The notes beneath the pieces were generated by a model. That model saw nothing but the letters and a program-made list of their open reading frames with translations. It was not told where the DNA came from and made no database searches. A stretch of DNA of 64,000 bases from an uncultured Gemmatimonadaceae bacterium (GTDB lineage Bacteria; Gemmatimonadota; Gemmatimonadetes; Gemmatimonadales; Gemmatimonadaceae): contig OY970320.1 of the NCBI GenBank assembly GCA_963716745.1, positions 2,912,001 through 2,976,000 of the forward strand. The letters run 5' to 3'. This document shows positions 1-64,000 of this stretch, in pieces. A program made the position numbers and the translations under genes. Each line of letters opens with the position of its first letter. The stretch's first letter is position 1.

Positions 1-4
1 CGAA

Positions 5-694
5 ATGACCGCGCGTCCGATCGCGGTGGTCACGGGCGCATCGCGCGGGATCGGCCGCGCGGTGGCGCTGCGGCTCGCCGAGCGCTGGGACATCGTGGCG
101 CTCGCGCGCACGAAGAGCGCGCTGGATTCGCTCGCGCAGGAGATCGCGAAAGCCGGAGGGAAGTGCCGCGCCGTTGAGGCCGACCTGGCCGATGATGCGT
201 CGGTGAACAAATCGCTCGCGGGCATCGACGCCGAGGTGCTCGTGAACAATGCCGGCGTCGGCACGCTCAAGCCGCTGCTCGATCTCACGCGTGCCGAATG
301 GCGCGAGATGATCGACGTGAACTTGAACTCGCTCTACACGACCACGCACGCGCTGCTCCCTGGCATGATCGCCCGGAAACGCGGCTTCATCGTGATGATC
401 GGCTCCCTCGCCGGCCGCAATCCATTCGCCGGCGGCACGGCCTACACTGCGACGAAACACGGCGTGATCGGATTCGCCGAGAGTCTGATGTTGGAAGTGC
501 GCGAACACAATGTTCGTGTCGCGACGATCATGCCCGGGTCGGTCGACACGCGCCTCAACACCAGCACCGGCGACAACAGCTGGAAGCTCACCGCCGCCCA
601 GGTCGCGGACGCCGTCTGGTTCGCCGTGACGCAACCAGAGAACGCGCTCATCTCCCGCATCGAAATGCGCCCCGCGATCGCGCCAAGAAAGTAG
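5..694 (+). CDS. SDR family NAD(P)-dependent oxidoreductase
   Basis: TGASRGIG Rossmann motif, NNAG, catalytic YTATK (YxxxK). Confidence 0.93.
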   Translation: MTARPIAVVTGASRGIGRAVALRLAERWDIVALARTKSALDSLAQEIAKAGGKCRAVEADLADDASVNKSLAGIDAEVLVNNAGVGTLKPLLDLTRAEWREMIDVNLNSLYTTTHALLPGMIARKRGFIVMIGSLAGRNPFAGGTAYTATKHGVIGFAESLMLEVREHNVRVATIMPGSVDTRLNTSTGDNSWKLTAAQVADAVWFAVTQPENALISRIEMRPAIAPRK

Positions 695-772
695 TTCGTG
701 CGCTCTGGGCTCGCGCGGACTGCTTCCCATGCGCGCAAGCTCGCGAGGCCACCCCGCTGCGCGGCCGCCCAC

Positions 773-1023
773 GCGCTTACACGCTTCGAGCCTCGCGCAT
801 AACGACGCGCGAGTCTCTCGCTACGCGCGATGGCGGCTGCTCGGGGATGGCCTCGCTCGCATTGCTCCGTGAACGGCATGCGCCGGTCGGGCGCGCGCGA
901 ACTCACTCTCCTCGCGCTGTCGTTTGAGATCGATGGAGAGGCGAGTGGGGCGCTCCCGGAGGCGCCCCGGCGCGTAGCGAGAGACTCGCGCGCGGTTGCG
1001 CGAGGCTCGAAGCGTGTAAGCGC
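773..1023. repeat. Inverted repeat pair (~55-bp arms), REP/MITE-like family A
   Basis: 773-828 GCGCTTACACGCTTCGAGCCTCGCGCA..CGCGCGAGTCTCTCGCTACGCGC is the near-perfect reverse complement of 970-1023. Confidence 0.9.
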
Positions 1024-1115
1024 CAGGGCGCTGGAGGAGCGTCCCGCTCGCCTCGCCCACCCGCGATGATCTAAAAGCTCCCGGAGCGTGCTAGTGGAGA
1101 TATCCTCGCGCTGGA

Positions 1116-1890
1116 TTAGCGTCCCGAGTGCCGACGGGATGATGTGCCATGCGACGTAGAACACCACGCGCAGGAGAACAGCGGCGCCGAAGCCCGCGCG
1201 GCGGAAGGTCCAGACTTGAGCGAGGTTGAGCGCGTAGTCCTGCGTGAAGATCACCGCGGTCATGAGCCCGTGTCCCGGCATGCTCAGGTCCTGCGTGACC
1301 GGTTCGATCAGGGCGCACAGCGCGCCGATCACCCAGAAGCTCTCCGTCTGCCAGCGGCCGCGCGTCGCGTACGACACGAGGAACATCAGCAGCGGGATGG
1401 GCACCAAGTAGTAGATGATATCCACGATCGCGGCGCCGCCGGGATATATGATCGCCGACGCGGGGAAGGCGATGTTGATCGTCTTGAGCCCGAGCGCCGC
1501 CGCTTCCATCGCGCTCCATCCCGTCGCGTTATCGATGAGCAATGCGACGATGCCGAGCGCCGCGCCGATCGCGGCGGGGATTACGATGCGATCCCGCAGC
1601 GACACGCGCGGGTCCCAGGTCTCGGGGAACCCCGTGCGCGCGGCGCACCACACGCCGAGCGCGCCCAGTACCGCGAGCGCGCCGATGAACCACCATTGGA
1701 ACACTTTCGTCTGCGATGCCGACACGAACATCGCCGGCCACACATTCGACACGAGCACTTTGATCAGGGCGAGTCCCGCGATGATGACGAGGAACGCGGC
1801 CGCCGAGCGCGGCACATTCGGCCGCGCCGATGGCAGCGCGGGTGCCGTGTTCACCATGGCGGGATCGAGCGTCCGTTCGGAATGCACCAC
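1116..1890 (-). CDS. Multi-pass membrane protein (possibly CPBP/CAAX-protease-like); 3' end uncertain
   Basis: About 7 hydrophobic helices in the first ~255 aa of ORF 442..1890; the rest reads through the repeat element and is not protein-like; an out-of-frame TAA at 1116-1118 may be the true stop. Confidence 0.6.
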
Positions 1891-1961
1891 GCGACAACAC
1901 CGGGATCGAGGTATCCCAACTTACGACTCCGCACCGGACGTGGTTTCGCATAACTTCCAGC

Positions 1962-2372
1962 ATGACCTCTCCCGCCCCGATCCCCGGCGCCCGCCCTGTG
2001 CTCTGCGTGATGAGCGATCTCATGTTCCGCTCGCGCATCGACGACGTGACGACGCGATTAGGCCTCCCGCTGCGCGCCGCGAAGAGCATGGAGCAGCTCG
2101 AGCGCCACTTGGCGAACGGATCACCGGCGATCGCGATCGTGGACCTCGAAAATGACTCCCTCGATCCCTCCGCCGCCATCCAGCGCCTCCGCGCGCTGCC
2201 AGATGGCGCCGCGTTGCCGATCGTAGGCTACTCCGGCCACACGAATACAGAGGCACTCGCCGCCGGCCGCGCCGCGGGCGCCGGCGTGGTGCTGGCGCGC
2301 TCCGCGTTCACCGCGCAGCTCGCCAAGCTGCTCGAGCGCATCGCCGAGTCCGAGCGCGCGCGCTCCGCGTAG
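1962..2372 (+). CDS. Stand-alone CheY-like receiver-domain protein (atypical)
   Basis: IAIVDLE (phospho-acceptor Asp position), PIVGYSGH, AGAGVVL pattern; TAACTT -10-like hexamer 5 nt before ATG. Confidence 0.7.
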   Translation: MTSPAPIPGARPVLCVMSDLMFRSRIDDVTTRLGLPLRAAKSMEQLERHLANGSPAIAIVDLENDSLDPSAAIQRLRALPDGAALPIVGYSGHTNTEALAAGRAAGAGVVLARSAFTAQLAKLLERIAESERARSA

Positions 2373-2459
2373 GCCGACGCGCCGCCCTCAGAGCCGGCGC
2401 AGTTGCCGTTCACGATCCAAAGGAGCGGAGTCGCCCCCGGCGCAGCCGCGATAGCGAAA

Positions 2460-2498
2460 AGCGAGAGACTCGCGCGCGGTTGCGCGAGGCTCGAAGCG
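2460..2498. repeat. Third copy of the family A repeat arm
   Basis: AGCGAGAGACTCGCGCGCGGTTGCGCGAGGCTCGAAGCG is identical to the core of the 970-1023 arm. Confidence 0.9.
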
Positions 2499-2607
2499 GT
2501 TTGAGCGAAAGCGGCCTAGCCGGGGGCGGCTCCGCGACGTTCCGCGCGAGAAACCAGAGTCCCCCCACTCTGGCTTGCAACGCGTCGAACGACGTAGATT
2601 TCCCCTC

Positions 2608-3955
2608 GTGACCCCGGAGAAAGCGAAGCCCACCCCCGACGCGTCAGTCCGCGAGTTGATGGTCGTGCGCGAGATCGCGCACGCGTTCCTCACCGCCGAC
2701 CGGCCCGAAGAGGTCTTCCAGTTCGCGCTCGAACGCGTGAGCCCGCTCGTCGGCGCCACCTTCGCGTCCATCTACCTCATCGAGCCCGGCGACGAGCAGA
2801 TGCGCCTCGCCGCCGCCTATAACTGGCCCGAGAAATTCCGCCCATTCCTCGGCGAGATGCGCGTGAAGGTCGGGCTCGGCCCCAGCGGCGAAGCGGTGAG
2901 CGAGCGTCACGCCATCACGATCCCCAATGTCTTCGCCGACGAGACGCTCAGCGACTGGCAGGAAGTCGCGAAGGAACTCGGCTTCCGCGCGCTCGTGGCG
3001 CTGCCGCTCTCGATCGCGGGGCACTGTGCTAGGCGCGGTCACGTTCTATTTCGCCGAGACCGGCGGACTCACGCCGGAGCGGAGCGGACTGCTGCAGATC
3101 GTCGCCGACCAGATGGCGGCCACCACTGAGAAAGCCGCGCTCATCCAGCAGCTGCGCCGCACGAACGCCGCGCTTACCGAGTCGAATGCCGAACTCGAGA
3201 AGCAGTACCTCGCTGCGCTCGAGGCACGACGCATGAAAGATGAGTTCCTCGCAAACATCAGCCACGAACTCCGCACGCCGCTCACCGCGGTGCTCGGCTA
3301 CGCCGACCTCATGCAAGAGGGACTCTCGGGTCCGCTCACCGGCGAGCAGAGTTCCACGATCGAGCAGATGACCGGCGCGAGCCAGCGCTTGCTCGAGTTG
3401 ATCGACGATCTGCTGGAGCTCACCACGCTCAAGGGCGGGGAAGCGCGCCTCACGGTGGAGAGCTTCGACGCACGCGAGGCGATGAAGGATGCCCTCGCCG
3501 CCGCGCGCGAGCCGGCGCCGGGCGTGGTCGTGAAGCTCAAGATGTCGGAGAGCGACGCCATCTGGATCCGCAGCGACCGGCGGAAGGTGGCCAAGATCCT
3601 CACCAGTCTGCTGAACAACGCCTTCAAATTCACCACGGAGGGCGACGTGCTGGCCGCGCTCGAAAGTCGCAACAATTCGGTGCGCTTCTCCGTACGGGAT
3701 ACGGGTATCGGGATCGACCCGGCCGCGCATGAAGTGGTGTTCGAAGAGTTCCGTCAGGCCGACGGATCCGCGACACGACGCTTCGGAGGTTCAGGGCTCG
3801 GTCTCGCGCTCTCGCGCCAGCTGGCGCGACTGCTCGGCGGCGACATCACGCTGGAATCGGCGCCGAGTTCCGGATCGCAATTCACGCTGTCACTCCCTGT
3901 GGAATACGCGCCCGCGCCATCGAACGCGAACCGTCAACCAGTCGAGCTGAGATGA
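2608..3955 (+). CDS. GAF-domain sensor histidine kinase (one frameshift near 3018-3021)
   Basis: GAF domain in ORF 2575..3129; H-box FLANISHELRTPL, N-box LLNNAFKFT, G-boxes DTGIG and GGSGLGL in ORF 2927..3955; removing one G from the GGGG run joins them. Confidence 0.9.
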
Positions 3956-4233
3956 TCCAGGAGATCCGGACAGCCATGTCGCCCGCGGAGGTGCTTGCCG
4001 CCGCGAAGGAATTCTTCCCGTCGCGCAGCGCGATCTACGCCGCATTCCTCGAGAAGGAAGGGCCGGGCTACGCGACGTTCCGCGGCTCGTGCGGCGAGGA
4101 GATCGTGATCGGTGCCGCGACGGTGGACGGCGTGACCGTCGCGCGTGGCTCCACGTATCTCTACGACCAGCAGGTCGGGCGCTTCTTCACCGCGCTCCGG
4201 CCCATGCCGCTCGCCGAGTCGGACGTCGGATGA
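3952..4233 (+). CDS. Small hypothetical protein
   Basis: ATGA overlaps with both neighbours; protein-like composition. Confidence 0.7.
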   Translation: MIQEIRTAMSPAEVLAAAKEFFPSRSAIYAAFLEKEGPGYATFRGSCGEEIVIGAATVDGVTVARGSTYLYDQQVGRFFTALRPMPLAESDVG

Positions 4234-4550
4234 CGGCGCCCTTCGTCACCACGCTGCGCGCGCGTCCCGGTACGATCGTGCTCGGCGCCGCGCCCGGCGC
4301 GCTCGTGCTTCGCGTGGAGATGCCCGAGACCTGGGATGTGGTGCGCCTCACCGCACAGCCGTCGGACACGGTGCTTGCCGTGAAGATCGGCGCGCTCGCC
4401 GCGATGATGCCCGGTGCCGACCATCGCCGCTGGGTGATGAAGCTGCGCGGCGCCGAGATCGGCGCCGAGAGCCAGACGCTGCAGGAGATCAACGCACGCA
4501 GCGGTTCGACTTTCCTGCTCACACACCGGCGCCGCCGGGCGGTTCGTTGA
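4230..4550 (+). CDS. Ubiquitin-like (beta-grasp, YukD/EsaB-like) protein
   Basis: LRVEM..VRLTAQPSDTVLAVK..WVMKLRGAEI..SQTLQEINARSGSTFLL mirrors ubiquitin LEVEPSDTIENVK..LIFAGKQL..TLSDYNIQKESTLHL; no C-terminal GG. Confidence 0.7.
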   Translation: MTAPFVTTLRARPGTIVLGAAPGALVLRVEMPETWDVVRLTAQPSDTVLAVKIGALAAMMPGADHRRWVMKLRGAEIGAESQTLQEINARSGSTFLLTHRRRRAVR

Positions 4551-5557
4551 CCGCCGTTCCCGCACTCAAGCGCGAGGCGTTGGGCGAGGCCGCGGTGCGG
4601 TTGCGCCGCGAAGTCGCGCGCCGGATCGTCGGGCAGGATCAGGTGGTGGAAGAGATCCTCATGGCGATGCTCGCCGGCGGACACGCGCTGCTCGTGGGCG
4701 TGCCGGGGCTCGCGAAAACGCTATTGATCCGCTCGATCGCCGAAGCGATGCAGCTCGATTTCCGCCGCATCCAGTTCACGCCCGATCTGGTGCCGAGCGA
4801 CATCACCGGCACCGAGATCATGGAGGAGGACACCGCGAGCGGCGCGCGCGAGTTCCGTTTCGTGCGCGGCCCCGTGTTCGCGAACATCGTGCTGGCCGAC
4901 GAGATCAACCGTACGCCGCCGCGCACGCAGGCCGCGATGCTCGAGGCGATGCAGGAACATTCGGTGACCGTCGCGGGCGAGACGATGAAACTGCCCGAAC
5001 CCTTCTTCGTGCTCGCGACGCAGAATCCCATTGAGCAGGAAGGCACGTATCCGCTGCCGGAAGCGCAGCTCGACCGCTTCCTGTTCGACGTGCGCATCGG
5101 CTATCCGAGCGCGGATGAGGAAGTGGCGATCCTGCGCGCCACTACCGGCGCGAACAAGGTGGATCTCGCGCCCGTGCTCGACGCCGAGCAAACACTCGGC
5201 CTGCAACGGCTCACGCGCGAGATGGCGGCCGCCGAGCCGGCGCTGCGCTACGCGGCGGCGCTCGCGCGCGCGACGCGCCCCGACGGCATCGACACGCCCG
5301 ATCTCGTGAAGCGCTACGTGCGCTGGGGCGCCGGCCCGCGCGCCGGCCAGGCGTTGATCCTCGGCGCCAAGGCGCACGCGATGCTCGCCGGCCGCTTCGC
5401 GATCGCGCCCGAGGACATCCGCCGCGTCGCGCATCCGGTGCTGCGGCACCGCGTGCTCCCGAACTTCGCCGCGGAGGCGGAAGGGGTGACGGCCGAGCGG
5501 CTCATCGACGACATTCTCGAGCGAGTCCCGCCGCCGCGGAGCGACATCAAGCTCTAG
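4547..5557 (+). CDS. moxR: MoxR family AAA+ ATPase
   Basis: Walker A GVPGLAKT, RIQFTPDLVPSD, Walker B LADEINRTPP, ATQNPIEQEGTYPLPEAQLDRF; TTG start overlaps upstream TGA. Confidence 0.95.
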   Translation: MTAVPALKREALGEAAVRLRREVARRIVGQDQVVEEILMAMLAGGHALLVGVPGLAKTLLIRSIAEAMQLDFRRIQFTPDLVPSDITGTEIMEEDTASGAREFRFVRGPVFANIVLADEINRTPPRTQAAMLEAMQEHSVTVAGETMKLPEPFFVLATQNPIEQEGTYPLPEAQLDRFLFDVRIGYPSADEEVAILRATTGANKVDLAPVLDAEQTLGLQRLTREMAAAEPALRYAAALARATRPDGIDTPDLVKRYVRWGAGPRAGQALILGAKAHAMLAGRFAIAPEDIRRVAHPVLRHRVLPNFAAEAEGVTAERLIDDILERVPPPRSDIKL

Positions 5558-5559
5558 CC

Positions 5560-6426
5560 GTGCCACTCGCGACGAGTTACGGCGCCATGCTCGACGCGCT
5601 GCGCGGCGTGAGCTGGCCGGCGCGCCGCGTCGCGCGCGGAACGACCACCGGATCGCATCGTTCGCGGCTGCGCGGGGCGTCGCCCGAGTTCACGGAGTAT
5701 CGCCCATACCGTCAGGGCGACGACCCAAAGCTCATCGACTGGAAGCTGCTCGCGCGAACCGATCGCGTGTATCTGCGCATCACGACCGACCGCTCGACGC
5801 TGGGCACCATCGTGCTGCTGGATGCGTCGGCGAGCATGGCGTATCGCAGCGGACCGAACGCGAAGTGGGAGCAGGCGTGCCGGCTGGCGGTTGGACTCGT
5901 CGCGGTGGCGCACGCGTCGGGCGATCCCGTGGGGATCCTCGTGCCGTCGGCGGACGGACTGCGATTCCTCGCGCCTCGCACACGCCGCGGGGTGGTGGCA
6001 GAAGCGGCGCGTCTGCTCGCGGGGATAGCGCCCGCGGGGAATGAACCGTTGGCGCCGGCGTTCGCGCACGTGCGACCGGGATTCCGCATTGCTATCGTCT
6101 CCGATTTCCTTGGCGATGCCGACGCGCTGCTGCGCGCGTCGCACGAACGGATCATCGCGGGCGGAGAAGTGGACGCAGTGCACGTGGTGGCGCGTGAGGA
6201 ACTCGATCCGCCGGCCGCGCCGGCGATGGCCACCGATCCTGAATTGCCGGACATCAAGCGCGCGCTCGTAGAGACCACGCGTGAGGGCTACATGACCGCA
6301 TTCGCGGCGTGGCGCCTGGAGCTGGCGCGCGGCTGGCGCGACGCCGGCGCTGGCTTCACCGAGGTCGTGACCGACGAAGGGGCGGAGAACGCGGTGTTGC
6401 GCGTGGTGCGCGACGTGACGTCATGA
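5560..6426 (+). CDS. DUF58 (vWA-type MoxR partner) protein
   Basis: EFTEYRPYRQGDDPKLIDWK and LLDASASM motifs; follows moxR. Confidence 0.92.
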   Translation: MPLATSYGAMLDALRGVSWPARRVARGTTTGSHRSRLRGASPEFTEYRPYRQGDDPKLIDWKLLARTDRVYLRITTDRSTLGTIVLLDASASMAYRSGPNAKWEQACRLAVGLVAVAHASGDPVGILVPSADGLRFLAPRTRRGVVAEAARLLAGIAPAGNEPLAPAFAHVRPGFRIAIVSDFLGDADALLRASHERIIAGGEVDAVHVVAREELDPPAAPAMATDPELPDIKRALVETTREGYMTAFAAWRLELARGWRDAGAGFTEVVTDEGAENAVLRVVRDVTS

Positions 6427-7673
6427 ACTTTGCGGCGCCGGCGTTCCTTGCGGCGGGCATCGCCGCGGCGCTCGTGGTCGCGGCACTCCACTTCCTCGCG
6501 CGGCAACGCCCACGAAAGGCGGTGTTCCCAACGGCGCGGTTCATTCCGGATCGCTCGGCGCGCGCGCCGTCGCGCGCGCTCAAGCCGAGTGATCTGCTCT
6601 TGTTGTTGTTGCGCGCGGCCGCATTGATGCTGTTGGGCGCGGCGTTCGCTCGGCCAGCGTGGAGCACGGCGCATTCGGGAACGGCGCGAGTGGTGCTGGT
6701 GGATCGCTCGCGGGCCGTGGCCAACGCGACGGAGGCGCGCGACTCGGCGACGGCCGCCCTGCGCGACGGCGATGCGTTGGTGTTGTTCGATTCCGGCGTG
6801 GTCGTTGTCCCGAAGGATTCGCTGAGCGCGATGCGCACGACCGCCGCTCGCGGTTCGATCTCGGCGGCGCTAGTGACCGCGCACCAAGCGGCGGCGAACC
6901 TCGCGGAGCGTTTCGATTCCGTGGAGCTGGTGATCGTGTCGCCGATCGTGCGCGAGGAGGTCGATGCGGCGTCCCTGGATATTCGGGGCACATGGCCGGG
7001 GCGGGCGAGGGTCGTGCGGCTGAAGGCGGCGGCATTTGACTCCACGAGACGCGGTGCGACGGTGCGCGGCGACGCAGCCGATGCTCTGGTGAGCTCGGGA
7101 CTCGGGACTCGGGACTCGGGCGGAGGGGCGCGTGTGGTGCGTGGAACGGCGTCGCGCAGCGACAGCATTTGGGCGAGCGACTCAGCTGGCGTGCTCGTTC
7201 TCTGGCCCGCGGCACTCGGCGTGCCGCACGACACCATCGGTGCCGTCGCCATGGGCGACGACGTCGTAGTCTCGGCATTCGCGCGCAGCGCGAATGTCGC
7301 CGTCGAGTCCCGAGTCCCGAATCCCGAACCGATCGCGTTCTTTGCCGATGGGGTCCCCGCTGCACTCGAGGCTCGCACGAAATCCGGTTGTATTCGAAAC
7401 GTCACCATCCCGATTCCCGCCGCCGGCGACCTCGTCCTTCGCGAGAGCTTCCGCCGTCTGTTCAACGGCCTCACCGGCCCCTGCGGCGGCGCGCGCGATC
7501 TGCGGCCGGCACCGGATTCGGTCGCCTCGCAGCTCGCCGCATTCGGCGCACTCGCGAGCGCCCGCACTTGGAATCGCGATGACAGTCGCACGCCCCCGCT
7601 CGCGCGCTGGTTCCTCGTCGCGGCGGCGGTGCTGCTGGTCGCCGAACCGTTCCTGCGCCGGAGGGCCGCCTGA
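6423..7673 (+). CDS. BatA N-terminal domain / vWA-like membrane protein
   Basis: MNFAAPAFL..LHFL..FPTARF..LLLLLR..AFARP BatA signature, VVLVDRS, C-terminal TM helix. Confidence 0.85.
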   Translation: MNFAAPAFLAAGIAAALVVAALHFLARQRPRKAVFPTARFIPDRSARAPSRALKPSDLLLLLLRAAALMLLGAAFARPAWSTAHSGTARVVLVDRSRAVANATEARDSATAALRDGDALVLFDSGVVVVPKDSLSAMRTTAARGSISAALVTAHQAAANLAERFDSVELVIVSPIVREEVDAASLDIRGTWPGRARVVRLKAAAFDSTRRGATVRGDAADALVSSGLGTRDSGGGARVVRGTASRSDSIWASDSAGVLVLWPAALGVPHDTIGAVAMGDDVVVSAFARSANVAVESRVPNPEPIAFFADGVPAALEARTKSGCIRNVTIPIPAAGDLVLRESFRRLFNGLTGPCGGARDLRPAPDSVASQLAAFGALASARTWNRDDSRTPPLARWFLVAAAVLLVAEPFLRRRAA

Positions 7674-9725
7674 GCGCGCGGGCGCGGGTCGCGAGCGCGC
7701 GATGGCTGCTCGGCTCCGCCGCGCTCGCGAGCAGCGGGCTCTGGGCGCTCGTCGTGTACGCGCTGACGCGATCGACGATGCGGCTCGTCTCCATCTGCAG
7801 CGATCAAGGACCGCACCGGGATTCTCTGCGCCTGCTCGCGATGGCGCTCATGATCGGCACGTTGGTCTTCGCGCTCTGGCGATCGCACCGTGCCTGGTCG
7901 CGCGATGCGGTCGCGCTCTGGCTGGAGGAGCGCGCGCCGTCCATGCGCTACGCGCTCGTCACGGTGGTGGAACAGCCGGCCGTGACCAGCGCGGCGGAGC
8001 TGGAGCGCGCAGTCGAGACAGGTGCGGTTCGCGCCGCTGATCGCGAGAGAATTCCTCCGGAGCATCGGGCATCCCGCTGCTCATGCTGGCTGGCGCGATG
8101 ACCCTCTGGTTCTCGATCCCGCGTCCGCGCTGCGTCGACACCGGCCGGCCCCTCGGCGTGGGCGCGGGCCAATCTCCGGCCGGCTCCGCGCTGAATCGCC
8201 TAGTGCCGCTCCGTGCCACGGTCACGCCGCCGGCGTACGCGGGACTGACGGAGCGCACCTTCGAAGAGCCCAGCTCGATCCCAGGCCTCGTTGCGAGCCG
8301 CGTCTCCATCTCGGGAAAGGGCGCTGCCGCCGGGATCTCGGTGCGTCTCGATACGCACATCGATCCCGGTCACGGGCGACGATGGCCGTTGGCGCGCAGA
8401 ATTCCGCATGCCCGCGAAGGCCACCGCGCTCTCGCTCGCGGACCGCACCTTCCACCGTCTCGTGATCCTCGAGCCGCGCCCCGATTCCGCGCCCGTGGTC
8501 ACGTTGCTCGCGCCGATGCACGACACGGTGTTCCGCACGCCCTCGGGTTCGCTCGCACTCAGCGCCGAAGCGCGCGATGACTTCGGGCTCGCCGACGCGT
8601 GGCTCGAGTACATCATCAGCTCGGGCGAAGGGGAGAGCTTCACCTTCCGCAGCGGCGTCATCGGCCGCGTGGATTCGAAGAATTCGCGCACGGCTTCGGT
8701 GCAGGGAACGCTACGCCTCGACGATCTCAAGTTGAGGCCCGGCGACATCGTGCACATCCGCGCGGTCGCGCGCGATCTGAACAATGCCACGGGCCCCGAC
8801 ACCGGCGCCTCCGAAACACGCACGCTGCGCGTCGCGCGCAAAGACGAGTACGACTCCGTGGCTGTAGAAGGCGCGCCACCGCCGGACGCCGACAAATCGG
8901 TGCTCAGCGAGCGCATGCTCATCATGATGACCGAGGACCTCGAGCGCCGCCGCCCGAAGCTCGCGCGCGACGCCGTCGTCGCCGAGTCGCGCAGTATCGG
9001 GCGCGATCAGACGCGGCTTCGCAAGGAAGTCTCCCGCATCATCTTCGCGCGACTCGGCGCGGGGAGCGAGAGCGAGGAGTCCAACGCGAGCGACGACGAC
9101 ACGCAGGGCAAGATGACGCCCGACCAACTGCTCGCCGCCGCTGACTCCGCCACGAACCAGAGCGCCGGCACGCTCGAAGGCGAGGGCGACGAGACGCCCA
9201 TTGTCGCGCTCAATCGCCCGCTGCTCGAAGCGTACAACGCGATGTGGGATGCGAGCACGCGGCTCGAACACCGGCGAGCCCGGCGAAGCGCTTCCCTACA
9301 TGCGCGCGGCGCTCGCCGCGATCCAGCGCGCGCGCGCGGCGGAGCGGTTGTATCTGCGCGGCCGCACGCCGCCGGCGGTGGTGGACCTCCAGAAGGTGCG
9401 GCTCGCCGGCAAGCGCGACAATGCGACGGCCGCGATGCGTGCGCCGCGCAACGCGCTCGACACGACCGCCGCGCGCCGCGTGCGCCGTCTGAACGCGGCG
9501 CTCTCGCTGCTCGGCGAGCACGCGCAGGCCGCGATCGATTCGCTGCAACTCCTGCGCGTGGATGCCATCGCGCACGATCCGGCGCTCGCCGCAGCGCTCG
9601 GCCCGGTGATCGACTCGGCGCGCACGGGCGGGAATTCGGCCGCGGCCATCGCACGCGCGCGGCGCGTCGCCGCCGGCGCGCCTGCCGTCGAGCGGAACGG
9701 CGTGAACTGGGAAGGCGCACCGTGA
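7670..9725 (+). CDS. Large membrane-anchored protein (DUF4175-like), broken by several frameshifts
   Basis: Segments WLEERAPSMRYALVT, VTPPAYAG, AEARDDFGL, LRPGD..RAVARD and EALPYMRAAL lie in different frames; start approximate. Confidence 0.65.
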
Positions 9726-10334
9726 CCGCATTCACCTTCGTCACCGTGCGCTATGAGTCGGGCGATTGGGACGCCGCGCCGCTCGTACCCGAGAACATCA
9801 TCGACACCATCGCGCGCTACACGTCCATCAAGGTGGAACCCGCGGGCGTCGTCGTGCCGCTCTCGTCGCCGGAATTGATGCGCTATCCGTTCGCGTTCCT
9901 CACCGGGCATCTCCCGGTGCGCTTCAGCACCGCGGAGCGCGACCAGCTGCGCGGCGTGGCTCGCGCGCGGCGGATTCCTGTTCGTGGACGATCACAACCA
10001 CGACATCGATGGCGCGTTCCATAAGAGCGTTACCGAGGAGATCGCGCGCACCGTGGGGCCATTGGTGGACGTGCCGAACGACAGCCCGCTGTATCGCGCG
10101 TTCTTCACGTTCCCCGACGGTCCGCCCGCCACGAGTCACGAACTCAACGGCTGGGGCGACAATCTCGTGCACAAGCATCTGCGTGCGGTGATGCGCGAGG
10201 GCCGGATCAGCGTGCTGTACAGCAACAAGGATTACAGCTCCGAGTGGGGATATCACGCCGACAACAAGCGTTTCCTCTCGGTGGACAACACGCGCTTCGC
10301 GGTGAACGTGGTGGTGTATGCCCTCACCAGCTGA
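9722..10334 (+). CDS. DUF4159 domain protein (frameshift near 9955)
   Basis: FTFVTVRYESGDWD..YPFAFLTGH then GGFLFVDD..FAVNVVVYALT in the next frame; typical MoxR-operon member. Confidence 0.85.
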
Positions 10335-11617
10335 GACGCGGCGCTGGATCGAGCGCGGCTGGCGCGCGCTGGCGCTCGCGCTGCTCGCGTGGGCACTGGT
10401 GATCGCGTTCCGCGCGCCGGCGCGCACGGCCGTGCGCGATCCCGGGCGATGCGCTTCCGGCGGAGTTGCCGCGGCTCTCGCGCTCGGCAGAACCTGCGTG
10501 GGTCGAAGTGTCATTCCTCGCTGCGCCGACGCCGGATTCGCGCGAGTGGCTTCGCGCCCTCGCACGTTCTGGCAGCCGCGTGACGTGGCGGGCGGCCGCG
10601 CCGCTCGCACCGCTCGCGATCGAACTATCGCCACGCGCCGATCCTGCCGGCGGCATGCGCGCATTCATTGCCGCACGGCGTGGCGACACGATGACGGTGT
10701 CGGACCGCGCGGGCCTCCTCGATTCGATCACCGGTGCGTCGCCCGCGACGACGCTCACTCTCCCGGCGCTGGTGCCGCTGTTCTCCGCGCGTGAAAGCGC
10801 GCAGGAAGCGCGCGCCGCGCTCCGCGATTCGCTCGCGCCCCGCCGCGTGCTCGTGCTGGGCGAGGCCGGATGGGAAGGGAAGTTCGTCCTCGCCGCGCTC
10901 GAGGAACGTGGCTGGCACGCGAGCGCGCGCTTCGCCGTCGCGCCCAACATCGCCGCCGCGCAAGGCGCCGTGAGTCCGCTCGACACCGCGCACTTCGCGG
11001 TGATCGTCGCCCTCGATTCCGCCTCGGCAGCGGCGAATTCGCGAACGATCACCGACTTCGTGCGCCAAGGCGGCGGCCTCATCCTCGCCGGCGACGCCGG
11101 CCGCGCGCCCGCAATGCTCGCGCTCGCGCCAGGAACCGTCGGCCCGCACCAACACGCCGCATCGCTGTCCTTCGCCGACAGCGCCCCGCGCCGCGCACTC
11201 GGCTTCTACGCCATCACGAATCTCAGGCCGGACGCGATCTCGCTCGAGAGCCGCGACAACAAACACGCCGTTGCCGCCCGCCGCGCCGGCCGCGGCCGCG
11301 TGCTCCAACTCGGCTACGACGATACGTGGCGCTGGCGCTTCGCCGGCGGCCGCACCGCCCCCGAAGCCGAGCGCACGTGGTGGAGCGCCATGGTTTCGAG
11401 CGTCTCCTACCGCGCCGCACTCCCACTCGCGGGGAGTGCGCAGTTGAACGCGAACTCCGCGCCGCTCACGTCGCTGTATTCGTCGTTGGGTTCACCGACA
11501 GCCGACAGCCGACAGCCCGTCTCTGTAGTTTTCGGTCTTCCCTGGTGGCTATTGAGCCTCATCGTGCTCTCCCTCCTCGCCGAGATCGCCTCCCGCCGTC
11601 TCAGAGGCGCCCCATGA
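10318..11617 (+). CDS. Membrane protein with glutamine-amidotransferase-like domain (frameshifted 5' part)
   Basis: N-terminal TM, RVLVLGEAGWEGKF, FVRQGGGLIL, GRGRV..DTWRWRF, C-terminal TM LLAEIASRR. Confidence 0.7.
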
Positions 11618-12546
11618 CCGTCGCGTTCATCTCGCATTCCGATTGCGGCCGCCACGACACCGGCTGGGGCGCGCCCGAGCACGTCGGCCGCCTGCGCGCG
11701 ATCACGAGCGCGATGAAGTTCGATCTCGCGCTCTTCGAGAACCTGCGCCACGTCGAAGGCCGTCACGCCACCCGCGAAGAACTCGCGCTCGCGCACGAGC
11801 CCGCGTACATCGATCTCGTTGAGGAAACGGCGCGCAACGGCGGCGGCCGCCTCGATGCCGACACCGTCGAGAGCGAAGGTTCGTGGGATGCGGCGACTGC
11901 CGGCGCCGGCTGCGTGCTCGACGGCGTGGATTTCGCCTTCGCCGATGTGCCCGAGCGCAGCTTCAGCGCCGTGCGGCCGCCCGGGCCATCATGCGCTCGC
12001 CGACACCGCGATGGGATTCTGTCTCTTCGGCAACGTCGCGATCGCCGCGCACTACGCGCGCAAGAAACATCATGCCGATCGCGTGCTCATCGTCGACTTC
12101 GACGTGCATCACGGCAACGGCACGCAGGCGCTCGTCGAGCAGCGAGCCCGGGATCCATTTCGTGTCAATGCACCAATGGCCCTGGTATCCCGGCAGCGGC
12201 GCCGCCACGGAGCGCGGCGATGGGAACCTGTGGAACGTGCCGATGCCGCCCGGCCTCGCTGCCGCAGCAGTACGTGGACGCGCTCGAGCGTGCGATCGAC
12301 GCGGCCACGGCCGGCTTCGCGCCCGATCTCATCCTCATCTCCGCCGGGTTCGACTCGCTCCGCGGCGATCCGCTCGGCGGCTTCACGCTCGAGCCCGAAC
12401 ACCTCGCCGGGGTCACACGCCGTCTCGTGGAGCGCGCCAAGGTCTCCGCGCGCGGCCGCGTGGTGAGCGCGCTCGAGGGCGGCTATTCGCTGCCACTGCT
12501 CGGACAAGGGGTGCTCGCGCACCTCCACGCGCTCGGCGAGTCTTGA
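11614..12546 (+). CDS. Histone deacetylase family protein (several frameshifts)
   Basis: PE..RL, RPPG(HH), [43 protein letters not shown] split across frames. Confidence 0.9.
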
Positions 12547-12578
12547 ATCCTCCTCGCAACACACGGTAAGTTCCCTCT

Positions 12579-13390
12579 ATGCCAACGGGGCGGATCCCGC
12601 CGGTGCCGGCTGTGCTGCGGCTGGTGCAGCGCGCGGTGCTGCACCGCTGGCAGGCCACAGCCGAGGACCTGTATCGCGAGGTCGCCGCGCTCGTCGAGGC
12701 GGTGCCGCGCATGGAGATCGTCGTCTCCGGGTGCGGCGAAGGGGAAACGTCGCAATGGCTCGCGGAGCACACGGGTGCGGCGGTGACCGGAGTGGACCCG
12801 GACGCCGGCCGGATCGCGGTGGCGGAAGCGCGGTCGCGCGAGCCGGAAGCGAAGGCGCGGGTGCACTACGAGCACGCGCCGCTGGACGATCTGCCGCACG
12901 AGACGGGCGTGTTCGACGTCGCGATCGGCGACGCGGCGCTCTCGGCGAGCGCCGATCCGGAGCGGGCGGTGGCGGAGCTGGTGCGGGTCGTGAAGCCAAT
13001 GGGGATCGTGGTGCTGCTGCAACCGACTTGGACGAGTGAGATCGCTCGCGAGACGCGCGAGGCGATCGTCGACCGTCTGGGATTGCGGCCGCACCTCCTC
13101 GTGGAGTGGAAGCAGATGATGCGCGATGCCGGCCTGGTGGAACTGCAGGTGCAGGATTGGACCGACGGCGCACCCGGCGGCCGCGCGAGCGCGCCCGGTG
13201 CACCGCATCCGCATCTCACCGTGCGCCAGAAGATGCACATCGTCGGCCGCGCCTGGCGGCGCTGGGGCTGGCGCGAGGCGCGCGGCGCCGTGGAGCGCGA
13301 GACATCGCTCATCCGCGAGCTATCGCGCCAGCGGGCGCTCGGCTTCCAGCTCATGCGCGGCGTGAAGTGGCCGCACGAGAGGGCCGGCTG

Positions 13391-13391
<1 letters not shown>
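12579..13391 (+). CDS. Class I SAM-dependent methyltransferase-like protein
   Basis: VSGCGEG, VTGVD, LPHETGVFDV, ELVRVVKPMG motifs. Confidence 0.85.
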
Positions 13392-14394
<1,003 letters not shown>

Positions 14395-14398
<4 letters not shown>

Positions 14399-15414
14399 AG
14401 ATCAGCCACGAACTCGTCACTCTGCGCACGAAGCACGAATTCACGATCGCGCGCGGCGGCTCGAGCGAATTCCGCGTGGTGCTCGTCACCGTGACGGACA
14501 AGGACGGCGCCTTCGGCGTGGGTGAGGCGGATCCGAGCCGCTTCTACGGCGAATACGCCGACACCGTGCCGGTGGCGCTCGCGCAGTTCGCGCCGATCCT
14601 CGAGAGAGCCGATGGCTGGTCGCTCGAGGGGATCGAGGCGGACATGAATGCCAAGATGCGCGGGAACGGCGCGGCGAAGAGCGCGGTGATGGCGGCGCTC
14701 TACGATCTCATGGGCAAACGTCTCGGGCAGCCGCTGTACAAGCTCTTCGGCCTCGATCCCGCGAAGGCGCCCGGCTCGAGCTTCACGATCGGCTTCGCGC
14801 CCGAAGAGGAGATGCGTCTCAAGCTGCGCGAGGCGAAGGATTATCCCATCCTGAAAGTGAAGCTCGGCACCGATCACGATGAGGACGTCATCCGCATCAT
14901 CCGCGAAGAAGCGCCCGACAAGACGCTCTACGTGGACGCGAATTGCGCGTGGACGCCCAAGCAGGCGCTGAACAGCATCGAGATGCTCGTGGGCTACGAC
15001 GTGGAGATCGTCGAGCAGCCGCTGCCGCCCACCGATCCCGAAGGGCTGCGCTTCGTGCGCGACCGTTCACCGCTGCCGATCATCGCCGATGAATCGTGCC
15101 TCGTGGCGAGCGACATCCCGAAGCTCGCGGGCGTCGTGGACGGCATCAACATCAAGCTCGCGAAGTGCGGCGGACCACGTGAAGCGATCAAGATGGCCGC
15201 GACCGCGCGCGCGCACGGCATGCTCGTGATGATGGGCTGCATGATCGAGACGAGCGTCGGCATTACGACGGCCGCGCATCTCGCGCCGCTGCTCGATTAC
15301 GCCGACCTCGACGGTGCCGCGCTCGTGGCCAACGATCCGTACCGAGGCGCGACGATCGACCGCGGCGTGATCACGATCCCCACCGCACCGGGGCTCGGCG
15401 TCACGAGAGCATGA
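14395..15414 (+). CDS. L-Ala-D/L-Glu dipeptide epimerase (enolase superfamily)
   Basis: FTIARG, KVKLG, VDAN, EQP, ADES, NIKLAKCGG, DLD motifs. Confidence 0.92.
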
Positions 15415-17681
15415 GCGGCAAGCGGTACCTCGAGGTCGCGCTCCCGCTCCCGCTGTTCCAGACCTTCACGTATTCGGTCCCCGACGGCGCGGCGCTCCCC
15501 GCGCCCGGGATGCGCGTGCTCGTGCCCGTGCGCGGGCGGCGCGCGATCGGCATCGTGCTCGGACCGGCGACGGGCGAGGGGATCAAGAACGTAAAGGACA
15601 TCCTCGACGCGCCTGACGCCGAGGCGAGCGTTCCCGCGGAGTTGCTCGCGCTCGCGCGCTGGATCGCGGACTACTTCGTGGCGCCGGTGGGGCTCGTACT
15701 GCGCGCGATGCTGCCGTCGGCGCTCACCGGCTCGCGGGTGCCGCGGCCGGCGCCGCGCACGCAGCGCATCGCGCGCCTCAGCGTGGAACTTCCATCGCTC
15801 GAGGAGCGCGACCGCGTCTTCGCGCGCGCGGCGCGGCAGCGTGCGCTCTATGAAGCGCTCGAATCGCTCGGCGGCGCGAGCGACACCGTGCATCTCACCA
15901 CGCAACTCGGCTTCGCGCCGGCGGTGATCCGCGCGCTCGCGGAGCGCGGGCTGATCGCGCTCTCGGAGAGCGAGGTGGTGCGCGACCCGTTCCTCGCGCG
16001 CGCGATTCCTCCGGCGGCGGCGCACGTACCGACGCCCGCACAGCGCGATGCGCTCGCGGCACTCGTCGCGGCCAAGCCGGGCGCCCCGTTCCTTCTGCGC
16101 GGCATCACCGGCAGCGGCAAGACGCTCGTTTACATCGAGTTCCTGCGGGAGATCGTCGAGCGGCGCGGCAAGAGCGCGATCGTGCTCGTGCCGGAGATCG
16201 CCCTCACGCCGCAGGCGGTGGACCGCTTTCGCGCGGCTTTCGGCGAACGCATCGCGGTGCTGCACTCCGGGCTCTCCGATGGCGAGCGCTACGACGCCTG
16301 GCGCGCGCTGCGCAACGGCACGAAGACGATCGCCGTCGGCGCGCGCTCGGCGATCTTCGCGCCGCTCGCGAACCTCGGCGCGATCATCGTGGACGAAGAA
16401 CACGAGGGCAGTTACAAGAACGGCGAGACGCCGCGCTATCACGCGCGCGAGGTCGCGCTCGTGCGCGCACGCGACGAGGGCGCGGTGGTGGTGCTCGGCT
16501 CGGCCACGCCGAGTCTGGAGAGCTGGCAGAATGCGCAGGCGGGGAAGTACACACTGCTCACGCTCCCCGATCGCGTGGCGGATGCGAAGCTGCCGGCGGT
16601 GGAAGTAGTGGACATGCGTGCGCCGGCGCGCCCGGCCGCGCAGGGTCCGCGCGCGGCGGTGATCGATCCCTTCCGCCGCGTGTTCAGCGAGCCACTCGAA
16701 GCGGCGCTCGGCGAGCGGCTGCAACGCGGCGAGCAGAGCATCCTGCTGCTGAATCGGCGCGGCTTCGCCGCGTTCGTGCAGTGCGATGCCTGCGGCGATG
16801 TCGTCGTCTGTCCCAATTGTTCGATCACGCTCACGTACCACAAGAATCCCGAGCGACTCGTGTGCCATTACTGCCGCCACGAGCAGGCGCTGAGCGAGAA
16901 GTGCGCGCGCTGCGGCGGCACCACGGTTCGCCAGCGCGGACTCGGTACGCAGCAGGCGGAGAAGCTGCTCGCCGAGCGGTATCCGTACGCGCGCATCGCG
17001 CGCATGGACGTGGACACGACGAGCGGCAAATGGGCGCACGCCGAGATCCTCGACCGCGTGGGGCGCGGCGAGGTGGACGTGTTGCTGGGCACGCAGATGA
17101 TCGCGAAGGGGCTCGATTTCCCGAACGTGACGTTGGTCGGTGTGATCGATGCCGATGTCGGGATCAACCTGCCCGATTTCCGCGCGAGCGAACGCAGCTT
17201 CCAGTTGTTGAGCCAGGTGGCGGGCCGCGCCGGCCGCGGCGCGAAGGGCGGGGAAGTGATCATCCAGACGCGCGTGCCTTCGCATCACGCCGTGCGCGCC
17301 GCGGTGACGCACGATTACCTCACGTTCGTTCGCGAAGAACTCTCGGGGCGGAAGGATCCCGTGTATCCGCCCTACACGCGCCTCGCGAACGTGATCGTGA
17401 GCGGCGAGGAGGAGGAACCGGTCGCGCGACTCACGATCGCGGCGGCCGCGTGGCTGCGGCGGCTGATCGCCGAGCAGAAAGTGGAAGGCGTGACGGTGGT
17501 CGGACCCGCGCCGTGCCCGGTGGAGCGAGTGAAGCGGCGGTGGCGGTGGCATTTGCTGCTCAAAGCCGAGAACCCGGCTTCACTGACGAAGGTCGCTCGC
17601 TATTTCCTTGAGAGGTTCGACGTTCCGGCGCGAGGGGAAATGAGAGTGAGCGTGGATCGGGATCCGGTGGCACTGCTCTAA
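15411..17681 (+). CDS. priA: Primosomal protein N' (helicase)
   Basis: GITGSGKT, LVPEIALTPQ, DEEHE, SATPSLES, four CxxC pairs, GTQMIAKGLDFP, QVAGRAGR. Confidence 0.97.
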   Translation: MSGKRYLEVALPLPLFQTFTYSVPDGAALPAPGMRVLVPVRGRRAIGIVLGPATGEGIKNVKDILDAPDAEASVPAELLALARWIADYFVAPVGLVLRAMLPSALTGSRVPRPAPRTQRIARLSVELPSLEERDRVFARAARQRALYEALESLGGASDTVHLTTQLGFAPAVIRALAERGLIALSESEVVRDPFLARAIPPAAAHVPTPAQRDALAALVAAKPGAPFLLRGITGSGKTLVYIEFLREIVERRGKSAIVLVPEIALTPQAVDRFRAAFGERIAVLHSGLSDGERYDAWRALRNGTKTIAVGARSAIFAPLANLGAIIVDEEHEGSYKNGETPRYHAREVALVRARDEGAVVVLGSATPSLESWQNAQAGKYTLLTLPDRVADAKLPAVEVVDMRAPARPAAQGPRAAVIDPFRRVFSEPLEAALGERLQRGEQSILLLNRRGFAAFVQCDACGDVVVCPNCSITLTYHKNPERLVCHYCRHEQALSEKCARCGGTTVRQRGLGTQQAEKLLAERYPYARIARMDVDTTSGKWAHAEILDRVGRGEVDVLLGTQMIAKGLDFPNVTLVGVIDADVGINLPDFRASERSFQLLSQVAGRAGRGAKGGEVIIQTRVPSHHAVRAAVTHDYLTFVREELSGRKDPVYPPYTRLANVIVSGEEEEPVARLTIAAAAWLRRLIAEQKVEGVTVVGPAPCPVERVKRRWRWHLLLKAENPASLTKVARYFLERFDVPARGEMRVSVDRDPVALL

Positions 17682-17794
17682 CGACGCGGGACTCGGGACT
17701 CGGGACTCGCCGCGGGATGCGAGAGGTGCGCGAGGCACCATCGCGCCGTTCACGAATCCCGCGGCGAGTCCCGAGCCCCGAGTCCCGCGTCGTT
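17680..17794. repeat. Foldback element with GGGACTC heptamer arms (family B)
   Basis: 39-bp arms 17680-17718 / 17756-17794 with one mismatch; begins AACGAC, ends GTCGTT; spans from the priA stop to the GMC stop. Confidence 0.92.
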
Positions 17795-19476
17795 CAGATC
17801 TCCGATCTCTTCGCGAACCCCGCGATCTTGGAAGCCGCCCGGAACGCCAACGCCTGGATCGTCATGGTCGGTTGTCCCCGTCCCGACGTCACGAAGCTCG
17901 AGCCGTCGACGATGAACAGGTTGGGCACATCGTGCGTGCGATGATTCGCATCGATCACGGATGTTCCCGGATCGTTCCCCATGCGGCACGTGCCGAGGAG
18001 ATGCGGGCCGCCGTATCCGGCTTCGAAGGGGGCGGGCTGGATCTCACTGCCGCCCGAGGCGACGAGCAGTTCCTTGGCGCGCTCCAGGAACCACGCGTTC
18101 ACCGCCACGTCGTTCGGGTGCAGCGTGAACGTGAGGCGCGGCGCCGGCAGTCCCCACGCGTCCTTCACGTCGGGATCGAGATCGATCCGGTTCGTCGCGA
18201 CCGGGAGTTGCGTCGAGTGGCCGTAGGCGAAGATCCGGCGCGACAGCGTCTCGCGCACGCGTTGCTTCCAGCCCGCGCCCCATCCCGGCGTCAGGATCCC
18301 CGCGAACATCGGCGTCATCATGCCGCGCATGTCGAAGCCGCCGCCGCCGTACAATCCCGTGCTCGCGGGGAGCACCACCTGGTCCCACGCGACGCGCGAC
18401 ACCACCACGCCCTTCCACGAATTGATGTCGTGCTCGAATGCCGCGTTCGCGAGCCCGCCGCCGTTGAACGTGATGTTCCGCCCGACCATTCCGCTGGAAT
18501 TCGCGAGGCCCTCGGCGTGCGCGCCCGTCGCGGACATGAAGAGCAGCTTTGGCGTCTCGACGCCGTTCGCCGAGAGCACCACCGCTTTCGCCTTCTGGAA
18601 GACCTCGTTCTTCTTCGCGTCGAAATACGTGACGCCGGTGACGCGGCCGTTCGCGCCCATCTCGATCTTGCGCACGTAGCTCAGCGGCCGGATCTCGCAG
18701 CGGCCCGTCGCGAGCGCGCCGGGGATCATCGACACGAGCGAACTCGACTTCGCGTTCACTTCGCAGCCGGCGCCGATGCACATGCCGCACGCGATGCAGC
18801 CGGGGCGTCCGCGGTACGGCTTCGAGAGGATCGCCATGGGCGCGGGCCACGGGTGCCAGCCGAGCTTCTTCGCGCCGCGCTCCATGATCACGCCTTCCGA
18901 TTTGATCGGCAGCGGCGGCAACGGGTAGCCTTTCTGGCGCGGCGGCTCGAACGGATTCCCGGCGAGTCCGGAAACGCCCACCTCCCACTCGACCTTCGTG
19001 TAGTACGGCTCGAGGTCGGCATACGAGATCGGCCAGTCGGCGATGCTCGATCCGTCGGGCACGCCGAGTTTGCTCGCCTGGTTGAACTCGATCTCGGGGA
19101 AGCGCCAGTAGTTCGCGGTGAAGTGCACCGAGCCGCCGCCCACGACGCGTCCGTACTGGATCAGGCCGCCCGCCTTCTTGGCGGTCTCGCTTTCGTTCGC
19201 GCGCGACGTGACCGGCTGCACCGCGGGGTTGTTCGTCAGCCCGAACTGATTCTGCAGCCAGATATCATCGTGCTTGAAATCGGCGGCCGTGAGCCACGGT
19301 CCCTGCTCGAGCACGACGACGGAGAACCCGGCGCGCGAGAGTTCGCGCGCCATCACGCCGCCCGCCGCGCCCGATCCGACGATGACGAAATCGACTTCGG
19401 TGCCCGGCGCGTAGTGCTTCATCTTCGGGAGCGGCGCGTGCGCGGCGCCCTGGTGGCCGTGCATGTGATCAGCCAC
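17794..19476 (-). CDS. GMC family flavoprotein oxidoreductase (gluconate 2-dehydrogenase large subunit-like)
   Basis: VGSGAAGG FAD motif, GRVVGGGSVH, CxxCxxCxxxC, HLLGTCRMG, PTMTIQAL. Confidence 0.93.
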   Translation of the reverse strand: MADHMHGHQGAAHAPLPKMKHYAPGTEVDFVIVGSGAAGGVMARELSRAGFSVVVLEQGPWLTAADFKHDDIWLQNQFGLTNNPAVQPVTSRANESETAKKAGGLIQYGRVVGGGSVHFTANYWRFPEIEFNQASKLGVPDGSSIADWPISYADLEPYYTKVEWEVGVSGLAGNPFEPPRQKGYPLPPLPIKSEGVIMERGAKKLGWHPWPAPMAILSKPYRGRPGCIACGMCIGAGCEVNAKSSSLVSMIPGALATGRCEIRPLSYVRKIEMGANGRVTGVTYFDAKKNEVFQKAKAVVLSANGVETPKLLFMSATGAHAEGLANSSGMVGRNITFNGGGLANAAFEHDINSWKGVVVSRVAWDQVVLPASTGLYGGGGFDMRGMMTPMFAGILTPGWGAGWKQRVRETLSRRIFAYGHSTQLPVATNRIDLDPDVKDAWGLPAPRLTFTLHPNDVAVNAWFLERAKELLVASGGSEIQPAPFEAGYGGPHLLGTCRMGNDPGTSVIDANHRTHDVPNLFIVDGSSFVTSGRGQPTMTIQALAFRAASKIAGFAKRSEI

Positions 19477-20026
19477 GGTCGTAGTACCCGAATGGTGGCG
19501 TCCAGATGAAGCGGTCCTCGAAGCCGATCATCTTCCAGCCCGACTTGTCGTGATTCCCGCCGTAGGACGGGTTCGAGAACAGCCCCGAGATCGTGGTGAA
19601 GCGGATCCAATTGAAATGCTGCGGATCGGACTGCTCGAACTGCTGGAGCACCGCGATCCGGTCGAGTTCATCCAGCGCCGCGAACGACGCGGCATCCGGC
19701 GCGTAGTCCTTCGTCTCATCGGCGATCGCTATCATCACCTCATCGAAATGCTTGCGATCGTCCTTCATGAACGTCGCGAGCGAGCGGTCGATGAATCGCA
19801 CGACGTGCGCCTCACGCGCGCCCGGCAATTCGTCGGTCGGCACGAGCGTCGCGGTGACAGCGTCCAGCACGGCGACTTCCTGCGGCGTCAGCACGAGCCA
19901 CGGATCGGAAGGCGCGGACGTGCCCGCGAACGCACTCGCGGCCTGCAGCTCGGTGGCGTGCGCCGCCAGCCAGGCGCTCGCCGTGCCGGCCGCTACTGCT
20001 GCGAGGAAACCTCGTCGGGATGTCAT
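19469..20026 (-). CDS. Gluconate 2-dehydrogenase subunit 3 family protein, Tat-exported
   Basis: SRRGFL twin-arginine signal, PGAREA..FID, PSYGGN..GWKMIGF. Confidence 0.9.
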   Translation of the reverse strand: MTSRRGFLAAVAAGTASAWLAAHATELQAASAFAGTSAPSDPWLVLTPQEVAVLDAVTATLVPTDELPGAREAHVVRFIDRSLATFMKDDRKHFDEVMIAIADETKDYAPDAASFAALDELDRIAVLQQFEQSDPQHFNWIRFTTISGLFSNPSYGGNHDKSGWKMIGFEDRFIWTPPFGYYDRG

Positions 20027-20068
20027 GGGGCAATATGCTACCGCTCGCCATGAGAGGCGGGAAGGGCG

Positions 20069-20182
20069 GACTACGCGGGAAGCGGGAAGCGGGAATCGCC
20101 GCGGGATGCGTGAACTGCGCGAGAGCCCAACGCGCCTTTCTCACCTCCCGCGGCGCTTCCCGCTTCCGCTTCCCGCGCCGTT
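20069..20182. repeat. Foldback element of family B with GGGAAGC heptamer arms
   Basis: ACGCGGGAAGCGGGAAGCGGGAATCGCCGCGGGA...TCCCGCGGCGCTTCCCGCTTCCGCTTCCCGCG; homologous to 17680-17794. Confidence 0.85.
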
Positions 20183-20214
20183 CCGGAGCCATCACCGCGC
20201 GAGTAGCTTTAAGG

Positions 20215-21309
20215 ATGTCCTTCGCTCACCCCGACTTCACCACCAAGCAGTTCAGCACCAGCCCCGACGCCAAGTTCGTACCCGCTCCCTCCGACGGCGT
20301 CCTGCCCGATCGATTCTTCTCCACCACCAATCTCCCCACGTACGTTCGCGTGAAAGGCAAATGGCGCATGCCACGCGAGCCGCGCATGGACGCGTCGCTC
20401 GTGCTCGCGCCCGATGGCGAGATCTGGGTGCGCGAGATGCGCCGCGTGAAGAAGGGCGATCAGGTGGCGGTCGGCGCCGCCGAAGATGGCTCCGAGGGGA
20501 TCTTCGTGCACTCGAGCGCGTTCCTCGGCGAGGCCGCCGGCGGCGAGTTCAAGTTCATGACGAGCGAGGTGTCGCGCGAGAAGCCCATCGACTACTCGCA
20601 AATGGCGCGCCTCCTCATCGATGAACGCGCACGCGGCGGATATCCCATCTGGGTGTGCGGCCCGGCGCTCGTGCATTCGCGCGCGCGCGCGGACATGACC
20701 TGGTTCATCGCCAACGGATTCGTCGGTGCACTGCTGGCGGGCAACGCGGTGGGCGTGCACGACATCGAAGCGTCCATCTTCTCGACGACCCTCGGCATGA
20801 CCTCGGGCGGCGAGGCCACCAGCGGCGGGCACGGACTCCACATGCGCGCGATCAACCAAGTGCGCGCCGCCGGTTCCATCGAGGAAGCGGTGAAGCGCGG
20901 CATCGTGAAGGATGGGATCATGCACGCGTGCGTGACGCATCATGTTCCGTACGTGCTCGCCGGCTCGATCCGCGACGATGGGCCGCTCCCGGGTGTATAC
21001 GCCGACATGAACGCCGCGCAGGACGCGATGAAAGCGCACACGGTGAGAGCCACAATGGCGATCCTCGTCGCCACCGCGCTCCATGCGATCGCCACCGGCA
21101 ACATGCTGCCCGCGTTCGTCACCGAGTCCGATGGCTCGCTGCGCGAACTCACCACGATCTGCGTGGATTCCTCCGAGTTCGTCGTGAGCAAGCTCAAGGA
21201 CCGCGGCACGCACCAGGCGTTCGGCGTCGTCACCAATGCGCAGGACTTCATGCACATCCTGCGTCTGTACGTCGAGCGCGAACTCGGCGCCGCGGGTGCG
21301 CCCAAGTGA
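20215..21309 (+). CDS. TIGR00300 family / LOR-SDH conserved-domain protein (ornithine cyclodeaminase-like)
   Basis: DGVLPDRFFSTTN, FKFMTSEVSREK, AGNAVGVHDIE, LAGSIRDDGPLP, HAIATGNMLP, KLKDRGT. Confidence 0.9.
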   Translation: MSFAHPDFTTKQFSTSPDAKFVPAPSDGVLPDRFFSTTNLPTYVRVKGKWRMPREPRMDASLVLAPDGEIWVREMRRVKKGDQVAVGAAEDGSEGIFVHSSAFLGEAAGGEFKFMTSEVSREKPIDYSQMARLLIDERARGGYPIWVCGPALVHSRARADMTWFIANGFVGALLAGNAVGVHDIEASIFSTTLGMTSGGEATSGGHGLHMRAINQVRAAGSIEEAVKRGIVKDGIMHACVTHHVPYVLAGSIRDDGPLPGVYADMNAAQDAMKAHTVRATMAILVATALHAIATGNMLPAFVTESDGSLRELTTICVDSSEFVVSKLKDRGTHQAFGVVTNAQDFMHILRLYVERELGAAGAPK

Positions 21310-21695
21310 GCGCCGAGGGACGCGACCGTTTCCTGCGCGCCATTGCCGAACACCTGCCGGGCTCGCGCATCGACGAGATCCGTCTCTTCGCGCCGCTCAA
21401 GCAGGGCGGCGTCGAGAGCGGCGTCGCGGTGATCACGGTCGCGCTCGAGGGCGAGGCGGGCGCCAAGCCGCGCTACACCATTTACCGCGCGCAGTATCGC
21501 CTCACGCTCAAGGGTGCCGAGCGCGGCAAATGGGACATGTCGCTCACCGAGGATGCCGACGCCCCCGGCGGCACCGTGGACGACGTCGTGCGCGGCGTGC
21601 TGCGCCGCAGCGCCGACGAGTCGGAACCCGAGCGCCTCTCGGGCGAAGCGCTCCACGCCGCACTCCTGGACGACGCGTGGACCCGCGCGACCTGA
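21306..21695 (+). CDS. Hypothetical protein
   Basis: GTGA overlap with upstream stop; protein-like sequence in operon. Confidence 0.65.
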   Translation: MSAEGRDRFLRAIAEHLPGSRIDEIRLFAPLKQGGVESGVAVITVALEGEAGAKPRYTIYRAQYRLTLKGAERGKWDMSLTEDADAPGGTVDDVVRGVLRRSADESEPERLSGEALHAALLDDAWTRAT

Positions 21696-22130
21696 TCGAC
21701 GAGTTCACCCGCTACCTGCGCGCGCACAATCTGCCGGTCACGCCGCAGCGCCTGGCGGTCGCCGAGATACTCTTGATGCGCGACCGCCACTTCAGCGCGG
21801 ACGAAGTCGCGCAGGAGCTCGCGCGGAACGGCTCGAAGATCGGCACGGCGACCATTTATCGAACCCTCGAGGTGCTCGTGAAGAGCGGGCTCGTGGTGGA
21901 GCGCGATTTCGGCGAGGGGTTCCGCCGCTTCGAGAGCGCGCGCGACATGCCGCAGCACGAGCACCTGCTTGTGCACGGTGTGCGGACGGGTCGTGGAATT
22001 CCAGGATGAGCGCCTCGAGCGCATGACCACCCTCATCGCCGAGTCCAAGCGATTCGCGCGCCAGCGCCACCGCCTCGTGATCTACGGCGTGTGCGAGAGC
22101 TGCCGCTCGGGACGCACGGTGCGCGCGTGA
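21677..22130 (+). CDS. fur: Fur family transcriptional regulator (frameshift near 21970)
   Basis: TPQRLAVAE, HFSADE, ATIYRTL, HEHL then C(TV)C and YGVCESC after removing one T. Confidence 0.9.
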
Positions 22131-22852
22131 ACGGTCCGTCCATCGGAGCGCTCGTCGCGTTCGGCGCGGGCGTCGTGAGCTTCCTCTCGCCCTGCGTGCT
22201 GCCACTCATCCCGAGTTACATCACGTTCATCACCGGCATGAGTCTCGACGAGGTGCAGCAGCATCGTCGCGCCGCCGTCGTGCATTCGCTGCTCTTCATC
22301 ACCGGCTTCACGATCATCTTCCTCCTGCTTGGCGCGTCGGCGAGCGCGCTCGGTCAGATCGCCTTCCGCGCGCGCGATTGGGTCGCGCGCCTGGGCGGCG
22401 TGCTGATCATCGTGTTCGGGCTGTATCTGCTCGGCGCATTCGACATCGCGCTCTTCAGCCGCGAGCGGCGCGTGCATCTCGCGAACAAACCGGCGGGCTA
22501 CCTCGGCACGCTGCTGGTGGGTCTCGCGTTCGGCGCGGGATGGACGCCGTGCATCGGCCCCATCCTCGGCGCGATCCTCACGTACACCGCGAGCACGGCC
22601 AGCCTGTCCAAAGGACTCTGGCTGCTGTTCGCGTACTCGATGGGATTGGCGGTGCCGTTCATCATCGCCGCCGCGATGGTCGACAAGTTCATCGACTGGT
22701 TCGCGCGCAACAAAGGCGTGATGCTCTGGATGAATCGCGTCGGCGGCGTGATCCTCGTGATCATCGGCGCGCTGCTCGTGACGAACGAATTCACCCTTCT
22801 CGCGAGCTACCTACAAGCCATGACGCCCGAATGGATTCGAAGCAGGATATAG
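22127..22852 (+). CDS. ccdA: Cytochrome c biogenesis protein CcdA
   Basis: SFLSPCVLPLIP and WTPCIGPILG motifs, 6 TM helices. Confidence 0.95.
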   Translation: MNGPSIGALVAFGAGVVSFLSPCVLPLIPSYITFITGMSLDEVQQHRRAAVVHSLLFITGFTIIFLLLGASASALGQIAFRARDWVARLGGVLIIVFGLYLLGAFDIALFSRERRVHLANKPAGYLGTLLVGLAFGAGWTPCIGPILGAILTYTASTASLSKGLWLLFAYSMGLAVPFIIAAAMVDKFIDWFARNKGVMLWMNRVGGVILVIIGALLVTNEFTLLASYLQAMTPEWIRSRI

Positions 22853-22869
22853 TCGGAAGGCAGTGTTTG

Positions 22870-22904
22870 GTCGTACGCGTTTAGCAGTTCTAAACGCGTA
22901 CGAC
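22870..22904. terminator. Perfect 15-bp hairpin between convergent ccdA and ggt
   Basis: GTCGTACGCGTTTAG-cagtt-CTAAACGCGTACGAC; followed by GTAGTT overlapping the ggt stop. Confidence 0.6.
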
Positions 22905-22917
22905 GAACGACCGTAGT

Positions 22918-24664
22918 TCAATATCCTGCCGCCCCGCCGCCCGTCCTGCGATCCACCACGCCTACCCATCCGTTCTTCGTGCGCTCGATCGCGAATGCAT
23001 CCGCAATGAAGCCCCGCGAGCCGAAGGTGGACACCAGCACAATGTGGCCCATCGCGGTGAGCGAGTCAATCACCGGCTGCTCCAGCGCGCCGGCTTCGTA
23101 GTGGATCGTGTCCGGGCGCGCCTGCTCGTGGATGCGCGGCGCGTTCATGGCCTCCAGCAGCGGCATGCGGTAGTCGATCACGCCGATCAGCACCTGCAGC
23201 ACCGCGGTGATGATGCGCGGTCCGCCGCGCGCGCCGAGCACCAGCGTCACGCGATTCGCGGAATCGAGCACGATCGTCGGCGCCATCGCGCTCAGCATGC
23301 GCTTCCCCGGCGCCACGGCGTTCCGCTCGCCCTGCACGAGGCCGTAGAGGTTCGGCTCGCCCGGCCGCACGGCGAAATCGTCCATCTCGTTGTTCAAGAA
23401 GAAGCCCGCGGCCGCGACGTACACGCCTGACCCGTACGATTCGTTGAGCGTGGTCGTGGTGGCCACCGCGTTCCCCTTGGCGTCCACGACGGAATAGTGC
23501 GTCGTGTGGACGCCCTCCGGGCTGCGGCTCTCTGCGCCGCCCGCTTGGTGTTGCTCGACGTTCGCTGTCGGCGTCGCGGAATCGCGGGAAATGCCGGCGG
23601 CGAGTGACCGCGCATACGCCTTGCTCACCAGCTGCGCGATCGGCACCGGAGAGAAATCCGGATCCGCCAGCTGCGAGTTCCGGTCCACGAACGCGCGGCG
23701 CAGCGCCTCCGCGAGCAGATGCGTCTCCATCGTGCCGCGCACCGGCGGCAGCGGGCCGAACGTCTCGAGGATGTTCAGCGTTTCGATCGTCGTCACGCCG
23801 CCCGACGACGACGGCGGCATCGAGATGATCGTGTAGCCGCGATAGGTGCCGATGAGCGGATCGCGCCACGCGGGGTGATAGCCCTTCAGGTCGGCCAGCG
23901 TGATGAGCCCGCCGTCTCGCTTCTGCGCATCGGCGATCGCTTGTGCGACCTCTCCCTGGTAGAATCCGCGCGCGCCATGCGCGGCGATCGCTTTGAGCGT
24001 CCGCGCGAGCGCGGGCTGCACGAGCTTCTGGCCGGCGGCGAGCGGTTTGCCGTTCGGCATAAGCAGCTTGGCGCCGGAGAATCGCCCGATCAGTCTCTGA
24101 CCGCTCGCGATCGAGTGCGCGAGCGCAGTGTCCACCACGAAGCCTTTCTCGGCGAGCCGGATCGCCGGCGCGATGACGCGCGCGAGCGGCAGATGTCCGA
24201 ACTCCGCGTGCGCCGTCGTGAGTCCCGCGACCGCGCCAGGAACCCCCGACGCGCGCGGCCCCACGATGCTCGCCTCGTTCGCGATGCTCGCGCTGTCCAT
24301 GTACATCTCGCGCGTCGCGGCCGCCGGCGCCATCTCGCGGTAGTCGAGCGCCGCCGTGCGGCCGTCGGCCATGCGGATCACCATGAAGCCGCCGCCGCCA
24401 ATGTTGCCCGCCTCCGGATACGTGACCGCGAGCGCGAAGCCCACCGCGACCGCGGCATCCACCGCGTTGCCGCCCTCCTTCAGGATCTCGACGCCCGCCG
24501 CGGTCGCGAGCTCGCTGTTCAATGCGATCATCGCGTGTGCGGCGTTCACCGCTTCGCCCGCGTTCGCGCGGGGAGTCGCCGCCGGCGCCTGCGCGCGCGC
24601 GGCGGTCACGATCGCGGCGGAAGCGAGGATCGGAACCGATGAACGTTCGTGTGATGGAATGCAT
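22918..24664 (-). CDS. ggt: Gamma-glutamyltransferase (signal peptide probably frameshifted)
   Basis: GGNAVDAAVA, GNIGGGGF, DYRE, nucleophile HTTHYSVVD, NNEMDDF, KRMLSAM; ATG at 24664 is out of frame with ORF 22918..24609. Confidence 0.93.
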
Positions 24665-24771
24665 GTGAACTCTCCCGGTTCTCTTGCGACGACTGCGCGG
24701 CGACGGGTAAGTTAGCCCGCGTGCCGTGGCGTTGCCACGCGCCGCGCGCTCCCCCTCTGCGATGAGCCGAT

Positions 24772-25689
24772 TTGTCCCCGTCGCCTGAAGATCCTCGACT
24801 CACCGAGCGCCGCAATCCGCGCACGACGCGCATCGATCTCGCGACCGCCGCGGAGATCGTACACCTCATGCTCGCGGAGGATCGTACGGTCGCGGACGCG
24901 GTCGCATCGCAGCGCGCCGAGATCGCACGCGCGATCGAGCTCGCGGAATCGGCGTTCCGCGACGGCGGCCGGCTCATCTACGCGGGCGCCGGCACCTCCG
25001 GCCGCCTCGGCGTGCTCGACGCGAGCGAGTGCCCGCCCACGTTTGGCACGGATCCCACAATGGTGGTCGGTGTCATCGCCGGCGGACTCGACGCGCTCAC
25101 GCGCTCGATGGAGGGCGCCGAGGATGTCGCCGCCGACGGCGCCGCCGCCATGACGAGGCTCGCGGTCGGCGCGCACGATTTTGTGGTCGGCATCGCCGCA
25201 TCGGGCACCACGCCCTACGTGCGCGGCGCGCTCGAGCGCGCGATGGAACTCGGCGCGCGCACCGCGATCCTCTCGTGCTCCACGCCGCCCGACGATCTCG
25301 TGAAGCGCGTGACCGTCGCGATCGTGCCGCTCACCGGACCCGAGGCGATCACCGGTTCCACGCGCCTCAAGGCCGGCACCGCCACGAAGCTGGTGCTCAA
25401 CATGATCTCCACCGGCGCCATGGTGCGCATCGGGAAGACGTACGAGAACCTGATGGTGGACCTGCGGCCAATGAGCGCCAAGCTCGTGGATCGTGGCGAG
25501 CGCATCGTGATGGAACTGTGCGGCGTCGAGCGCGCCGAGGCGAAACGGCTGATCGCGGCCGCCGGCGGGAGCGTGAAGACGGCGATCGTGATGCAGAAGC
25601 TCGGTGCGACGCGCGAGGTAGCGGAAGCGAAGCTGCGCGAGGCCGGCGGCGTGATCCGCGCCGCGCTCCCCGGCGCGAAGCGTGACTGA
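24772..25689 (+). CDS. murQ: N-acetylmuramic acid 6-phosphate etherase
   Basis: TERRNP, GAGTSGRLGVLDASECPPTFG, GIAASGTTPYV, GPEAITGSTRLKAGTATK. Confidence 0.97.
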   Translation: MSPSPEDPRLTERRNPRTTRIDLATAAEIVHLMLAEDRTVADAVASQRAEIARAIELAESAFRDGGRLIYAGAGTSGRLGVLDASECPPTFGTDPTMVVGVIAGGLDALTRSMEGAEDVAADGAAAMTRLAVGAHDFVVGIAASGTTPYVRGALERAMELGARTAILSCSTPPDDLVKRVTVAIVPLTGPEAITGSTRLKAGTATKLVLNMISTGAMVRIGKTYENLMVDLRPMSAKLVDRGERIVMELCGVERAEAKRLIAAAGGSVKTAIVMQKLGATREVAEAKLREAGGVIRAALPGAKRD

Positions 25690-26821
25690 CGCACCCACGG
25701 TCATCATCGGGTTGATGTCCGGCACGTCGGCGGACGGGATCACCGCCGCCGCCGTTCGGTTCATCGAGAACGGAAGTCCCGCACCCGACCTACAGCTGCT
25801 TGCGACCATCACGCGCGAGTACACGAACGCGCAGCGCGAGCGTCTGCTGCGTGCCGGCCTCGAGCAGCCGGCCGATGCGCTCACGCGGCTCGACTTCGAA
25901 CTCGGCGATTGGCTCGCCGACGCGGCGCGTGCGGTGATGACCGCGGCGCGGCTGCGCGGCACCGACGTGCGCGCGATCGCGTCGCACGGTCACACCGTGT
26001 GGCACGCCGGCGCGCGCGGAACGTGGCAGATCGGACAGGCCGCGGTGATCGCGGAGCGCACGGGGCTCGACGTCGTGAGCGATTTCCGCGTGCGCGATGC
26101 CGCGGCGGGCGGCCAGGGCGCGCCGCTCGTCGCGATCGCCGACACGCTCCTCTTCGCGGCGCCTGATCACGCACGCGCGCTCCAGAACATCGGCGGCATC
26201 GCGAATGTGAGCGTCGTGCCGGCGCGCGGCGGCGCGGATCTCGTGCTCGCCTTCGACACCGGTCCCGGCTGCGGCGTGATCGACGCGACGGTGCGACGGC
26301 TCGTTCCGTCGCTCGGTTACGATGTGGATGGAGCGATGGCGCTGCGCGGCACCGTGATCCCCGGCCCGGTGGATGCCGCGCTCGCGGACCCGTATTTCGC
26401 CGCGAAACCGCCCAAGAGCACGGGCCGCGAGAAGTTCAGCGCCGCCTACGCGAACGCGTTCGTCGAACGCTGCCTCGCCGCCGACCGAGCGGCGCGCCCC
26501 GAGGATATCGTCGCCACCGCGGTGTCACTCACGGCCCGGAGCATCGGTATCGCCTACCAGCGCTTCGTGCCGCCCGCCGTCGAGGACGTGCTGCTCTCCG
26601 GCGGCGGCGCGAACAATCCCGCGCTCGTGCGCGCCGTGCGCGATGCGCTCGCGCCGCGCACCGTGCGGCTCTTCAGCGAGGAATTCTTCGACGACGGCGC
26701 GAAGGAAGCGGTGGCGTTCGCGTTCCTCGGATGGCTCCACTTGGAGCGGCGCCCTGGGAATGTGCCGAGCGCCACGGGGGCGGCGGGGCCGAGAGTGTTG
26801 GGGAAGTTCACGCCGCGGTAG
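25682..26821 (+). CDS. anmK: Anhydro-N-acetylmuramic acid kinase
   Basis: GLMSGTSADG, SHGHT, DFR..D.AAGGQGAPL, NIGGIAN, FDTGPG, PKSTGRE, KEAVAFA. Confidence 0.96.
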   Translation: MTDAPTVIIGLMSGTSADGITAAAVRFIENGSPAPDLQLLATITREYTNAQRERLLRAGLEQPADALTRLDFELGDWLADAARAVMTAARLRGTDVRAIASHGHTVWHAGARGTWQIGQAAVIAERTGLDVVSDFRVRDAAAGGQGAPLVAIADTLLFAAPDHARALQNIGGIANVSVVPARGGADLVLAFDTGPGCGVIDATVRRLVPSLGYDVDGAMALRGTVIPGPVDAALADPYFAAKPPKSTGREKFSAAYANAFVERCLAADRAARPEDIVATAVSLTARSIGIAYQRFVPPAVEDVLLSGGGANNPALVRAVRDALAPRTVRLFSEEFFDDGAKEAVAFAFLGWLHLERRPGNVPSATGAAGPRVLGKFTPR

Positions 26822-26827
26822 ACGCTG

Positions 26828-26955
26828 AACGACCGGGAACCGGTTGCCGGGAACCGGTGATGAATAACAACGCATGGTGTCACGACGTCGCGAGATGTCG
26901 TCACCCCATGCGTTGTCATGCCACACCGGTTCCCGGCAACCGGTTCCCGGTCGTT
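26828..26955. repeat. Foldback element with perfect 32-bp arms plus inner stem
   Basis: AACGACCGGGAACCGGTTGCCGGGAACCGGTG (26828-26859) equals the reverse complement of 26924-26955; inner ACAACGCATGG/CCATGCGTTGT stem. Confidence 0.92.
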
Positions 26956-26961
26956 AGCAGT

Positions 26962-28395
26962 TCACCGCGGCGCGATCAGCGCCGCCAGTCTATCCGCCGG
27001 TACCGCGTACACGATGCGCCCCGCCGCTTCGCGCGCGCCGCCATATACGACGCCGATCACGCGGCCGTCCGTCGCGAACACTGGGCTCCCGCTCGATCCC
27101 TCGCCGGCGTACGCGTCCACCTGGAGCACATCGTCGAGATGCTTGCTCACGGTGCCCGCCACGAGCGTCGAGCGCGCGATGATCTTCGTGCCACTCCCCT
27201 CCATCGGCGTCTCGGTACCGAGCGGGTAGCCGATGATCGCCACCTGCGCGCCCACCGGAATGTCCGCGGTGTTGTGCGCGATACCGCCCACGACGGGATA
27301 TGTGCCCAATGCGTCGATCTGCAGCAGCGACAGGTCCGCATCGGTGCTCGAACGCACGACGTGCGCCGGCAGCCAATTCTTGGTATCGCTGAAGATGACG
27401 AGCACTTGCCGCGGTGTGTGTCCGTTGCTGTCGGTCACGAGATGCCGGTTGGTGACAATGAATCCCGCCGCGTTCACGCCGAACCCGCTGCCGCTGAAGC
27501 TGTGCCCATCGGGCCACTGCACCGCCACGAGCGCCACCGCGGGCCCGCTGCGCTGCACGATCGCGGGCCAGCCGATCGCCGCTGAGAGGATCTCGTGCCG
27601 CTTGGTCTCGCTCTTCGAGAGCTGGTTCGCGATCGCCTTCGCGTCTGACCCGCGCCCAGCGACCTTGAGTTGCGACTGCAGACTCTCGATCTCGAGCCGC
27701 GACGCGCTCAGCGCGGAATCGATCCCCGCCATCTGGCTGCTCATCGTGAGCACACGATCGGCGAGCACGTTCTGCAGACTGTCATTCTCCTGCCGCTTCG
27801 CGGCGAGCTCTGCGTACAACCGGTCGGAGTCGCGGCGCCCGATCCAGTACACCGTGATCAGCGCTGCCACGACGAGCAGTGCCGCAGCCACCGCCCAGCG
27901 CTTCAACTGCTGCGTATGCGCACGCACTGCTACCGCGATCCGCTCGGTCGTCGAGCCAGCGGCGCTCCGGGACGCACCTGCCCCCACGGGGCCCGTCTTC
28001 TCGAGTCGCATTCCGCGCAGCGCTGGGCTCGTCGAGCTCGGCGACTGCCTGGGGAATTCCGTCGTGTCGCGCACCATGTACGGCGGCGCGAGCAGCCGCA
28101 CGGCCACCTGCGGCCCGTGCGCGCCGAAAGTGAGCACGTCGCCGTCGCGCAGCACCCAATTTCCCGGGATCCGCGCGCCGTTCACGAACGTGCCGTTGGT
28201 GCTTTGCGTATCGCGCAGCACGTATTCCGCGTTCACGACCTCGATCTCGGCGTGGCGCGCGGAGACATCGAGATCGAGTTGTGCGTCGAAGCGGAAATCG
28301 CAGAGCGGATTCCGGCCGAGCGAGATGAGCGACTTCGCGAACTGCTCGCGCTGGCCGGCGCGCGCGCCGCGCAGCACCCGCAGCTCGAGCGTCAC
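26962..28395 (-). CDS. FHA domain - TM - coiled coil - trypsin-like serine protease
   Basis: FHA (LGR, VSARH, STNGTFVNG); TM; triad motifs TNRH, ADLSLL, GSSGSP. Confidence 0.92.
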   Translation of the reverse strand: MTLELRVLRGARAGQREQFAKSLISLGRNPLCDFRFDAQLDLDVSARHAEIEVVNAEYVLRDTQSTNGTFVNGARIPGNWVLRDGDVLTFGAHGPQVAVRLLAPPYMVRDTTEFPRQSPSSTSPALRGMRLEKTGPVGAGASRSAAGSTTERIAVAVRAHTQQLKRWAVAAALLVVAALITVYWIGRRDSDRLYAELAAKRQENDSLQNVLADRVLTMSSQMAGIDSALSASRLEIESLQSQLKVAGRGSDAKAIANQLSKSETKRHEILSAAIGWPAIVQRSGPAVALVAVQWPDGHSFSGSGFGVNAAGFIVTNRHLVTDSNGHTPRQVLVIFSDTKNWLPAHVVRSSTDADLSLLQIDALGTYPVVGGIAHNTADIPVGAQVAIIGYPLGTETPMEGSGTKIIARSTLVAGTVSKHLDDVLQVDAYAGEGSSGSPVFATDGRVIGVVYGGAREAAGRIVYAVPADRLAALIAPR

Positions 28396-29609
28396 GGCTT
28401 CTTCGTGCGCGCCGCGGTGTCGGTGGTATCGCTGGTCGTGGGCGCCATGGTCGCGTGCGGTCCGGTGCCGCGCAGCTGGCGCGCGAGCAGGAACAGTCCG
28501 AGGAGCACCAGCGTCGCGGCGAGCGCCGTGATCACGGCGCGCCGCGTGTCCATCGCGCCCAGCGGCGACTGGAACGGACGCTCAGGCGTGTCGCTCGGCG
28601 TCGCGGCAGCGCCGGAACTCGGCACCGATACCGGCAATGTGTGCCGATACGTCGGCGTCGTCGGTTCCTCCGGGCGCACAATGCCGCCCTGCGGCGTCGA
28701 CCCGGGCAGCGGATACACCGCGTGTCCCAAGCGATCCCCCGGGCCCGCCGGTTGCAGCCCCGATCCATCGATCTTCGCGACGATCGCGGTGATGTTGTCC
28801 GGCCCACCATTTTCGTTCGCGCGGTCTATCAACTGACGGCACGCGTCCACGAGATCGTCAGTGCCGGTCACGACCTCCGCGATCTCCTCCTTCTTCACGA
28901 GGCCGGAGAGACCGTCGGTGCAGAGGACGAGGATGTCGCCTTGCCGCATCTGCTGGTGCGTGAGGTCGATGCGCACGGTGGGCTCGGGTCCGAGCGCCTG
29001 CAGAATGATGTTGCGGCGCTCGCTCCGCTCCGCCTCTTCCTGCGTGAGCTCCCCCGCCTCCACCAGCCGCTGCATGAGCGACTGGTCCTTCGTGATCTGC
29101 ATCGCTTCCCCGTTCCGGATCACGTACGCGCGGCTGTCGCCCACCTGCGCCAGGTAGAGCGTGTCGCCCAAGAGTCCCGCGACGGTGGCGGTCGTACCCA
29201 GTCCGCGATGTTCGGGGTGTTCCAGCGCGTAGGCGAAGATCTTGGCGTTGGCGGCGTCGGTGGCGGCCTTCAGCGCGCTCGCGAAACCCTGCGGATCCAT
29301 GCGCTGGCTGTGCATCCAGCGTTCGCGCATCTCCTCGTACACCGTGTTGATCGCGAGATCGCTCGCGATCTCGCCCGCCGCGGCGCCGCCCAGCCCATCG
29401 GCCACCATGAACAGTGTGCCGCGGCCGCCCACGTGGTGCGTGCGCACTTCCGGCTGCAACGACGCGTTCTCCGACGAGAGATCCGCGACGAGGAACGAGT
29501 CCTCATTGTGGTCGCGCACGCGTCCGACATCGGTGCGGCCGAAGACGTGCACGATCACGTCCATCGGTGCCCCATCGGGGGCGTGGCCAGGATTGGAGGG
29601 CTCGCTCAC
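28392..29609 (-). CDS. PP2C/Stp1 family Ser/Thr phosphatase with C-terminal TM anchor
   Basis: TDVGRVRDHNED, VADGLGG, VGDSRAY, RNIILQALG, LCTDGL, GGPDNIT. Confidence 0.95.
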   Translation of the reverse strand: MSEPSNPGHAPDGAPMDVIVHVFGRTDVGRVRDHNEDSFLVADLSSENASLQPEVRTHHVGGRGTLFMVADGLGGAAAGEIASDLAINTVYEEMRERWMHSQRMDPQGFASALKAATDAANAKIFAYALEHPEHRGLGTTATVAGLLGDTLYLAQVGDSRAYVIRNGEAMQITKDQSLMQRLVEAGELTQEEAERSERRNIILQALGPEPTVRIDLTHQQMRQGDILVLCTDGLSGLVKKEEIAEVVTGTDDLVDACRQLIDRANENGGPDNITAIVAKIDGSGLQPAGPGDRLGHAVYPLPGSTPQGGIVRPEEPTTPTYRHTLPVSVPSSGAAATPSDTPERPFQSPLGAMDTRRAVITALAATLVLLGLFLLARQLRGTGPHATMAPTTSDTTDTAARTKKP

Positions 29610-29634
29610 AGCACCAACCTACGCAAAAGACGGC

Positions 29635-31380
29635 TCACTTGCACGTCAGATCGTAAAGTGAGGCGATCCCGCTGGCGTCGGGGTGCCGCTTGTCCCGCCG
29701 GATCCGCTCGAGGATATCGCATGCGCGCGTCTTCGCCGTGCTGTCCCCGTCCTTCTCGGCGCGCTGCAGCAGCGCCTCGCTCAAGTGGTACCATGCAGTC
29801 ACGCTGTCCTTCTGATTGGCGAGGTCGGGCATCGCCTTCCGGATCAGCGCGATCGCCATGTCGGGATGATCGTTCACGATCATCTGCGCGGCGCGGCGCA
29901 CTTCGTTGCGCGCGCGTTCGGGCGGCGTCTTGGCTGCGGCGTCGAGCGCGGGATCGGCGTCCGACGGCGCAGCTGGCGGGGCGGCCGGTGGTGACGCGGG
30001 CGGCGCGGCCGGCGGCGCCGCCGGAGGCTTCGCGTGCACGGGCGGCGGCGTCGGACGCACCGCCACGCGCACGGTCTCCACTTTCGGCGCCGGGATCGCC
30101 GCCTTCGTGTCGGCTACGGGCGCGGTCGTGTCCTGGTGCGCGGTGGTATCCAGCGGCCGCTGGAAATTCTGCGTCGGCGTGCCGATCGCCGACACCGCGT
30201 TCCTCCGCCCGGCCCGCACCATCACCGCTCCCACCACGAGCGCCGCGGCTACCACACCGCCGCCGATGATCATCCCGCGCGAGCGGCGGCGCGCCGGGGC
30301 CACGGCCGTGGACGGACGCGTGCTCGGCGCCGTCGTCGGCATCGCGCCCTTCGACGGCCGCCCCACGCGCGTCGCGGGCACCGCGCCGATCACTCGCGTC
30401 GCACCGTCGGCCTCGCTCTCGATCGCCGGCATCCCCTCCACCGCGGCGGCGAACGCCGAGGCGAACTCGCCCGCCGTCGCCGGACGCGATGCCGCTTCGC
30501 GCGACAGTCCGCGCTCCATCACCGCCTCCAGCGCCGGCGGCCAGGGGACGTCCGGCCGCGTCTCCGCGAGCGTGAACGGCCGGTCGGTGAGGCGCCGGAT
30601 CATCGTCTCCTGCGCCGACCCCTCGGCGTACGGAAGCGTCCCCGTGAGCATATGGAACGCGACGAGCGCGAGCGCGAACGTGTCGCTGCGCGAATCCACG
30701 GCGTCGCCCGCGAGTTGTTCCGGCGACATGTATTCCGGAGTTCCCACCACGAGTCCGGTCTTCGTCACTTTCTGCCCCGTGCCGTGCGCCGACTTCGCGA
30801 TGCCGAAGTCCACCACTTTCACGAGATCGCTGCCGTCGCGATTGCGGGCGATCATGATGTTGTCGGGCTTGAGATCGCGGTGGATGATCCCGCGCTCGTG
30901 CGCCGCATCCAGCGCGCTGGCCGTCTGCTTGATGATCGACGCCACGCGCGCGGGCGGCAGCGTGCCCGCGATCTCGACGATCGACGTGAGCGGCGCGCCC
31001 TCGACGTATTCCATCGCGAGGTAGATCAGCCCATCGCTCGTCTCGCCGAAATCATAGATCGCCGCGACGTTCGGATGCGTGATGCGGCTCGCGTTCGCCG
31101 CCTCGCGATTGAACCGGCTGATCGCATCGGCGTCCTGCATCATGCCGGGCGTCATCACTTTGATCGCGCTGGGCCGCCCCATCTTCACGTGCTCGGCCAG
31201 GAACACCTGGCCCATGCCGCCTTCGCCGAGCTTCTTGAGGATGTGATAACGGTCGGCGATCACTGCGCCGATGAGCGCGGCACCCGGCGGCACCCGCAGC
31301 GTGGTGCCGTCCTTCGGGCAGAACTTGATCTCGGCGTCGTATTCTGAGCCGCACTGCGGACAGATCCGCACTGCGCTCAA
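29635..31380 (-). CDS. Membrane-anchored Ser/Thr protein kinase with N-terminal zinc ribbon
   Basis: CPQC..CPKDG; LGEGGMGQV, HRDLKPDN, DFG, GTPEYMSPEQ; TM, Pro-rich linker, helical C-terminal domain. Confidence 0.95.
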   Translation of the reverse strand: MSAVRICPQCGSEYDAEIKFCPKDGTTLRVPPGAALIGAVIADRYHILKKLGEGGMGQVFLAEHVKMGRPSAIKVMTPGMMQDADAISRFNREAANASRITHPNVAAIYDFGETSDGLIYLAMEYVEGAPLTSIVEIAGTLPPARVASIIKQTASALDAAHERGIIHRDLKPDNIMIARNRDGSDLVKVVDFGIAKSAHGTGQKVTKTGLVVGTPEYMSPEQLAGDAVDSRSDTFALALVAFHMLTGTLPYAEGSAQETMIRRLTDRPFTLAETRPDVPWPPALEAVMERGLSREAASRPATAGEFASAFAAAVEGMPAIESEADGATRVIGAVPATRVGRPSKGAMPTTAPSTRPSTAVAPARRRSRGMIIGGGVVAAALVVGAVMVRAGRRNAVSAIGTPTQNFQRPLDTTAHQDTTAPVADTKAAIPAPKVETVRVAVRPTPPPVHAKPPAAPPAAPPASPPAAPPAAPSDADPALDAAAKTPPERARNEVRRAAQMIVNDHPDMAIALIRKAMPDLANQKDSVTAWYHLSEALLQRAEKDGDSTAKTRACDILERIRRDKRHPDASGIASLYDLTCK

Positions 31381-32483
31381 ACGCGCTCCACGCGCATCAC
31401 CTGGTCACCGGTGAGGAGGCGCGTTCCCGCCGCGAGCAGGCGCTCGCCGCGCGCGGCGACCGCGACACCGTTGCGGCTGCCGAGGTCTGCGATGGTGAAC
31501 TCCCCGTCCTGCGAGCGGATCTCCGCGTGCCGCGCGCTCATCGTCTGGTCGTGCGCGAAGGTCCAGTCGCCGGTGTCGCGTCCGAGCGTGACCATGCCGC
31601 GGTCGGTCAGGTGGAACACGTCGCGCACCGTGCCATCGGAGCGCAGCTGTACGAGCTGGCCCGCCTCGCCCGCCGGCACCAGCGAACCGATGCGGCGCGT
31701 GCCATGCTCATCCGGCGGCGCCTCGCCGTGCGTGGGCGCTTGGCGGAACTGGATGAGCTGCGAACCGATGAGCAGCACGTCCTCATGCTGCAGCCGGTAC
31801 GGCTCGTCGATGAAGAGCCAGGTGCGATTCGCCGAGTCGAGATCGCGCACGTACAGCGCCCCATCGCGCAGGATGAACTCGGCGTGGCGCGGCGAGAGAT
31901 ATTCGTCGCCGGGGAAGGCGATGTCGCATTCGCCGCGGCCCACCGTCATCGTCGCGCGGTCGAGTTCCACGACCTGCTTCGGCTCGCCCGCTTCGTCGAG
32001 CACCAGCAGCCGCGCGGTGACGTCGCGCCGCTTCGCCGAGAAGACGAGCGTCTTCTTGGGCGTGCCGGGCTTCTTCTCCGGCTGGGCGACGGGAGTGCCA
32101 CACGCGGCGCAGAAGGCATCGAACTCGGGCCGCACCGTGTTGCCGCACGTCGGGCAGGCGGCCGCGGGCGTGAGCGTCGCGTCGGTGCGGCGGCCGCAGT
32201 GCGGGCAGAAGGGCAGGCCGCTCTCGATCACGTTCGAGCACCAGCCGCAGGTGATCACGGCGCCCGGCGCATTGTGCCGAGTGGGATTGACGATGGAGAT
32301 CGCGGGTTGCGCACCGGTGATGCGGCGCACACTGGGACTGGGCCGCCGGTGCGACGGGATGCGCGGCGAGCGCTCGGCGGGCGCGGACGACGATGCGGAC
32401 GCGTTGGCCAGCGGCTTTCCGCAATCGACGCAGAAACGCGAATCCTGCGCGTTCGTCTGGCCACAGAAACCACAGGGATTCAA
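31377..32483 (-). CDS. Zinc-ribbon + tandem FHA domain protein
   Basis: Six CxxC pairs; two FHA domains (VGR..SPRH..SANRT; LGR..SARH..SRNG). Confidence 0.9.
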   Translation of the reverse strand: MNPCGFCGQTNAQDSRFCVDCGKPLANASASSSAPAERSPRIPSHRRPSPSVRRITGAQPAISIVNPTRHNAPGAVITCGWCSNVIESGLPFCPHCGRRTDATLTPAAACPTCGNTVRPEFDAFCAACGTPVAQPEKKPGTPKKTLVFSAKRRDVTARLLVLDEAGEPKQVVELDRATMTVGRGECDIAFPGDEYLSPRHAEFILRDGALYVRDLDSANRTWLFIDEPYRLQHEDVLLIGSQLIQFRQAPTHGEAPPDEHGTRRIGSLVPAGEAGQLVQLRSDGTVRDVFHLTDRGMVTLGRDTGDWTFAHDQTMSARHAEIRSQDGEFTIADLGSRNGVAVAARGERLLAAGTRLLTGDQVMRVERV

Positions 32484-32625
32484 GCTGATGCCTCGGGGGG
32501 TGTCCCGGGTAAGACGCTTAAGGATGCGAACAAGTCAACAGTATCGTCAACCAACCGCAAGACGGAAAATGACTTATATCACATCCGCCTCCCCCGCGGT
32601 TGGCCGGGGTGCTAGCTTCCTCGCC

Positions 32626-34548
32626 ATGCGAGTCCCAAGAATCGCCAGACTGGCGGCCGCTGCCTGGTTCGCGGCCGGTTGTGCGAGCGCCGGCGGCCCG
32701 AAAACGGAAGCGCCCGCCGCCAGTCCTGCGGCCGCTGGCGAGGGTGCGGGAGCCGGTGCGCCGGCGCTGCCGCCGATCCCCGAGGTGACCGGAAAGCTCG
32801 TTATCCGCGTGGTCTATCCCACGCCTGAGCACGTGATCGAGTCGCGCGATTCGAATTTCGTCATGGGGTCGGTGGGGAACGGCAAGGCGACGCTCACGAT
32901 AAACGGCACGCCCGTGCCGGTCGCGCCGAACGGCGCATTCCTCGCGTTCCTGCCGCTGCCGCCGCGCGAGACTTCGCGCTACGATCTGGTGGCGACCGCC
33001 GGCGCCGACACCGCGAGCCTGGCGTATACGATCAAGCTGCCATTGCCGGTGGTGCACTTCGCGCCGCTCGGTGTGCTCACGTACGACAGTTCCAGCGTGG
33101 TGCCGGCGCCCTCGGCGCGCCTCGCGCTTCGCGACGATGAGATGGTGCGCGTCTCGATCCGCGCGCCCTCGAACGCCACCGTGGTCTGGCGCGGCGACGC
33201 GGGCGCCGGAGCGCCGCTCGTGAACGGCGCCGCGCCACTCGGCGCGCGGCTCTTCGGCACTCCCGGCGCCGTAGCGCCCACATGGAAGAACGGAGGCGAT
33301 CCCGAACAATTCGCGGTGGATCTTCCGGCGCGGCTGCTCCGCGCGCGCACCGAACTCGTGATCGCGCGCGGCGACGATACGCTGCACGTATTGTTGGGCA
33401 GCGTCGCGCCCGCCCCGACGCCCGGCACCCTCGTGATGCTCGGCGCCGACAGCTCGAGCGTGAGCGACACCGACCGCACCGTGATCGGGCGGCCCATTCC
33501 CGCCGGTACGTACAAGTGGTTCCTCTTCCCGGGCACGGTCGTGCCGGTCACGGGCTGGAACGGCGACTTCGCGCGCGTTCGGCTTGACGGGTCGCTCGAG
33601 ATCTGGGTGAGCGCGTCCGAGACCCGATTGCTGCCGGCCGGATCGCCGGCGCCGCGTCGAGTCACTGGGCAGGCGCGCATCATTCCCGCGCCCGGCTGGG
33701 TGGACTTCGTGGTCCCCACGGGCGCGCGGCCGGCGTTCTTCGTGGAAGAAGACGCGCACGATCTGGTGCTCACGCTCTACGACACACAGTTCAGCACCGA
33801 CCTCATCCACTACGGCGAGAACGATTCGCTGGTGCGCGCGGCACAGTGGACGCCCGACGCGAGTGACCGCGGCCATTTCACGCTGCATCTCGCGCAAGCG
33901 CCGTACGGCTACCTCGTGATGTGGGACAAGGACCGCGCGTCCGTGGTGCTGCGCGTGCGCCGCCCGCCGGCGGTGGATCCGCACGCCCCGCTCAAGGGAA
34001 TGCTCATCGCCGTGGATCCGGGCCATCCGCCGATCGGCGCCACCGGACCCACCGGACTGTACGAGCCAGTGCCCACGCTCGCGATCGGGTTCGAGGTGAA
34101 GCGGCTGCTCGAAGCCGAGGGCGCCACGGTGTACATGACGCGCACCACTGCCGATCCCGTCGCGCTCAACGACCGCCCCACCATGATCCGCCGCTCGAAC
34201 GCGAACGCCGCCGTGTCGATCCACTTGAACGCGCTGCCCGACGGTGTGAATCCGTTCATCTCGAACGGCACCGGCGCCTATTACTTCTGGCCGCAGTCCA
34301 TTCCGCTCGCGCGCGAGCTGCAGCTCGGCATGGTGAGCCGCATGGGACTCAGGAACCTCGGCATCAACTACGACAACCTCGCGCTCGCGCGTCCCACCTG
34401 GATGCCGGCGGTGCTCTGCGAAGGTGCGTTCCTGATGCTGCCCGACCAGGAGGCGGCCCTCCGCACGCCAGAATTCCAGCGCGCATACGCGCGCGGCGTG
34501 GTGGACGGCCTGGAACGGTATTTCCGCTCGCTCGCTTCCGCGAAATGA
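32626..34548 (+). CDS. N-acetylmuramoyl-L-alanine amidase (Amidase_3) lipoprotein
   Basis: Lipobox FAAGC; C-terminal DPGH, E, SIHLNA, LCEGAF Zn/catalytic motifs. Confidence 0.9.
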   Translation: MRVPRIARLAAAAWFAAGCASAGGPKTEAPAASPAAAGEGAGAGAPALPPIPEVTGKLVIRVVYPTPEHVIESRDSNFVMGSVGNGKATLTINGTPVPVAPNGAFLAFLPLPPRETSRYDLVATAGADTASLAYTIKLPLPVVHFAPLGVLTYDSSSVVPAPSARLALRDDEMVRVSIRAPSNATVVWRGDAGAGAPLVNGAAPLGARLFGTPGAVAPTWKNGGDPEQFAVDLPARLLRARTELVIARGDDTLHVLLGSVAPAPTPGTLVMLGADSSSVSDTDRTVIGRPIPAGTYKWFLFPGTVVPVTGWNGDFARVRLDGSLEIWVSASETRLLPAGSPAPRRVTGQARIIPAPGWVDFVVPTGARPAFFVEEDAHDLVLTLYDTQFSTDLIHYGENDSLVRAAQWTPDASDRGHFTLHLAQAPYGYLVMWDKDRASVVLRVRRPPAVDPHAPLKGMLIAVDPGHPPIGATGPTGLYEPVPTLAIGFEVKRLLEAEGATVYMTRTTADPVALNDRPTMIRRSNANAAVSIHLNALPDGVNPFISNGTGAYYFWPQSIPLARELQLGMVSRMGLRNLGINYDNLALARPTWMPAVLCEGAFLMLPDQEAALRTPEFQRAYARGVVDGLERYFRSLASAK

Positions 34549-37436
34549 GACGTGGAAGGGCGCCCTTCGCGGCGCTGTGCTCGCTCGTGCTGTTGTGCGG
34601 CGCGGGACGCGCCGCGGCGCAGAGCGTGCCGCCCGACGGGAGCTGGCGCACGATCACGACGGCGCATTTCCGCGTGCATTTCCTGCCGCAAGTCGAAGGC
34701 CCCGCGAGGCGCGCGGCGGCGCAAGCCGAGATCGCCTACGCCAAGCTGGCGAAGCACCTCCACACGCCGCGCGGCGTCGTGGATCTCGTGATCGCCGACA
34801 ACGTGGATTTCTCGAACGGATTCACGACGGTCTTCCCCACCAATCGAATCACGATCTACGCGCTGCCCGGGCTCGACGATCCGTCGCTCGAATTCTACGA
34901 CAGCTGGTTCGAGCAGATCACGACGCACGAACTCACGCACACCTTCCAGCTCGACCGCACCGCCGGATGGTGGGCGATCGGGCAGGACATGCTCGGCCGC
35001 GCGCCGCTGCTCTTCCCGAACACGTACGAGCCGGCGTGGATGACCGAGGGGCTCGCCGTGTACTACGAGAGCGCGCTCACCGACGCGGGACGTGTGAACG
35101 GCACGATCTCCTCGATGGTGGTGCGCTCCACGGCGCAGAAGAACGCGCTGCCCTACTACGATCGCTGGAGCCTCGCGACCACGGTCTATCCGTACGGCAA
35201 CACCTCGTACGATTACGGCGCGGAGTTCCTGGACTATCTCGCGACCGTACACGGCGAGCCAACGCTCGGCGATCTCGTGGAGCGTGCGAGCCGCCGGCCC
35301 ATCCCGTTCACCTACAATGGCGCCGCGAGCGGCGCGTTCGGCATCTCGTTCGCCGACGCGTGGCAGCGGTGGCGCGATTCGCTCGCGCTCTCGGTGCACG
35401 GTCTTCCGCCCGCGGCCGAGCCGATGCCGGGATGGCACGATCTCACGCACACCGGCTACGACGCGGTCCGCCCACGCTGGGCGGACGATGGCACGCTTCT
35501 CTACGCCGGCAATCTCGGCAAGAGCTTCACCGCGGCGTATTCGCTCGACACCACGGGCGCCGAGCGGAGCGAAGGGCGCCGCAACAGCTTCGACACGCAG
35601 GTGCCGATGTCCAACGGCGGGATTTTGTATGCGCAGCTCGAGTACACCGATCCATATCACGTGCGATCCGATCTCTACACGGAACTGGCCGGCAAGAAGA
35701 CCAAGCTCACGCACGGTGCGCGTCTCGCGCAGCCGGACGCGCGCGGCGACGGCGCGATCGTGGCGGTGCGCTACGAACCCGCGACCACCACGCTCGTACG
35801 CGTGAGCGCCGACGGCCGCGCGATCACGCCGCTCACCGGCACCGCGGCCGACACCGAATGGGCCGAGCCGCGCTGGTCACCGAACGGCGCGCTCATCGCG
35901 GCCACGCGCTGGACGCGCGGCGCCTACGCCGACGTCGTGGTGATGGACACGACCGGACGGATCGTGCGGGTGTTCACGCACGACCGCGCATTCGACGCGT
36001 CGCCGTCGTGGAGCCCCGACGGGCGCGCGGTGCTCTTCACGTCCAACCGCACCGGCGCGCAGAACGTGTACATCGCGCTCGTCGACGGCGATGCGCCGCC
36101 GCGCCGCATCGGGAACGCGAGCTCGGGCATGTTCTATCCATCGCTCAGTGCCGACGGTCGCACGCTCGCCGCCGTGCGCTACGACGCCGACGGTGACCAT
36201 GTGGGCGTCGCGCCGTTCGACACGAGCGGCGCCGCGCCCACGCCGCTCGACAGCTCGTTCCTGGCGCCGCCCTACGCTGCGGCGGCGAGCGACACGTCGG
36301 CGTCTACGTCGTACTCACCCTTCCCCGCGCTCTGGCCGCATTACTGGCTGCCTGCGATCGGGTTCAACACGCTGAACGGCATCACGCTCGGCGCGTACAC
36401 GAGTGGCAGCGACGTGATCGGGCGCCATGTCTACTATGTGCAGGCGCTGTTCGACCCGTGGCACTACCAGAATGTGTTCGATGCGGCGTACGCCTACGCG
36501 GGGCTGGGCCAGCCGGTCATGTCGCTGGAAGCGACGCAATACTGGGATCAGTTCAACGATCCGATCGGACCATCGGGCGGAACGCTGTTCCGGCGCACGC
36601 GCGCGATGAACCTCACGGCCACCGTGCGGCGCCTGCGCGTGTATTCCACGGCGTTCGCGTCGCTCTCCGCCGGGATCCTGCAGAAGCACTACACGACCAC
36701 GCCCGACTCGCTGCTGCCTCTGCTGCCGGCCTACTATTCGAGCGATCCCGATTTCTGGTCCGTCGGCGCGGCAGCGGGCTACGCGAACGCGGCGACGCCG
36801 CCCACCGGTGTGTCGCCCGAGGACGGGATCAGCACGAACGTCGCCGCGACGTTCCGCTGGCTCGACGGCGAGAGCGCTCTCTGGTCGCAGAGCCTGCAGG
36901 CATCGATGAGCGGCTACGTCGCGCTCGCGCACGGCAGCTTCGCGCATCCGGTGCTTCGCGCGCGCGTGGCGGCCGGGGCCACGAGCGGCAGCAATCCGAT
37001 GCTCTTCGATCTGGGCGGCGTGAGCGGCGGAGGCGTGGTGCTGCTGCCCGGCGTAACGCTCGGCTCGCCGCGCTACTTTCCGGTGCGTGGCTTCACGGCG
37101 GGCGTGGAGAGTGGCGAGCGGATCGTGTCGGGCACGGTGGAGCTCGTGCTGCCGCTGGCCGGCATCCATCACGGCTTTGGATTCTTCCCGATCTTCCTCG
37201 ATCGCAGCAGCCTGACACTATTCAGCGACGCCGGCAGCTCCTGGGCGCCCGGCGAATCCGGCGGCGCGAGCACACGACCCATCGCCTCCGCCGGCGCCGA
37301 GGTCACGATCTTCGTGGGCGTACCATATGATGCGGCGTACGCGCTCCGGTTCGGCGTGGCAGTTCCCTACGAGAACCAGAGCGGCGTCGCGACGCCCGCC
37401 GTGACGTTCTATTTCACGTTGGGAGTGGGCAACTAA
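34545..37436 (+). CDS. Exported metallopeptidase-like + TolB/PD40 propeller + Omp85-type barrel protein
   Basis: Signal peptide; HELTH..EGLA gluzincin motif; PRWSPNG, PSWSPDG, PSLSADG repeats; VRGF barrel motif. Confidence 0.8.
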   Translation: MRRGRAPFAALCSLVLLCGAGRAAAQSVPPDGSWRTITTAHFRVHFLPQVEGPARRAAAQAEIAYAKLAKHLHTPRGVVDLVIADNVDFSNGFTTVFPTNRITIYALPGLDDPSLEFYDSWFEQITTHELTHTFQLDRTAGWWAIGQDMLGRAPLLFPNTYEPAWMTEGLAVYYESALTDAGRVNGTISSMVVRSTAQKNALPYYDRWSLATTVYPYGNTSYDYGAEFLDYLATVHGEPTLGDLVERASRRPIPFTYNGAASGAFGISFADAWQRWRDSLALSVHGLPPAAEPMPGWHDLTHTGYDAVRPRWADDGTLLYAGNLGKSFTAAYSLDTTGAERSEGRRNSFDTQVPMSNGGILYAQLEYTDPYHVRSDLYTELAGKKTKLTHGARLAQPDARGDGAIVAVRYEPATTTLVRVSADGRAITPLTGTAADTEWAEPRWSPNGALIAATRWTRGAYADVVVMDTTGRIVRVFTHDRAFDASPSWSPDGRAVLFTSNRTGAQNVYIALVDGDAPPRRIGNASSGMFYPSLSADGRTLAAVRYDADGDHVGVAPFDTSGAAPTPLDSSFLAPPYAAAASDTSASTSYSPFPALWPHYWLPAIGFNTLNGITLGAYTSGSDVIGRHVYYVQALFDPWHYQNVFDAAYAYAGLGQPVMSLEATQYWDQFNDPIGPSGGTLFRRTRAMNLTATVRRLRVYSTAFASLSAGILQKHYTTTPDSLLPLLPAYYSSDPDFWSVGAAAGYANAATPPTGVSPEDGISTNVAATFRWLDGESALWSQSLQASMSGYVALAHGSFAHPVLRARVAAGATSGSNPMLFDLGGVSGGGVVLLPGVTLGSPRYFPVRGFTAGVESGERIVSGTVELVLPLAGIHHGFGFFPIFLDRSSLTLFSDAGSSWAPGESGGASTRPIASAGAEVTIFVGVPYDAAYALRFGVAVPYENQSGVATPAVTFYFTLGVGN

Positions 37437-37563
37437 CAGCTTGACAGGATGAACATGATTGGCTTGATGGACGTCGCCCCTCGAGGATCTCGGCGCCGTA
37501 ACCCCAAAGCAGTCATCCTGTTAATCATGCCCTTAATCATGTAATCCTGTCAAAGCTCTTGTT
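37435..37563. repeat. Degenerate foldback element, family C (GACAGGAT/ATCCTGTC)
   Basis: AACAGCTTGACAGGATGAACATGATTGGC...AATCATGTAATCCTGTCAAAGCT; homologous to 44364-44461. Confidence 0.85.
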
Positions 37564-37958
37564 TTTTTAACGTGTTTCCAGGCAAGTCGCCTCGCGAATC
37601 ACGTCATTTTGCACCGAAAGGTCGGTCATGATTTCGTCGCTTCTCGATACGAATCCCGTGCATCGTTACATGTGTAACCTATTGTAACCTTGTCATTTGT
37701 CTGGTAGTCGTTATTATGCTTCCCTCCGGCTTCGGCCGGGCTTTTCTGCGGCGCGCGCACCGAAGGGTGTACGGCGCCGCGGTGTCGTTCGAGGGTCTCC
37801 GGATCGGCAGGTCTTGCGGTAACGCATTGCCGTTGAGTCGTTTACCGTCGTATTTGTGCGGATACACGAGCCGCATTTCGTGAATCGCGCTTGTGTGTCT
37901 CGCATTGCCGTTCTAAGTCTCAAGCAGCATTCGCTTCATCTTCAAGGAGAGCTCCGAC

Positions 37959-40448
37959 ATGTCCCTGCCCGCCAAGCCCCCCGCGATTCCCGCCTCGCTC
38001 AGTGACAACGCCCGGATCGTGCTCGAGAAGCGCTATCTGGTGAAGAACGAGAAGGGGAAGCCTGTCGAGACGCCCGAATCACTCTTCTGGCGGGTAGCGA
38101 CGGTGGTCGCGGGCGCTGATGCGCGGTATGGCGCGAGCGAGGGCGCGGTGGAGACCGTCGCCGAGGAGTTCTACGCGCTCATGACGCAGCGCCGCTTCGA
38201 GCCGAACTCGCCGACGCTCATGAATGCCGGCCGTCCGCTCGGACAGCTCTCGGCGTGCTTCGTGCTGCCGGTGGAGGATTCGCTGTCGAACGGCCACACC
38301 GGCATCTACGACACGCTGCGCTCCATGGCGCTCATCCATCAGTCGGGCGGCGGCACGGGATTCTCGTTCTCGCGCCTGCGCCCCAAGGGCTCCATGGTGC
38401 GCTCCACCACCGGCGTGGCGAGCGGCCCCGTGTCGTTCATGAAGCTCTACGACGCGAGCACCGATGCGGTGAAGCAGGGCGGCACGCGCCGCGGCGCGAA
38501 CATGGGGATCCTGCGCGTGGATCACCCGGACATCATGGACTTCATCACGTGCAAGGAAGACCTGACGCAGATCGTGAACTTCAACATCTCCGTCGCCGTG
38601 ACGGACATGTTCATGAAGGCCGTGCGCGCGGGCGCCGAATACGATCTCGTGGATCCGGTCACGAAGAAGGTGACGGGCACGCTCGACGCGCGCATGGTGT
38701 GGGACAAGATGATCGACGGCGCGTGGCGCACCGGTGAGCCGGGCTGCTTCTTCATCGACGAGGCCAACCGCTTCAACCCGGTGCCGCACCTCGGCACGTA
38801 CGAAGCGACGAATCCGTGCGGCGAGCAGCCGCTGCTCGCGTACGATGTCTGCAATCTGGGCTCGGTCAACGTCGGCTACTATGTGAAGGATGGCGCGCTG
38901 GATTGGGAGGCGTTCCGCCGCGACATCCAGCTCTCGACGCACTTCCTCGACAACATCATCGACGTCAACAAGTACCCACTGGCCGAGATCGACGATCTCA
39001 GCAAGCGGATCCGCCGCATCGGCCTCGGCCTCATGGGCTTCGCCGACGTGCTCGTGCGTCTCGGCATCCCGTACGATTCCGAGGAGGGCGTGGAGCTGGG
39101 CCGCAAGGTCATGGAGTTCCTGGACGTCGAATCGAAGAAGGAGAGCGAGCGCCTCGCGAAGGAGCGCGGCGCGTTCCCGGAGTGGGAGCGTTCCATTTGG
39201 GGCCCTGACGAGACCTGCGCGCGCGACGCGATGGGCAAGCGCATTCGTCCGATGCAGATGCTGCGCAATTGCAACGTGACCACGATCGCGCCCACCGGCA
39301 CGATCTCGATCATCGCCGGCTGCTCGTCGGGTCTCGAACCGCTCTTCGCGGTGGCGTTCATGCGCAATCAGGCGGGCGCGATGATGCCCGACGTGAACGA
39401 GGACTTCACGGCGATCGCGAAGCGCGAGGGCTGGTACAGCGACGCGCTCATGGAGCGGATCGCGAAGGAAGGGCACGTGGCGTTCGCCGAGGTGCCGGAG
39501 CGCTGGCAGCGCGTGTTCGTGACGGCGAACCAGATCGCACCCGAATGGCACATGCAGATGCAGGCGGCGTTCCAGAAGCACTGCGATTCCGCGATCTCGA
39601 AGACGACGAACTTCGCGCACACGGCGACGGTGGACGACGTCCGCACGATCTACGAGATGGCGTACGCGCTGAAGGCGAAGGGCGTCACGGTGTACCGCGA
39701 CGGTTCGCGCGACAACCAGGTGCTGTGCACGGGCGCCACGGAGACGGCGAAGGCGGTGCGCGAGGGCGGAACGGATTCGAAGCGCGAACTCGGCGAGCTC
39801 GCCGGCGAACTCGCGGAGAAGAACGCGGACATCGAACGGCTCAAGAAGGCGCTGTACGACGCGGAAGCGGAGAACCTCCAGCGCCGCGCGAAGCGTTCGC
39901 GTCCCGACAAGCTCCGCTCGACGTCGATCCGCAAGGAGACGCCGCTCGGCATCATGTTCGTGCACATCACCGAGGACGACCGCGGGCAGCCGTTCGAAGT
40001 GTTCATCACGCTCGGCAAGGCGGGCGGCAGCGCGATGGCCGACGCCGAAGCGGTGGGGCGGCTCATCTCGCTCGCGCTGCGCTCGGGGATCCCGCTGCCG
40101 GAGATCCACCGCCAGCTGCGCGGCATCAGCTCCGACCGCGCGGTGGGCCTCGGTCCGAACAAGGTGCTCTCGATGCCCGACGCGATCGGCCTGGCGCTCG
40201 AGGAATGGTGGCGCGACAAGCAGGGCGTGCAGCAGGAACTGCTCGCCGACGCGTCATCGAAGCCCGGCACCGCGCCGGCGCGCGAGCAGATCACCGCGAG
40301 CACGCAGAGCGGCGCGCAGACGCAAATGAAGTTCGACGGCCCGACCTCCGAGACCTTCATGGGCACGTGCCCCGACTGCGGATCGCAACTCGAGTACGCC
40401 GAGGGCTGCGTGAAATGCCACGTGTGCGGCTTCAGCGAATGCGGCTGA
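37959..40448 (+). CDS. nrdJ: Adenosylcobalamin-dependent (class II) ribonucleotide reductase with C-terminal TSCPD/Zn-ribbon
   Basis: PNSPTLMNAG, LSACFV, RRGANM, TNPCGEQPL, TIAPTGT, AISKT, TVYRDGSR, CPDC..CHVC; RBS AAGGAG. Confidence 0.95.
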   Translation: MSLPAKPPAIPASLSDNARIVLEKRYLVKNEKGKPVETPESLFWRVATVVAGADARYGASEGAVETVAEEFYALMTQRRFEPNSPTLMNAGRPLGQLSACFVLPVEDSLSNGHTGIYDTLRSMALIHQSGGGTGFSFSRLRPKGSMVRSTTGVASGPVSFMKLYDASTDAVKQGGTRRGANMGILRVDHPDIMDFITCKEDLTQIVNFNISVAVTDMFMKAVRAGAEYDLVDPVTKKVTGTLDARMVWDKMIDGAWRTGEPGCFFIDEANRFNPVPHLGTYEATNPCGEQPLLAYDVCNLGSVNVGYYVKDGALDWEAFRRDIQLSTHFLDNIIDVNKYPLAEIDDLSKRIRRIGLGLMGFADVLVRLGIPYDSEEGVELGRKVMEFLDVESKKESERLAKERGAFPEWERSIWGPDETCARDAMGKRIRPMQMLRNCNVTTIAPTGTISIIAGCSSGLEPLFAVAFMRNQAGAMMPDVNEDFTAIAKREGWYSDALMERIAKEGHVAFAEVPERWQRVFVTANQIAPEWHMQMQAAFQKHCDSAISKTTNFAHTATVDDVRTIYEMAYALKAKGVTVYRDGSRDNQVLCTGATETAKAVREGGTDSKRELGELAGELAEKNADIERLKKALYDAEAENLQRRAKRSRPDKLRSTSIRKETPLGIMFVHITEDDRGQPFEVFITLGKAGGSAMADAEAVGRLISLALRSGIPLPEIHRQLRGISSDRAVGLGPNKVLSMPDAIGLALEEWWRDKQGVQQELLADASSKPGTAPAREQITASTQSGAQTQMKFDGPTSETFMGTCPDCGSQLEYAEGCVKCHVCGFSECG

Positions 40449-40473
40449 GCTAAGTCGCAGTGCCGGATCGACG

Positions 40474-40510
40474 AGCGGGCCAGGTGCGATGCGCTTGGCC
40501 CGCTTTTTTT
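40474..40510 (+). terminator. Intrinsic terminator after nrdJ
   Basis: AGCGGGCCA...TGGCCCGCT stem followed by a T7 run. Confidence 0.8.
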
Positions 40511-40542
40511 CTCGGTGCGCCATTCTCGATCCGAGCGCTCAG

Positions 40543-40773
40543 GAAGGATCACGCGAACTGCTTCAACGCGGATTATGCGGAAGCGGCGAATGATGCGCGG
40601 ATCGTTCTAGGCGCGATGAGAGCTATTCGCAGCCGGTCGAGTTCGTGTTGTTGTTGTTAACAGCAAAAGACAAGACGCTGACTGGGTGCATGATAGCTGT
40701 GACGCTCCGCGGAGTAATCCGCCAGATTCGCTGACTCCGCATGATCCGCGTCGAAGCAGTTCCGTGATCCTTT
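40543..40773. repeat. ~230-bp foldback element upstream of the GxxExxY gene
   Basis: Arms 40543-40591 and 40726-40773 are near reverse complements and contain AACTGCTT / AAGCAGTT; partially palindromic AT-rich centre. Confidence 0.88.
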
Positions 40774-40871
40774 CTCATGAGCCTATGAACCCAAGATCGC
40801 GCCGCATGATCGGGTGGTTCATGCGAGCGAAAGATGATGCATCGATGAGACGAGACATGCGATGATCCGGG

Positions 40872-41289
40872 ATGGCACGATATCGATTTGATCGAGGACG
40901 GATCACCACAGTGTCATCGGCGCGTTCTACGAGGTCTATAGGATTCTTGGATTCGGCTTCCTTGAGCACATCTACGCTGCGGCGCTCGAGCGTGAATTGC
41001 TGTCGCGCGGCCACCACGTGAGCCGAGAGGTCGGTGTCGGATCAGTACAAGGACGAGGAGATCGGCCGTTCAGCGCATGGACATGGTGGTGGATCAGCGA
41101 GTCATCGTCGAGATCAAGGCGACATCGAACTGCTGCACGCCAGCGCCGAAGCGGCAGCTCTTCAACTATCTTCGTGCGACCGACTGGACGGTTGGCCTTC
41201 TGCTGCACTTCGGGCTGAGGCGCGGAGTTCCGGCGCCTGGTCTCGACGCGGCCGGTGAGGGGTGCGAACTGGGCGCGCGGGGGCGATAA
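40872..41289 (+). pseudogene. GxxExxY family (PD-(D/E)XK-like nuclease) gene with multiple indels
   Basis: SVIGAFYEVYRILGFGFLEHIYAAALERELLSRG (GFLEHIY at 40955-40975), QYKDEEIG, RMDMVVDQRVIVEIKA, QLFNYLRAT..VGLLLHFG in shifting frames; not a single ORF in the track. Confidence 0.88.
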
Positions 41290-41338
41290 ATTCGGACTCG
41301 CGTCATCCGGCACCATCCGACCTTGAATGAGGGGACCT

Positions 41339-42034
41339 ATGCGGAAGTCTGAGGATTGCAGCACTCGCGGGGCGGTCGCAGCGATGGGATTCGCCGCACC
41401 GGTGCGCGCGCAGAATACGTTCGAAGGCGTCATCGAGTTCAGGTTCCTGGGAAAGGATTCCATGACCATGACCCAGACGAGCAAGGGGAACATGGTACGG
41501 ATGGACGTGCACGGAAAAGAGAGTATGCCGATCGCGATGTTGTACGATAGTAAGGCGAACACCATGACGATGGTCATGTACAATCAGAAGATGTACATGG
41601 TGAATCCCATGCCGTCGCTCGATTCCGTGCTCGCGAGCCACAACCGCAAGGTCTCCTTCACCAAGACGGGGCAGACGGAGACGGTAGCCGGTGTGAGCTG
41701 CACGATCTACAAGGGCTCCAGCACGGACGCCAATGGCAAGGTGCGCGAGGGACAGGCATGTCTGGCGAAGGGCGTCGGCTTCATGATCTTCCAGTCGATG
41801 AACCGCGGACGTGGCGGACCCCAGGGCTCGATGGCGGAGATGTTCCGGGAACTGGCCGCGCAGGATCTCCATGCGATCAAAATGTGGAGCATGAAGGACG
41901 GCCAGATGGTGCCGGAGATCGAAGCGGTGTCGATCGAGAAGAAGTCGGTGCCCAGCTCGACGTTCGAGATCCCGTCGGACTTCAAGAAGATGGACATGCC
42001 CGCCGGCATGGGCGGCATGCCGACGAAGCCTTAA
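41339..42034 (+). CDS. DUF4412-like exported protein
   Basis: Signal peptide (probable compensating indels), FEGVIEF, KTGQTETVAGVSCTIY, FEIPSDFKKM. Confidence 0.8.
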   Translation: MRKSEDCSTRGAVAAMGFAAPVRAQNTFEGVIEFRFLGKDSMTMTQTSKGNMVRMDVHGKESMPIAMLYDSKANTMTMVMYNQKMYMVNPMPSLDSVLASHNRKVSFTKTGQTETVAGVSCTIYKGSSTDANGKVREGQACLAKGVGFMIFQSMNRGRGGPQGSMAEMFRELAAQDLHAIKMWSMKDGQMVPEIEAVSIEKKSVPSSTFEIPSDFKKMDMPAGMGGMPTKP

Positions 42035-42156
42035 CTACAGACTTAGACTCTAGACTTAGACTCTAGAAGACGGATGTGAGATGTCGGAAAGCCAACGGGG
42101 GGCGCGGCCGAAAGCCGCGCCCCCCGTTGCGTATTCTCAGTCTAAAGTCTGTCGTT
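42033..42156. repeat. Foldback element with AGACT repeats enclosing a bidirectional terminator-like hairpin (42093-42129)
   Basis: Begins AACTAC-AGACTTAGACTCTAGACTTAGACTCT, ends AGTCTAAAGTCT-GTCGTT; overlaps both stop codons; perfect 16-bp GC stem inside. Confidence 0.8.
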
Positions 42157-42670
42157 ATTTCGCCAACGGAATGACCTTCGTCCGCTGCATCTCCAGCATC
42201 GCGTCGAGCTTGTTCTCGATCTGGAAGTACCGCGCGACCTGCATCCACGGCACCGCCGCGGCGAACTTCGGCACGTACGACACGCGCAGGTCCATCTGCG
42301 CCTTCCGCGACGCCATCCACGAACCCATCAGGTTCTGCGCAACGCTGTCGTTCATCGTCTTGTAGTTCTCGGCGTACTTCTGGATGGTCATCCACTCGCT
42401 GTCCATCGCCTTCTTCATGTCGGCGCGATAGGCATCGTACACCGGCCAGAACTTGGTCGCCTGGTCGGACGTCAGGTTCATGTTCAGCGCCACGGTCTGC
42501 TTGCGCGCGGCGGCGACTTCCATCCGCATCGTGTCGATGGCGGCGGAGACCTGCGCCTGCGTAGGGGCGGCTGGCGCGGAAGCCGGCGCGGCCGGCGTCA
42601 TCGCTTGCGCCGAGGCGCCCGCGGCGGAGACGAACATTAGCGCGAATGCGCTCACGGTACGACGGATCAT
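42155..42670 (-). CDS. Exported helical protein (Spy/CpxP-like pattern)
   Basis: Signal peptide ASAQA; MNLTSDQATKFWPVYDAY..YFQIENK. Confidence 0.8.
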   Translation of the reverse strand: MIRRTVSAFALMFVSAAGASAQAMTPAAPASAPAAPTQAQVSAAIDTMRMEVAAARKQTVALNMNLTSDQATKFWPVYDAYRADMKKAMDSEWMTIQKYAENYKTMNDSVAQNLMGSWMASRKAQMDLRVSYVPKFAAAVPWMQVARYFQIENKLDAMLEMQRTKVIPLAK

Positions 42671-42768
42671 TTGACGCCTCTCAATGGTTGAAGTTCGACG
42701 GGAGGCGCGCGATGGGACCTGATCCGTTTCCGCGCGCCGTAGCCATTAAAACTAGCTTACCTTTCCAT

Positions 42769-44361
42769 ATGGCTGCAACCCGCGCCGAGCGGCGCTTGCT
42801 CGCGACGGTGCTCCTGTCGCTCTCCGCCGGTGCGCTGGCAGGGCAGGGCAGCCCGCCCGATCCACTCGTGATCCGCGGCATCGCGATCGAGACCCACCGG
42901 ATCTTCGATTCGGCCGAGGCCACGAGCGCGTTCTACCGCACCATGAACTCGCTGCACAGCACCACACGCCCGTACGTCATTGAGCAGCAACTGCTGTTCA
43001 AAGTGGGCCAGCGCTGGGACACGGCGCTCGTGCGCGAGACCGCGCGCAATCTGCGCGCGCTCGGGCTCTTCCGCCTCGTCACGATCGACAGCATCGCCAC
43101 CGATTCCGGGTTGATCGCGCGCGTGATCACGCAGGATGCCTGGACGTTCGGCATCGTCTTCACGATCAAGGCGAGCGGCTCGCAGATCGGTTACGCGATC
43201 GGATTCAACGACCGCAACGTGCTCGGCAGCGGCACGCAGTTCCAGATGCAGTACGGCAAGAACCCGGACCGTGACTCGCTCATGTTCGGCGCGTCGCGCG
43301 AGTTCTTCCTCGGCACGCCGTACGACGCGGCGATCAACTACAACCGGCTCTCCGACGGTCAGACCGGGTGGGCGACCTTCGGTCTTCCGTTCCGCACGCT
43401 CGAGTCCACGCGCGGGTGGACACTGGGCTCACAGCTCTACAATGGGCGCATCCTGCTGTTCTATGGGGGCGACACGGTCGCGCAGGATACGATGCGCCGC
43501 AGCTTCCAATTGTACTCGCTGAATCCCGCGATCTCGCTGCAGTCCAGCAACGCGGGATATCTGCGGCTGGGGCTCTACGGCCAGATCGAGCGCAACGATT
43601 TCCAACAGTACTCGCTGCCCGCGAGCGAGATCCCCAGCACCATTACGGCCGCATTCGGACCGTACCTCTCGTTCTCGCGGCCGACGTTCGAGCACACGCG
43701 ATACTACCAGGCCGGCGGGCGCCGGGAGGATCTGCAGCTCGGGTTCACCGGAACGTTCGGAGTGGGATTCGCGCCGGCCCAGTGGGGCTACGGGACGACC
43801 GGCGTCTCGCCGACGCTGTTCGGGACCTACTACGCTCGTATCGGTGCCGCGATCGTCGAAGAGTCGCTGTCGGTCACGTCGCTCTACTCGAGGAACGGAC
43901 TCGACTCCGGCACGGTGTTCGCGTCGGTCACCGCCTTCTGGCAGCCCACGGAGACGCAGCTGCTCATCGGCTACCTGGGCGGCGGCGCGCAGAAGAACGG
44001 ATATCCCGGCGAGAACTGGGACCTCGGATTCGGCTACGCCGTGCGCGCCTTCCCGCAACATTCCTTCACCGGCGATCGCGTATACATGATGGACGCGGAA
44101 TATCGCTGGTTCTTCGCGCCGGACGTGGTCCGATTATTCGCGGTAGGAATGGGCGTCTTCGTGGACCATGCCGGCGCCTGGTACGCGGGTTCTCCGGTGC
44201 GCTCAGGGACCGACGCCGGATTCGGGCTGCGCTTCGCGTCGATCACCGGCAATCCGGGCTACGTCATGCGCGCCGATGTCGCCTACCGGTGGGCCAATTC
44301 GGCGCTGCCGGGCGGCTGGGTGTTCACGTTCGGGAAAGGATTCGTGTGGCAGTTATTCTAA
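42769..44361 (+). CDS. Omp85/BamA-TamA family outer-membrane protein with one POTRA-like domain
   Basis: Signal peptide, TRPYVIEQQLLFKVG..ETARNLRALGLF, NVLGSG, VRAF, terminal Phe. Confidence 0.85.
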   Translation: MAATRAERRLLATVLLSLSAGALAGQGSPPDPLVIRGIAIETHRIFDSAEATSAFYRTMNSLHSTTRPYVIEQQLLFKVGQRWDTALVRETARNLRALGLFRLVTIDSIATDSGLIARVITQDAWTFGIVFTIKASGSQIGYAIGFNDRNVLGSGTQFQMQYGKNPDRDSLMFGASREFFLGTPYDAAINYNRLSDGQTGWATFGLPFRTLESTRGWTLGSQLYNGRILLFYGGDTVAQDTMRRSFQLYSLNPAISLQSSNAGYLRLGLYGQIERNDFQQYSLPASEIPSTITAAFGPYLSFSRPTFEHTRYYQAGGRREDLQLGFTGTFGVGFAPAQWGYGTTGVSPTLFGTYYARIGAAIVEESLSVTSLYSRNGLDSGTVFASVTAFWQPTETQLLIGYLGGGAQKNGYPGENWDLGFGYAVRAFPQHSFTGDRVYMMDAEYRWFFAPDVVRLFAVGMGVFVDHAGAWYAGSPVRSGTDAGFGLRFASITGNPGYVMRADVAYRWANSALPGGWVFTFGKGFVWQLF

Positions 44362-44363
44362 AC

Positions 44364-44461
44364 AACTGCTTGGACAGGATTAACATGATTGGCATGATGA
44401 ACGGCGTGCGCGCGCCGATGCCGTTCATCATGCCAATCATGTTAATCCTGTCAATGCAGTT
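44364..44461. repeat. Foldback element, family C, perfect 33-bp arms
   Basis: GACAGGATTAACATGATTGGCATGATGAACGGC (44373-44405) equals the reverse complement of 44420-44452; bounded by AACTGC and GCAGTT. Confidence 0.93.
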
Positions 44462-46808
44462 TCTCGACAGCTGCCAGACTAGTCGTCGGCTTCGGCTTCG
44501 CGAGACTCATGTATGCGTTCGCCAGATCGCGGTCGTCAGGATGTTTCTGCAGCGCGAAGGCGAGCACATCCTTCGCCTCCTGCACGCGGCCGAGTTGCTG
44601 CAGGCCCAATGCGTACACGAGCGCGAAGCGCGCCGATTCGGGAGAGAGCTTGGCGGCGGCGGCGAGATGGCCGATCGCGACGTCCATCCGCTTCTCGCGC
44701 ACGTAGGTCAGACCGAGCGCGTACTCGAGTTCCGCGCCCTGGCCCTTGGGTGCGCGCGCGAGTCCGTCCTTCAAGATCCGTTCGGCCGCCTCGTTGTTCC
44801 CTTGTTGGCGCGCGAGGTCGGCGAAGTTCACGTACGTCGCGATGAGCGAAGGATTCAGGTTGAGCGCGGCTTGGTACTCGAGCGCCGCGGAATCGAGATG
44901 GCCCGTCTCCGCGAAATATGCTCCGAGATTGAGCCTGGCCTCGGCGCGATCCGAATTGACGCGCTGCTCCTCGCGGTACTCCGCGATCGCCGCGTTGAAC
45001 GCGGCGAGTTGCTCCGGCTGGAACGATGCGGGCGGCGCGCCGGCGAGCGCGCGGGCGGCGTCCACGCGCACCAGGCGCGACGGATCGGTGAGCATCGGCG
45101 CGAGCATGTTCACGCGCTCGTTCATCGGGATCGGCGACGTCGCTTCGACCGCGGCATCGCGCACGAGCGGGTCGGAGTCGGCGAGGGCCTCCTGGACGTC
45201 CGTGACCGTTTGTCGCGATGGGAAACGCGCGAGCAGATCGACCGCCGTCGCGCGGAAGATCGCTGGCGCGGACGAATCCTGCGCGAGCGCGCCGAGCACC
45301 ACCGCGGCGCCGCGCGACGCCCGGTGCCCCTGATCGATCGCCGCGGCATACGCGGGCACGCCGGTGCGCTTGGGCCACCATTTCGCGAACGCGTCCGCCG
45401 CCCACTTGTCGGTCTGTTTCGCGTGGCACCCGGTGCACGCGTTGGGCGTGCCGAGTACTAGCGACACGTCGGGTCGCGGCACGCGGATGCTGTGATCGTG
45501 CCGCGCGTGCACCACCATGTAATCGCGCGTGGGCATGTGACAGCTCACGCAGCTCGCGCCCGCGCTGCCGGCCGCGTGGTGCGTGTGCGACGGAGAAGCG
45601 AACACGGCCGGCGTGTGACACCGCGCGCAGACGTTGTCTACCGGTGGAGCGATCGTCGCGCGATGCGGGTCGTGACAGTCGGTGCAGGTCACGCCCGCGT
45701 GATACATGCGGCTCTCGCGGAACGAAGCATACTCGTACACCTCATCCCGGATCTGCCCGTCGGCGAAGAACCCGTTCTCGGTGAGGAGCGACGGGCGGTG
45801 CGTGTCGGTGAGCGGACGCCCAGGCGTATAGTGGTTGGCGAGCACCGAGCGCCGCGAATGACAGCGCGCGCACATCTCCAATTCAGCGCTCGAGGTGCGC
45901 GCGGTGCTGCGGCGCGCCAGTCCGGTGACCGTGTCGCGGATCCAGGTGGCGGGTACCGAGTCGCGCAGCTGCACGATGAGTCCATCGTCACGCCCGGACT
46001 TGGGCGTCTTGCCCGCCGCCACCGTCTGCGCCCACTCGAGGTGCGCTGAGCCGGGGCCATGGCACGCCTCACACGAGACGTTCACTTCGGAGAACGTGGT
46101 GTGATATCCGCCGGTGGCGGGATCGTAGCCCTTCGCGACGTTCGTGGAGTGGCACTCCGCGCACATGAAGTTCCAGTTCTGGTACGGACCGGTCCAATGG
46201 AGGATGTCGTCGTGCGCCATCGCCTCCTTGGGATAGAGATGGAACCATCGCTGCCCGCCGTCGCGCGCTGGCCGCGTGTCCCACACCACGTTCAGCGCTT
46301 GATATCGGCCGCCGGGGAACGCGATGAGATACTGCTGCAACGGGAAGACGCCGAACGTGTACGCGATCTCGTAATCGGTGAGTTTCCCGTCGGGCCCGTC
46401 GGTGCGCACGAAGTACTTGCCGTCGCGCGTCGAGAACGAGGTCGTCACGCCGAAATGCGTGTACGAGGTGCCGTTGAAGTCGCCCAGCACCGTGCCCGAT
46501 GTCGCGGGTTGCATCGCCAGATCGTGGTGCGAGCCCTTCCAGAGCGAATCTTCTTTCGCGTGACAGGAGGCGCACACAGCGCGGCCGACAAATCTCGGCT
46601 CGGCGGCCGTGGCGTTGCGGCTGCGCGACCACGATGGATGCGAGCCGTAGCGCCAGAGGGCCGCGCCGCCGAGCAGCACGACGACCGCCGCGACGGCGGC
46701 GGCGAGCGGCAGCCAGCTCGGCGATGGAGTCGCCGGACTCGCCGAGGACGCGGCGGAGGCGGCCGGCGTCGTACGCGCGCCGCGTTTCTTCTTCCCGGAG
46801 CGGCTCAC
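44451..46808 (-). CDS. Octaheme c-type cytochrome with HEAT and TPR repeats, N-terminal membrane anchor
   Basis: 8 CxxCH motifs (CASCH, CAECH, CEACH, CARCH, CTDCH, CARCH, CVSCH, CTGCH); DPLVR/RLVR HEAT; C-terminal TPRs. Confidence 0.92.
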   Translation of the reverse strand: MSRSGKKKRGARTTPAASAASSASPATPSPSWLPLAAAVAAVVVLLGGAALWRYGSHPSWSRSRNATAAEPRFVGRAVCASCHAKEDSLWKGSHHDLAMQPATSGTVLGDFNGTSYTHFGVTTSFSTRDGKYFVRTDGPDGKLTDYEIAYTFGVFPLQQYLIAFPGGRYQALNVVWDTRPARDGGQRWFHLYPKEAMAHDDILHWTGPYQNWNFMCAECHSTNVAKGYDPATGGYHTTFSEVNVSCEACHGPGSAHLEWAQTVAAGKTPKSGRDDGLIVQLRDSVPATWIRDTVTGLARRSTARTSSAELEMCARCHSRRSVLANHYTPGRPLTDTHRPSLLTENGFFADGQIRDEVYEYASFRESRMYHAGVTCTDCHDPHRATIAPPVDNVCARCHTPAVFASPSHTHHAAGSAGASCVSCHMPTRDYMVVHARHDHSIRVPRPDVSLVLGTPNACTGCHAKQTDKWAADAFAKWWPKRTGVPAYAAAIDQGHRASRGAAVVLGALAQDSSAPAIFRATAVDLLARFPSRQTVTDVQEALADSDPLVRDAAVEATSPIPMNERVNMLAPMLTDPSRLVRVDAARALAGAPPASFQPEQLAAFNAAIAEYREEQRVNSDRAEARLNLGAYFAETGHLDSAALEYQAALNLNPSLIATYVNFADLARQQGNNEAAERILKDGLARAPKGQGAELEYALGLTYVREKRMDVAIGHLAAAAKLSPESARFALVYALGLQQLGRVQEAKDVLAFALQKHPDDRDLANAYMSLAKPKPTTSLAAVEKLH

Positions 46809-46809
46809 G

Positions 46810-47565
46810 TCAGTTCGAGTACACGAGCGTGATTCCGAGGGCGTTAATGAAAGCGGGCGCGCCCTGCCAATTCACCTGGCGACCATAGTAGATCTCGCTG
46901 CTGAGGCGCCGCACGACTGGCAATTCGAATCCAGCCTCCATCTTCACAGCGGTCCAATTCGAATTCTGCAGGGAGTAGAACCATTCGCTGTTCACGAATG
47001 GCGTGACCGAGTAGTGGGCGAAGTCCACGGTGTACTCGCCGTAGATGCGGTTCCGATACCGCGTGGACCAGTCGCCGTCGGTCCAGCGCCAGTCGAATCC
47101 GTTCCGGTCGGTGACGACGAACTGGCCGAACCGGCGATTGATCGAGAATTCCGCGAGGATCCGGTTCTGCACTTGCCCGTTGGACGGGCCATTCACCGTC
47201 TCGGAATAGCGATACCCCACGCGAAGGAGTGCCGGGCGATAGCGATCCTCGACGAGGCTCGCCGCCCCGAAGATCCCGCCGAACACCGGTCTCGCCTTCA
47301 AGAAGAGATCGAAATTCGCGCCATACTGCACATTATCCGCCTCGCGGTCTCCGCCGAACGCGCCGAGCGCTTGCAAGAAGATCCGCATGTGATCGTTCAG
47401 CTGGTGGAAGTAGTCGATCTCGGGCCACCACTGCTCCACCGTCTGCGGCGCCACGGACTGAGCGCGGAGCGGATTCGCCACTATCGCGGTCGCGAAGAGA
47501 AGAACAGGGACACCACGGCGGATATTCACGCCCAGAAGGTAGCGCCGCGCATTTTCGCGTGCCAT
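46810..47565 (-). CDS. DUF2490-like outer-membrane beta-barrel protein
   Basis: Signal peptide, alternating aromatic strands, RYRNR and PFVNSEWFY motifs. Confidence 0.75.
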   Translation of the reverse strand: MARENARRYLLGVNIRRGVPVLLFATAIVANPLRAQSVAPQTVEQWWPEIDYFHQLNDHMRIFLQALGAFGGDREADNVQYGANFDLFLKARPVFGGIFGAASLVEDRYRPALLRVGYRYSETVNGPSNGQVQNRILAEFSINRRFGQFVVTDRNGFDWRWTDGDWSTRYRNRIYGEYTVDFAHYSVTPFVNSEWFYSLQNSNWTAVKMEAGFELPVVRRLSSEIYYGRQVNWQGAPAFINALGITLVYSN

Positions 47566-47617
47566 CCGCGCGACGCGAGCACGGCTCCGGCGAGCTCGGA
47601 GCCGTGCTCAGATCCCG

Positions 47618-49759
47618 CTATGGCCGGCCGCGGCCGCCGCCGCCGCTGCGCGGCGCGGATCGCGTCGTGCCGCCCGATCGTGCGTTATTGTAGCTCTGCG
47701 TTTTCTGCTGGCCGTGCTGGCGGTTCTGCTGCGTGCGGTTCACGTCACTGTTGCGCGTGCCGCTGTTCTGCCACTGGCCGCCTTTGTTCTGCTGCACCTG
47801 ATTGCCGTTCTGGCGATAGACGTTCCCGTCCTTGCCCGCCACGACGTTGTTCGGCCGGCCGGACGCAGGTTTCCCCGACGGCATCGTCCCCGCGGTAGGC
47901 TGCGTCACGCGTCCCGTGTTACCGGGCTGCCGGTACATGTTGTTCCCGCCGTACGGCGTCGGACGTGCGCCGCCCGCGCCCGGACGCGCGCCGCCCGCCG
48001 AGCCGTAGCCCGGGCGGTTGCCATACCCGGGATAGCCTCCGCCATATCCCGGACGGTATCCGGGATAGCCGCCATATGGCGGACGATAGTATGGCGGCGG
48101 ATACGGAGGCCGGCCGTACGGTCCATACCAGCCACCGTAGCGCGGTCCGCCCACCACGATGCCGACGTGCATGAAGGGGGTGCTGTAGCCGAACCCGACG
48201 GTGAAGCCGGTCCACGGATTGTAGCGGACGGCTACTCCGTACGTGACCGGACGCGGGTAGTAGACGTACGGCGAGACGTACGGCGGATAGTACCACCCGG
48301 TGCCGTACACGATCGTGCCATAGTACGGATACATGCCCACGTAGCCCGGCGTGTAGCCGACGTACACCACCTGCGGCGTCGACTGATAGACCTCCACGTA
48401 CTTCGTGTTATACACGGGCGAGCTGGGCGGGATGGTCTGGACCGCCTTGGGCACGGAATCGCTCACCGTCCACGGACCGATCGGGCCGATCGATGAGAAC
48501 CACACCGCGTTGTCGCATGCGTAGTAGATCCCGTCGATCTTGAGCACCTGCGTCTGCGTGTTGGTGGCGTAACTGACGCTCGTGCCGGGGATCGCCTCGA
48601 ACTTCGGGTCGCCGTCGTATGACACCGTGAGCTTCGCCGTCGCGCGGTCGATCGCGGCCGTCTGCGGGATCTGCGCATCGAGCAACGCATCGGTGGCCTG
48701 CTCGGTGCCCGGCACGGAGGCGAGCACATCCGCTTGCGACGAGGCGGGTGGGATCTTCGCGAACACCGCGGGCAACGAATCCGGCCGCACGAACGTCCAC
48801 GGTCCGCTGAACGACGAGGCGCGGAACCAGCGGCCGGACAGCAGCACATATGTCTGCTGGTCCGCGAGCAACTTGAACACATTGCGATCGGTGTTGGTCA
48901 CGTACAGCAGATCGACGCCGGTGACCGGCGACCATTTCGGTTCGCCCTGGAAGACGATGAGTTCCGTGGGTTTCGTCGCCACGATGATCTTCGGTGGCCC
49001 GCTGGGCGGCGCGCTATCGCGCTGCAGCGAATCGGGCACGAGTGCTTTCACCGCCGCGGGCGGCGTCTTGATGCTCGTCCACGGACCGAGCGCCGCGCTC
49101 GCGGAATACCAGATCGGACCGCCATTCAGATAGAACGTGTTGTTGGCGGTGTCGCGCACGACGAACATCGGCGTATTCACGGCGCGTTCGAAGCCGGTGC
49201 CGCGCATCCCCTGGAGGATCGGATCTCCGGCGTAGAGTAGCAGCGCCGCGGGCACGTTCGAGAAGAGGACCACCGGCGGCTCGGTGTTCAGACTGTCGGC
49301 CGAGCGTTGCTCGGTGGCGGCGTCGGCGAGGCTGGTCTGGAATCGGTCGAGCGCGATCGTGAACGTCCACTTGGTGATGAGCGGATTCACGACCGTCCGG
49401 AACTTCGTTTCCTGCTCCGGCGTGCTGCCCGGGAAGCGCACATTGGACACCACCACCTGGTCGATGGACACGATGCGCGTGTCCTTGTCGGTTTGCGCGC
49501 GCGAGCTGAACCACACGACGCCGAACACGGGCGTCTTGCCCGTGAGCGTCACCGCGACCGCGGAGCGCGCCGCGAGCGCGATGCCGTTGAGCGACTCTGG
49601 TTGCGGCTGGTAGATCACGATCTTCGCGGAATCGGTGTCGAGTTCTCGCGGCCAGCCAATGTCGTAGGTCTGTGCGGAGGAGAGCGATGAGACGGCGACG
49701 AGGCCGAGGGTGGCAAAGAGGGCCGCGAGGTATTTCCGTGGCTCCATCTGGATCGACAT
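47618..49759 (-). CDS. Large exported protein with Tyr/Pro/Gly-rich and Gln/Asn-rich low-complexity tail
   Basis: Signal peptide; GWPR..IYQPQ, YVLLSGRWF, VYVGYTPGY, DGNVYR motifs. Confidence 0.8.
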   Translation of the reverse strand: MSIQMEPRKYLAALFATLGLVAVSSLSSAQTYDIGWPRELDTDSAKIVIYQPQPESLNGIALAARSAVAVTLTGKTPVFGVVWFSSRAQTDKDTRIVSIDQVVVSNVRFPGSTPEQETKFRTVVNPLITKWTFTIALDRFQTSLADAATEQRSADSLNTEPPVVLFSNVPAALLLYAGDPILQGMRGTGFERAVNTPMFVVRDTANNTFYLNGGPIWYSASAALGPWTSIKTPPAAVKALVPDSLQRDSAPPSGPPKIIVATKPTELIVFQGEPKWSPVTGVDLLYVTNTDRNVFKLLADQQTYVLLSGRWFRASSFSGPWTFVRPDSLPAVFAKIPPASSQADVLASVPGTEQATDALLDAQIPQTAAIDRATAKLTVSYDGDPKFEAIPGTSVSYATNTQTQVLKIDGIYYACDNAVWFSSIGPIGPWTVSDSVPKAVQTIPPSSPVYNTKYVEVYQSTPQVVYVGYTPGYVGMYPYYGTIVYGTGWYYPPYVSPYVYYPRPVTYGVAVRYNPWTGFTVGFGYSTPFMHVGIVVGGPRYGGWYGPYGRPPYPPPYYRPPYGGYPGYRPGYGGGYPGYGNRPGYGSAGGARPGAGGARPTPYGGNNMYRQPGNTGRVTQPTAGTMPSGKPASGRPNNVVAGKDGNVYRQNGNQVQQNKGGQWQNSGTRNSDVNRTQQNRQHGQQKTQSYNNARSGGTTRSAPRSGGGGRGRP

Positions 49760-50002
49760 GCGGGTGCTCTCCAGGCTCGTGAGTGGGGGCCACCGGCGAG
49801 GGCGGGCCAGACTTCTAAACTACTGGGCGTGGTACCCCACGCAACGGGCGCGGTGCCTCGAACGCGTAGGTCTTAGGTACAACGACCTGCGCTCGAAACA
49901 AACGTGCTGAGTCGTAACGCCGGGCGCCGGCCACTCGTCGAGTACTGAAGGGGGAAACCCCCGTTCCGCACCAGCGGAGCGCTCCCGCACGTCGGCCCAC
50001 GA

Positions 50003-51919
50003 ATGACTCGCTCGTCCACCGCGGCGGCAACGGTTCCGCCGTCCGTCGTCATCCTCGGCTCGGATGCGCTGCTCACCGCGCTGCCGGCCACGCCGACGCA
50101 GCTCGCCAATGCGTGCTATGCGGCGGGGTTCGAGGGCGTATTCCCCGCGAGCTGGGGGGACGAGCTGGTGGCCGCCGGGTGCCTGAAGAATCTCGAGACG
50201 CGCGTGGGACCGGCGATCCTGTGCACGTGCCCGCTCGTGTCGGAGCAGCTGCGCGGGGTCGCGCCGTTGCAGCGATTCCAACTGCATCTGATCTCGCCGC
50301 CGGTGGCCGCGGCGCGCTACCTGCGCGCGCTCTGCGACGACGCGCCGCTGCGCATCACCTACGTGGGCGATTGCCCCGGTGCGGAGAACGACGTGATCGA
50401 CGAGCACGTGTCGCCCTCCGACTTCCTGAGTCGTCTCGCGGAGCGCGGCATCACGCCGATGTCGCAGCGTCCCGATCTCGGCGCGAACGTGCCCCGCGAC
50501 CGCCGCCGCTTCTACTCGCTGCCCGGCGGAGCGCCCACGCCCGAATGGCTCTCCGCGGATTGGCCGAAGCGGATCCTCGTGGACACCGACGCCGGTGACG
50601 CCCTCGCCGACCTCGCGCATCACGCGCTCGCGCGCGAGAGCACGCTCATCGATTTCGCGCCGCAGCTCGGCTGCGCGTGCAGCGGATCGATCGGCGGCAT
50701 CGCGCCCGCGGAGGCGCGAAAGGCGGTGGCCGAGCTGGAGCCGCAGCGTGCGCGACAGGAAGTGCTGGATCCCGATCTGCGGGTCGCGGTGGAATCACTG
50801 GTGCCGATGGGCGCCGGCGGCGAGGAGGTCACCTGGGATGATTTCCTCGCATCGCTACCGGGCACGCTGGCGCCGGACGGATCGCCGGGCGATGCGGCGG
50901 TGCATCCCGGTGCGAGCGCGCCCCCGCCGCAGCGGCGGTCGCGCGAAGGGGCCGTGTTGCCGCGCGCCTACGCGACGCCAAGGGTGACGCGCCGGCGCGC
51001 GGGCGCGGGCGAAGGGAGCATCTCGGGCGAGATGCCGGCGGTGCGCGCGAGCGCACCCGTTCCGGAGACCCGTCTCACGCCGGCGCCCGCGATGAGCACC
51101 GCGGTCGCCCCCGCGTCAACGCGCAGCACGCAGCCGGTGCCGCGGCGCTCGCAGCTCGTGGAGGGCGCGAGCATACCGCGCTTCCCGGTGCCGGTGCGCC
51201 CGGCGATCACGCCGGCGGACCGGTGGCTGCTCATCGCGATCGTGCTCGGGGCGAGCGCATTGAGCGCGTCGGTCGCGAGCTATCTCACCGTGCGCGCGAC
51301 CGCGGGACGTCCGGCGCCGGTGAGCGCGTCGGGCACCGTGGCCGTCGCGCCGCCCCAGCACGCCGTGGCACCGCTGCCCGCTGTGCGCGACAGCGAGGCG
51401 ACCGTGGTGCGTGTGGATCCGCCGGCATCGCTCCAGTCGCTGCGGGCGACGCCGCCGCCGCTTGGCGATCAGCGCACACTCGCCGCGGCAGCGGCGCCAC
51501 GTGGCCGGCCCATGACGCCGGCGCCCGCGCCGGCGAAGTTGCAGCGTCGCGGCAAGCCTGTGGTGATCCCTCCGGCGCCGCCCCCCGCGCCCGCGCCGCC
51601 GCTGCCGCGCGACGCGAGCGCCGACGCGCCGCCGATCGTCATCCCGGTCGCACCGATGGCGGCGACATCGCCGGCGCCGGTCGCGGCGACTCCGGCGCCG
51701 AGCGTCGCGCCGACGGATAGCGCGCCGCCGGCCGCGGCGGCTGTCGCCGCGCCGGTGCCCGCTGCCGCGTCAACGGTGGCGGCGCCGCCGGCCGCGCCGC
51801 CCGTGGACATCGCCGCCGAACTCAAAGCGATCCGCGAAGAATTGAACGCGCGCAAGCATCGTGTCGACTCGCTCAGCCGCTCGCTGGACTCGCTGAAGAG
51901 CGCGTCGCCGCCGCGCTGA
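50003..51919 (+). CDS. [FeFe]-hydrogenase large-subunit C-terminal-like domain fused to TM helix, Pro/Ala-rich stalk and coiled coil
   Basis: AGFEGVFPASWGDELVA, PAILCTCP, LISPPVAAARYLR, ITYVGDCP, GCAC resemble the degenerate H-domain fold. Confidence 0.65.
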   Translation: MTRSSTAAATVPPSVVILGSDALLTALPATPTQLANACYAAGFEGVFPASWGDELVAAGCLKNLETRVGPAILCTCPLVSEQLRGVAPLQRFQLHLISPPVAAARYLRALCDDAPLRITYVGDCPGAENDVIDEHVSPSDFLSRLAERGITPMSQRPDLGANVPRDRRRFYSLPGGAPTPEWLSADWPKRILVDTDAGDALADLAHHALARESTLIDFAPQLGCACSGSIGGIAPAEARKAVAELEPQRARQEVLDPDLRVAVESLVPMGAGGEEVTWDDFLASLPGTLAPDGSPGDAAVHPGASAPPPQRRSREGAVLPRAYATPRVTRRRAGAGEGSISGEMPAVRASAPVPETRLTPAPAMSTAVAPASTRSTQPVPRRSQLVEGASIPRFPVPVRPAITPADRWLLIAIVLGASALSASVASYLTVRATAGRPAPVSASGTVAVAPPQHAVAPLPAVRDSEATVVRVDPPASLQSLRATPPPLGDQRTLAAAAAPRGRPMTPAPAPAKLQRRGKPVVIPPAPPPAPAPPLPRDASADAPPIVIPVAPMAATSPAPVAATPAPSVAPTDSAPPAAAAVAAPVPAAASTVAAPPAAPPVDIAAELKAIREELNARKHRVDSLSRSLDSLKSASPPR

Positions 51920-51926
51920 GCGTCGC

Positions 51927-52424
51927 ATGCTGAGCGCGCTCATCGCGATGTGGATCGCCGGCGCGGCGCCGCCGGCGCACGGGGACTCGACCGCGGTGAA
52001 CCGGTTCCTCTGGTACGACGCCGCGGCGCGCACCGCACATGTGCGGATCGTCGCCGCGTTCGATGGCGCCAATGGCGGGATGAATTTCAACGGCGCGTCC
52101 AACGGCGGCGCGACGATCGCGGTCCCGCTCGGCTGGAACGTGCTCGTCGCATTCGTGAATCGTGACGCGGTCCCGCACTCGGCGATCATCATCGCGTCGG
52201 GAGCGGCGCTGCCGGCCATCCCGGAGACACCCGCCTTCGGCGGCGCGTACACCACCGGGCTCACCGCCGGACTCGGCACCGACCAGACCGACGTCATGCG
52301 CTTCGCCGCGTCGCCGGCGGGAGAGTACATTCTCGTGTGCGGCGTGCCCGGACACGGCGCGAGCGGGATGTGGATCCGCTTCAAAGTGTCGCCCAGCGCC
52401 AGCACGCCCGCGTACACCCCATGA
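51927..52424 (+). CDS. Sulfocyanin-like blue copper protein
   Basis: MNFNG..VPLGWNV..NRDAVPHS..CGVPGHGASGMW; type-1 Cu ligands His, Cys, His, Met. Confidence 0.88.
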   Translation: MLSALIAMWIAGAAPPAHGDSTAVNRFLWYDAAARTAHVRIVAAFDGANGGMNFNGASNGGATIAVPLGWNVLVAFVNRDAVPHSAIIIASGAALPAIPETPAFGGAYTTGLTAGLGTDQTDVMRFAASPAGEYILVCGVPGHGASGMWIRFKVSPSASTPAYTP

Positions 52425-52436
52425 CGAGCCCCGCCG

Positions 52437-53696
52437 ATGCTCAGCGCTGACCAGATCCAGGTCCTGATCTCGTACATCGGTGTCATCGTGCAGCTCGTGG
52501 GCTCGGTGCTCCTGGTGGTGTTCTTCTTCCTGCTGCGCCGCAACATGTCGCGCAAAGCGTACTTCGGCATGTGGGGATGGGCGTGGCTGTTCGTCACGCT
52601 CGCGATCCTGATGCTCGTCTATCGCTACCGTGCGATGCCGAATTTCGATTCGGGCGCGTCGGGCGACTCCGCGACCGGCGTGCGGGTGCTGTACATGGGC
52701 TACATGTTCTTGAAACTGCTTTACTTGGAATGCCTGGTGGCCGGCACTGTCATGTATGCCACCGGTCTCAGGGCGCGCCGCTATTTCACGATCACCATCG
52801 TGGGCGCGATCGGCTACTCGATCATCTCGGTGCTGGTCGGGCAGGACCTGAACGCCATCGTCGTGTGGCAATCGCCGGTCGCGGTCGCGGCGTTCACCTA
52901 TTGCGCGTACACGCTCCTGCGGCTCTCGCCCTCGCGGCGGAGCCTGGGCAGCGAGACCACTGGCACGATCTTCGGACTCGCCGGCGCGGTGTGGGCGCTC
53001 TACGCCGGCGCGTTCGGCCTGAACCTGGTGGGATCGCCCGAGCACAATCCGCTCATCGAGGTCGTGCGTCACAATTCGTACGTGGACATCCTCGTGCAGG
53101 TGCTGCTCGGGTTCGGCATGGTGGTGATGCTCCTCGAGGACGCGAAGCGCGAGGTGGACGACGCGCACGCCGAGTTGGAAGTGGCGCACAATCACCTGCG
53201 ACGCGAGGCGCTGTTGGATCCGCTCACCGAGGCGCTCAACCGCCGTGCGTTCAGCGAGGGCGTGGGCCTCGATACCGCCAAGGCGGCGTTCGGCACCGTC
53301 GCGATGCTGGACATGGACAACTTGAAGGTGACCAACGACTCACACGGCCACGCCGCGGGCGACGCGCTGCTCCGGTATGTGGTGCGGGTGCTGCGCACGA
53401 CCGTGCGTCCGTCGGATCGCGTCTACCGGTGGGGCGGGGATGAATTCCTCGTCGTGCTGCCCGGCGCCTCGCTCGAGGACGCGGAGTACCGGCTCGGCCA
53501 CGCGATCGCGACGGCGATGCCGCTGGTGCTGCCGGCGGTCACCGAGTCGCTGCCGCTCCTCGTGAGCGTAGGATGCGCGCCGTACGCGGGCGCTGAGGAG
53601 CTGATCCAGGCGATCGACGCCGCCGACCATGCGATGTACGCGCAGAAGGCCCGCCGGAAATCACGCGGCATGCCGGCCGCGCAGTCGGTCGCGTGA
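52437..53696 (+). CDS. Membrane-bound diguanylate cyclase
   Basis: About 7 TM helices; DPLT..NRR, NDSHGHAAGD, I-site RPSD, intact GGDEF. Confidence 0.93.
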   Translation: MLSADQIQVLISYIGVIVQLVGSVLLVVFFFLLRRNMSRKAYFGMWGWAWLFVTLAILMLVYRYRAMPNFDSGASGDSATGVRVLYMGYMFLKLLYLECLVAGTVMYATGLRARRYFTITIVGAIGYSIISVLVGQDLNAIVVWQSPVAVAAFTYCAYTLLRLSPSRRSLGSETTGTIFGLAGAVWALYAGAFGLNLVGSPEHNPLIEVVRHNSYVDILVQVLLGFGMVVMLLEDAKREVDDAHAELEVAHNHLRREALLDPLTEALNRRAFSEGVGLDTAKAAFGTVAMLDMDNLKVTNDSHGHAAGDALLRYVVRVLRTTVRPSDRVYRWGGDEFLVVLPGASLEDAEYRLGHAIATAMPLVLPAVTESLPLLVSVGCAPYAGAEELIQAIDAADHAMYAQKARRKSRGMPAAQSVA

Positions 53697-53700
53697 TCCG

Positions 53701-54096
53701 ATGAAGCTGCGCGACAAGGCGGAGATCGTGGTCGCCTGCGCGCTGTTGCCGCCCGCTCTGGAACTGCTGCCAGCCGCGCGCGTCGTCGCGTGGCTCCGCC
53801 GCGTGCGCCCGCGCCGCCGGGAGGCACTCTCGGGTGAACGTTATGCGGAGGCGGTGGACCGGGTACTGAACCGCGCGCCATCGATCTGGCGGAACACATG
53901 CTTGCGGCGCGCGGTGGTACTCGAGTTCCTGCTGCGACGGAGCGGGAGGGAGGCGGAAGTGGTGATCGGAGTGCGCCGGGCGGCGAGTGGGAGCATCGAG
54001 GCGCATGCGTGGCTGAAGTGCGAGGGAGTGGAGCCGTACTTGGATCCGGAAGATCTCGAGACTTTCGTGCGGATGACGGCACCACGAACTACGTGA
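53701..54096 (+). CDS. Lasso-peptide B2-like / transglutaminase-like cysteine protease
   Basis: NTCLRRAVVL..VVIGVR..IEAHAWL..G motif pattern. Confidence 0.85.
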   Translation: MKLRDKAEIVVACALLPPALELLPAARVVAWLRRVRPRRREALSGERYAEAVDRVLNRAPSIWRNTCLRRAVVLEFLLRRSGREAEVVIGVRRAASGSIEAHAWLKCEGVEPYLDPEDLETFVRMTAPRTT

Positions 54097-54280
54097 GTAC
54101 CGAGTCGTGCGTGTTCGACCACTGACCACGTGAGTACCGAGTCGTGCGTGTTCGACCACCAACGGCGTGAGTACCGAGTCGTGCGTGACTCGGTACTCAC
54201 GCATTAAGTGGTCCAACACGCACGACTCGGTACGAACGCATCAAGTGGTCGAACACGCACGACTCGGCACTCACGTAGTT
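54087..54280. repeat. Palindromic array of 31-bp units (direct copies then inverted copies, 6-nt spacers)
   Basis: Unit CGTGAGTACCGAGTCGTGCGTGTTCGACCAC at 54092, 54129, partial at 54166; inverted at 54188 (partial), 54208, 54245; ends AACTAC / GTAGTT. Confidence 0.93.
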
Positions 54281-54294
54281 AGTGGTTAGAAAGT

Positions 54295-54333
54295 AGAACG
54301 CCCGCGGCGCCTGTTCAGCGCCGCGGGCGTTCT
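54295..54333. terminator. Perfect 16-bp hairpin, probable terminator for the minus-strand lipoprotein gene
   Basis: AGAACGCCCGCGGCGC-ctgttca-GCGCCGCGGGCGTTCT. Confidence 0.7.
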
Positions 54334-54347
54334 TCAGTGCCTGGGAA

Positions 54348-55208
54348 CTAGTGGCAGTTCGAAACCGCGTGCGTATCCAGGTCCAAGTCGCAGATCACCC
54401 CTCCATCCTGCAGCGTCGCGACGTTCGTGCCGTTGAAGGTCACGATCAGGTGGAGCGTGTCGGTCTGGCTGAAGCTGCCGGCTACGAAGTTGGCGGTCAT
54501 GCCGATCGTGATCGAGCCCGAGAGCGGGTACGGATTCGCCGAGCGCGGCATCTGGAAGGTCACGGCGGAAACGGTGTCGCCGCCCGTCATCGTGAGGATG
54601 CGCTCCACGTTGTTCTCGCTCCACGTCGCGACATGGTGCTGCGCCGCGATGCCGGTCCAGACGTGCTGCGGCCTCGCGACCGGCGGCGCGCCGTCGCCCG
54701 CGCTGCGGACGACCACCAGGCTCGCCGCGCTCGAATCATCAACGGTCACGTCGCGGCCATTGCGCACGGCCGAGTTCAGCGTGCCATCGGCGGTCCACTT
54801 GTGGTTCACCGAATCGGTGGGCGACGGGTTGTTCCACCACAGATCGTAGTTCGTGCCGGCCCAGAAGCGGATCGAGCGCGTGATCGTGACGTGCACGCCG
54901 GAGTCCACCACCGCCACACAGTTGTACCAACCGTTGCTGTCGGGCCCGCTGCAGTTCACGGTCGTTGGCGCGACGACGTTGGCCGAGCCGTTGGACACGT
55001 CGTTGGCCGCTCCGTACGCGGCTTCATTGTCATCGAGTTCCTTGATCGTCAACGCGGCGCCTTCGCCCGCGCCCTGGCGCGCACTGGCGGTGACTTCCGC
55101 GGAGGTCGGCGTGCCGTTGCCCGACGTCGTGTTGTCGCTCGAGCAGGCGGCGAGGCCGAAGAGCACGGCCGCGGCGCCGACGCTGTACGACAGGATCTTG
55201 CGATTCAT
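54348..55208 (-). CDS. Hypothetical lipoprotein, beta-rich
   Basis: Lipobox LAAC; Ser/Thr/Asp-rich mature region. Confidence 0.8.
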   Translation of the reverse strand: MNRKILSYSVGAAAVLFGLAACSSDNTTSGNGTPTSAEVTASARQGAGEGAALTIKELDDNEAAYGAANDVSNGSANVVAPTTVNCSGPDSNGWYNCVAVVDSGVHVTITRSIRFWAGTNYDLWWNNPSPTDSVNHKWTADGTLNSAVRNGRDVTVDDSSAASLVVVRSAGDGAPPVARPQHVWTGIAAQHHVATWSENNVERILTMTGGDTVSAVTFQMPRSANPYPLSGSITIGMTANFVAGSFSQTDTLHLIVTFNGTNVATLQDGGVICDLDLDTHAVSNCH

Positions 55209-55357
55209 ATCAGGCCTCAGGAAATGGGGTGAACGGGTTCAGTGTGCCCTGCTCACGGTGTCTGACGAACGGCCTGCGAGGACGTTAAGAGGCCCCGCTT
55301 GCCCGCGCCGTGGACGCAACGTACATCTCGCGTCACCCACACTCCGATGCCGATTCT

Positions 55358-56800
55358 GTGACCCAGCGCACATCCACGGGCGCCACCGCGCCCGTTCGTT
55401 CCCGTACGAAGATCGTCTGCACGCTCGGCCCCGCTTCCTCGTCGCCCGAGGTGCTCCGTTCCCTCATGGAGGCCGGCCTCAACGTCGCGCGCATCAACTT
55501 CTCGCACGGGACGCACGAGGAGCACGCCGAGACGATCGCGACGGTGCGCATGATCGCGAAGGAGATGCGGCGTCCCGTGGCGATCCTCGGCGACCTGCAG
55601 GGGCCGCGCATCCGGGTGGGCGACCTCACGGCGCCACTCGAATTGGAGGATGGCGCGCTCGTGGTGCTCGCGCCCGAAGAGACCGCCGCGCGCGGAGAGA
55701 TCCCGGTCACATACGACGGTCTCGCGCGCGATGTGCGCTTGGGCAGCCGCGTGCTCATGGATGATGGTCTCATCGAGCTCACGGTCACCGAGGTACGTGC
55801 GCATGCGGTGGGCGCGCGCGTCGTGCACGGCGGCACGCTGCGCGAACACAAGGGGCTGAACCTGCCCGGCGTGGTGGTGAGCGCGCCGTCGCTCACCGAC
55901 AAGGATCGCGCCGACATCGAGTTCGCGGTCGCGCAGGACCTGGACTACCTCGCGCTGAGCTTCGTGCGCAAGGCGGACGACATCCGCGCACTGCGCGCGC
56001 TCGTGCCGAAGGGGCTCCTCCTCATCGCGAAGATCGAGAAGGACACCGCGGTCGCCGATATCACGACGATCGTCGAGACCGCGGATGCGGTGATGGTCGC
56101 GCGTGGCGATCTCGGCGTCGAGCTGCCGTTCGAGGAGGTGCCGATCGCGCAGAAGCGCATCATCGCGGTCGCGAACGCGGTCGGGCGCCCGGTGATCACG
56201 GCCACGCAGATGCTCGAATCCATGGTGACCAATCCGCGACCCACGCGCGCGGAAGCGAGCGACGTCGCGAACGCGATCCTCGACGGCACCGACGCGGTGA
56301 TGCTGAGCGCGGAGACCGCCGCGGGCGCGTACCCGCGGCTGAGCGTGGAGGCGATGACGCGCATCATCATGGAGATCGAGCGCCACCCCGCGCCGGCGCA
56401 CGCGCGACGCGCGCGCGACGTCGGCGGCGATGCGCCGGCGCGCACGGAGGATGCGATCGCCGCGGCGACGTCGGCCGCCGCGCACTCGCTGCACGCGCCG
56501 CTGGTCATCGTGTTCACGAAGGGCGGCTCGAGCGCGCGCGTCGTGGCGTCGCACCGGCCTGACGTGCCCATTCTGGCGGTCACCGATCTCGAGCGCACGT
56601 ACCGCCAGCTGTCGCTGGTGTGGGGCGTGCAGCCGGAACTCGTGCCCCACGCCGAGAACTACGATCAGATGTTCACGCGCGCGCGCGAAGTGATCGCGCG
56701 CACCGGCATCGCGCGGCCCGGCGATCGCGTGCTCGTCACCGCCGGCGTGCCGTTCGATGTGCCGGGGTCCACCAATCTCCTGAAGGTGGAAGTGTTGTGA
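55358..56800 (+). CDS. pyk: Pyruvate kinase
   Basis: RTKIVCTLGPAS, ARINFSHG, DLQGPRIR, AKIE, MVARGDLG, TATQMLESM, PTRAE, MLSAETA. Confidence 0.97.
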   Translation: MTQRTSTGATAPVRSRTKIVCTLGPASSSPEVLRSLMEAGLNVARINFSHGTHEEHAETIATVRMIAKEMRRPVAILGDLQGPRIRVGDLTAPLELEDGALVVLAPEETAARGEIPVTYDGLARDVRLGSRVLMDDGLIELTVTEVRAHAVGARVVHGGTLREHKGLNLPGVVVSAPSLTDKDRADIEFAVAQDLDYLALSFVRKADDIRALRALVPKGLLLIAKIEKDTAVADITTIVETADAVMVARGDLGVELPFEEVPIAQKRIIAVANAVGRPVITATQMLESMVTNPRPTRAEASDVANAILDGTDAVMLSAETAAGAYPRLSVEAMTRIIMEIERHPAPAHARRARDVGGDAPARTEDAIAAATSAAAHSLHAPLVIVFTKGGSSARVVASHRPDVPILAVTDLERTYRQLSLVWGVQPELVPHAENYDQMFTRAREVIARTGIARPGDRVLVTAGVPFDVPGSTNLLKVEVL

Positions 56801-57576
56801 GACTGACGTTCCTCGGCACCGGAACGAGCTATGGCGTTCCGCAGATCGGCTGCCATTGCGCCGTCTGTGAGAGCACCGACCCTCGCGACCGGCGCACGAG
56901 GAGCGGCGCGGTGGTGGAGACCGGCACGGGGAAGCGGCTGCTCATCGATACGCCGCCGGAACTCCGGCTGCAGCTCACCGGCGCGGGGATCGACGCGGTG
57001 GACGCCGTGCTGTACACGCACGAACACGCGGACCACACGCACGGGATCGATGACCTCCGCGCGATCTCACAGCGGAAGCGCGCGCCGATCCCCGTATACG
57101 GCCCGGGTCCCACCATGGAGAGTCTGGCGAAGCGCTTCCCGTACATCTTCGACGAACTCATTCGCCCGGCACCGGGCACCAACAAGCCCGAGGGGACATT
57201 CCATGTGCTCGCCTCCGGCACGCCAGTGCGGATCGCGGATGTCGACGTGATGCCGATCGCGGTGCCGCACGGGACTATGGAGGTGCTCGGGTATCGGATC
57301 GGTGCCATCGGCTATGTCACGGATGCGAAGGAACTGCCAGACGAGGCGCTGGCGCTTCTGCGCGGCGTGCGGGTGCTCGTGCTGAACGCGCTGCTGCGGC
57401 ACGCGCATCCCACGCATCTGTCGATCGACGAGGCGGTGAAGACCGCGAAGCGCGTCGGCGCCGCGCAAACGTTCCTCACGCACCTGACGCACGAGAACAG
57501 TCACGCCGCGCTCGCCGCCGAGCTGCCGCCGGGGATCGCGCCCGCGTATGACGGACTGAGCGTCGCGTTGGACTAA
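56797..57576 (+). CDS. MBL-fold metallo-hydrolase (PhnP/YycJ-like)
   Basis: FLGTGTSYGVP..CHCAVC, THEHADHTHG, HPTH, THLTH. Confidence 0.93.
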   Translation: MRLTFLGTGTSYGVPQIGCHCAVCESTDPRDRRTRSGAVVETGTGKRLLIDTPPELRLQLTGAGIDAVDAVLYTHEHADHTHGIDDLRAISQRKRAPIPVYGPGPTMESLAKRFPYIFDELIRPAPGTNKPEGTFHVLASGTPVRIADVDVMPIAVPHGTMEVLGYRIGAIGYVTDAKELPDEALALLRGVRVLVLNALLRHAHPTHLSIDEAVKTAKRVGAAQTFLTHLTHENSHAALAAELPPGIAPAYDGLSVALD

Positions 57577-57661
57577 GTCCCGATTGACTCAACCGGGCCG
57601 CGCGTTCATCCTCTGAGGGCGGGCGGCAGGACTTCGGTCACGCTCATCTCGGGAGATCAAC

Positions 57662-58366
57662 ATGTCGATCATCACGCTGCGGCGGCTCGCCGCCATCACG
57701 ATCGTCGCCGCCGGCTGTACCAAGGCCGCGGACAAATCCGCTGCAACGACGATGGATTCTTCGAAAGCGATGGCGCCGGCCAGCACCGCGCCCGCGAAGG
57801 GCGTCGCGGTGAAGACCAACGAGCCGGCGATCCAGAAGGTCGAAGCGAACGCCGAGCCCAAGGCCGCCGCGCCGAAGAAGAAGGCGGCGCCGCCGAAGAA
57901 GGGCGAAGCGCCGGTGACCGGCGTGGGCAAGGGCAAGCTCGCGGTCACCACCACGCACAAGCCCAACGAACAGGCGGTCGTGATGCAGGAGCAAGTGGAC
58001 TTCGCCGGCGACGGCGTGGCCGAGCAGGCCGATGTGACGGTGGATGATTACCAGCACATCGCGTTCGCGTACGCCGTCGAGGACGAGACGTGCAAGGACG
58101 GCACCGTGGTGCACGGCGCCGAAATACTCGCGGTGTACGGTCCGAACAATTCCATGAAGCAACCCGTGGGATCCGGTTGGTATGCGGCGGAATTGTCAGC
58201 CGGCCAATGCGGTGCTTCGGAGTCCACGATCTGGGGCGTTCGGTTCGATGCGAACGGGAACGTGACGGCGGAAGGGTTCGCGATGATCGATCCGCGGACG
58301 AACGATCTCGTGTTCGTCGCGGCGTCGGATTCCACGATGGCTCCCGCTCCCGCGAAGAAGCCGTAG
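57662..58366 (+). CDS. Hypothetical lipoprotein
   Basis: RBS GGGAG, lipobox VAAGC, Ala/Lys/Pro-rich linker, globular C-terminus. Confidence 0.8.
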   Translation: MSIITLRRLAAITIVAAGCTKAADKSAATTMDSSKAMAPASTAPAKGVAVKTNEPAIQKVEANAEPKAAAPKKKAAPPKKGEAPVTGVGKGKLAVTTTHKPNEQAVVMQEQVDFAGDGVAEQADVTVDDYQHIAFAYAVEDETCKDGTVVHGAEILAVYGPNNSMKQPVGSGWYAAELSAGQCGASESTIWGVRFDANGNVTAEGFAMIDPRTNDLVFVAASDSTMAPAPAKKP

Positions 58367-59585
58367 TGCGGAGGATCGGGCGCGCGGTCGCCGTTCCAGC
58401 GCTCATCGCGCTGGCCGCGACCGGCTGTCCGAACCTGCGCGACCAGCCGCCTCAGAAACCGGCGGCGGCGGGTACGTCCGACTCGACACCCATCGTGCCG
58501 CCGGCGCCGGCTCCAGTGCCCACGCCGGCGCGGTCCGGGCGCCGGCGCCACGGCCGAAGCCGCGGCCCGCGCCGCGCACCGTCGCTCTCGCGGGCCCGAG
58601 TGCGGCGGAGCGCGCGCGGCGTGACTCGGTCGCGCGCGCCGACTCGCTCGCCCGCGAATCGGCGCGCATGGATTCCATCGCCCACGCGCAGTTCGTGTCC
58701 GATTCGACTTCTCGTGCGGCGTTCGTGCGCGACTCGCTGGCGCGCGTCGCCTTCGTGCACGACTCCCTCACGCGCGACTCGCTCGCGCGCGACGCCGCGC
58801 ACCGCGATTCGGTCGCGCGCGAGACCGCGGCGCGCGATTCGGCGCGCGCGGCGGCCGAGCGCGATTCGCTCTATGGACCCGATGGCGCGATGCCGCGCAT
58901 CCAGGACGATCCGCACATCACCAAGCCGACCGCCACCGTGCAGCTCTCGTTCGTGAAGCAGATGTTCGACAACTACGACCAGATCCAGTTCAGTTACGCC
59001 CGGCCATTCATGCACAAGCGGGCGTCGTGGGAGATCGACATCCCCTTCCAGCACTGGGACAGCGTGGGCGCGTCGAAGACCGTGAACGGTCCCGCGAACA
59101 TCAATCTGAGCGTCAACAAGACCATCGTCGACGGCCCGTGGCGCCAGATCGCGAGCATCGGGCTCCAGCCCGACCTCGGCAACGTGGTGAACACCTCGAT
59201 CGGCAACAATCAGTGGATCGTGCAGCTGCAGTATTCCATCAGCCACTGGTTCGCCGGCGACCGGCTGCACTTCCGCTTCATGCCCTACTGGCAATACGGC
59301 TTCGCGGTGGACACCGCCTTCGGCACGAAGCAGAAGAACGTGATCGTGCCGCGCCTGGTCATCACCGCGCGCGTGACGCCGGAACTCAATGCGACGCTCG
59401 ATTGGCGCCCGCGCTTCGACCTCACGCGCAACGAGTACTACGCGACGCTCATGGGGCTCTTGTCGCGCCCGCTCCCGTGGTGGGACCTCGGCGTGCAGGC
59501 GGGCTACGAGGTCCCGCTCGACAGCCTGGCGAAGCGGAGGGTCGAATTGCAGAAGCTGTACATCACCGTCTCGAAGACCTTCTGA
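58366..59585 (+). CDS. Lipoprotein-signal protein with RDSxAR repeats and C-terminal beta-barrel (frameshift ~58530-58610)
   Basis: GTG start, LAATGC lipobox in one frame; RDS repeats and barrel ending VSKTF in ORF 58668..59585. Confidence 0.7.
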
Positions 59586-59587
59586 CC

Positions 59588-60250
59588 GTGCTTCCCTCGA
59601 GCGCCCCCTCGAGTCTCGTGGTCGCCGTGGAAGTGGGCGCCGTGATGACCTCCGCGCTGTCCGGCATGATCACCGCGTTCCAGAAGCGCCTCGACATCGT
59701 CGGCGTCGCGTCGCTGGCCCTCGTCGCGGCGTTCGGCGGCGGTACGGTGCGCGATCTGCTCATCGACCGGCGTCCGTTCTTCTGGGATACGCGCTGGGAG
59801 TACGTGCCCATCATCATCGGCATGACGGTGGCGTTCGTCTACAGCGCCCGCTTCCACCGCGTCGCGCGCGCGTTGCACGAGCGCGCGGTGTTCATCGACG
59901 CGCTCGGCCTCGCGCTGTTCAGCCTCACCGGCCTCGCCTTCGCGCTCGACGCGAAGCTCTCGCCCTTCGTGGCGGTGCTCATTGGCGTGCTGACGGGCAC
60001 CGGCGGCGGCGTGATGCGCGACGTGCTCGTGAATGAACTGCCGCTCATCTTCCGGCCGGGCGGCCGCCTCTACGCTCTCGCGTCAGCGGTGGGCTGCGGG
60101 GTCGCCGTGGCGGCCGGGTGGCTGGGCCTCAGCGTATTCGCGGCCGCGGCGATCGGCTTCCTCGTGATCGTCGGACTCCGGATGGCGTCGGTGCGCTTCG
60201 GCGTGCATGCGCCGGACCCGCTCTGGATGCGGGAGACGCCGGACCCATGA
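59588..60250 (+). CDS. TRIC channel / UPF0126 family membrane protein
   Basis: ALSG, FGGGTVRDLL, DALGLALF, GTGGGVMRDVL motifs. Confidence 0.92.
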   Translation: MLPSSAPSSLVVAVEVGAVMTSALSGMITAFQKRLDIVGVASLALVAAFGGGTVRDLLIDRRPFFWDTRWEYVPIIIGMTVAFVYSARFHRVARALHERAVFIDALGLALFSLTGLAFALDAKLSPFVAVLIGVLTGTGGGVMRDVLVNELPLIFRPGGRLYALASAVGCGVAVAAGWLGLSVFAAAAIGFLVIVGLRMASVRFGVHAPDPLWMRETPDP

Positions 60251-60257
60251 CGAGGCG

Positions 60258-61151
60258 CTAGAACGCCGCCGTCAGGTAGAACATGATGCCCTGGATGTTG
60301 TAGTTGAGGTCGAGCGAGCCGCCATCCTTCAGCGTCTTCGAGATGTTCAAATCGATGTAGTGATAGCCGGCGCCCAGCCCGTAGTTGTGGAGCGGGAACC
60401 ACTCGATCGCCAGCTTGTCGTCGGTGACATGCCCGCCGAACGTCGCGATGTTGTTGACGTACAGATACTGCAATTGTCCGCGGAAATAGAAGCGGGGCAC
60501 GAATTCCCAGTCGCCGTAAATGCCGATCATCGGCGCCGGCGCGGTGAATCCGCCGCTGTGCTGCACGTTCACGCCTTCGCCGCCACCCGCGTCGGCCTGG
60601 AGCTTCAGTCCGGCGCCCAGCACGAGCGCGTCGATGCCGAGTCCGGCGCCGAGCTCCCACGCCGGCTTGCGCACGAAGTAGAAGCGATACGTGAAGCCGT
60701 AGTACTGGATGCTGCTGTTCGCGGCGATCATGGCGCCGGCGTGGTACGTAGTGTCGCCGAATGTGACGCTGTCGTTCAACGTCTTGTCGGAATTGCGCCG
60801 GAAACCGAAGTAGCCGAAGGTGATCAGTTGTTTCGAACCGAGCCGCAGTGTGGCGAGCGCTTCGACGCTCTGCGTTTGGCGATGGAGCCCGAGCTTGTTC
60901 TCGAGGTCGATGTTGTCGCCTTCCAACGTGGGCGACGACAGCTGCGCGCTCGAGGAGACGCTCGGCAGGTACCCGCCGACGCCGATGGTGAAGTGCTGTG
61001 GCACGAGCCCGTACTTCTTCACCGTGTCCGTCAGGAAACCCAGCGGCTTCTTCTTGGGCGTCGTGTCGGACGACTGTGCGGACAGCGCGCTGCCGAGCAA
61101 CACGACGGCGAGCACGGGGAACGCGAACGACCGGCGAATGGACTTGAGCAT
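60258..61151 (-). CDS. Outer-membrane beta-barrel protein
   Basis: Signal peptide, IDLENKLGL, PAPMIG, terminal YLTAAF. Confidence 0.8.
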   Translation of the reverse strand: MLKSIRRSFAFPVLAVVLLGSALSAQSSDTTPKKKPLGFLTDTVKKYGLVPQHFTIGVGGYLPSVSSSAQLSSPTLEGDNIDLENKLGLHRQTQSVEALATLRLGSKQLITFGYFGFRRNSDKTLNDSVTFGDTTYHAGAMIAANSSIQYYGFTYRFYFVRKPAWELGAGLGIDALVLGAGLKLQADAGGGEGVNVQHSGGFTAPAPMIGIYGDWEFVPRFYFRGQLQYLYVNNIATFGGHVTDDKLAIEWFPLHNYGLGAGYHYIDLNISKTLKDGGSLDLNYNIQGIMFYLTAAF

Positions 61152-61285
61152 GCGCGCATCTCTATGGTTCAAGTGACACGGCCACTTCGCGCCCGCAGAC
61201 TCGACGGGACGCGTTCGAGGGTGCAATCTACCATTAGTGGGGCCCCGCCACACGTACGGCTTTAGTCTACTGTTCGAGACCGACC

Positions 61286-62456
61286 ATGAGGATCGCCGCG
61301 ATGAGACTGAGCAGTGGACTGATACGACTGGCGGGCGCCGGCGGCGCGATGCTGGGATTGTGCGCGTGTCCGAAGGTGCCGACGTCGTCCGCCGGCATGT
61401 CGCAGGCGCCCAACGTGGACGTGAGCGCGGACCAGTTGCAATTGCAGACGTACGCGATGGGGCACCAAGTGAACGGCACCATCGAGCGCGCGGCGGACAG
61501 CATCTTGAGTGCGACTTCCGACCCGCAAGTGCGCCGCCGCGCGATACTGTGGAAGCTCAGCGCCACACCGCTCGTGCAGGAGGCGTCGCTGCGCAACGAT
61601 CCGCTCGTCGCGGTAGTGGATCTCGCGGCATTCACCGAGCAGCAGACCGCGTATTTCAGCACGGGCGATGGCCGCGAGTCGTTCGGCGCGCTCCAGCCGG
61701 TGGCCGTGGACGCATCGCAACGCATGCAGCGCCAGGTGCTCGGCCTGATGCAACGGAGCATGAAGGGCAACGAGGTTCCGGCGGAAGCGACGGCGCGGCT
61801 CGCCGCGTGGACGGCCGAGCACCCCATGACGGGCCCCGATCTGCAGCGCGAGTCGGTGCTCGGCGCCGATTGGAAGGCGCTCGGGGCGAGCAACGAGACC
61901 CTCACCAGCACCGTGGGGAACATGGACCGCACGTTGCGCGCCCTGGCGTTGCGTCTCGGCTACCTCAACGAGACGCTGTCGGCACAATTGCGGTGGAACG
62001 CACAACTGCTCACGGATGAAATGGTGAATTCGCCGCGAGGCGACTCGCTGCTGCGTCCCAGCGCGAACACGATCCGCGCGGTGGGCGATCTCGCCGCCGG
62101 TGCGCCGGAACTTCTCGCGCACGAGCGCGCGGCCGTGCTCGCGGGCGTGGACCGCGAGCGTGTGCTGGCGCTCGCCGACATCGATCGTCAGCGCGTCGAG
62201 ACGCTGCACGCGATCAGCGGCGAGCGCGTGGCGCTCACCGCGACGCATCGACAGCGAGCGCGTGGCGGTGATGTCGTCGCTCACCAAGGAGCGGATCGCG
62301 GCGCTGCACGGCGTGGACAGCATCGCGCAGGCGCAGATCAGCCACACCGAGGCGGCGCTCACCCGGCTGCTGTGGGAAGGTGTGCTGGGCGCGCTGATCG
62401 TGGTGGCGGCGCTCACGGTGGGCGGCATGTTCGTCGTGCGTCAGCGCCGCGCGTAG
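61286..62456 (+). CDS. Helical exported/membrane protein, C-terminal TM (frameshift near 62245)
   Basis: TIERAADSI..RAILWK..DPLVAVVD; ERxA repeats; TM then RQRRA stop in ORF 62100..62456. Confidence 0.7.
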
Positions 62457-62546
62457 CCGTGGCGCCCTTGCCCCGGCGGCGGGGCGCGGCGACTTTCCAA
62501 CCGCCGGCGCGTGCCGGCGCGAACGAGTAGCATGAGAGGAGGCGAC

Positions 62547-63956
62547 ATGAAGTCGCAGTCAGCGGCCGTGGCGACGCCCTTCGGCGACGCGGTAGCGGTC
62601 TCGGGCGAGACGGTCACCATCGGCGACGAGCGCGCGCTCCAGGGCCCGGCCATGGACGCGCTCGTGCGCGACGCGGTGTTCGGCGGCACGGTGGAACGCG
62701 AGCGCGCGCGGTGGTTGATCTGGGAGCTGGCGCAGCAGGTGGGCGCGCGGCCGTCGTCCATCCACGAGCTCTATCGCGCGCGCGGCCGCGGCGAGACGAA
62801 GGGATTCACGGTGCCCGCGATCAACGTGCGCGGCGCGGCGTACGATACGGCGCGCGCCATCTTCCGCACCGCGGTGCGCATGAACGCCGGTGCGTTCATC
62901 GTCGAGATCGCGCGCTCCGAGATCGCCTACACCGAACAGCGCCCCGCGGAGTACGTCGCGGTGATGCTCGCCGCGGCGCTGCGCGAGGGATTCCGCGGGC
63001 CGGTGTTCATCCAGGGCGACCACTTCCAGGTGAACGCCAAGAAATTCGCCGCCGATGCGGCCGGTGAAGTGAATTCGGTGAAACAGCTCGCGGCCGAGGC
63101 GATCACCGCCGGCTTCCTGAACATCGACGTGGACACGTCCACGCTCGTGAACATCAGCCTCAAGACGCTCGACGAGCAGCAGCGGCTCAATTACGAGACG
63201 GCGGCCGACATCGCCGCGTACGTGCGCAGCCTGGAGCCCGCTGGCATCGCGATCTCGATCGGCGCCGAGATCGGCGAGGTGGGCACGCAGAACAGCACCG
63301 TCGCCGAGGAGCGCGCCTTCATGGACGGGTACATTCGCACAATGAAGGCGCGCGGCCATGGATCGCTCGCACCGCTCTCGAAGATCTCGGTGCAGACGGG
63401 CACGTCGCATGGGGGCATCGTGCTGCCAGACGGTTCGATCGCGGACGTGAAGCTGGACCTAAAGGCGCTGGAGGAGCTGTCGAAGGTCGCGCGCAGCGAC
63501 TACGGCATGGCGGGCGCCGTACAGCACGGTGCGAGTACGCTGCCGGAAACGGCGTTCAATCATTTCCCGCGCATCGAAACGGCCGAGATCCATCTCGCGA
63601 CGAACTTCCAGAACATCCTGTACGATCACCTGCCAACGGTGCTGCGGAAGCGCATCTACCATTGGCTGGACGAGAACGCCAAGGAGGAACGGAAGCCGAC
63701 CGACACCGACGATCAGTTCTACTATAAGACGCGAAAGAAGGCGCTCGGGCCGTTCAAAGCCGAGCTCTGGGAACTGCCGGAGGAGACGCGGGTGGAACTA
63801 GCGGGCGCGTACGATCGCACCTTCGGATTCCTCTTCGAGCAACTGAAAGTGGGAGGGACCGCCGCGATCGTGGCGCAGACGGTGAAGCCGCCACGGCTCC
63901 ATCATCGCGCGCCCGCCGGCGCGATCGCCCCCGACGATCCCGACGCCGGCGAGTAG
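62547..63956 (+). CDS. Class II fructose-bisphosphate aldolase family protein
   Basis: FTVPAIN, QGDHFQ, IDVDTS, GAEIGEVG, GTSHGG, VQHGAS; RBS GAGGAGG. Confidence 0.88.
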   Translation: MKSQSAAVATPFGDAVAVSGETVTIGDERALQGPAMDALVRDAVFGGTVERERARWLIWELAQQVGARPSSIHELYRARGRGETKGFTVPAINVRGAAYDTARAIFRTAVRMNAGAFIVEIARSEIAYTEQRPAEYVAVMLAAALREGFRGPVFIQGDHFQVNAKKFAADAAGEVNSVKQLAAEAITAGFLNIDVDTSTLVNISLKTLDEQQRLNYETAADIAAYVRSLEPAGIAISIGAEIGEVGTQNSTVAEERAFMDGYIRTMKARGHGSLAPLSKISVQTGTSHGGIVLPDGSIADVKLDLKALEELSKVARSDYGMAGAVQHGASTLPETAFNHFPRIETAEIHLATNFQNILYDHLPTVLRKRIYHWLDENAKEERKPTDTDDQFYYKTRKKALGPFKAELWELPEETRVELAGAYDRTFGFLFEQLKVGGTAAIVAQTVKPPRLHHRAPAGAIAPDDPDAGE

Positions 63957-63980
63957 TCCGGCCCCGACTGGAGAACGCGC

Positions 63981-64000
63981 ATGGCACGCTATGAGGAGTT
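63981..64000 (+). CDS. Start of a truncated downstream CDS (MARYEE...)
   Basis: GGAG RBS then ATG; runs off the window. Confidence 0.45.

Follow-up and report, generated by a model that had tools for sequence, protein, structure and literature searches.

Hairpin repeats at gene ends in an uncultured Gemmatimonadaceae bacterium: a shared oriented AACNRC tag, arm-gene-arm cassettes, and hairpin replacement at orthologous sites

Introduction

Several described repeat systems resemble the elements analyzed here. The REP, REPIN and BIME repeats with their RAYT enzymes (PMC3116915, PMC3686654, PMC6006769) are, in the accessible text of these reports, intergenic hairpin doublets sharing a short terminal tag, with one cognate gene per repeat class that is flanked by that class. 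Class switches beside orthologous genes ("orthoswitches") and head-to-head and back-to-back arrangements are also described; in the orthoswitch model, as set out in that text, the spread of new variants is accompanied by decay or partial numerical replacement of old copies. In the TIRtrons with TIRYT (PMC3733652), a gene for a tyrosine transposase is framed by long terminal inverted repeats, which constitute a repeat family as well; the word "helix" is absent from the main text. The CGTC-tagged repeats of the same article have a tag without a dedicated transposase. The rRNA intervening sequences with open reading frames (23S_rRNA_IVP) occupy scattered insertion sites and encode proteins of the PF05635 family, functionally uncharacterised according to the available part of the preprint (bioRxiv 2024.02.27.582315). 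In the text available, bacterial MITEs (PMC3184786) are short intergenic repeats fused to reading-frame ends; the TAACTGA repeats (PMC4679880) have heptamer units that overlap stop codons, but are direct repeats for which no transfer mechanism is apparent, and no link to four-helix-bundle genes is made there.

The repeat system reported here also has one class per cognate gene, which switches with that gene. Unlike in REP/RAYT systems, no HUH/Y1 enzyme was found; the 5' GT[AG]G guide is absent from the hairpin foot, the outer 5' ends read AACNRC, and GTAG would lie 3'. The new version stands at the old copies' own sites, unlike in the orthoswitch model. The PF05635 reading frame lies in the loop of a long stem in 7/7 cases, as in the rRNA intervening sequences; however, these genes lie between protein-coding genes and have dozens of gene-less copies. 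In contrast to the DGRs with Avd, as presented in the available part of the preprint (bioRxiv 2023.10.23.563531), no reverse transcriptase was found in five genomes, and, unlike for MITEs, no target-site duplication was found here; the long-span inverted repeats that were checked enclosed no matching IS. The literature searched, largely outside subscription journals, contains no description of the cassettes, the tag or in-place replacement.

Results

Elements in the window

The window is the whole stretch of 64,000 nucleotides that was analyzed (Table 1). It belongs to the genome under study (G000, 89.8% complete); G002 to G005 are among its same-genus relatives. The assemblies are all incomplete (63-90% complete), and parts of G002 contain two or more haplotypes. 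A sequence-only reading of the window had listed six foldback elements with shared terminal hexamers, and all six were confirmed with their hexamers in place. The stop-codon overlaps described for four of them (17680, 42033, 44364 and 54087) were also found, as were those at 37435 and 22913-22918. Elements 37435 and 44364 belong to one family, and 17680 and 20069 to sister families. None of this is a set of one-offs: the arms match 13-52 genome loci each; 40556 is the exception, with one match at the same stringency.

Table 1. Hairpin elements and the adjoining GxxExxY gene in the window, with their state in relatives
Position	Strand	Feature	Ends and neighbours	State in relatives
755..1041		Family-11 hairpin; untagged, slowly changing family	No cargo gene found	
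7094..7327		Family-6 hairpin, absent from the sequence-only list	No tag	
11495..11530		Lone family-9 arm	End GTAGTT	
17680..17794		Family-6 gene-less hairpin, 7-nt GGGACTC units	AACGAC..GTCGTT; both ends overlap stops (priA, GMC oxidoreductase)	Sister family 1 in G002 and G004, family 0 in G005; register unchanged
20069..20182		Family-1 gene-less hairpin, GGGAAGC units	Left tag degenerate	Shrunk to a remnant in G005
22872..22918		Short repeat, 4 loci in genome	Stacked GCAGTT/GTAGTT tags; last overlaps gamma-glutamyltranspeptidase stop	Unit number varies
26828..26962		Family-0 gene-less hairpin (26828-26955)	Stacked outer GCAGTT (26957-26962) overlaps stop of downstream convergent gene	Family 4 in G002 and G005, variant of family 0 in G004, element absent from G003
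37435..37563		Family-4 (nonamer) hairpin, degenerate	AACAGC overlaps stop of ORF 33921-37436	
40556..40761		Nonamer-type hairpin, central GTTGTT/AACAGC palindrome	Directly upstream of GxxExxY gene	Family 10 in G002; 40556 type at other sites in G004
40872..41289	+	GxxExxY gene (PF13366, PD-(D/E)xK-like)	Two Pfam pieces, 40907-41035 and 41068-41217	Frameshifted in G000; open in G002, G004 and G005
42033..42156		Family-8 hairpin (CTAGAC-type units) round terminator-like stem	Both ends overlap stops	Family-8 four-helix-bundle cassette present in G002 and G004
44361..44461		Family-4 hairpin (44364-44461)	Stacked AACAAC at 44361; supplies stop of multiheme/TPR gene, ORF 44451-46808(-)	Missing in G004; arms back-to-back in G005
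54081..54286		Hairpin of family 5 with 37-nt units	Tags at 54087 and 54275-54280; supplies stop of ORF 53629-54096(+)	Unit number differs

Folding clearly beat 200 shuffles (z -5 to -15) for four of the six main elements and for both longer degenerate ones; 40556 and 54087 were folded without shuffles. The elements lie between protein genes, and an Rfam search of the window gave no matches. Contigs of four DNA runs on 36000-55500 were uninformative, and none of the joints listed spans an element.

Genome-wide distribution and the terminal tag

Long hairpins at gene ends number in the hundreds in this genome. The 315 inverted-repeat loci, which fall into about 13 families, make up 1.4% of the DNA; eight were called intragenic. 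The elements are multicopy intergenic hairpin doublets whose arms are tandem arrays. A scan of 600 kb returned 31 such loci in the real sequence and 0 in the shuffled one. The hairpin ends were set by extension of the inverted repeat, and the motif itself played no part. AACKRC, the motif proposed earlier, occurs at 226/630 ends (random windows predict 13; shuffles gave 15 on average and 24 at most), which bears out a shared, oriented end enriched across the genome. Its exact form needs correction: the true tag is the wider AACNRC (278/630 ends; expected 23-30, shuffle maximum 43), with AACAGC and AACCGC both common. The reverse orientation was found at only 23/630 ends, the background level. 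A second tag is stacked 6-14 nt further out at 35/255 ends (4 expected). The two bases after AAC pair at 68% and 78%, versus about 90% in the arm interior. Families 10-13 (25 loci) are essentially untagged (2/50 ends). Ordinary small intergenic hairpins have the tag at 33/284 ends versus 6 expected, and some of these are family fragments. Neighbouring elements share a family 90/281 times (expected 31, maximum 49 in 5000 permutations). Mirror symmetry of the families about the origin-terminus axis was also considered and dropped, the result being ambiguous and the best axes scattered (0.16-0.17 versus mean 0.107, sd 0.026).

The tag often completes the stop codon of the neighbouring gene, and overlaps the stop at 63/144 ends near one. 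Convergent 3' ends are enriched for elements (78/234 versus 309/2321); 40556 does not lie between convergent genes. Silent sites diverge more near elements (0.199 within 100 nt versus 0.128). Silent sites within 50 nt on the strand reading into the element are C-poor (0.21 versus 0.37), and G is gained. Deamination during break resection was considered as the source of the C-poor flanks; it is unsupported, because C>T beside elements is not raised (9/528 versus 0.016), and the deamination footprint expected of resected breaks is hence missing.

Cassettes with cargo genes between the arms

The hairpins are gene-less copies of arm-gene-arm cassettes, with a separate arm family for each cargo gene. 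All seven PF05635 (four-helix-bundle) genes of G000 lie between hairpin arms, as does its one intact GxxExxY gene, whose arms are tagged; these eight genes have eight different arm families, one each. The suspected link to four-helix-bundle and GxxExxY genes was thus borne out; the nuclease-like gene that had been pointed out next to an element is frameshifted in G000. In the relatives, 24/29 cargo genes are bracketed by arms, versus 0 control intervals. GxxExxY is present in 5/5 same-genus relatives. Where checked, the genes inside long-span inverted repeats were all four-helix-bundle or GxxExxY genes; family 11 and the 40556 type enclose no cargo gene in G000. Gene and arm family remain paired across the genus, as read from a quick tree with 105 columns and 54 open forks, which excluded loci lacking a bracketing repeat, matches that were short or contained stops, and the frameshifted G000 gene. 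A cargo gene is inverted within its arms at 1.008 Mb, and the hairpin loop can flip. Three gene-less G000 hairpins carry genes in relatives, and one cassette has been replaced by another. By sequence, the PF05635 protein matches PDB 2GSC (5 chains, E 2e-20); the same search of solved structures with GxxExxY gave no match.

Loci from many phyla are likewise bracketed by arms (62/80). The cassettes of other phyla have the arms, with the tag at 7/78 ends versus 9 in controls. The AACNRC tag is common to families and cargo types, and it tracks the host lineage and not the cargo protein.

Replacement at orthologous sites

In the ortholog comparison, the sequence examined amounted to about 0.8 Mb for G002 and G004 and 0.25 Mb for G005. 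Orthologous sites of the genus keep a hairpin in 183/199 site-by-genome pairs. The 199 pairs, at 111 sites, comprise 128 with a related hairpin, 13 with a related but degenerate one, 42 with a non-alignable one and 16 with none. Among the 42 "non-alignable" pairs, many consist of diverged versions of a single family, and sites with truly different families, as judged by eye, number only about ten. Where both versions carry the tag, its register is unchanged at 15/22 ends and shifted at 7/22; 62/84 ends have no motif in one version within the window searched. The elements thus differ between relatives, but clean empty sites are rare and the usual change is hairpin for hairpin.

One change extends over a family. 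At 2.641 Mb, G000 has a cassette with family-3 arms where G002, G004 and G005 have "T" arms, the two being 65% alike; the cassette's gene is about 74-75% alike at the nucleotide level in G004 and G002, and the flanks 86-96%. The family-3 sites of G000 hold T in G004 at 9/13 versus 4/72 other sites (p 1e-6), and in G002 at 6/14 versus 2/88. In G004, 12/12 such copies resemble a paralog more than their own ortholog. Family-wide change in place is here seen in one family pair and three relatives. In addition, one derived family-0 variant occurs at two unlinked sites of G004. In most families, orthologs are still closer than paralogs, which suggests that overwriting is episodic. A site nearly always keeps a long hairpin, while its filling is episodically replaced by another family, a new version or a gene-carrying cassette.

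Search for an enzyme

Searches found Y1_Tnp (PF01797) in 0/1 genome (G000), RAYT (NF047646) in 0/5 genus genomes (63-90% complete), and reverse transcriptase (PF00078) in 0/5 incomplete genomes. The DUF559 profile gave no match. GIY-YIG gave one match in a long open frame, probably uvrC, and an SbcD-like match fell under the family cut-off. The integron integrase IntI was over the cut-off in 1/5 genomes, being intact in G005 and broken in G000; two attC-like sites adjoin the gene, one starting TAACTGC. A target-site duplication is absent in 73/85 elements, versus 78/85 random positions.

Discussion

The analysis supports a repeat system of the REP kind, with several families and a terminal motif that is shared and oriented. 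On balance, we lean towards a REP/RAYT-like system renewed by templated overwriting in place, whose masters would be arm-gene-arm cassettes with a PF05635 (Avd-like) or GxxExxY gene. The hairpin might extrude or be nicked, and repair would then fill the site between the AACNRC stubs from a second copy, in many cases one close by. The arm specificity of the cognate protein would decide which version spreads. The tag is probably the start or end point of copying, and its position may be kept in part by the neighbour's stop codon, which T+AA or TG+A completes. That sites are rarely empty might reflect selective pressure to keep a hairpin at the 3' end of the mRNA. More tentatively, the four-helix-bundle pentamers could recognise their own hairpins by sequence and act as adaptors that bring a host repair or recombination activity to them, a transposase-free "overwrite homing"; a change in the master cassette would then rewrite dozens of hairpins in place, between AACNRC stubs that are common to all and joined to stop codons, and reprogram the mRNA 3' ends together. 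This possibility is speculative and less likely than not. Among the genomes compared, no enzyme, intermediate or live event of overwriting was seen. Gene-dense genomes leave few tolerated gaps, so that independent insertions could reuse a gap.

Regulation at the RNA level might explain part of the data. Each pentamer would bind its own hairpin in mRNA 3' ends and act on stability or Rho-coupled termination; copies would change by slippage and RecA conversion under selection to match the protein, and AACNRC would be an RNA signal and not a DNA-break site. The enrichment at convergent 3' ends, the C-poor silent sites with gained G and no C>T excess, and the tagged small hairpins are all consistent with it, and Avd, similar in structure to the S23 proteins, binds RNA according to the available part of the preprint (bioRxiv 2023.10.23.563531). 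However, in-register replacement by unrelated families, inverted cargo genes, stacked tags and local family clustering are poorly explained, and we consider it rather unlikely. RNA-level regulation is compatible with overwriting, as the reason why sites are kept. The sequence-only reading had suggested that a single enzyme makes or moves the hairpins, and one enzyme acting at AACNRC is possible. A single transposase or HUH nuclease that reads the tag and excises and inserts hairpins at new sites, since lost or missing from the incomplete assemblies, would fit the strong oriented tag across families, the occasional empty sites, and the GTAG (the REP guide) in the reverse complement of AACTAC. 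But that GTAG sits at the 3' end instead of 5' of the hairpin foot, the cognate genes encode no transposase, and cassettes of other phyla have arms and no tag; together with the failure to find Y1_Tnp, RAYT or target duplications, this makes such an enzyme improbable.

The GxxExxY nuclease as the common cutter of all families is very improbable. Its PD-(D/E)xK-type Pfam match, the intact G000 copy within tagged arms and its presence in 5/5 same-genus relatives speak for it; however, G016 (98% complete) has tagged cassettes (10/16 ends) and no GxxExxY gene, which excludes GxxExxY as a general reader of the tag. Family f3 has four-helix-bundle genes in 7/8 genomes and GxxExxY in 0/8, and repeat families 10, 12 and 13 adjoin GxxExxY genes yet lack the tag. 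A host nuclease or recombination pathway is the more likely cutter. The attC boxes of integrons read RYYYAAC...GTTRRRY, and the elements might be attC-like substrates of the integrase, with AAC..GTT triplets and a stop in TAAC. The IntI genes with their adjoining sites and the weaker pairing after AAC point this way, but RYYY precedes AAC at only 7/170 ends, the cargo genes lie inside the hairpin and not before it, and four of five genomes have no IntI over the cut-off; this origin is scarcely credible. Independently evolved terminators sharing an end by chance, which the location at convergent gene ends might suggest, are refuted by the multicopy families, the cognate cargo genes, the replacement between relatives and the enrichment statistics, and are equally hard to credit.

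Both PF05635 and GxxExxY are families of wide occurrence, and no origin is generally accepted for the heptamer and nonamer repeats of bacteria. G000 offers eight natural protein-arm pairs, and its relatives offer a switch in which protein, arms and dispersed copies changed together, which makes binding and swap assays feasible. If overwriting in place is real, dispersed repeats would evolve in concert without a transposase, and the bacterium could alter about 300 transcript ends in a coordinated way.

Hairpin families and their terminal motif

A motif-blind scan of the studied Gemmatimonadaceae genome (G000; single contig, 3.29 Mb, 67% GC, 89.8% complete) identified 315 inverted-repeat loci, which occupy 46 kb (1.4% of the genome). 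These hairpins form about 13 families with 3-43 copies each, together with singletons. The nearest relatives of one protein encoded by this genome belong to the Gemmatimonadaceae. The window spans G000:C1:2912001-2976000. The six elements in the window, the degenerate ones, and the overlaps with stop codons were all found as the sequence-only reading had described them. The shared terminal hexamer that it proposed, AACKRC, holds genome-wide: 226 of the 630 hairpin ends carry it, vs 13 from random windows and a shuffle maximum of 24. The wider motif AACNRC, here called the tag, is found at 278/630 ends (23 from random windows; shuffle maximum 43); its reverse orientation occurs at the 630 ends at background level only. 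Conservation in the family profiles stops at the tag in families 0, 4, 7, 8, and 9; the boundary is less sharp in families 1, 5, and 6, and families 10-13 essentially lack the tag. Of 255 anchored ends, 35 (vs 4 expected) have a second tag stacked just outside, in most cases at a distance of 6-7 nt. AACNRC is also found at small intergenic hairpins (33/284 ends vs 6 expected). Across the genome, terminator-like stems of such hairpins are often closed by AACGG..CCGTT.

The tag often lies on stop codons. Among tagged ends within -60 to +30 nt of a stop called by our own codon model, 63/144 overlap it as T+AA or TG+A. Convergent junctions are enriched (78/234 classified loci vs 309/2321). Adjoining elements often belong to the same family (90/281 vs 31 expected). 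Element density peaks at G000:C1:750000-1000000 and 2100000-2400000 (up to 34 per 100 kb vs 2-6 elsewhere), and the peaks include runs of a single family, one being that of family 0 at 905-951 kb. No cargo gene was found for family 11, which might be a repeat of another type. The G005 ortholog of window 42156-42670 has an extra gene of ~500 nt at the 42033 junction and a different short hairpin. Other features are listed in the table; the Pfam family Transglut_core3 takes in lasso-peptide B2-type proteins.

Further features of the window and of other parts of G000
Feature	Location	Strand	Remark
Family 11 hairpin(s)	window 755-1041 and 2425-2535		No tag; good conservation among relatives
FHA-trypsin, PP2C phosphatase, Ser/Thr kinase, zinc-ribbon-FHA gene cluster	window 26962-32483	-	
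Central GTTGTT/AACAAC palindrome in long GxxExxY-associated hairpins	window 40640-40670; G000:C1:1296792-1297011		Tag back to back in loop
Multiheme cytochrome c with HEAT/TPR repeats	window 44451-46808	-	Stop codon supplied by hairpin
Transglut_core3 protein	window 53629-54096	+	Adjoins GGDEF-like gene
Broken integron-integrase-like gene, then two attC-like sites	G000:C1:2775564-2778260		One site starts TAACTGC; intact IntI in G005
Scrambled GxxExxY remnant within family-12-type arms	G000:C1:3223400-3224050		Pieces in both orientations (by eye); open gene there in G002, G004

Cargo genes and lineage specificity of the tag

Arms and cargo genes form cognate pairs. All seven PF05635 (four-helix-bundle, Avd-like) matches and the intact GxxExxY gene of G000 lie between arms, each in a different hairpin family (0, 1, 9, 2, 5, 7, 3, and 4); a family 8 cargo gene was found in the same-genus relatives G002 and G004. 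In the relatives, 24/29 cargo genes are bracketed by arms (vs 0 controls), and 62/80 loci are bracketed across many phyla. The arm-gene-arm packaging is general; the tag is not. The tallies of 35/41 (PF05635) and 22/41 (GxxExxY) include an unpublished genome, G012, on which no other claim rests.

The tag is present at 21/52 cassette ends in this genus, 8/12 in the genome G016, and 11/150 in the rest. In a multi-phylum sample, its frequency outside Gemmatimonadota matched the controls (7/78 ends vs 9), and that inside was close to them (8/46 vs 6); five of these eight ends belong to three loci with arms resembling the families of this genus. The tag is scattered over several protein clades (at least nine changes are forced by well-supported branches of a quick tree), and GxxExxY cassettes also end in it. 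Therefore, the tag tracks the lineage of the host rather than the cargo. In G016 the tag occurs although the genome has no GxxExxY gene.

Replacement in place among relatives

The comparison of orthologs covered ~0.8 Mb in both G002 and G004, and 0.25 Mb in G005. The site comparison comprised 199 site-by-genome pairs at 111 sites, with 10 long insertions and elements >400 nt dropped. Sites mostly stay filled: the hairpin is related in 128 pairs, related but degenerate in 13, and non-aligning in 42, whereas 16 pairs have none. About ten sites, judged by eye, hold plainly different families. Window site 17680 is occupied by family 6 in G000 and by family 0 in G005; both tags are in register. Window site 26828 contains family 0 in G000; in G002 and G005 it holds family 4, with the tags out of register, and in G003 it is empty. 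Where both versions are tagged, 15/22 ends are in register.

The change from family 3 to another arm type, T, is the clearest replacement case. The counterpart of the family-3 master cassette (2.641 Mb) has T arms in G002, G004, and G005; likeness is 65% for the arms, about 75% for the gene (G004, G002), and 86-96% for the flanks. Dispersed G000 family-3 sites hold T at 9/13 in G004 (vs 4/72 other sites), 6/14 in G002 (vs 2/88; three hold family 3), and 3/3 in G005 (vs 2/18). All 12 such copies in G004 are nearer to a paralog than to their ortholog. In most other families the nearest match is still the ortholog, so family-wide change in place is episodic.

Cassettes change as well. The cargo gene at 1.008 Mb is inverted between its arms in G002 and G005, the 2.134 Mb cassette is swapped for another in G004, and three gene-less G000 sites carry a cargo gene in relatives. 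The window GxxExxY gene is frameshifted in G000 and open in three relatives; its upstream hairpin is kept among relatives, with another family in G002.

Relation to known systems and possible mechanism

REP/RAYT systems, including orthoswitches (PMC3686654), work alike, but the G000 elements fall outside this class by enzyme and tag polarity. No match was found to the Y1 profile in G000 or to the RAYT profile in five incomplete genomes; a search of five incomplete genomes for reverse transcriptase gave no match, nor did the DUF559 search. The rRNA intervening sequences and the Avd of DGRs have a protein in common with the G000 cassettes, but neither context is present here. MITEs have target duplications, whereas none was found at the G000 elements, where the sequence-only reading had suggested looking for them. 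An integron attC reading was rejected, as the hairpins generally lack the attC box. The integron integrase is intact in only one of five genomes. The hairpin system is genuine and, within the literature searched, undescribed; supplements of papers could mention such associations.

We infer that templated repair between AACNRC stubs would overwrite existing hairpins, and that the cargo protein might bias which hairpin version spreads. SbcCD is reported to break long palindromes in E. coli (PMC3315005); the SbcD-like match in G000 scores below the family cut-off. The element flanks diverge faster (0.199 vs 0.128), yet have no C>T excess; hence the low C content of the strand that runs into the element looks like RNA-level selection. 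Such selection would account for sites staying filled. We regard the G000 system as a transposase-less version of the REP-plus-cognate-gene design; there is evidence that its hairpins are replaced in place.
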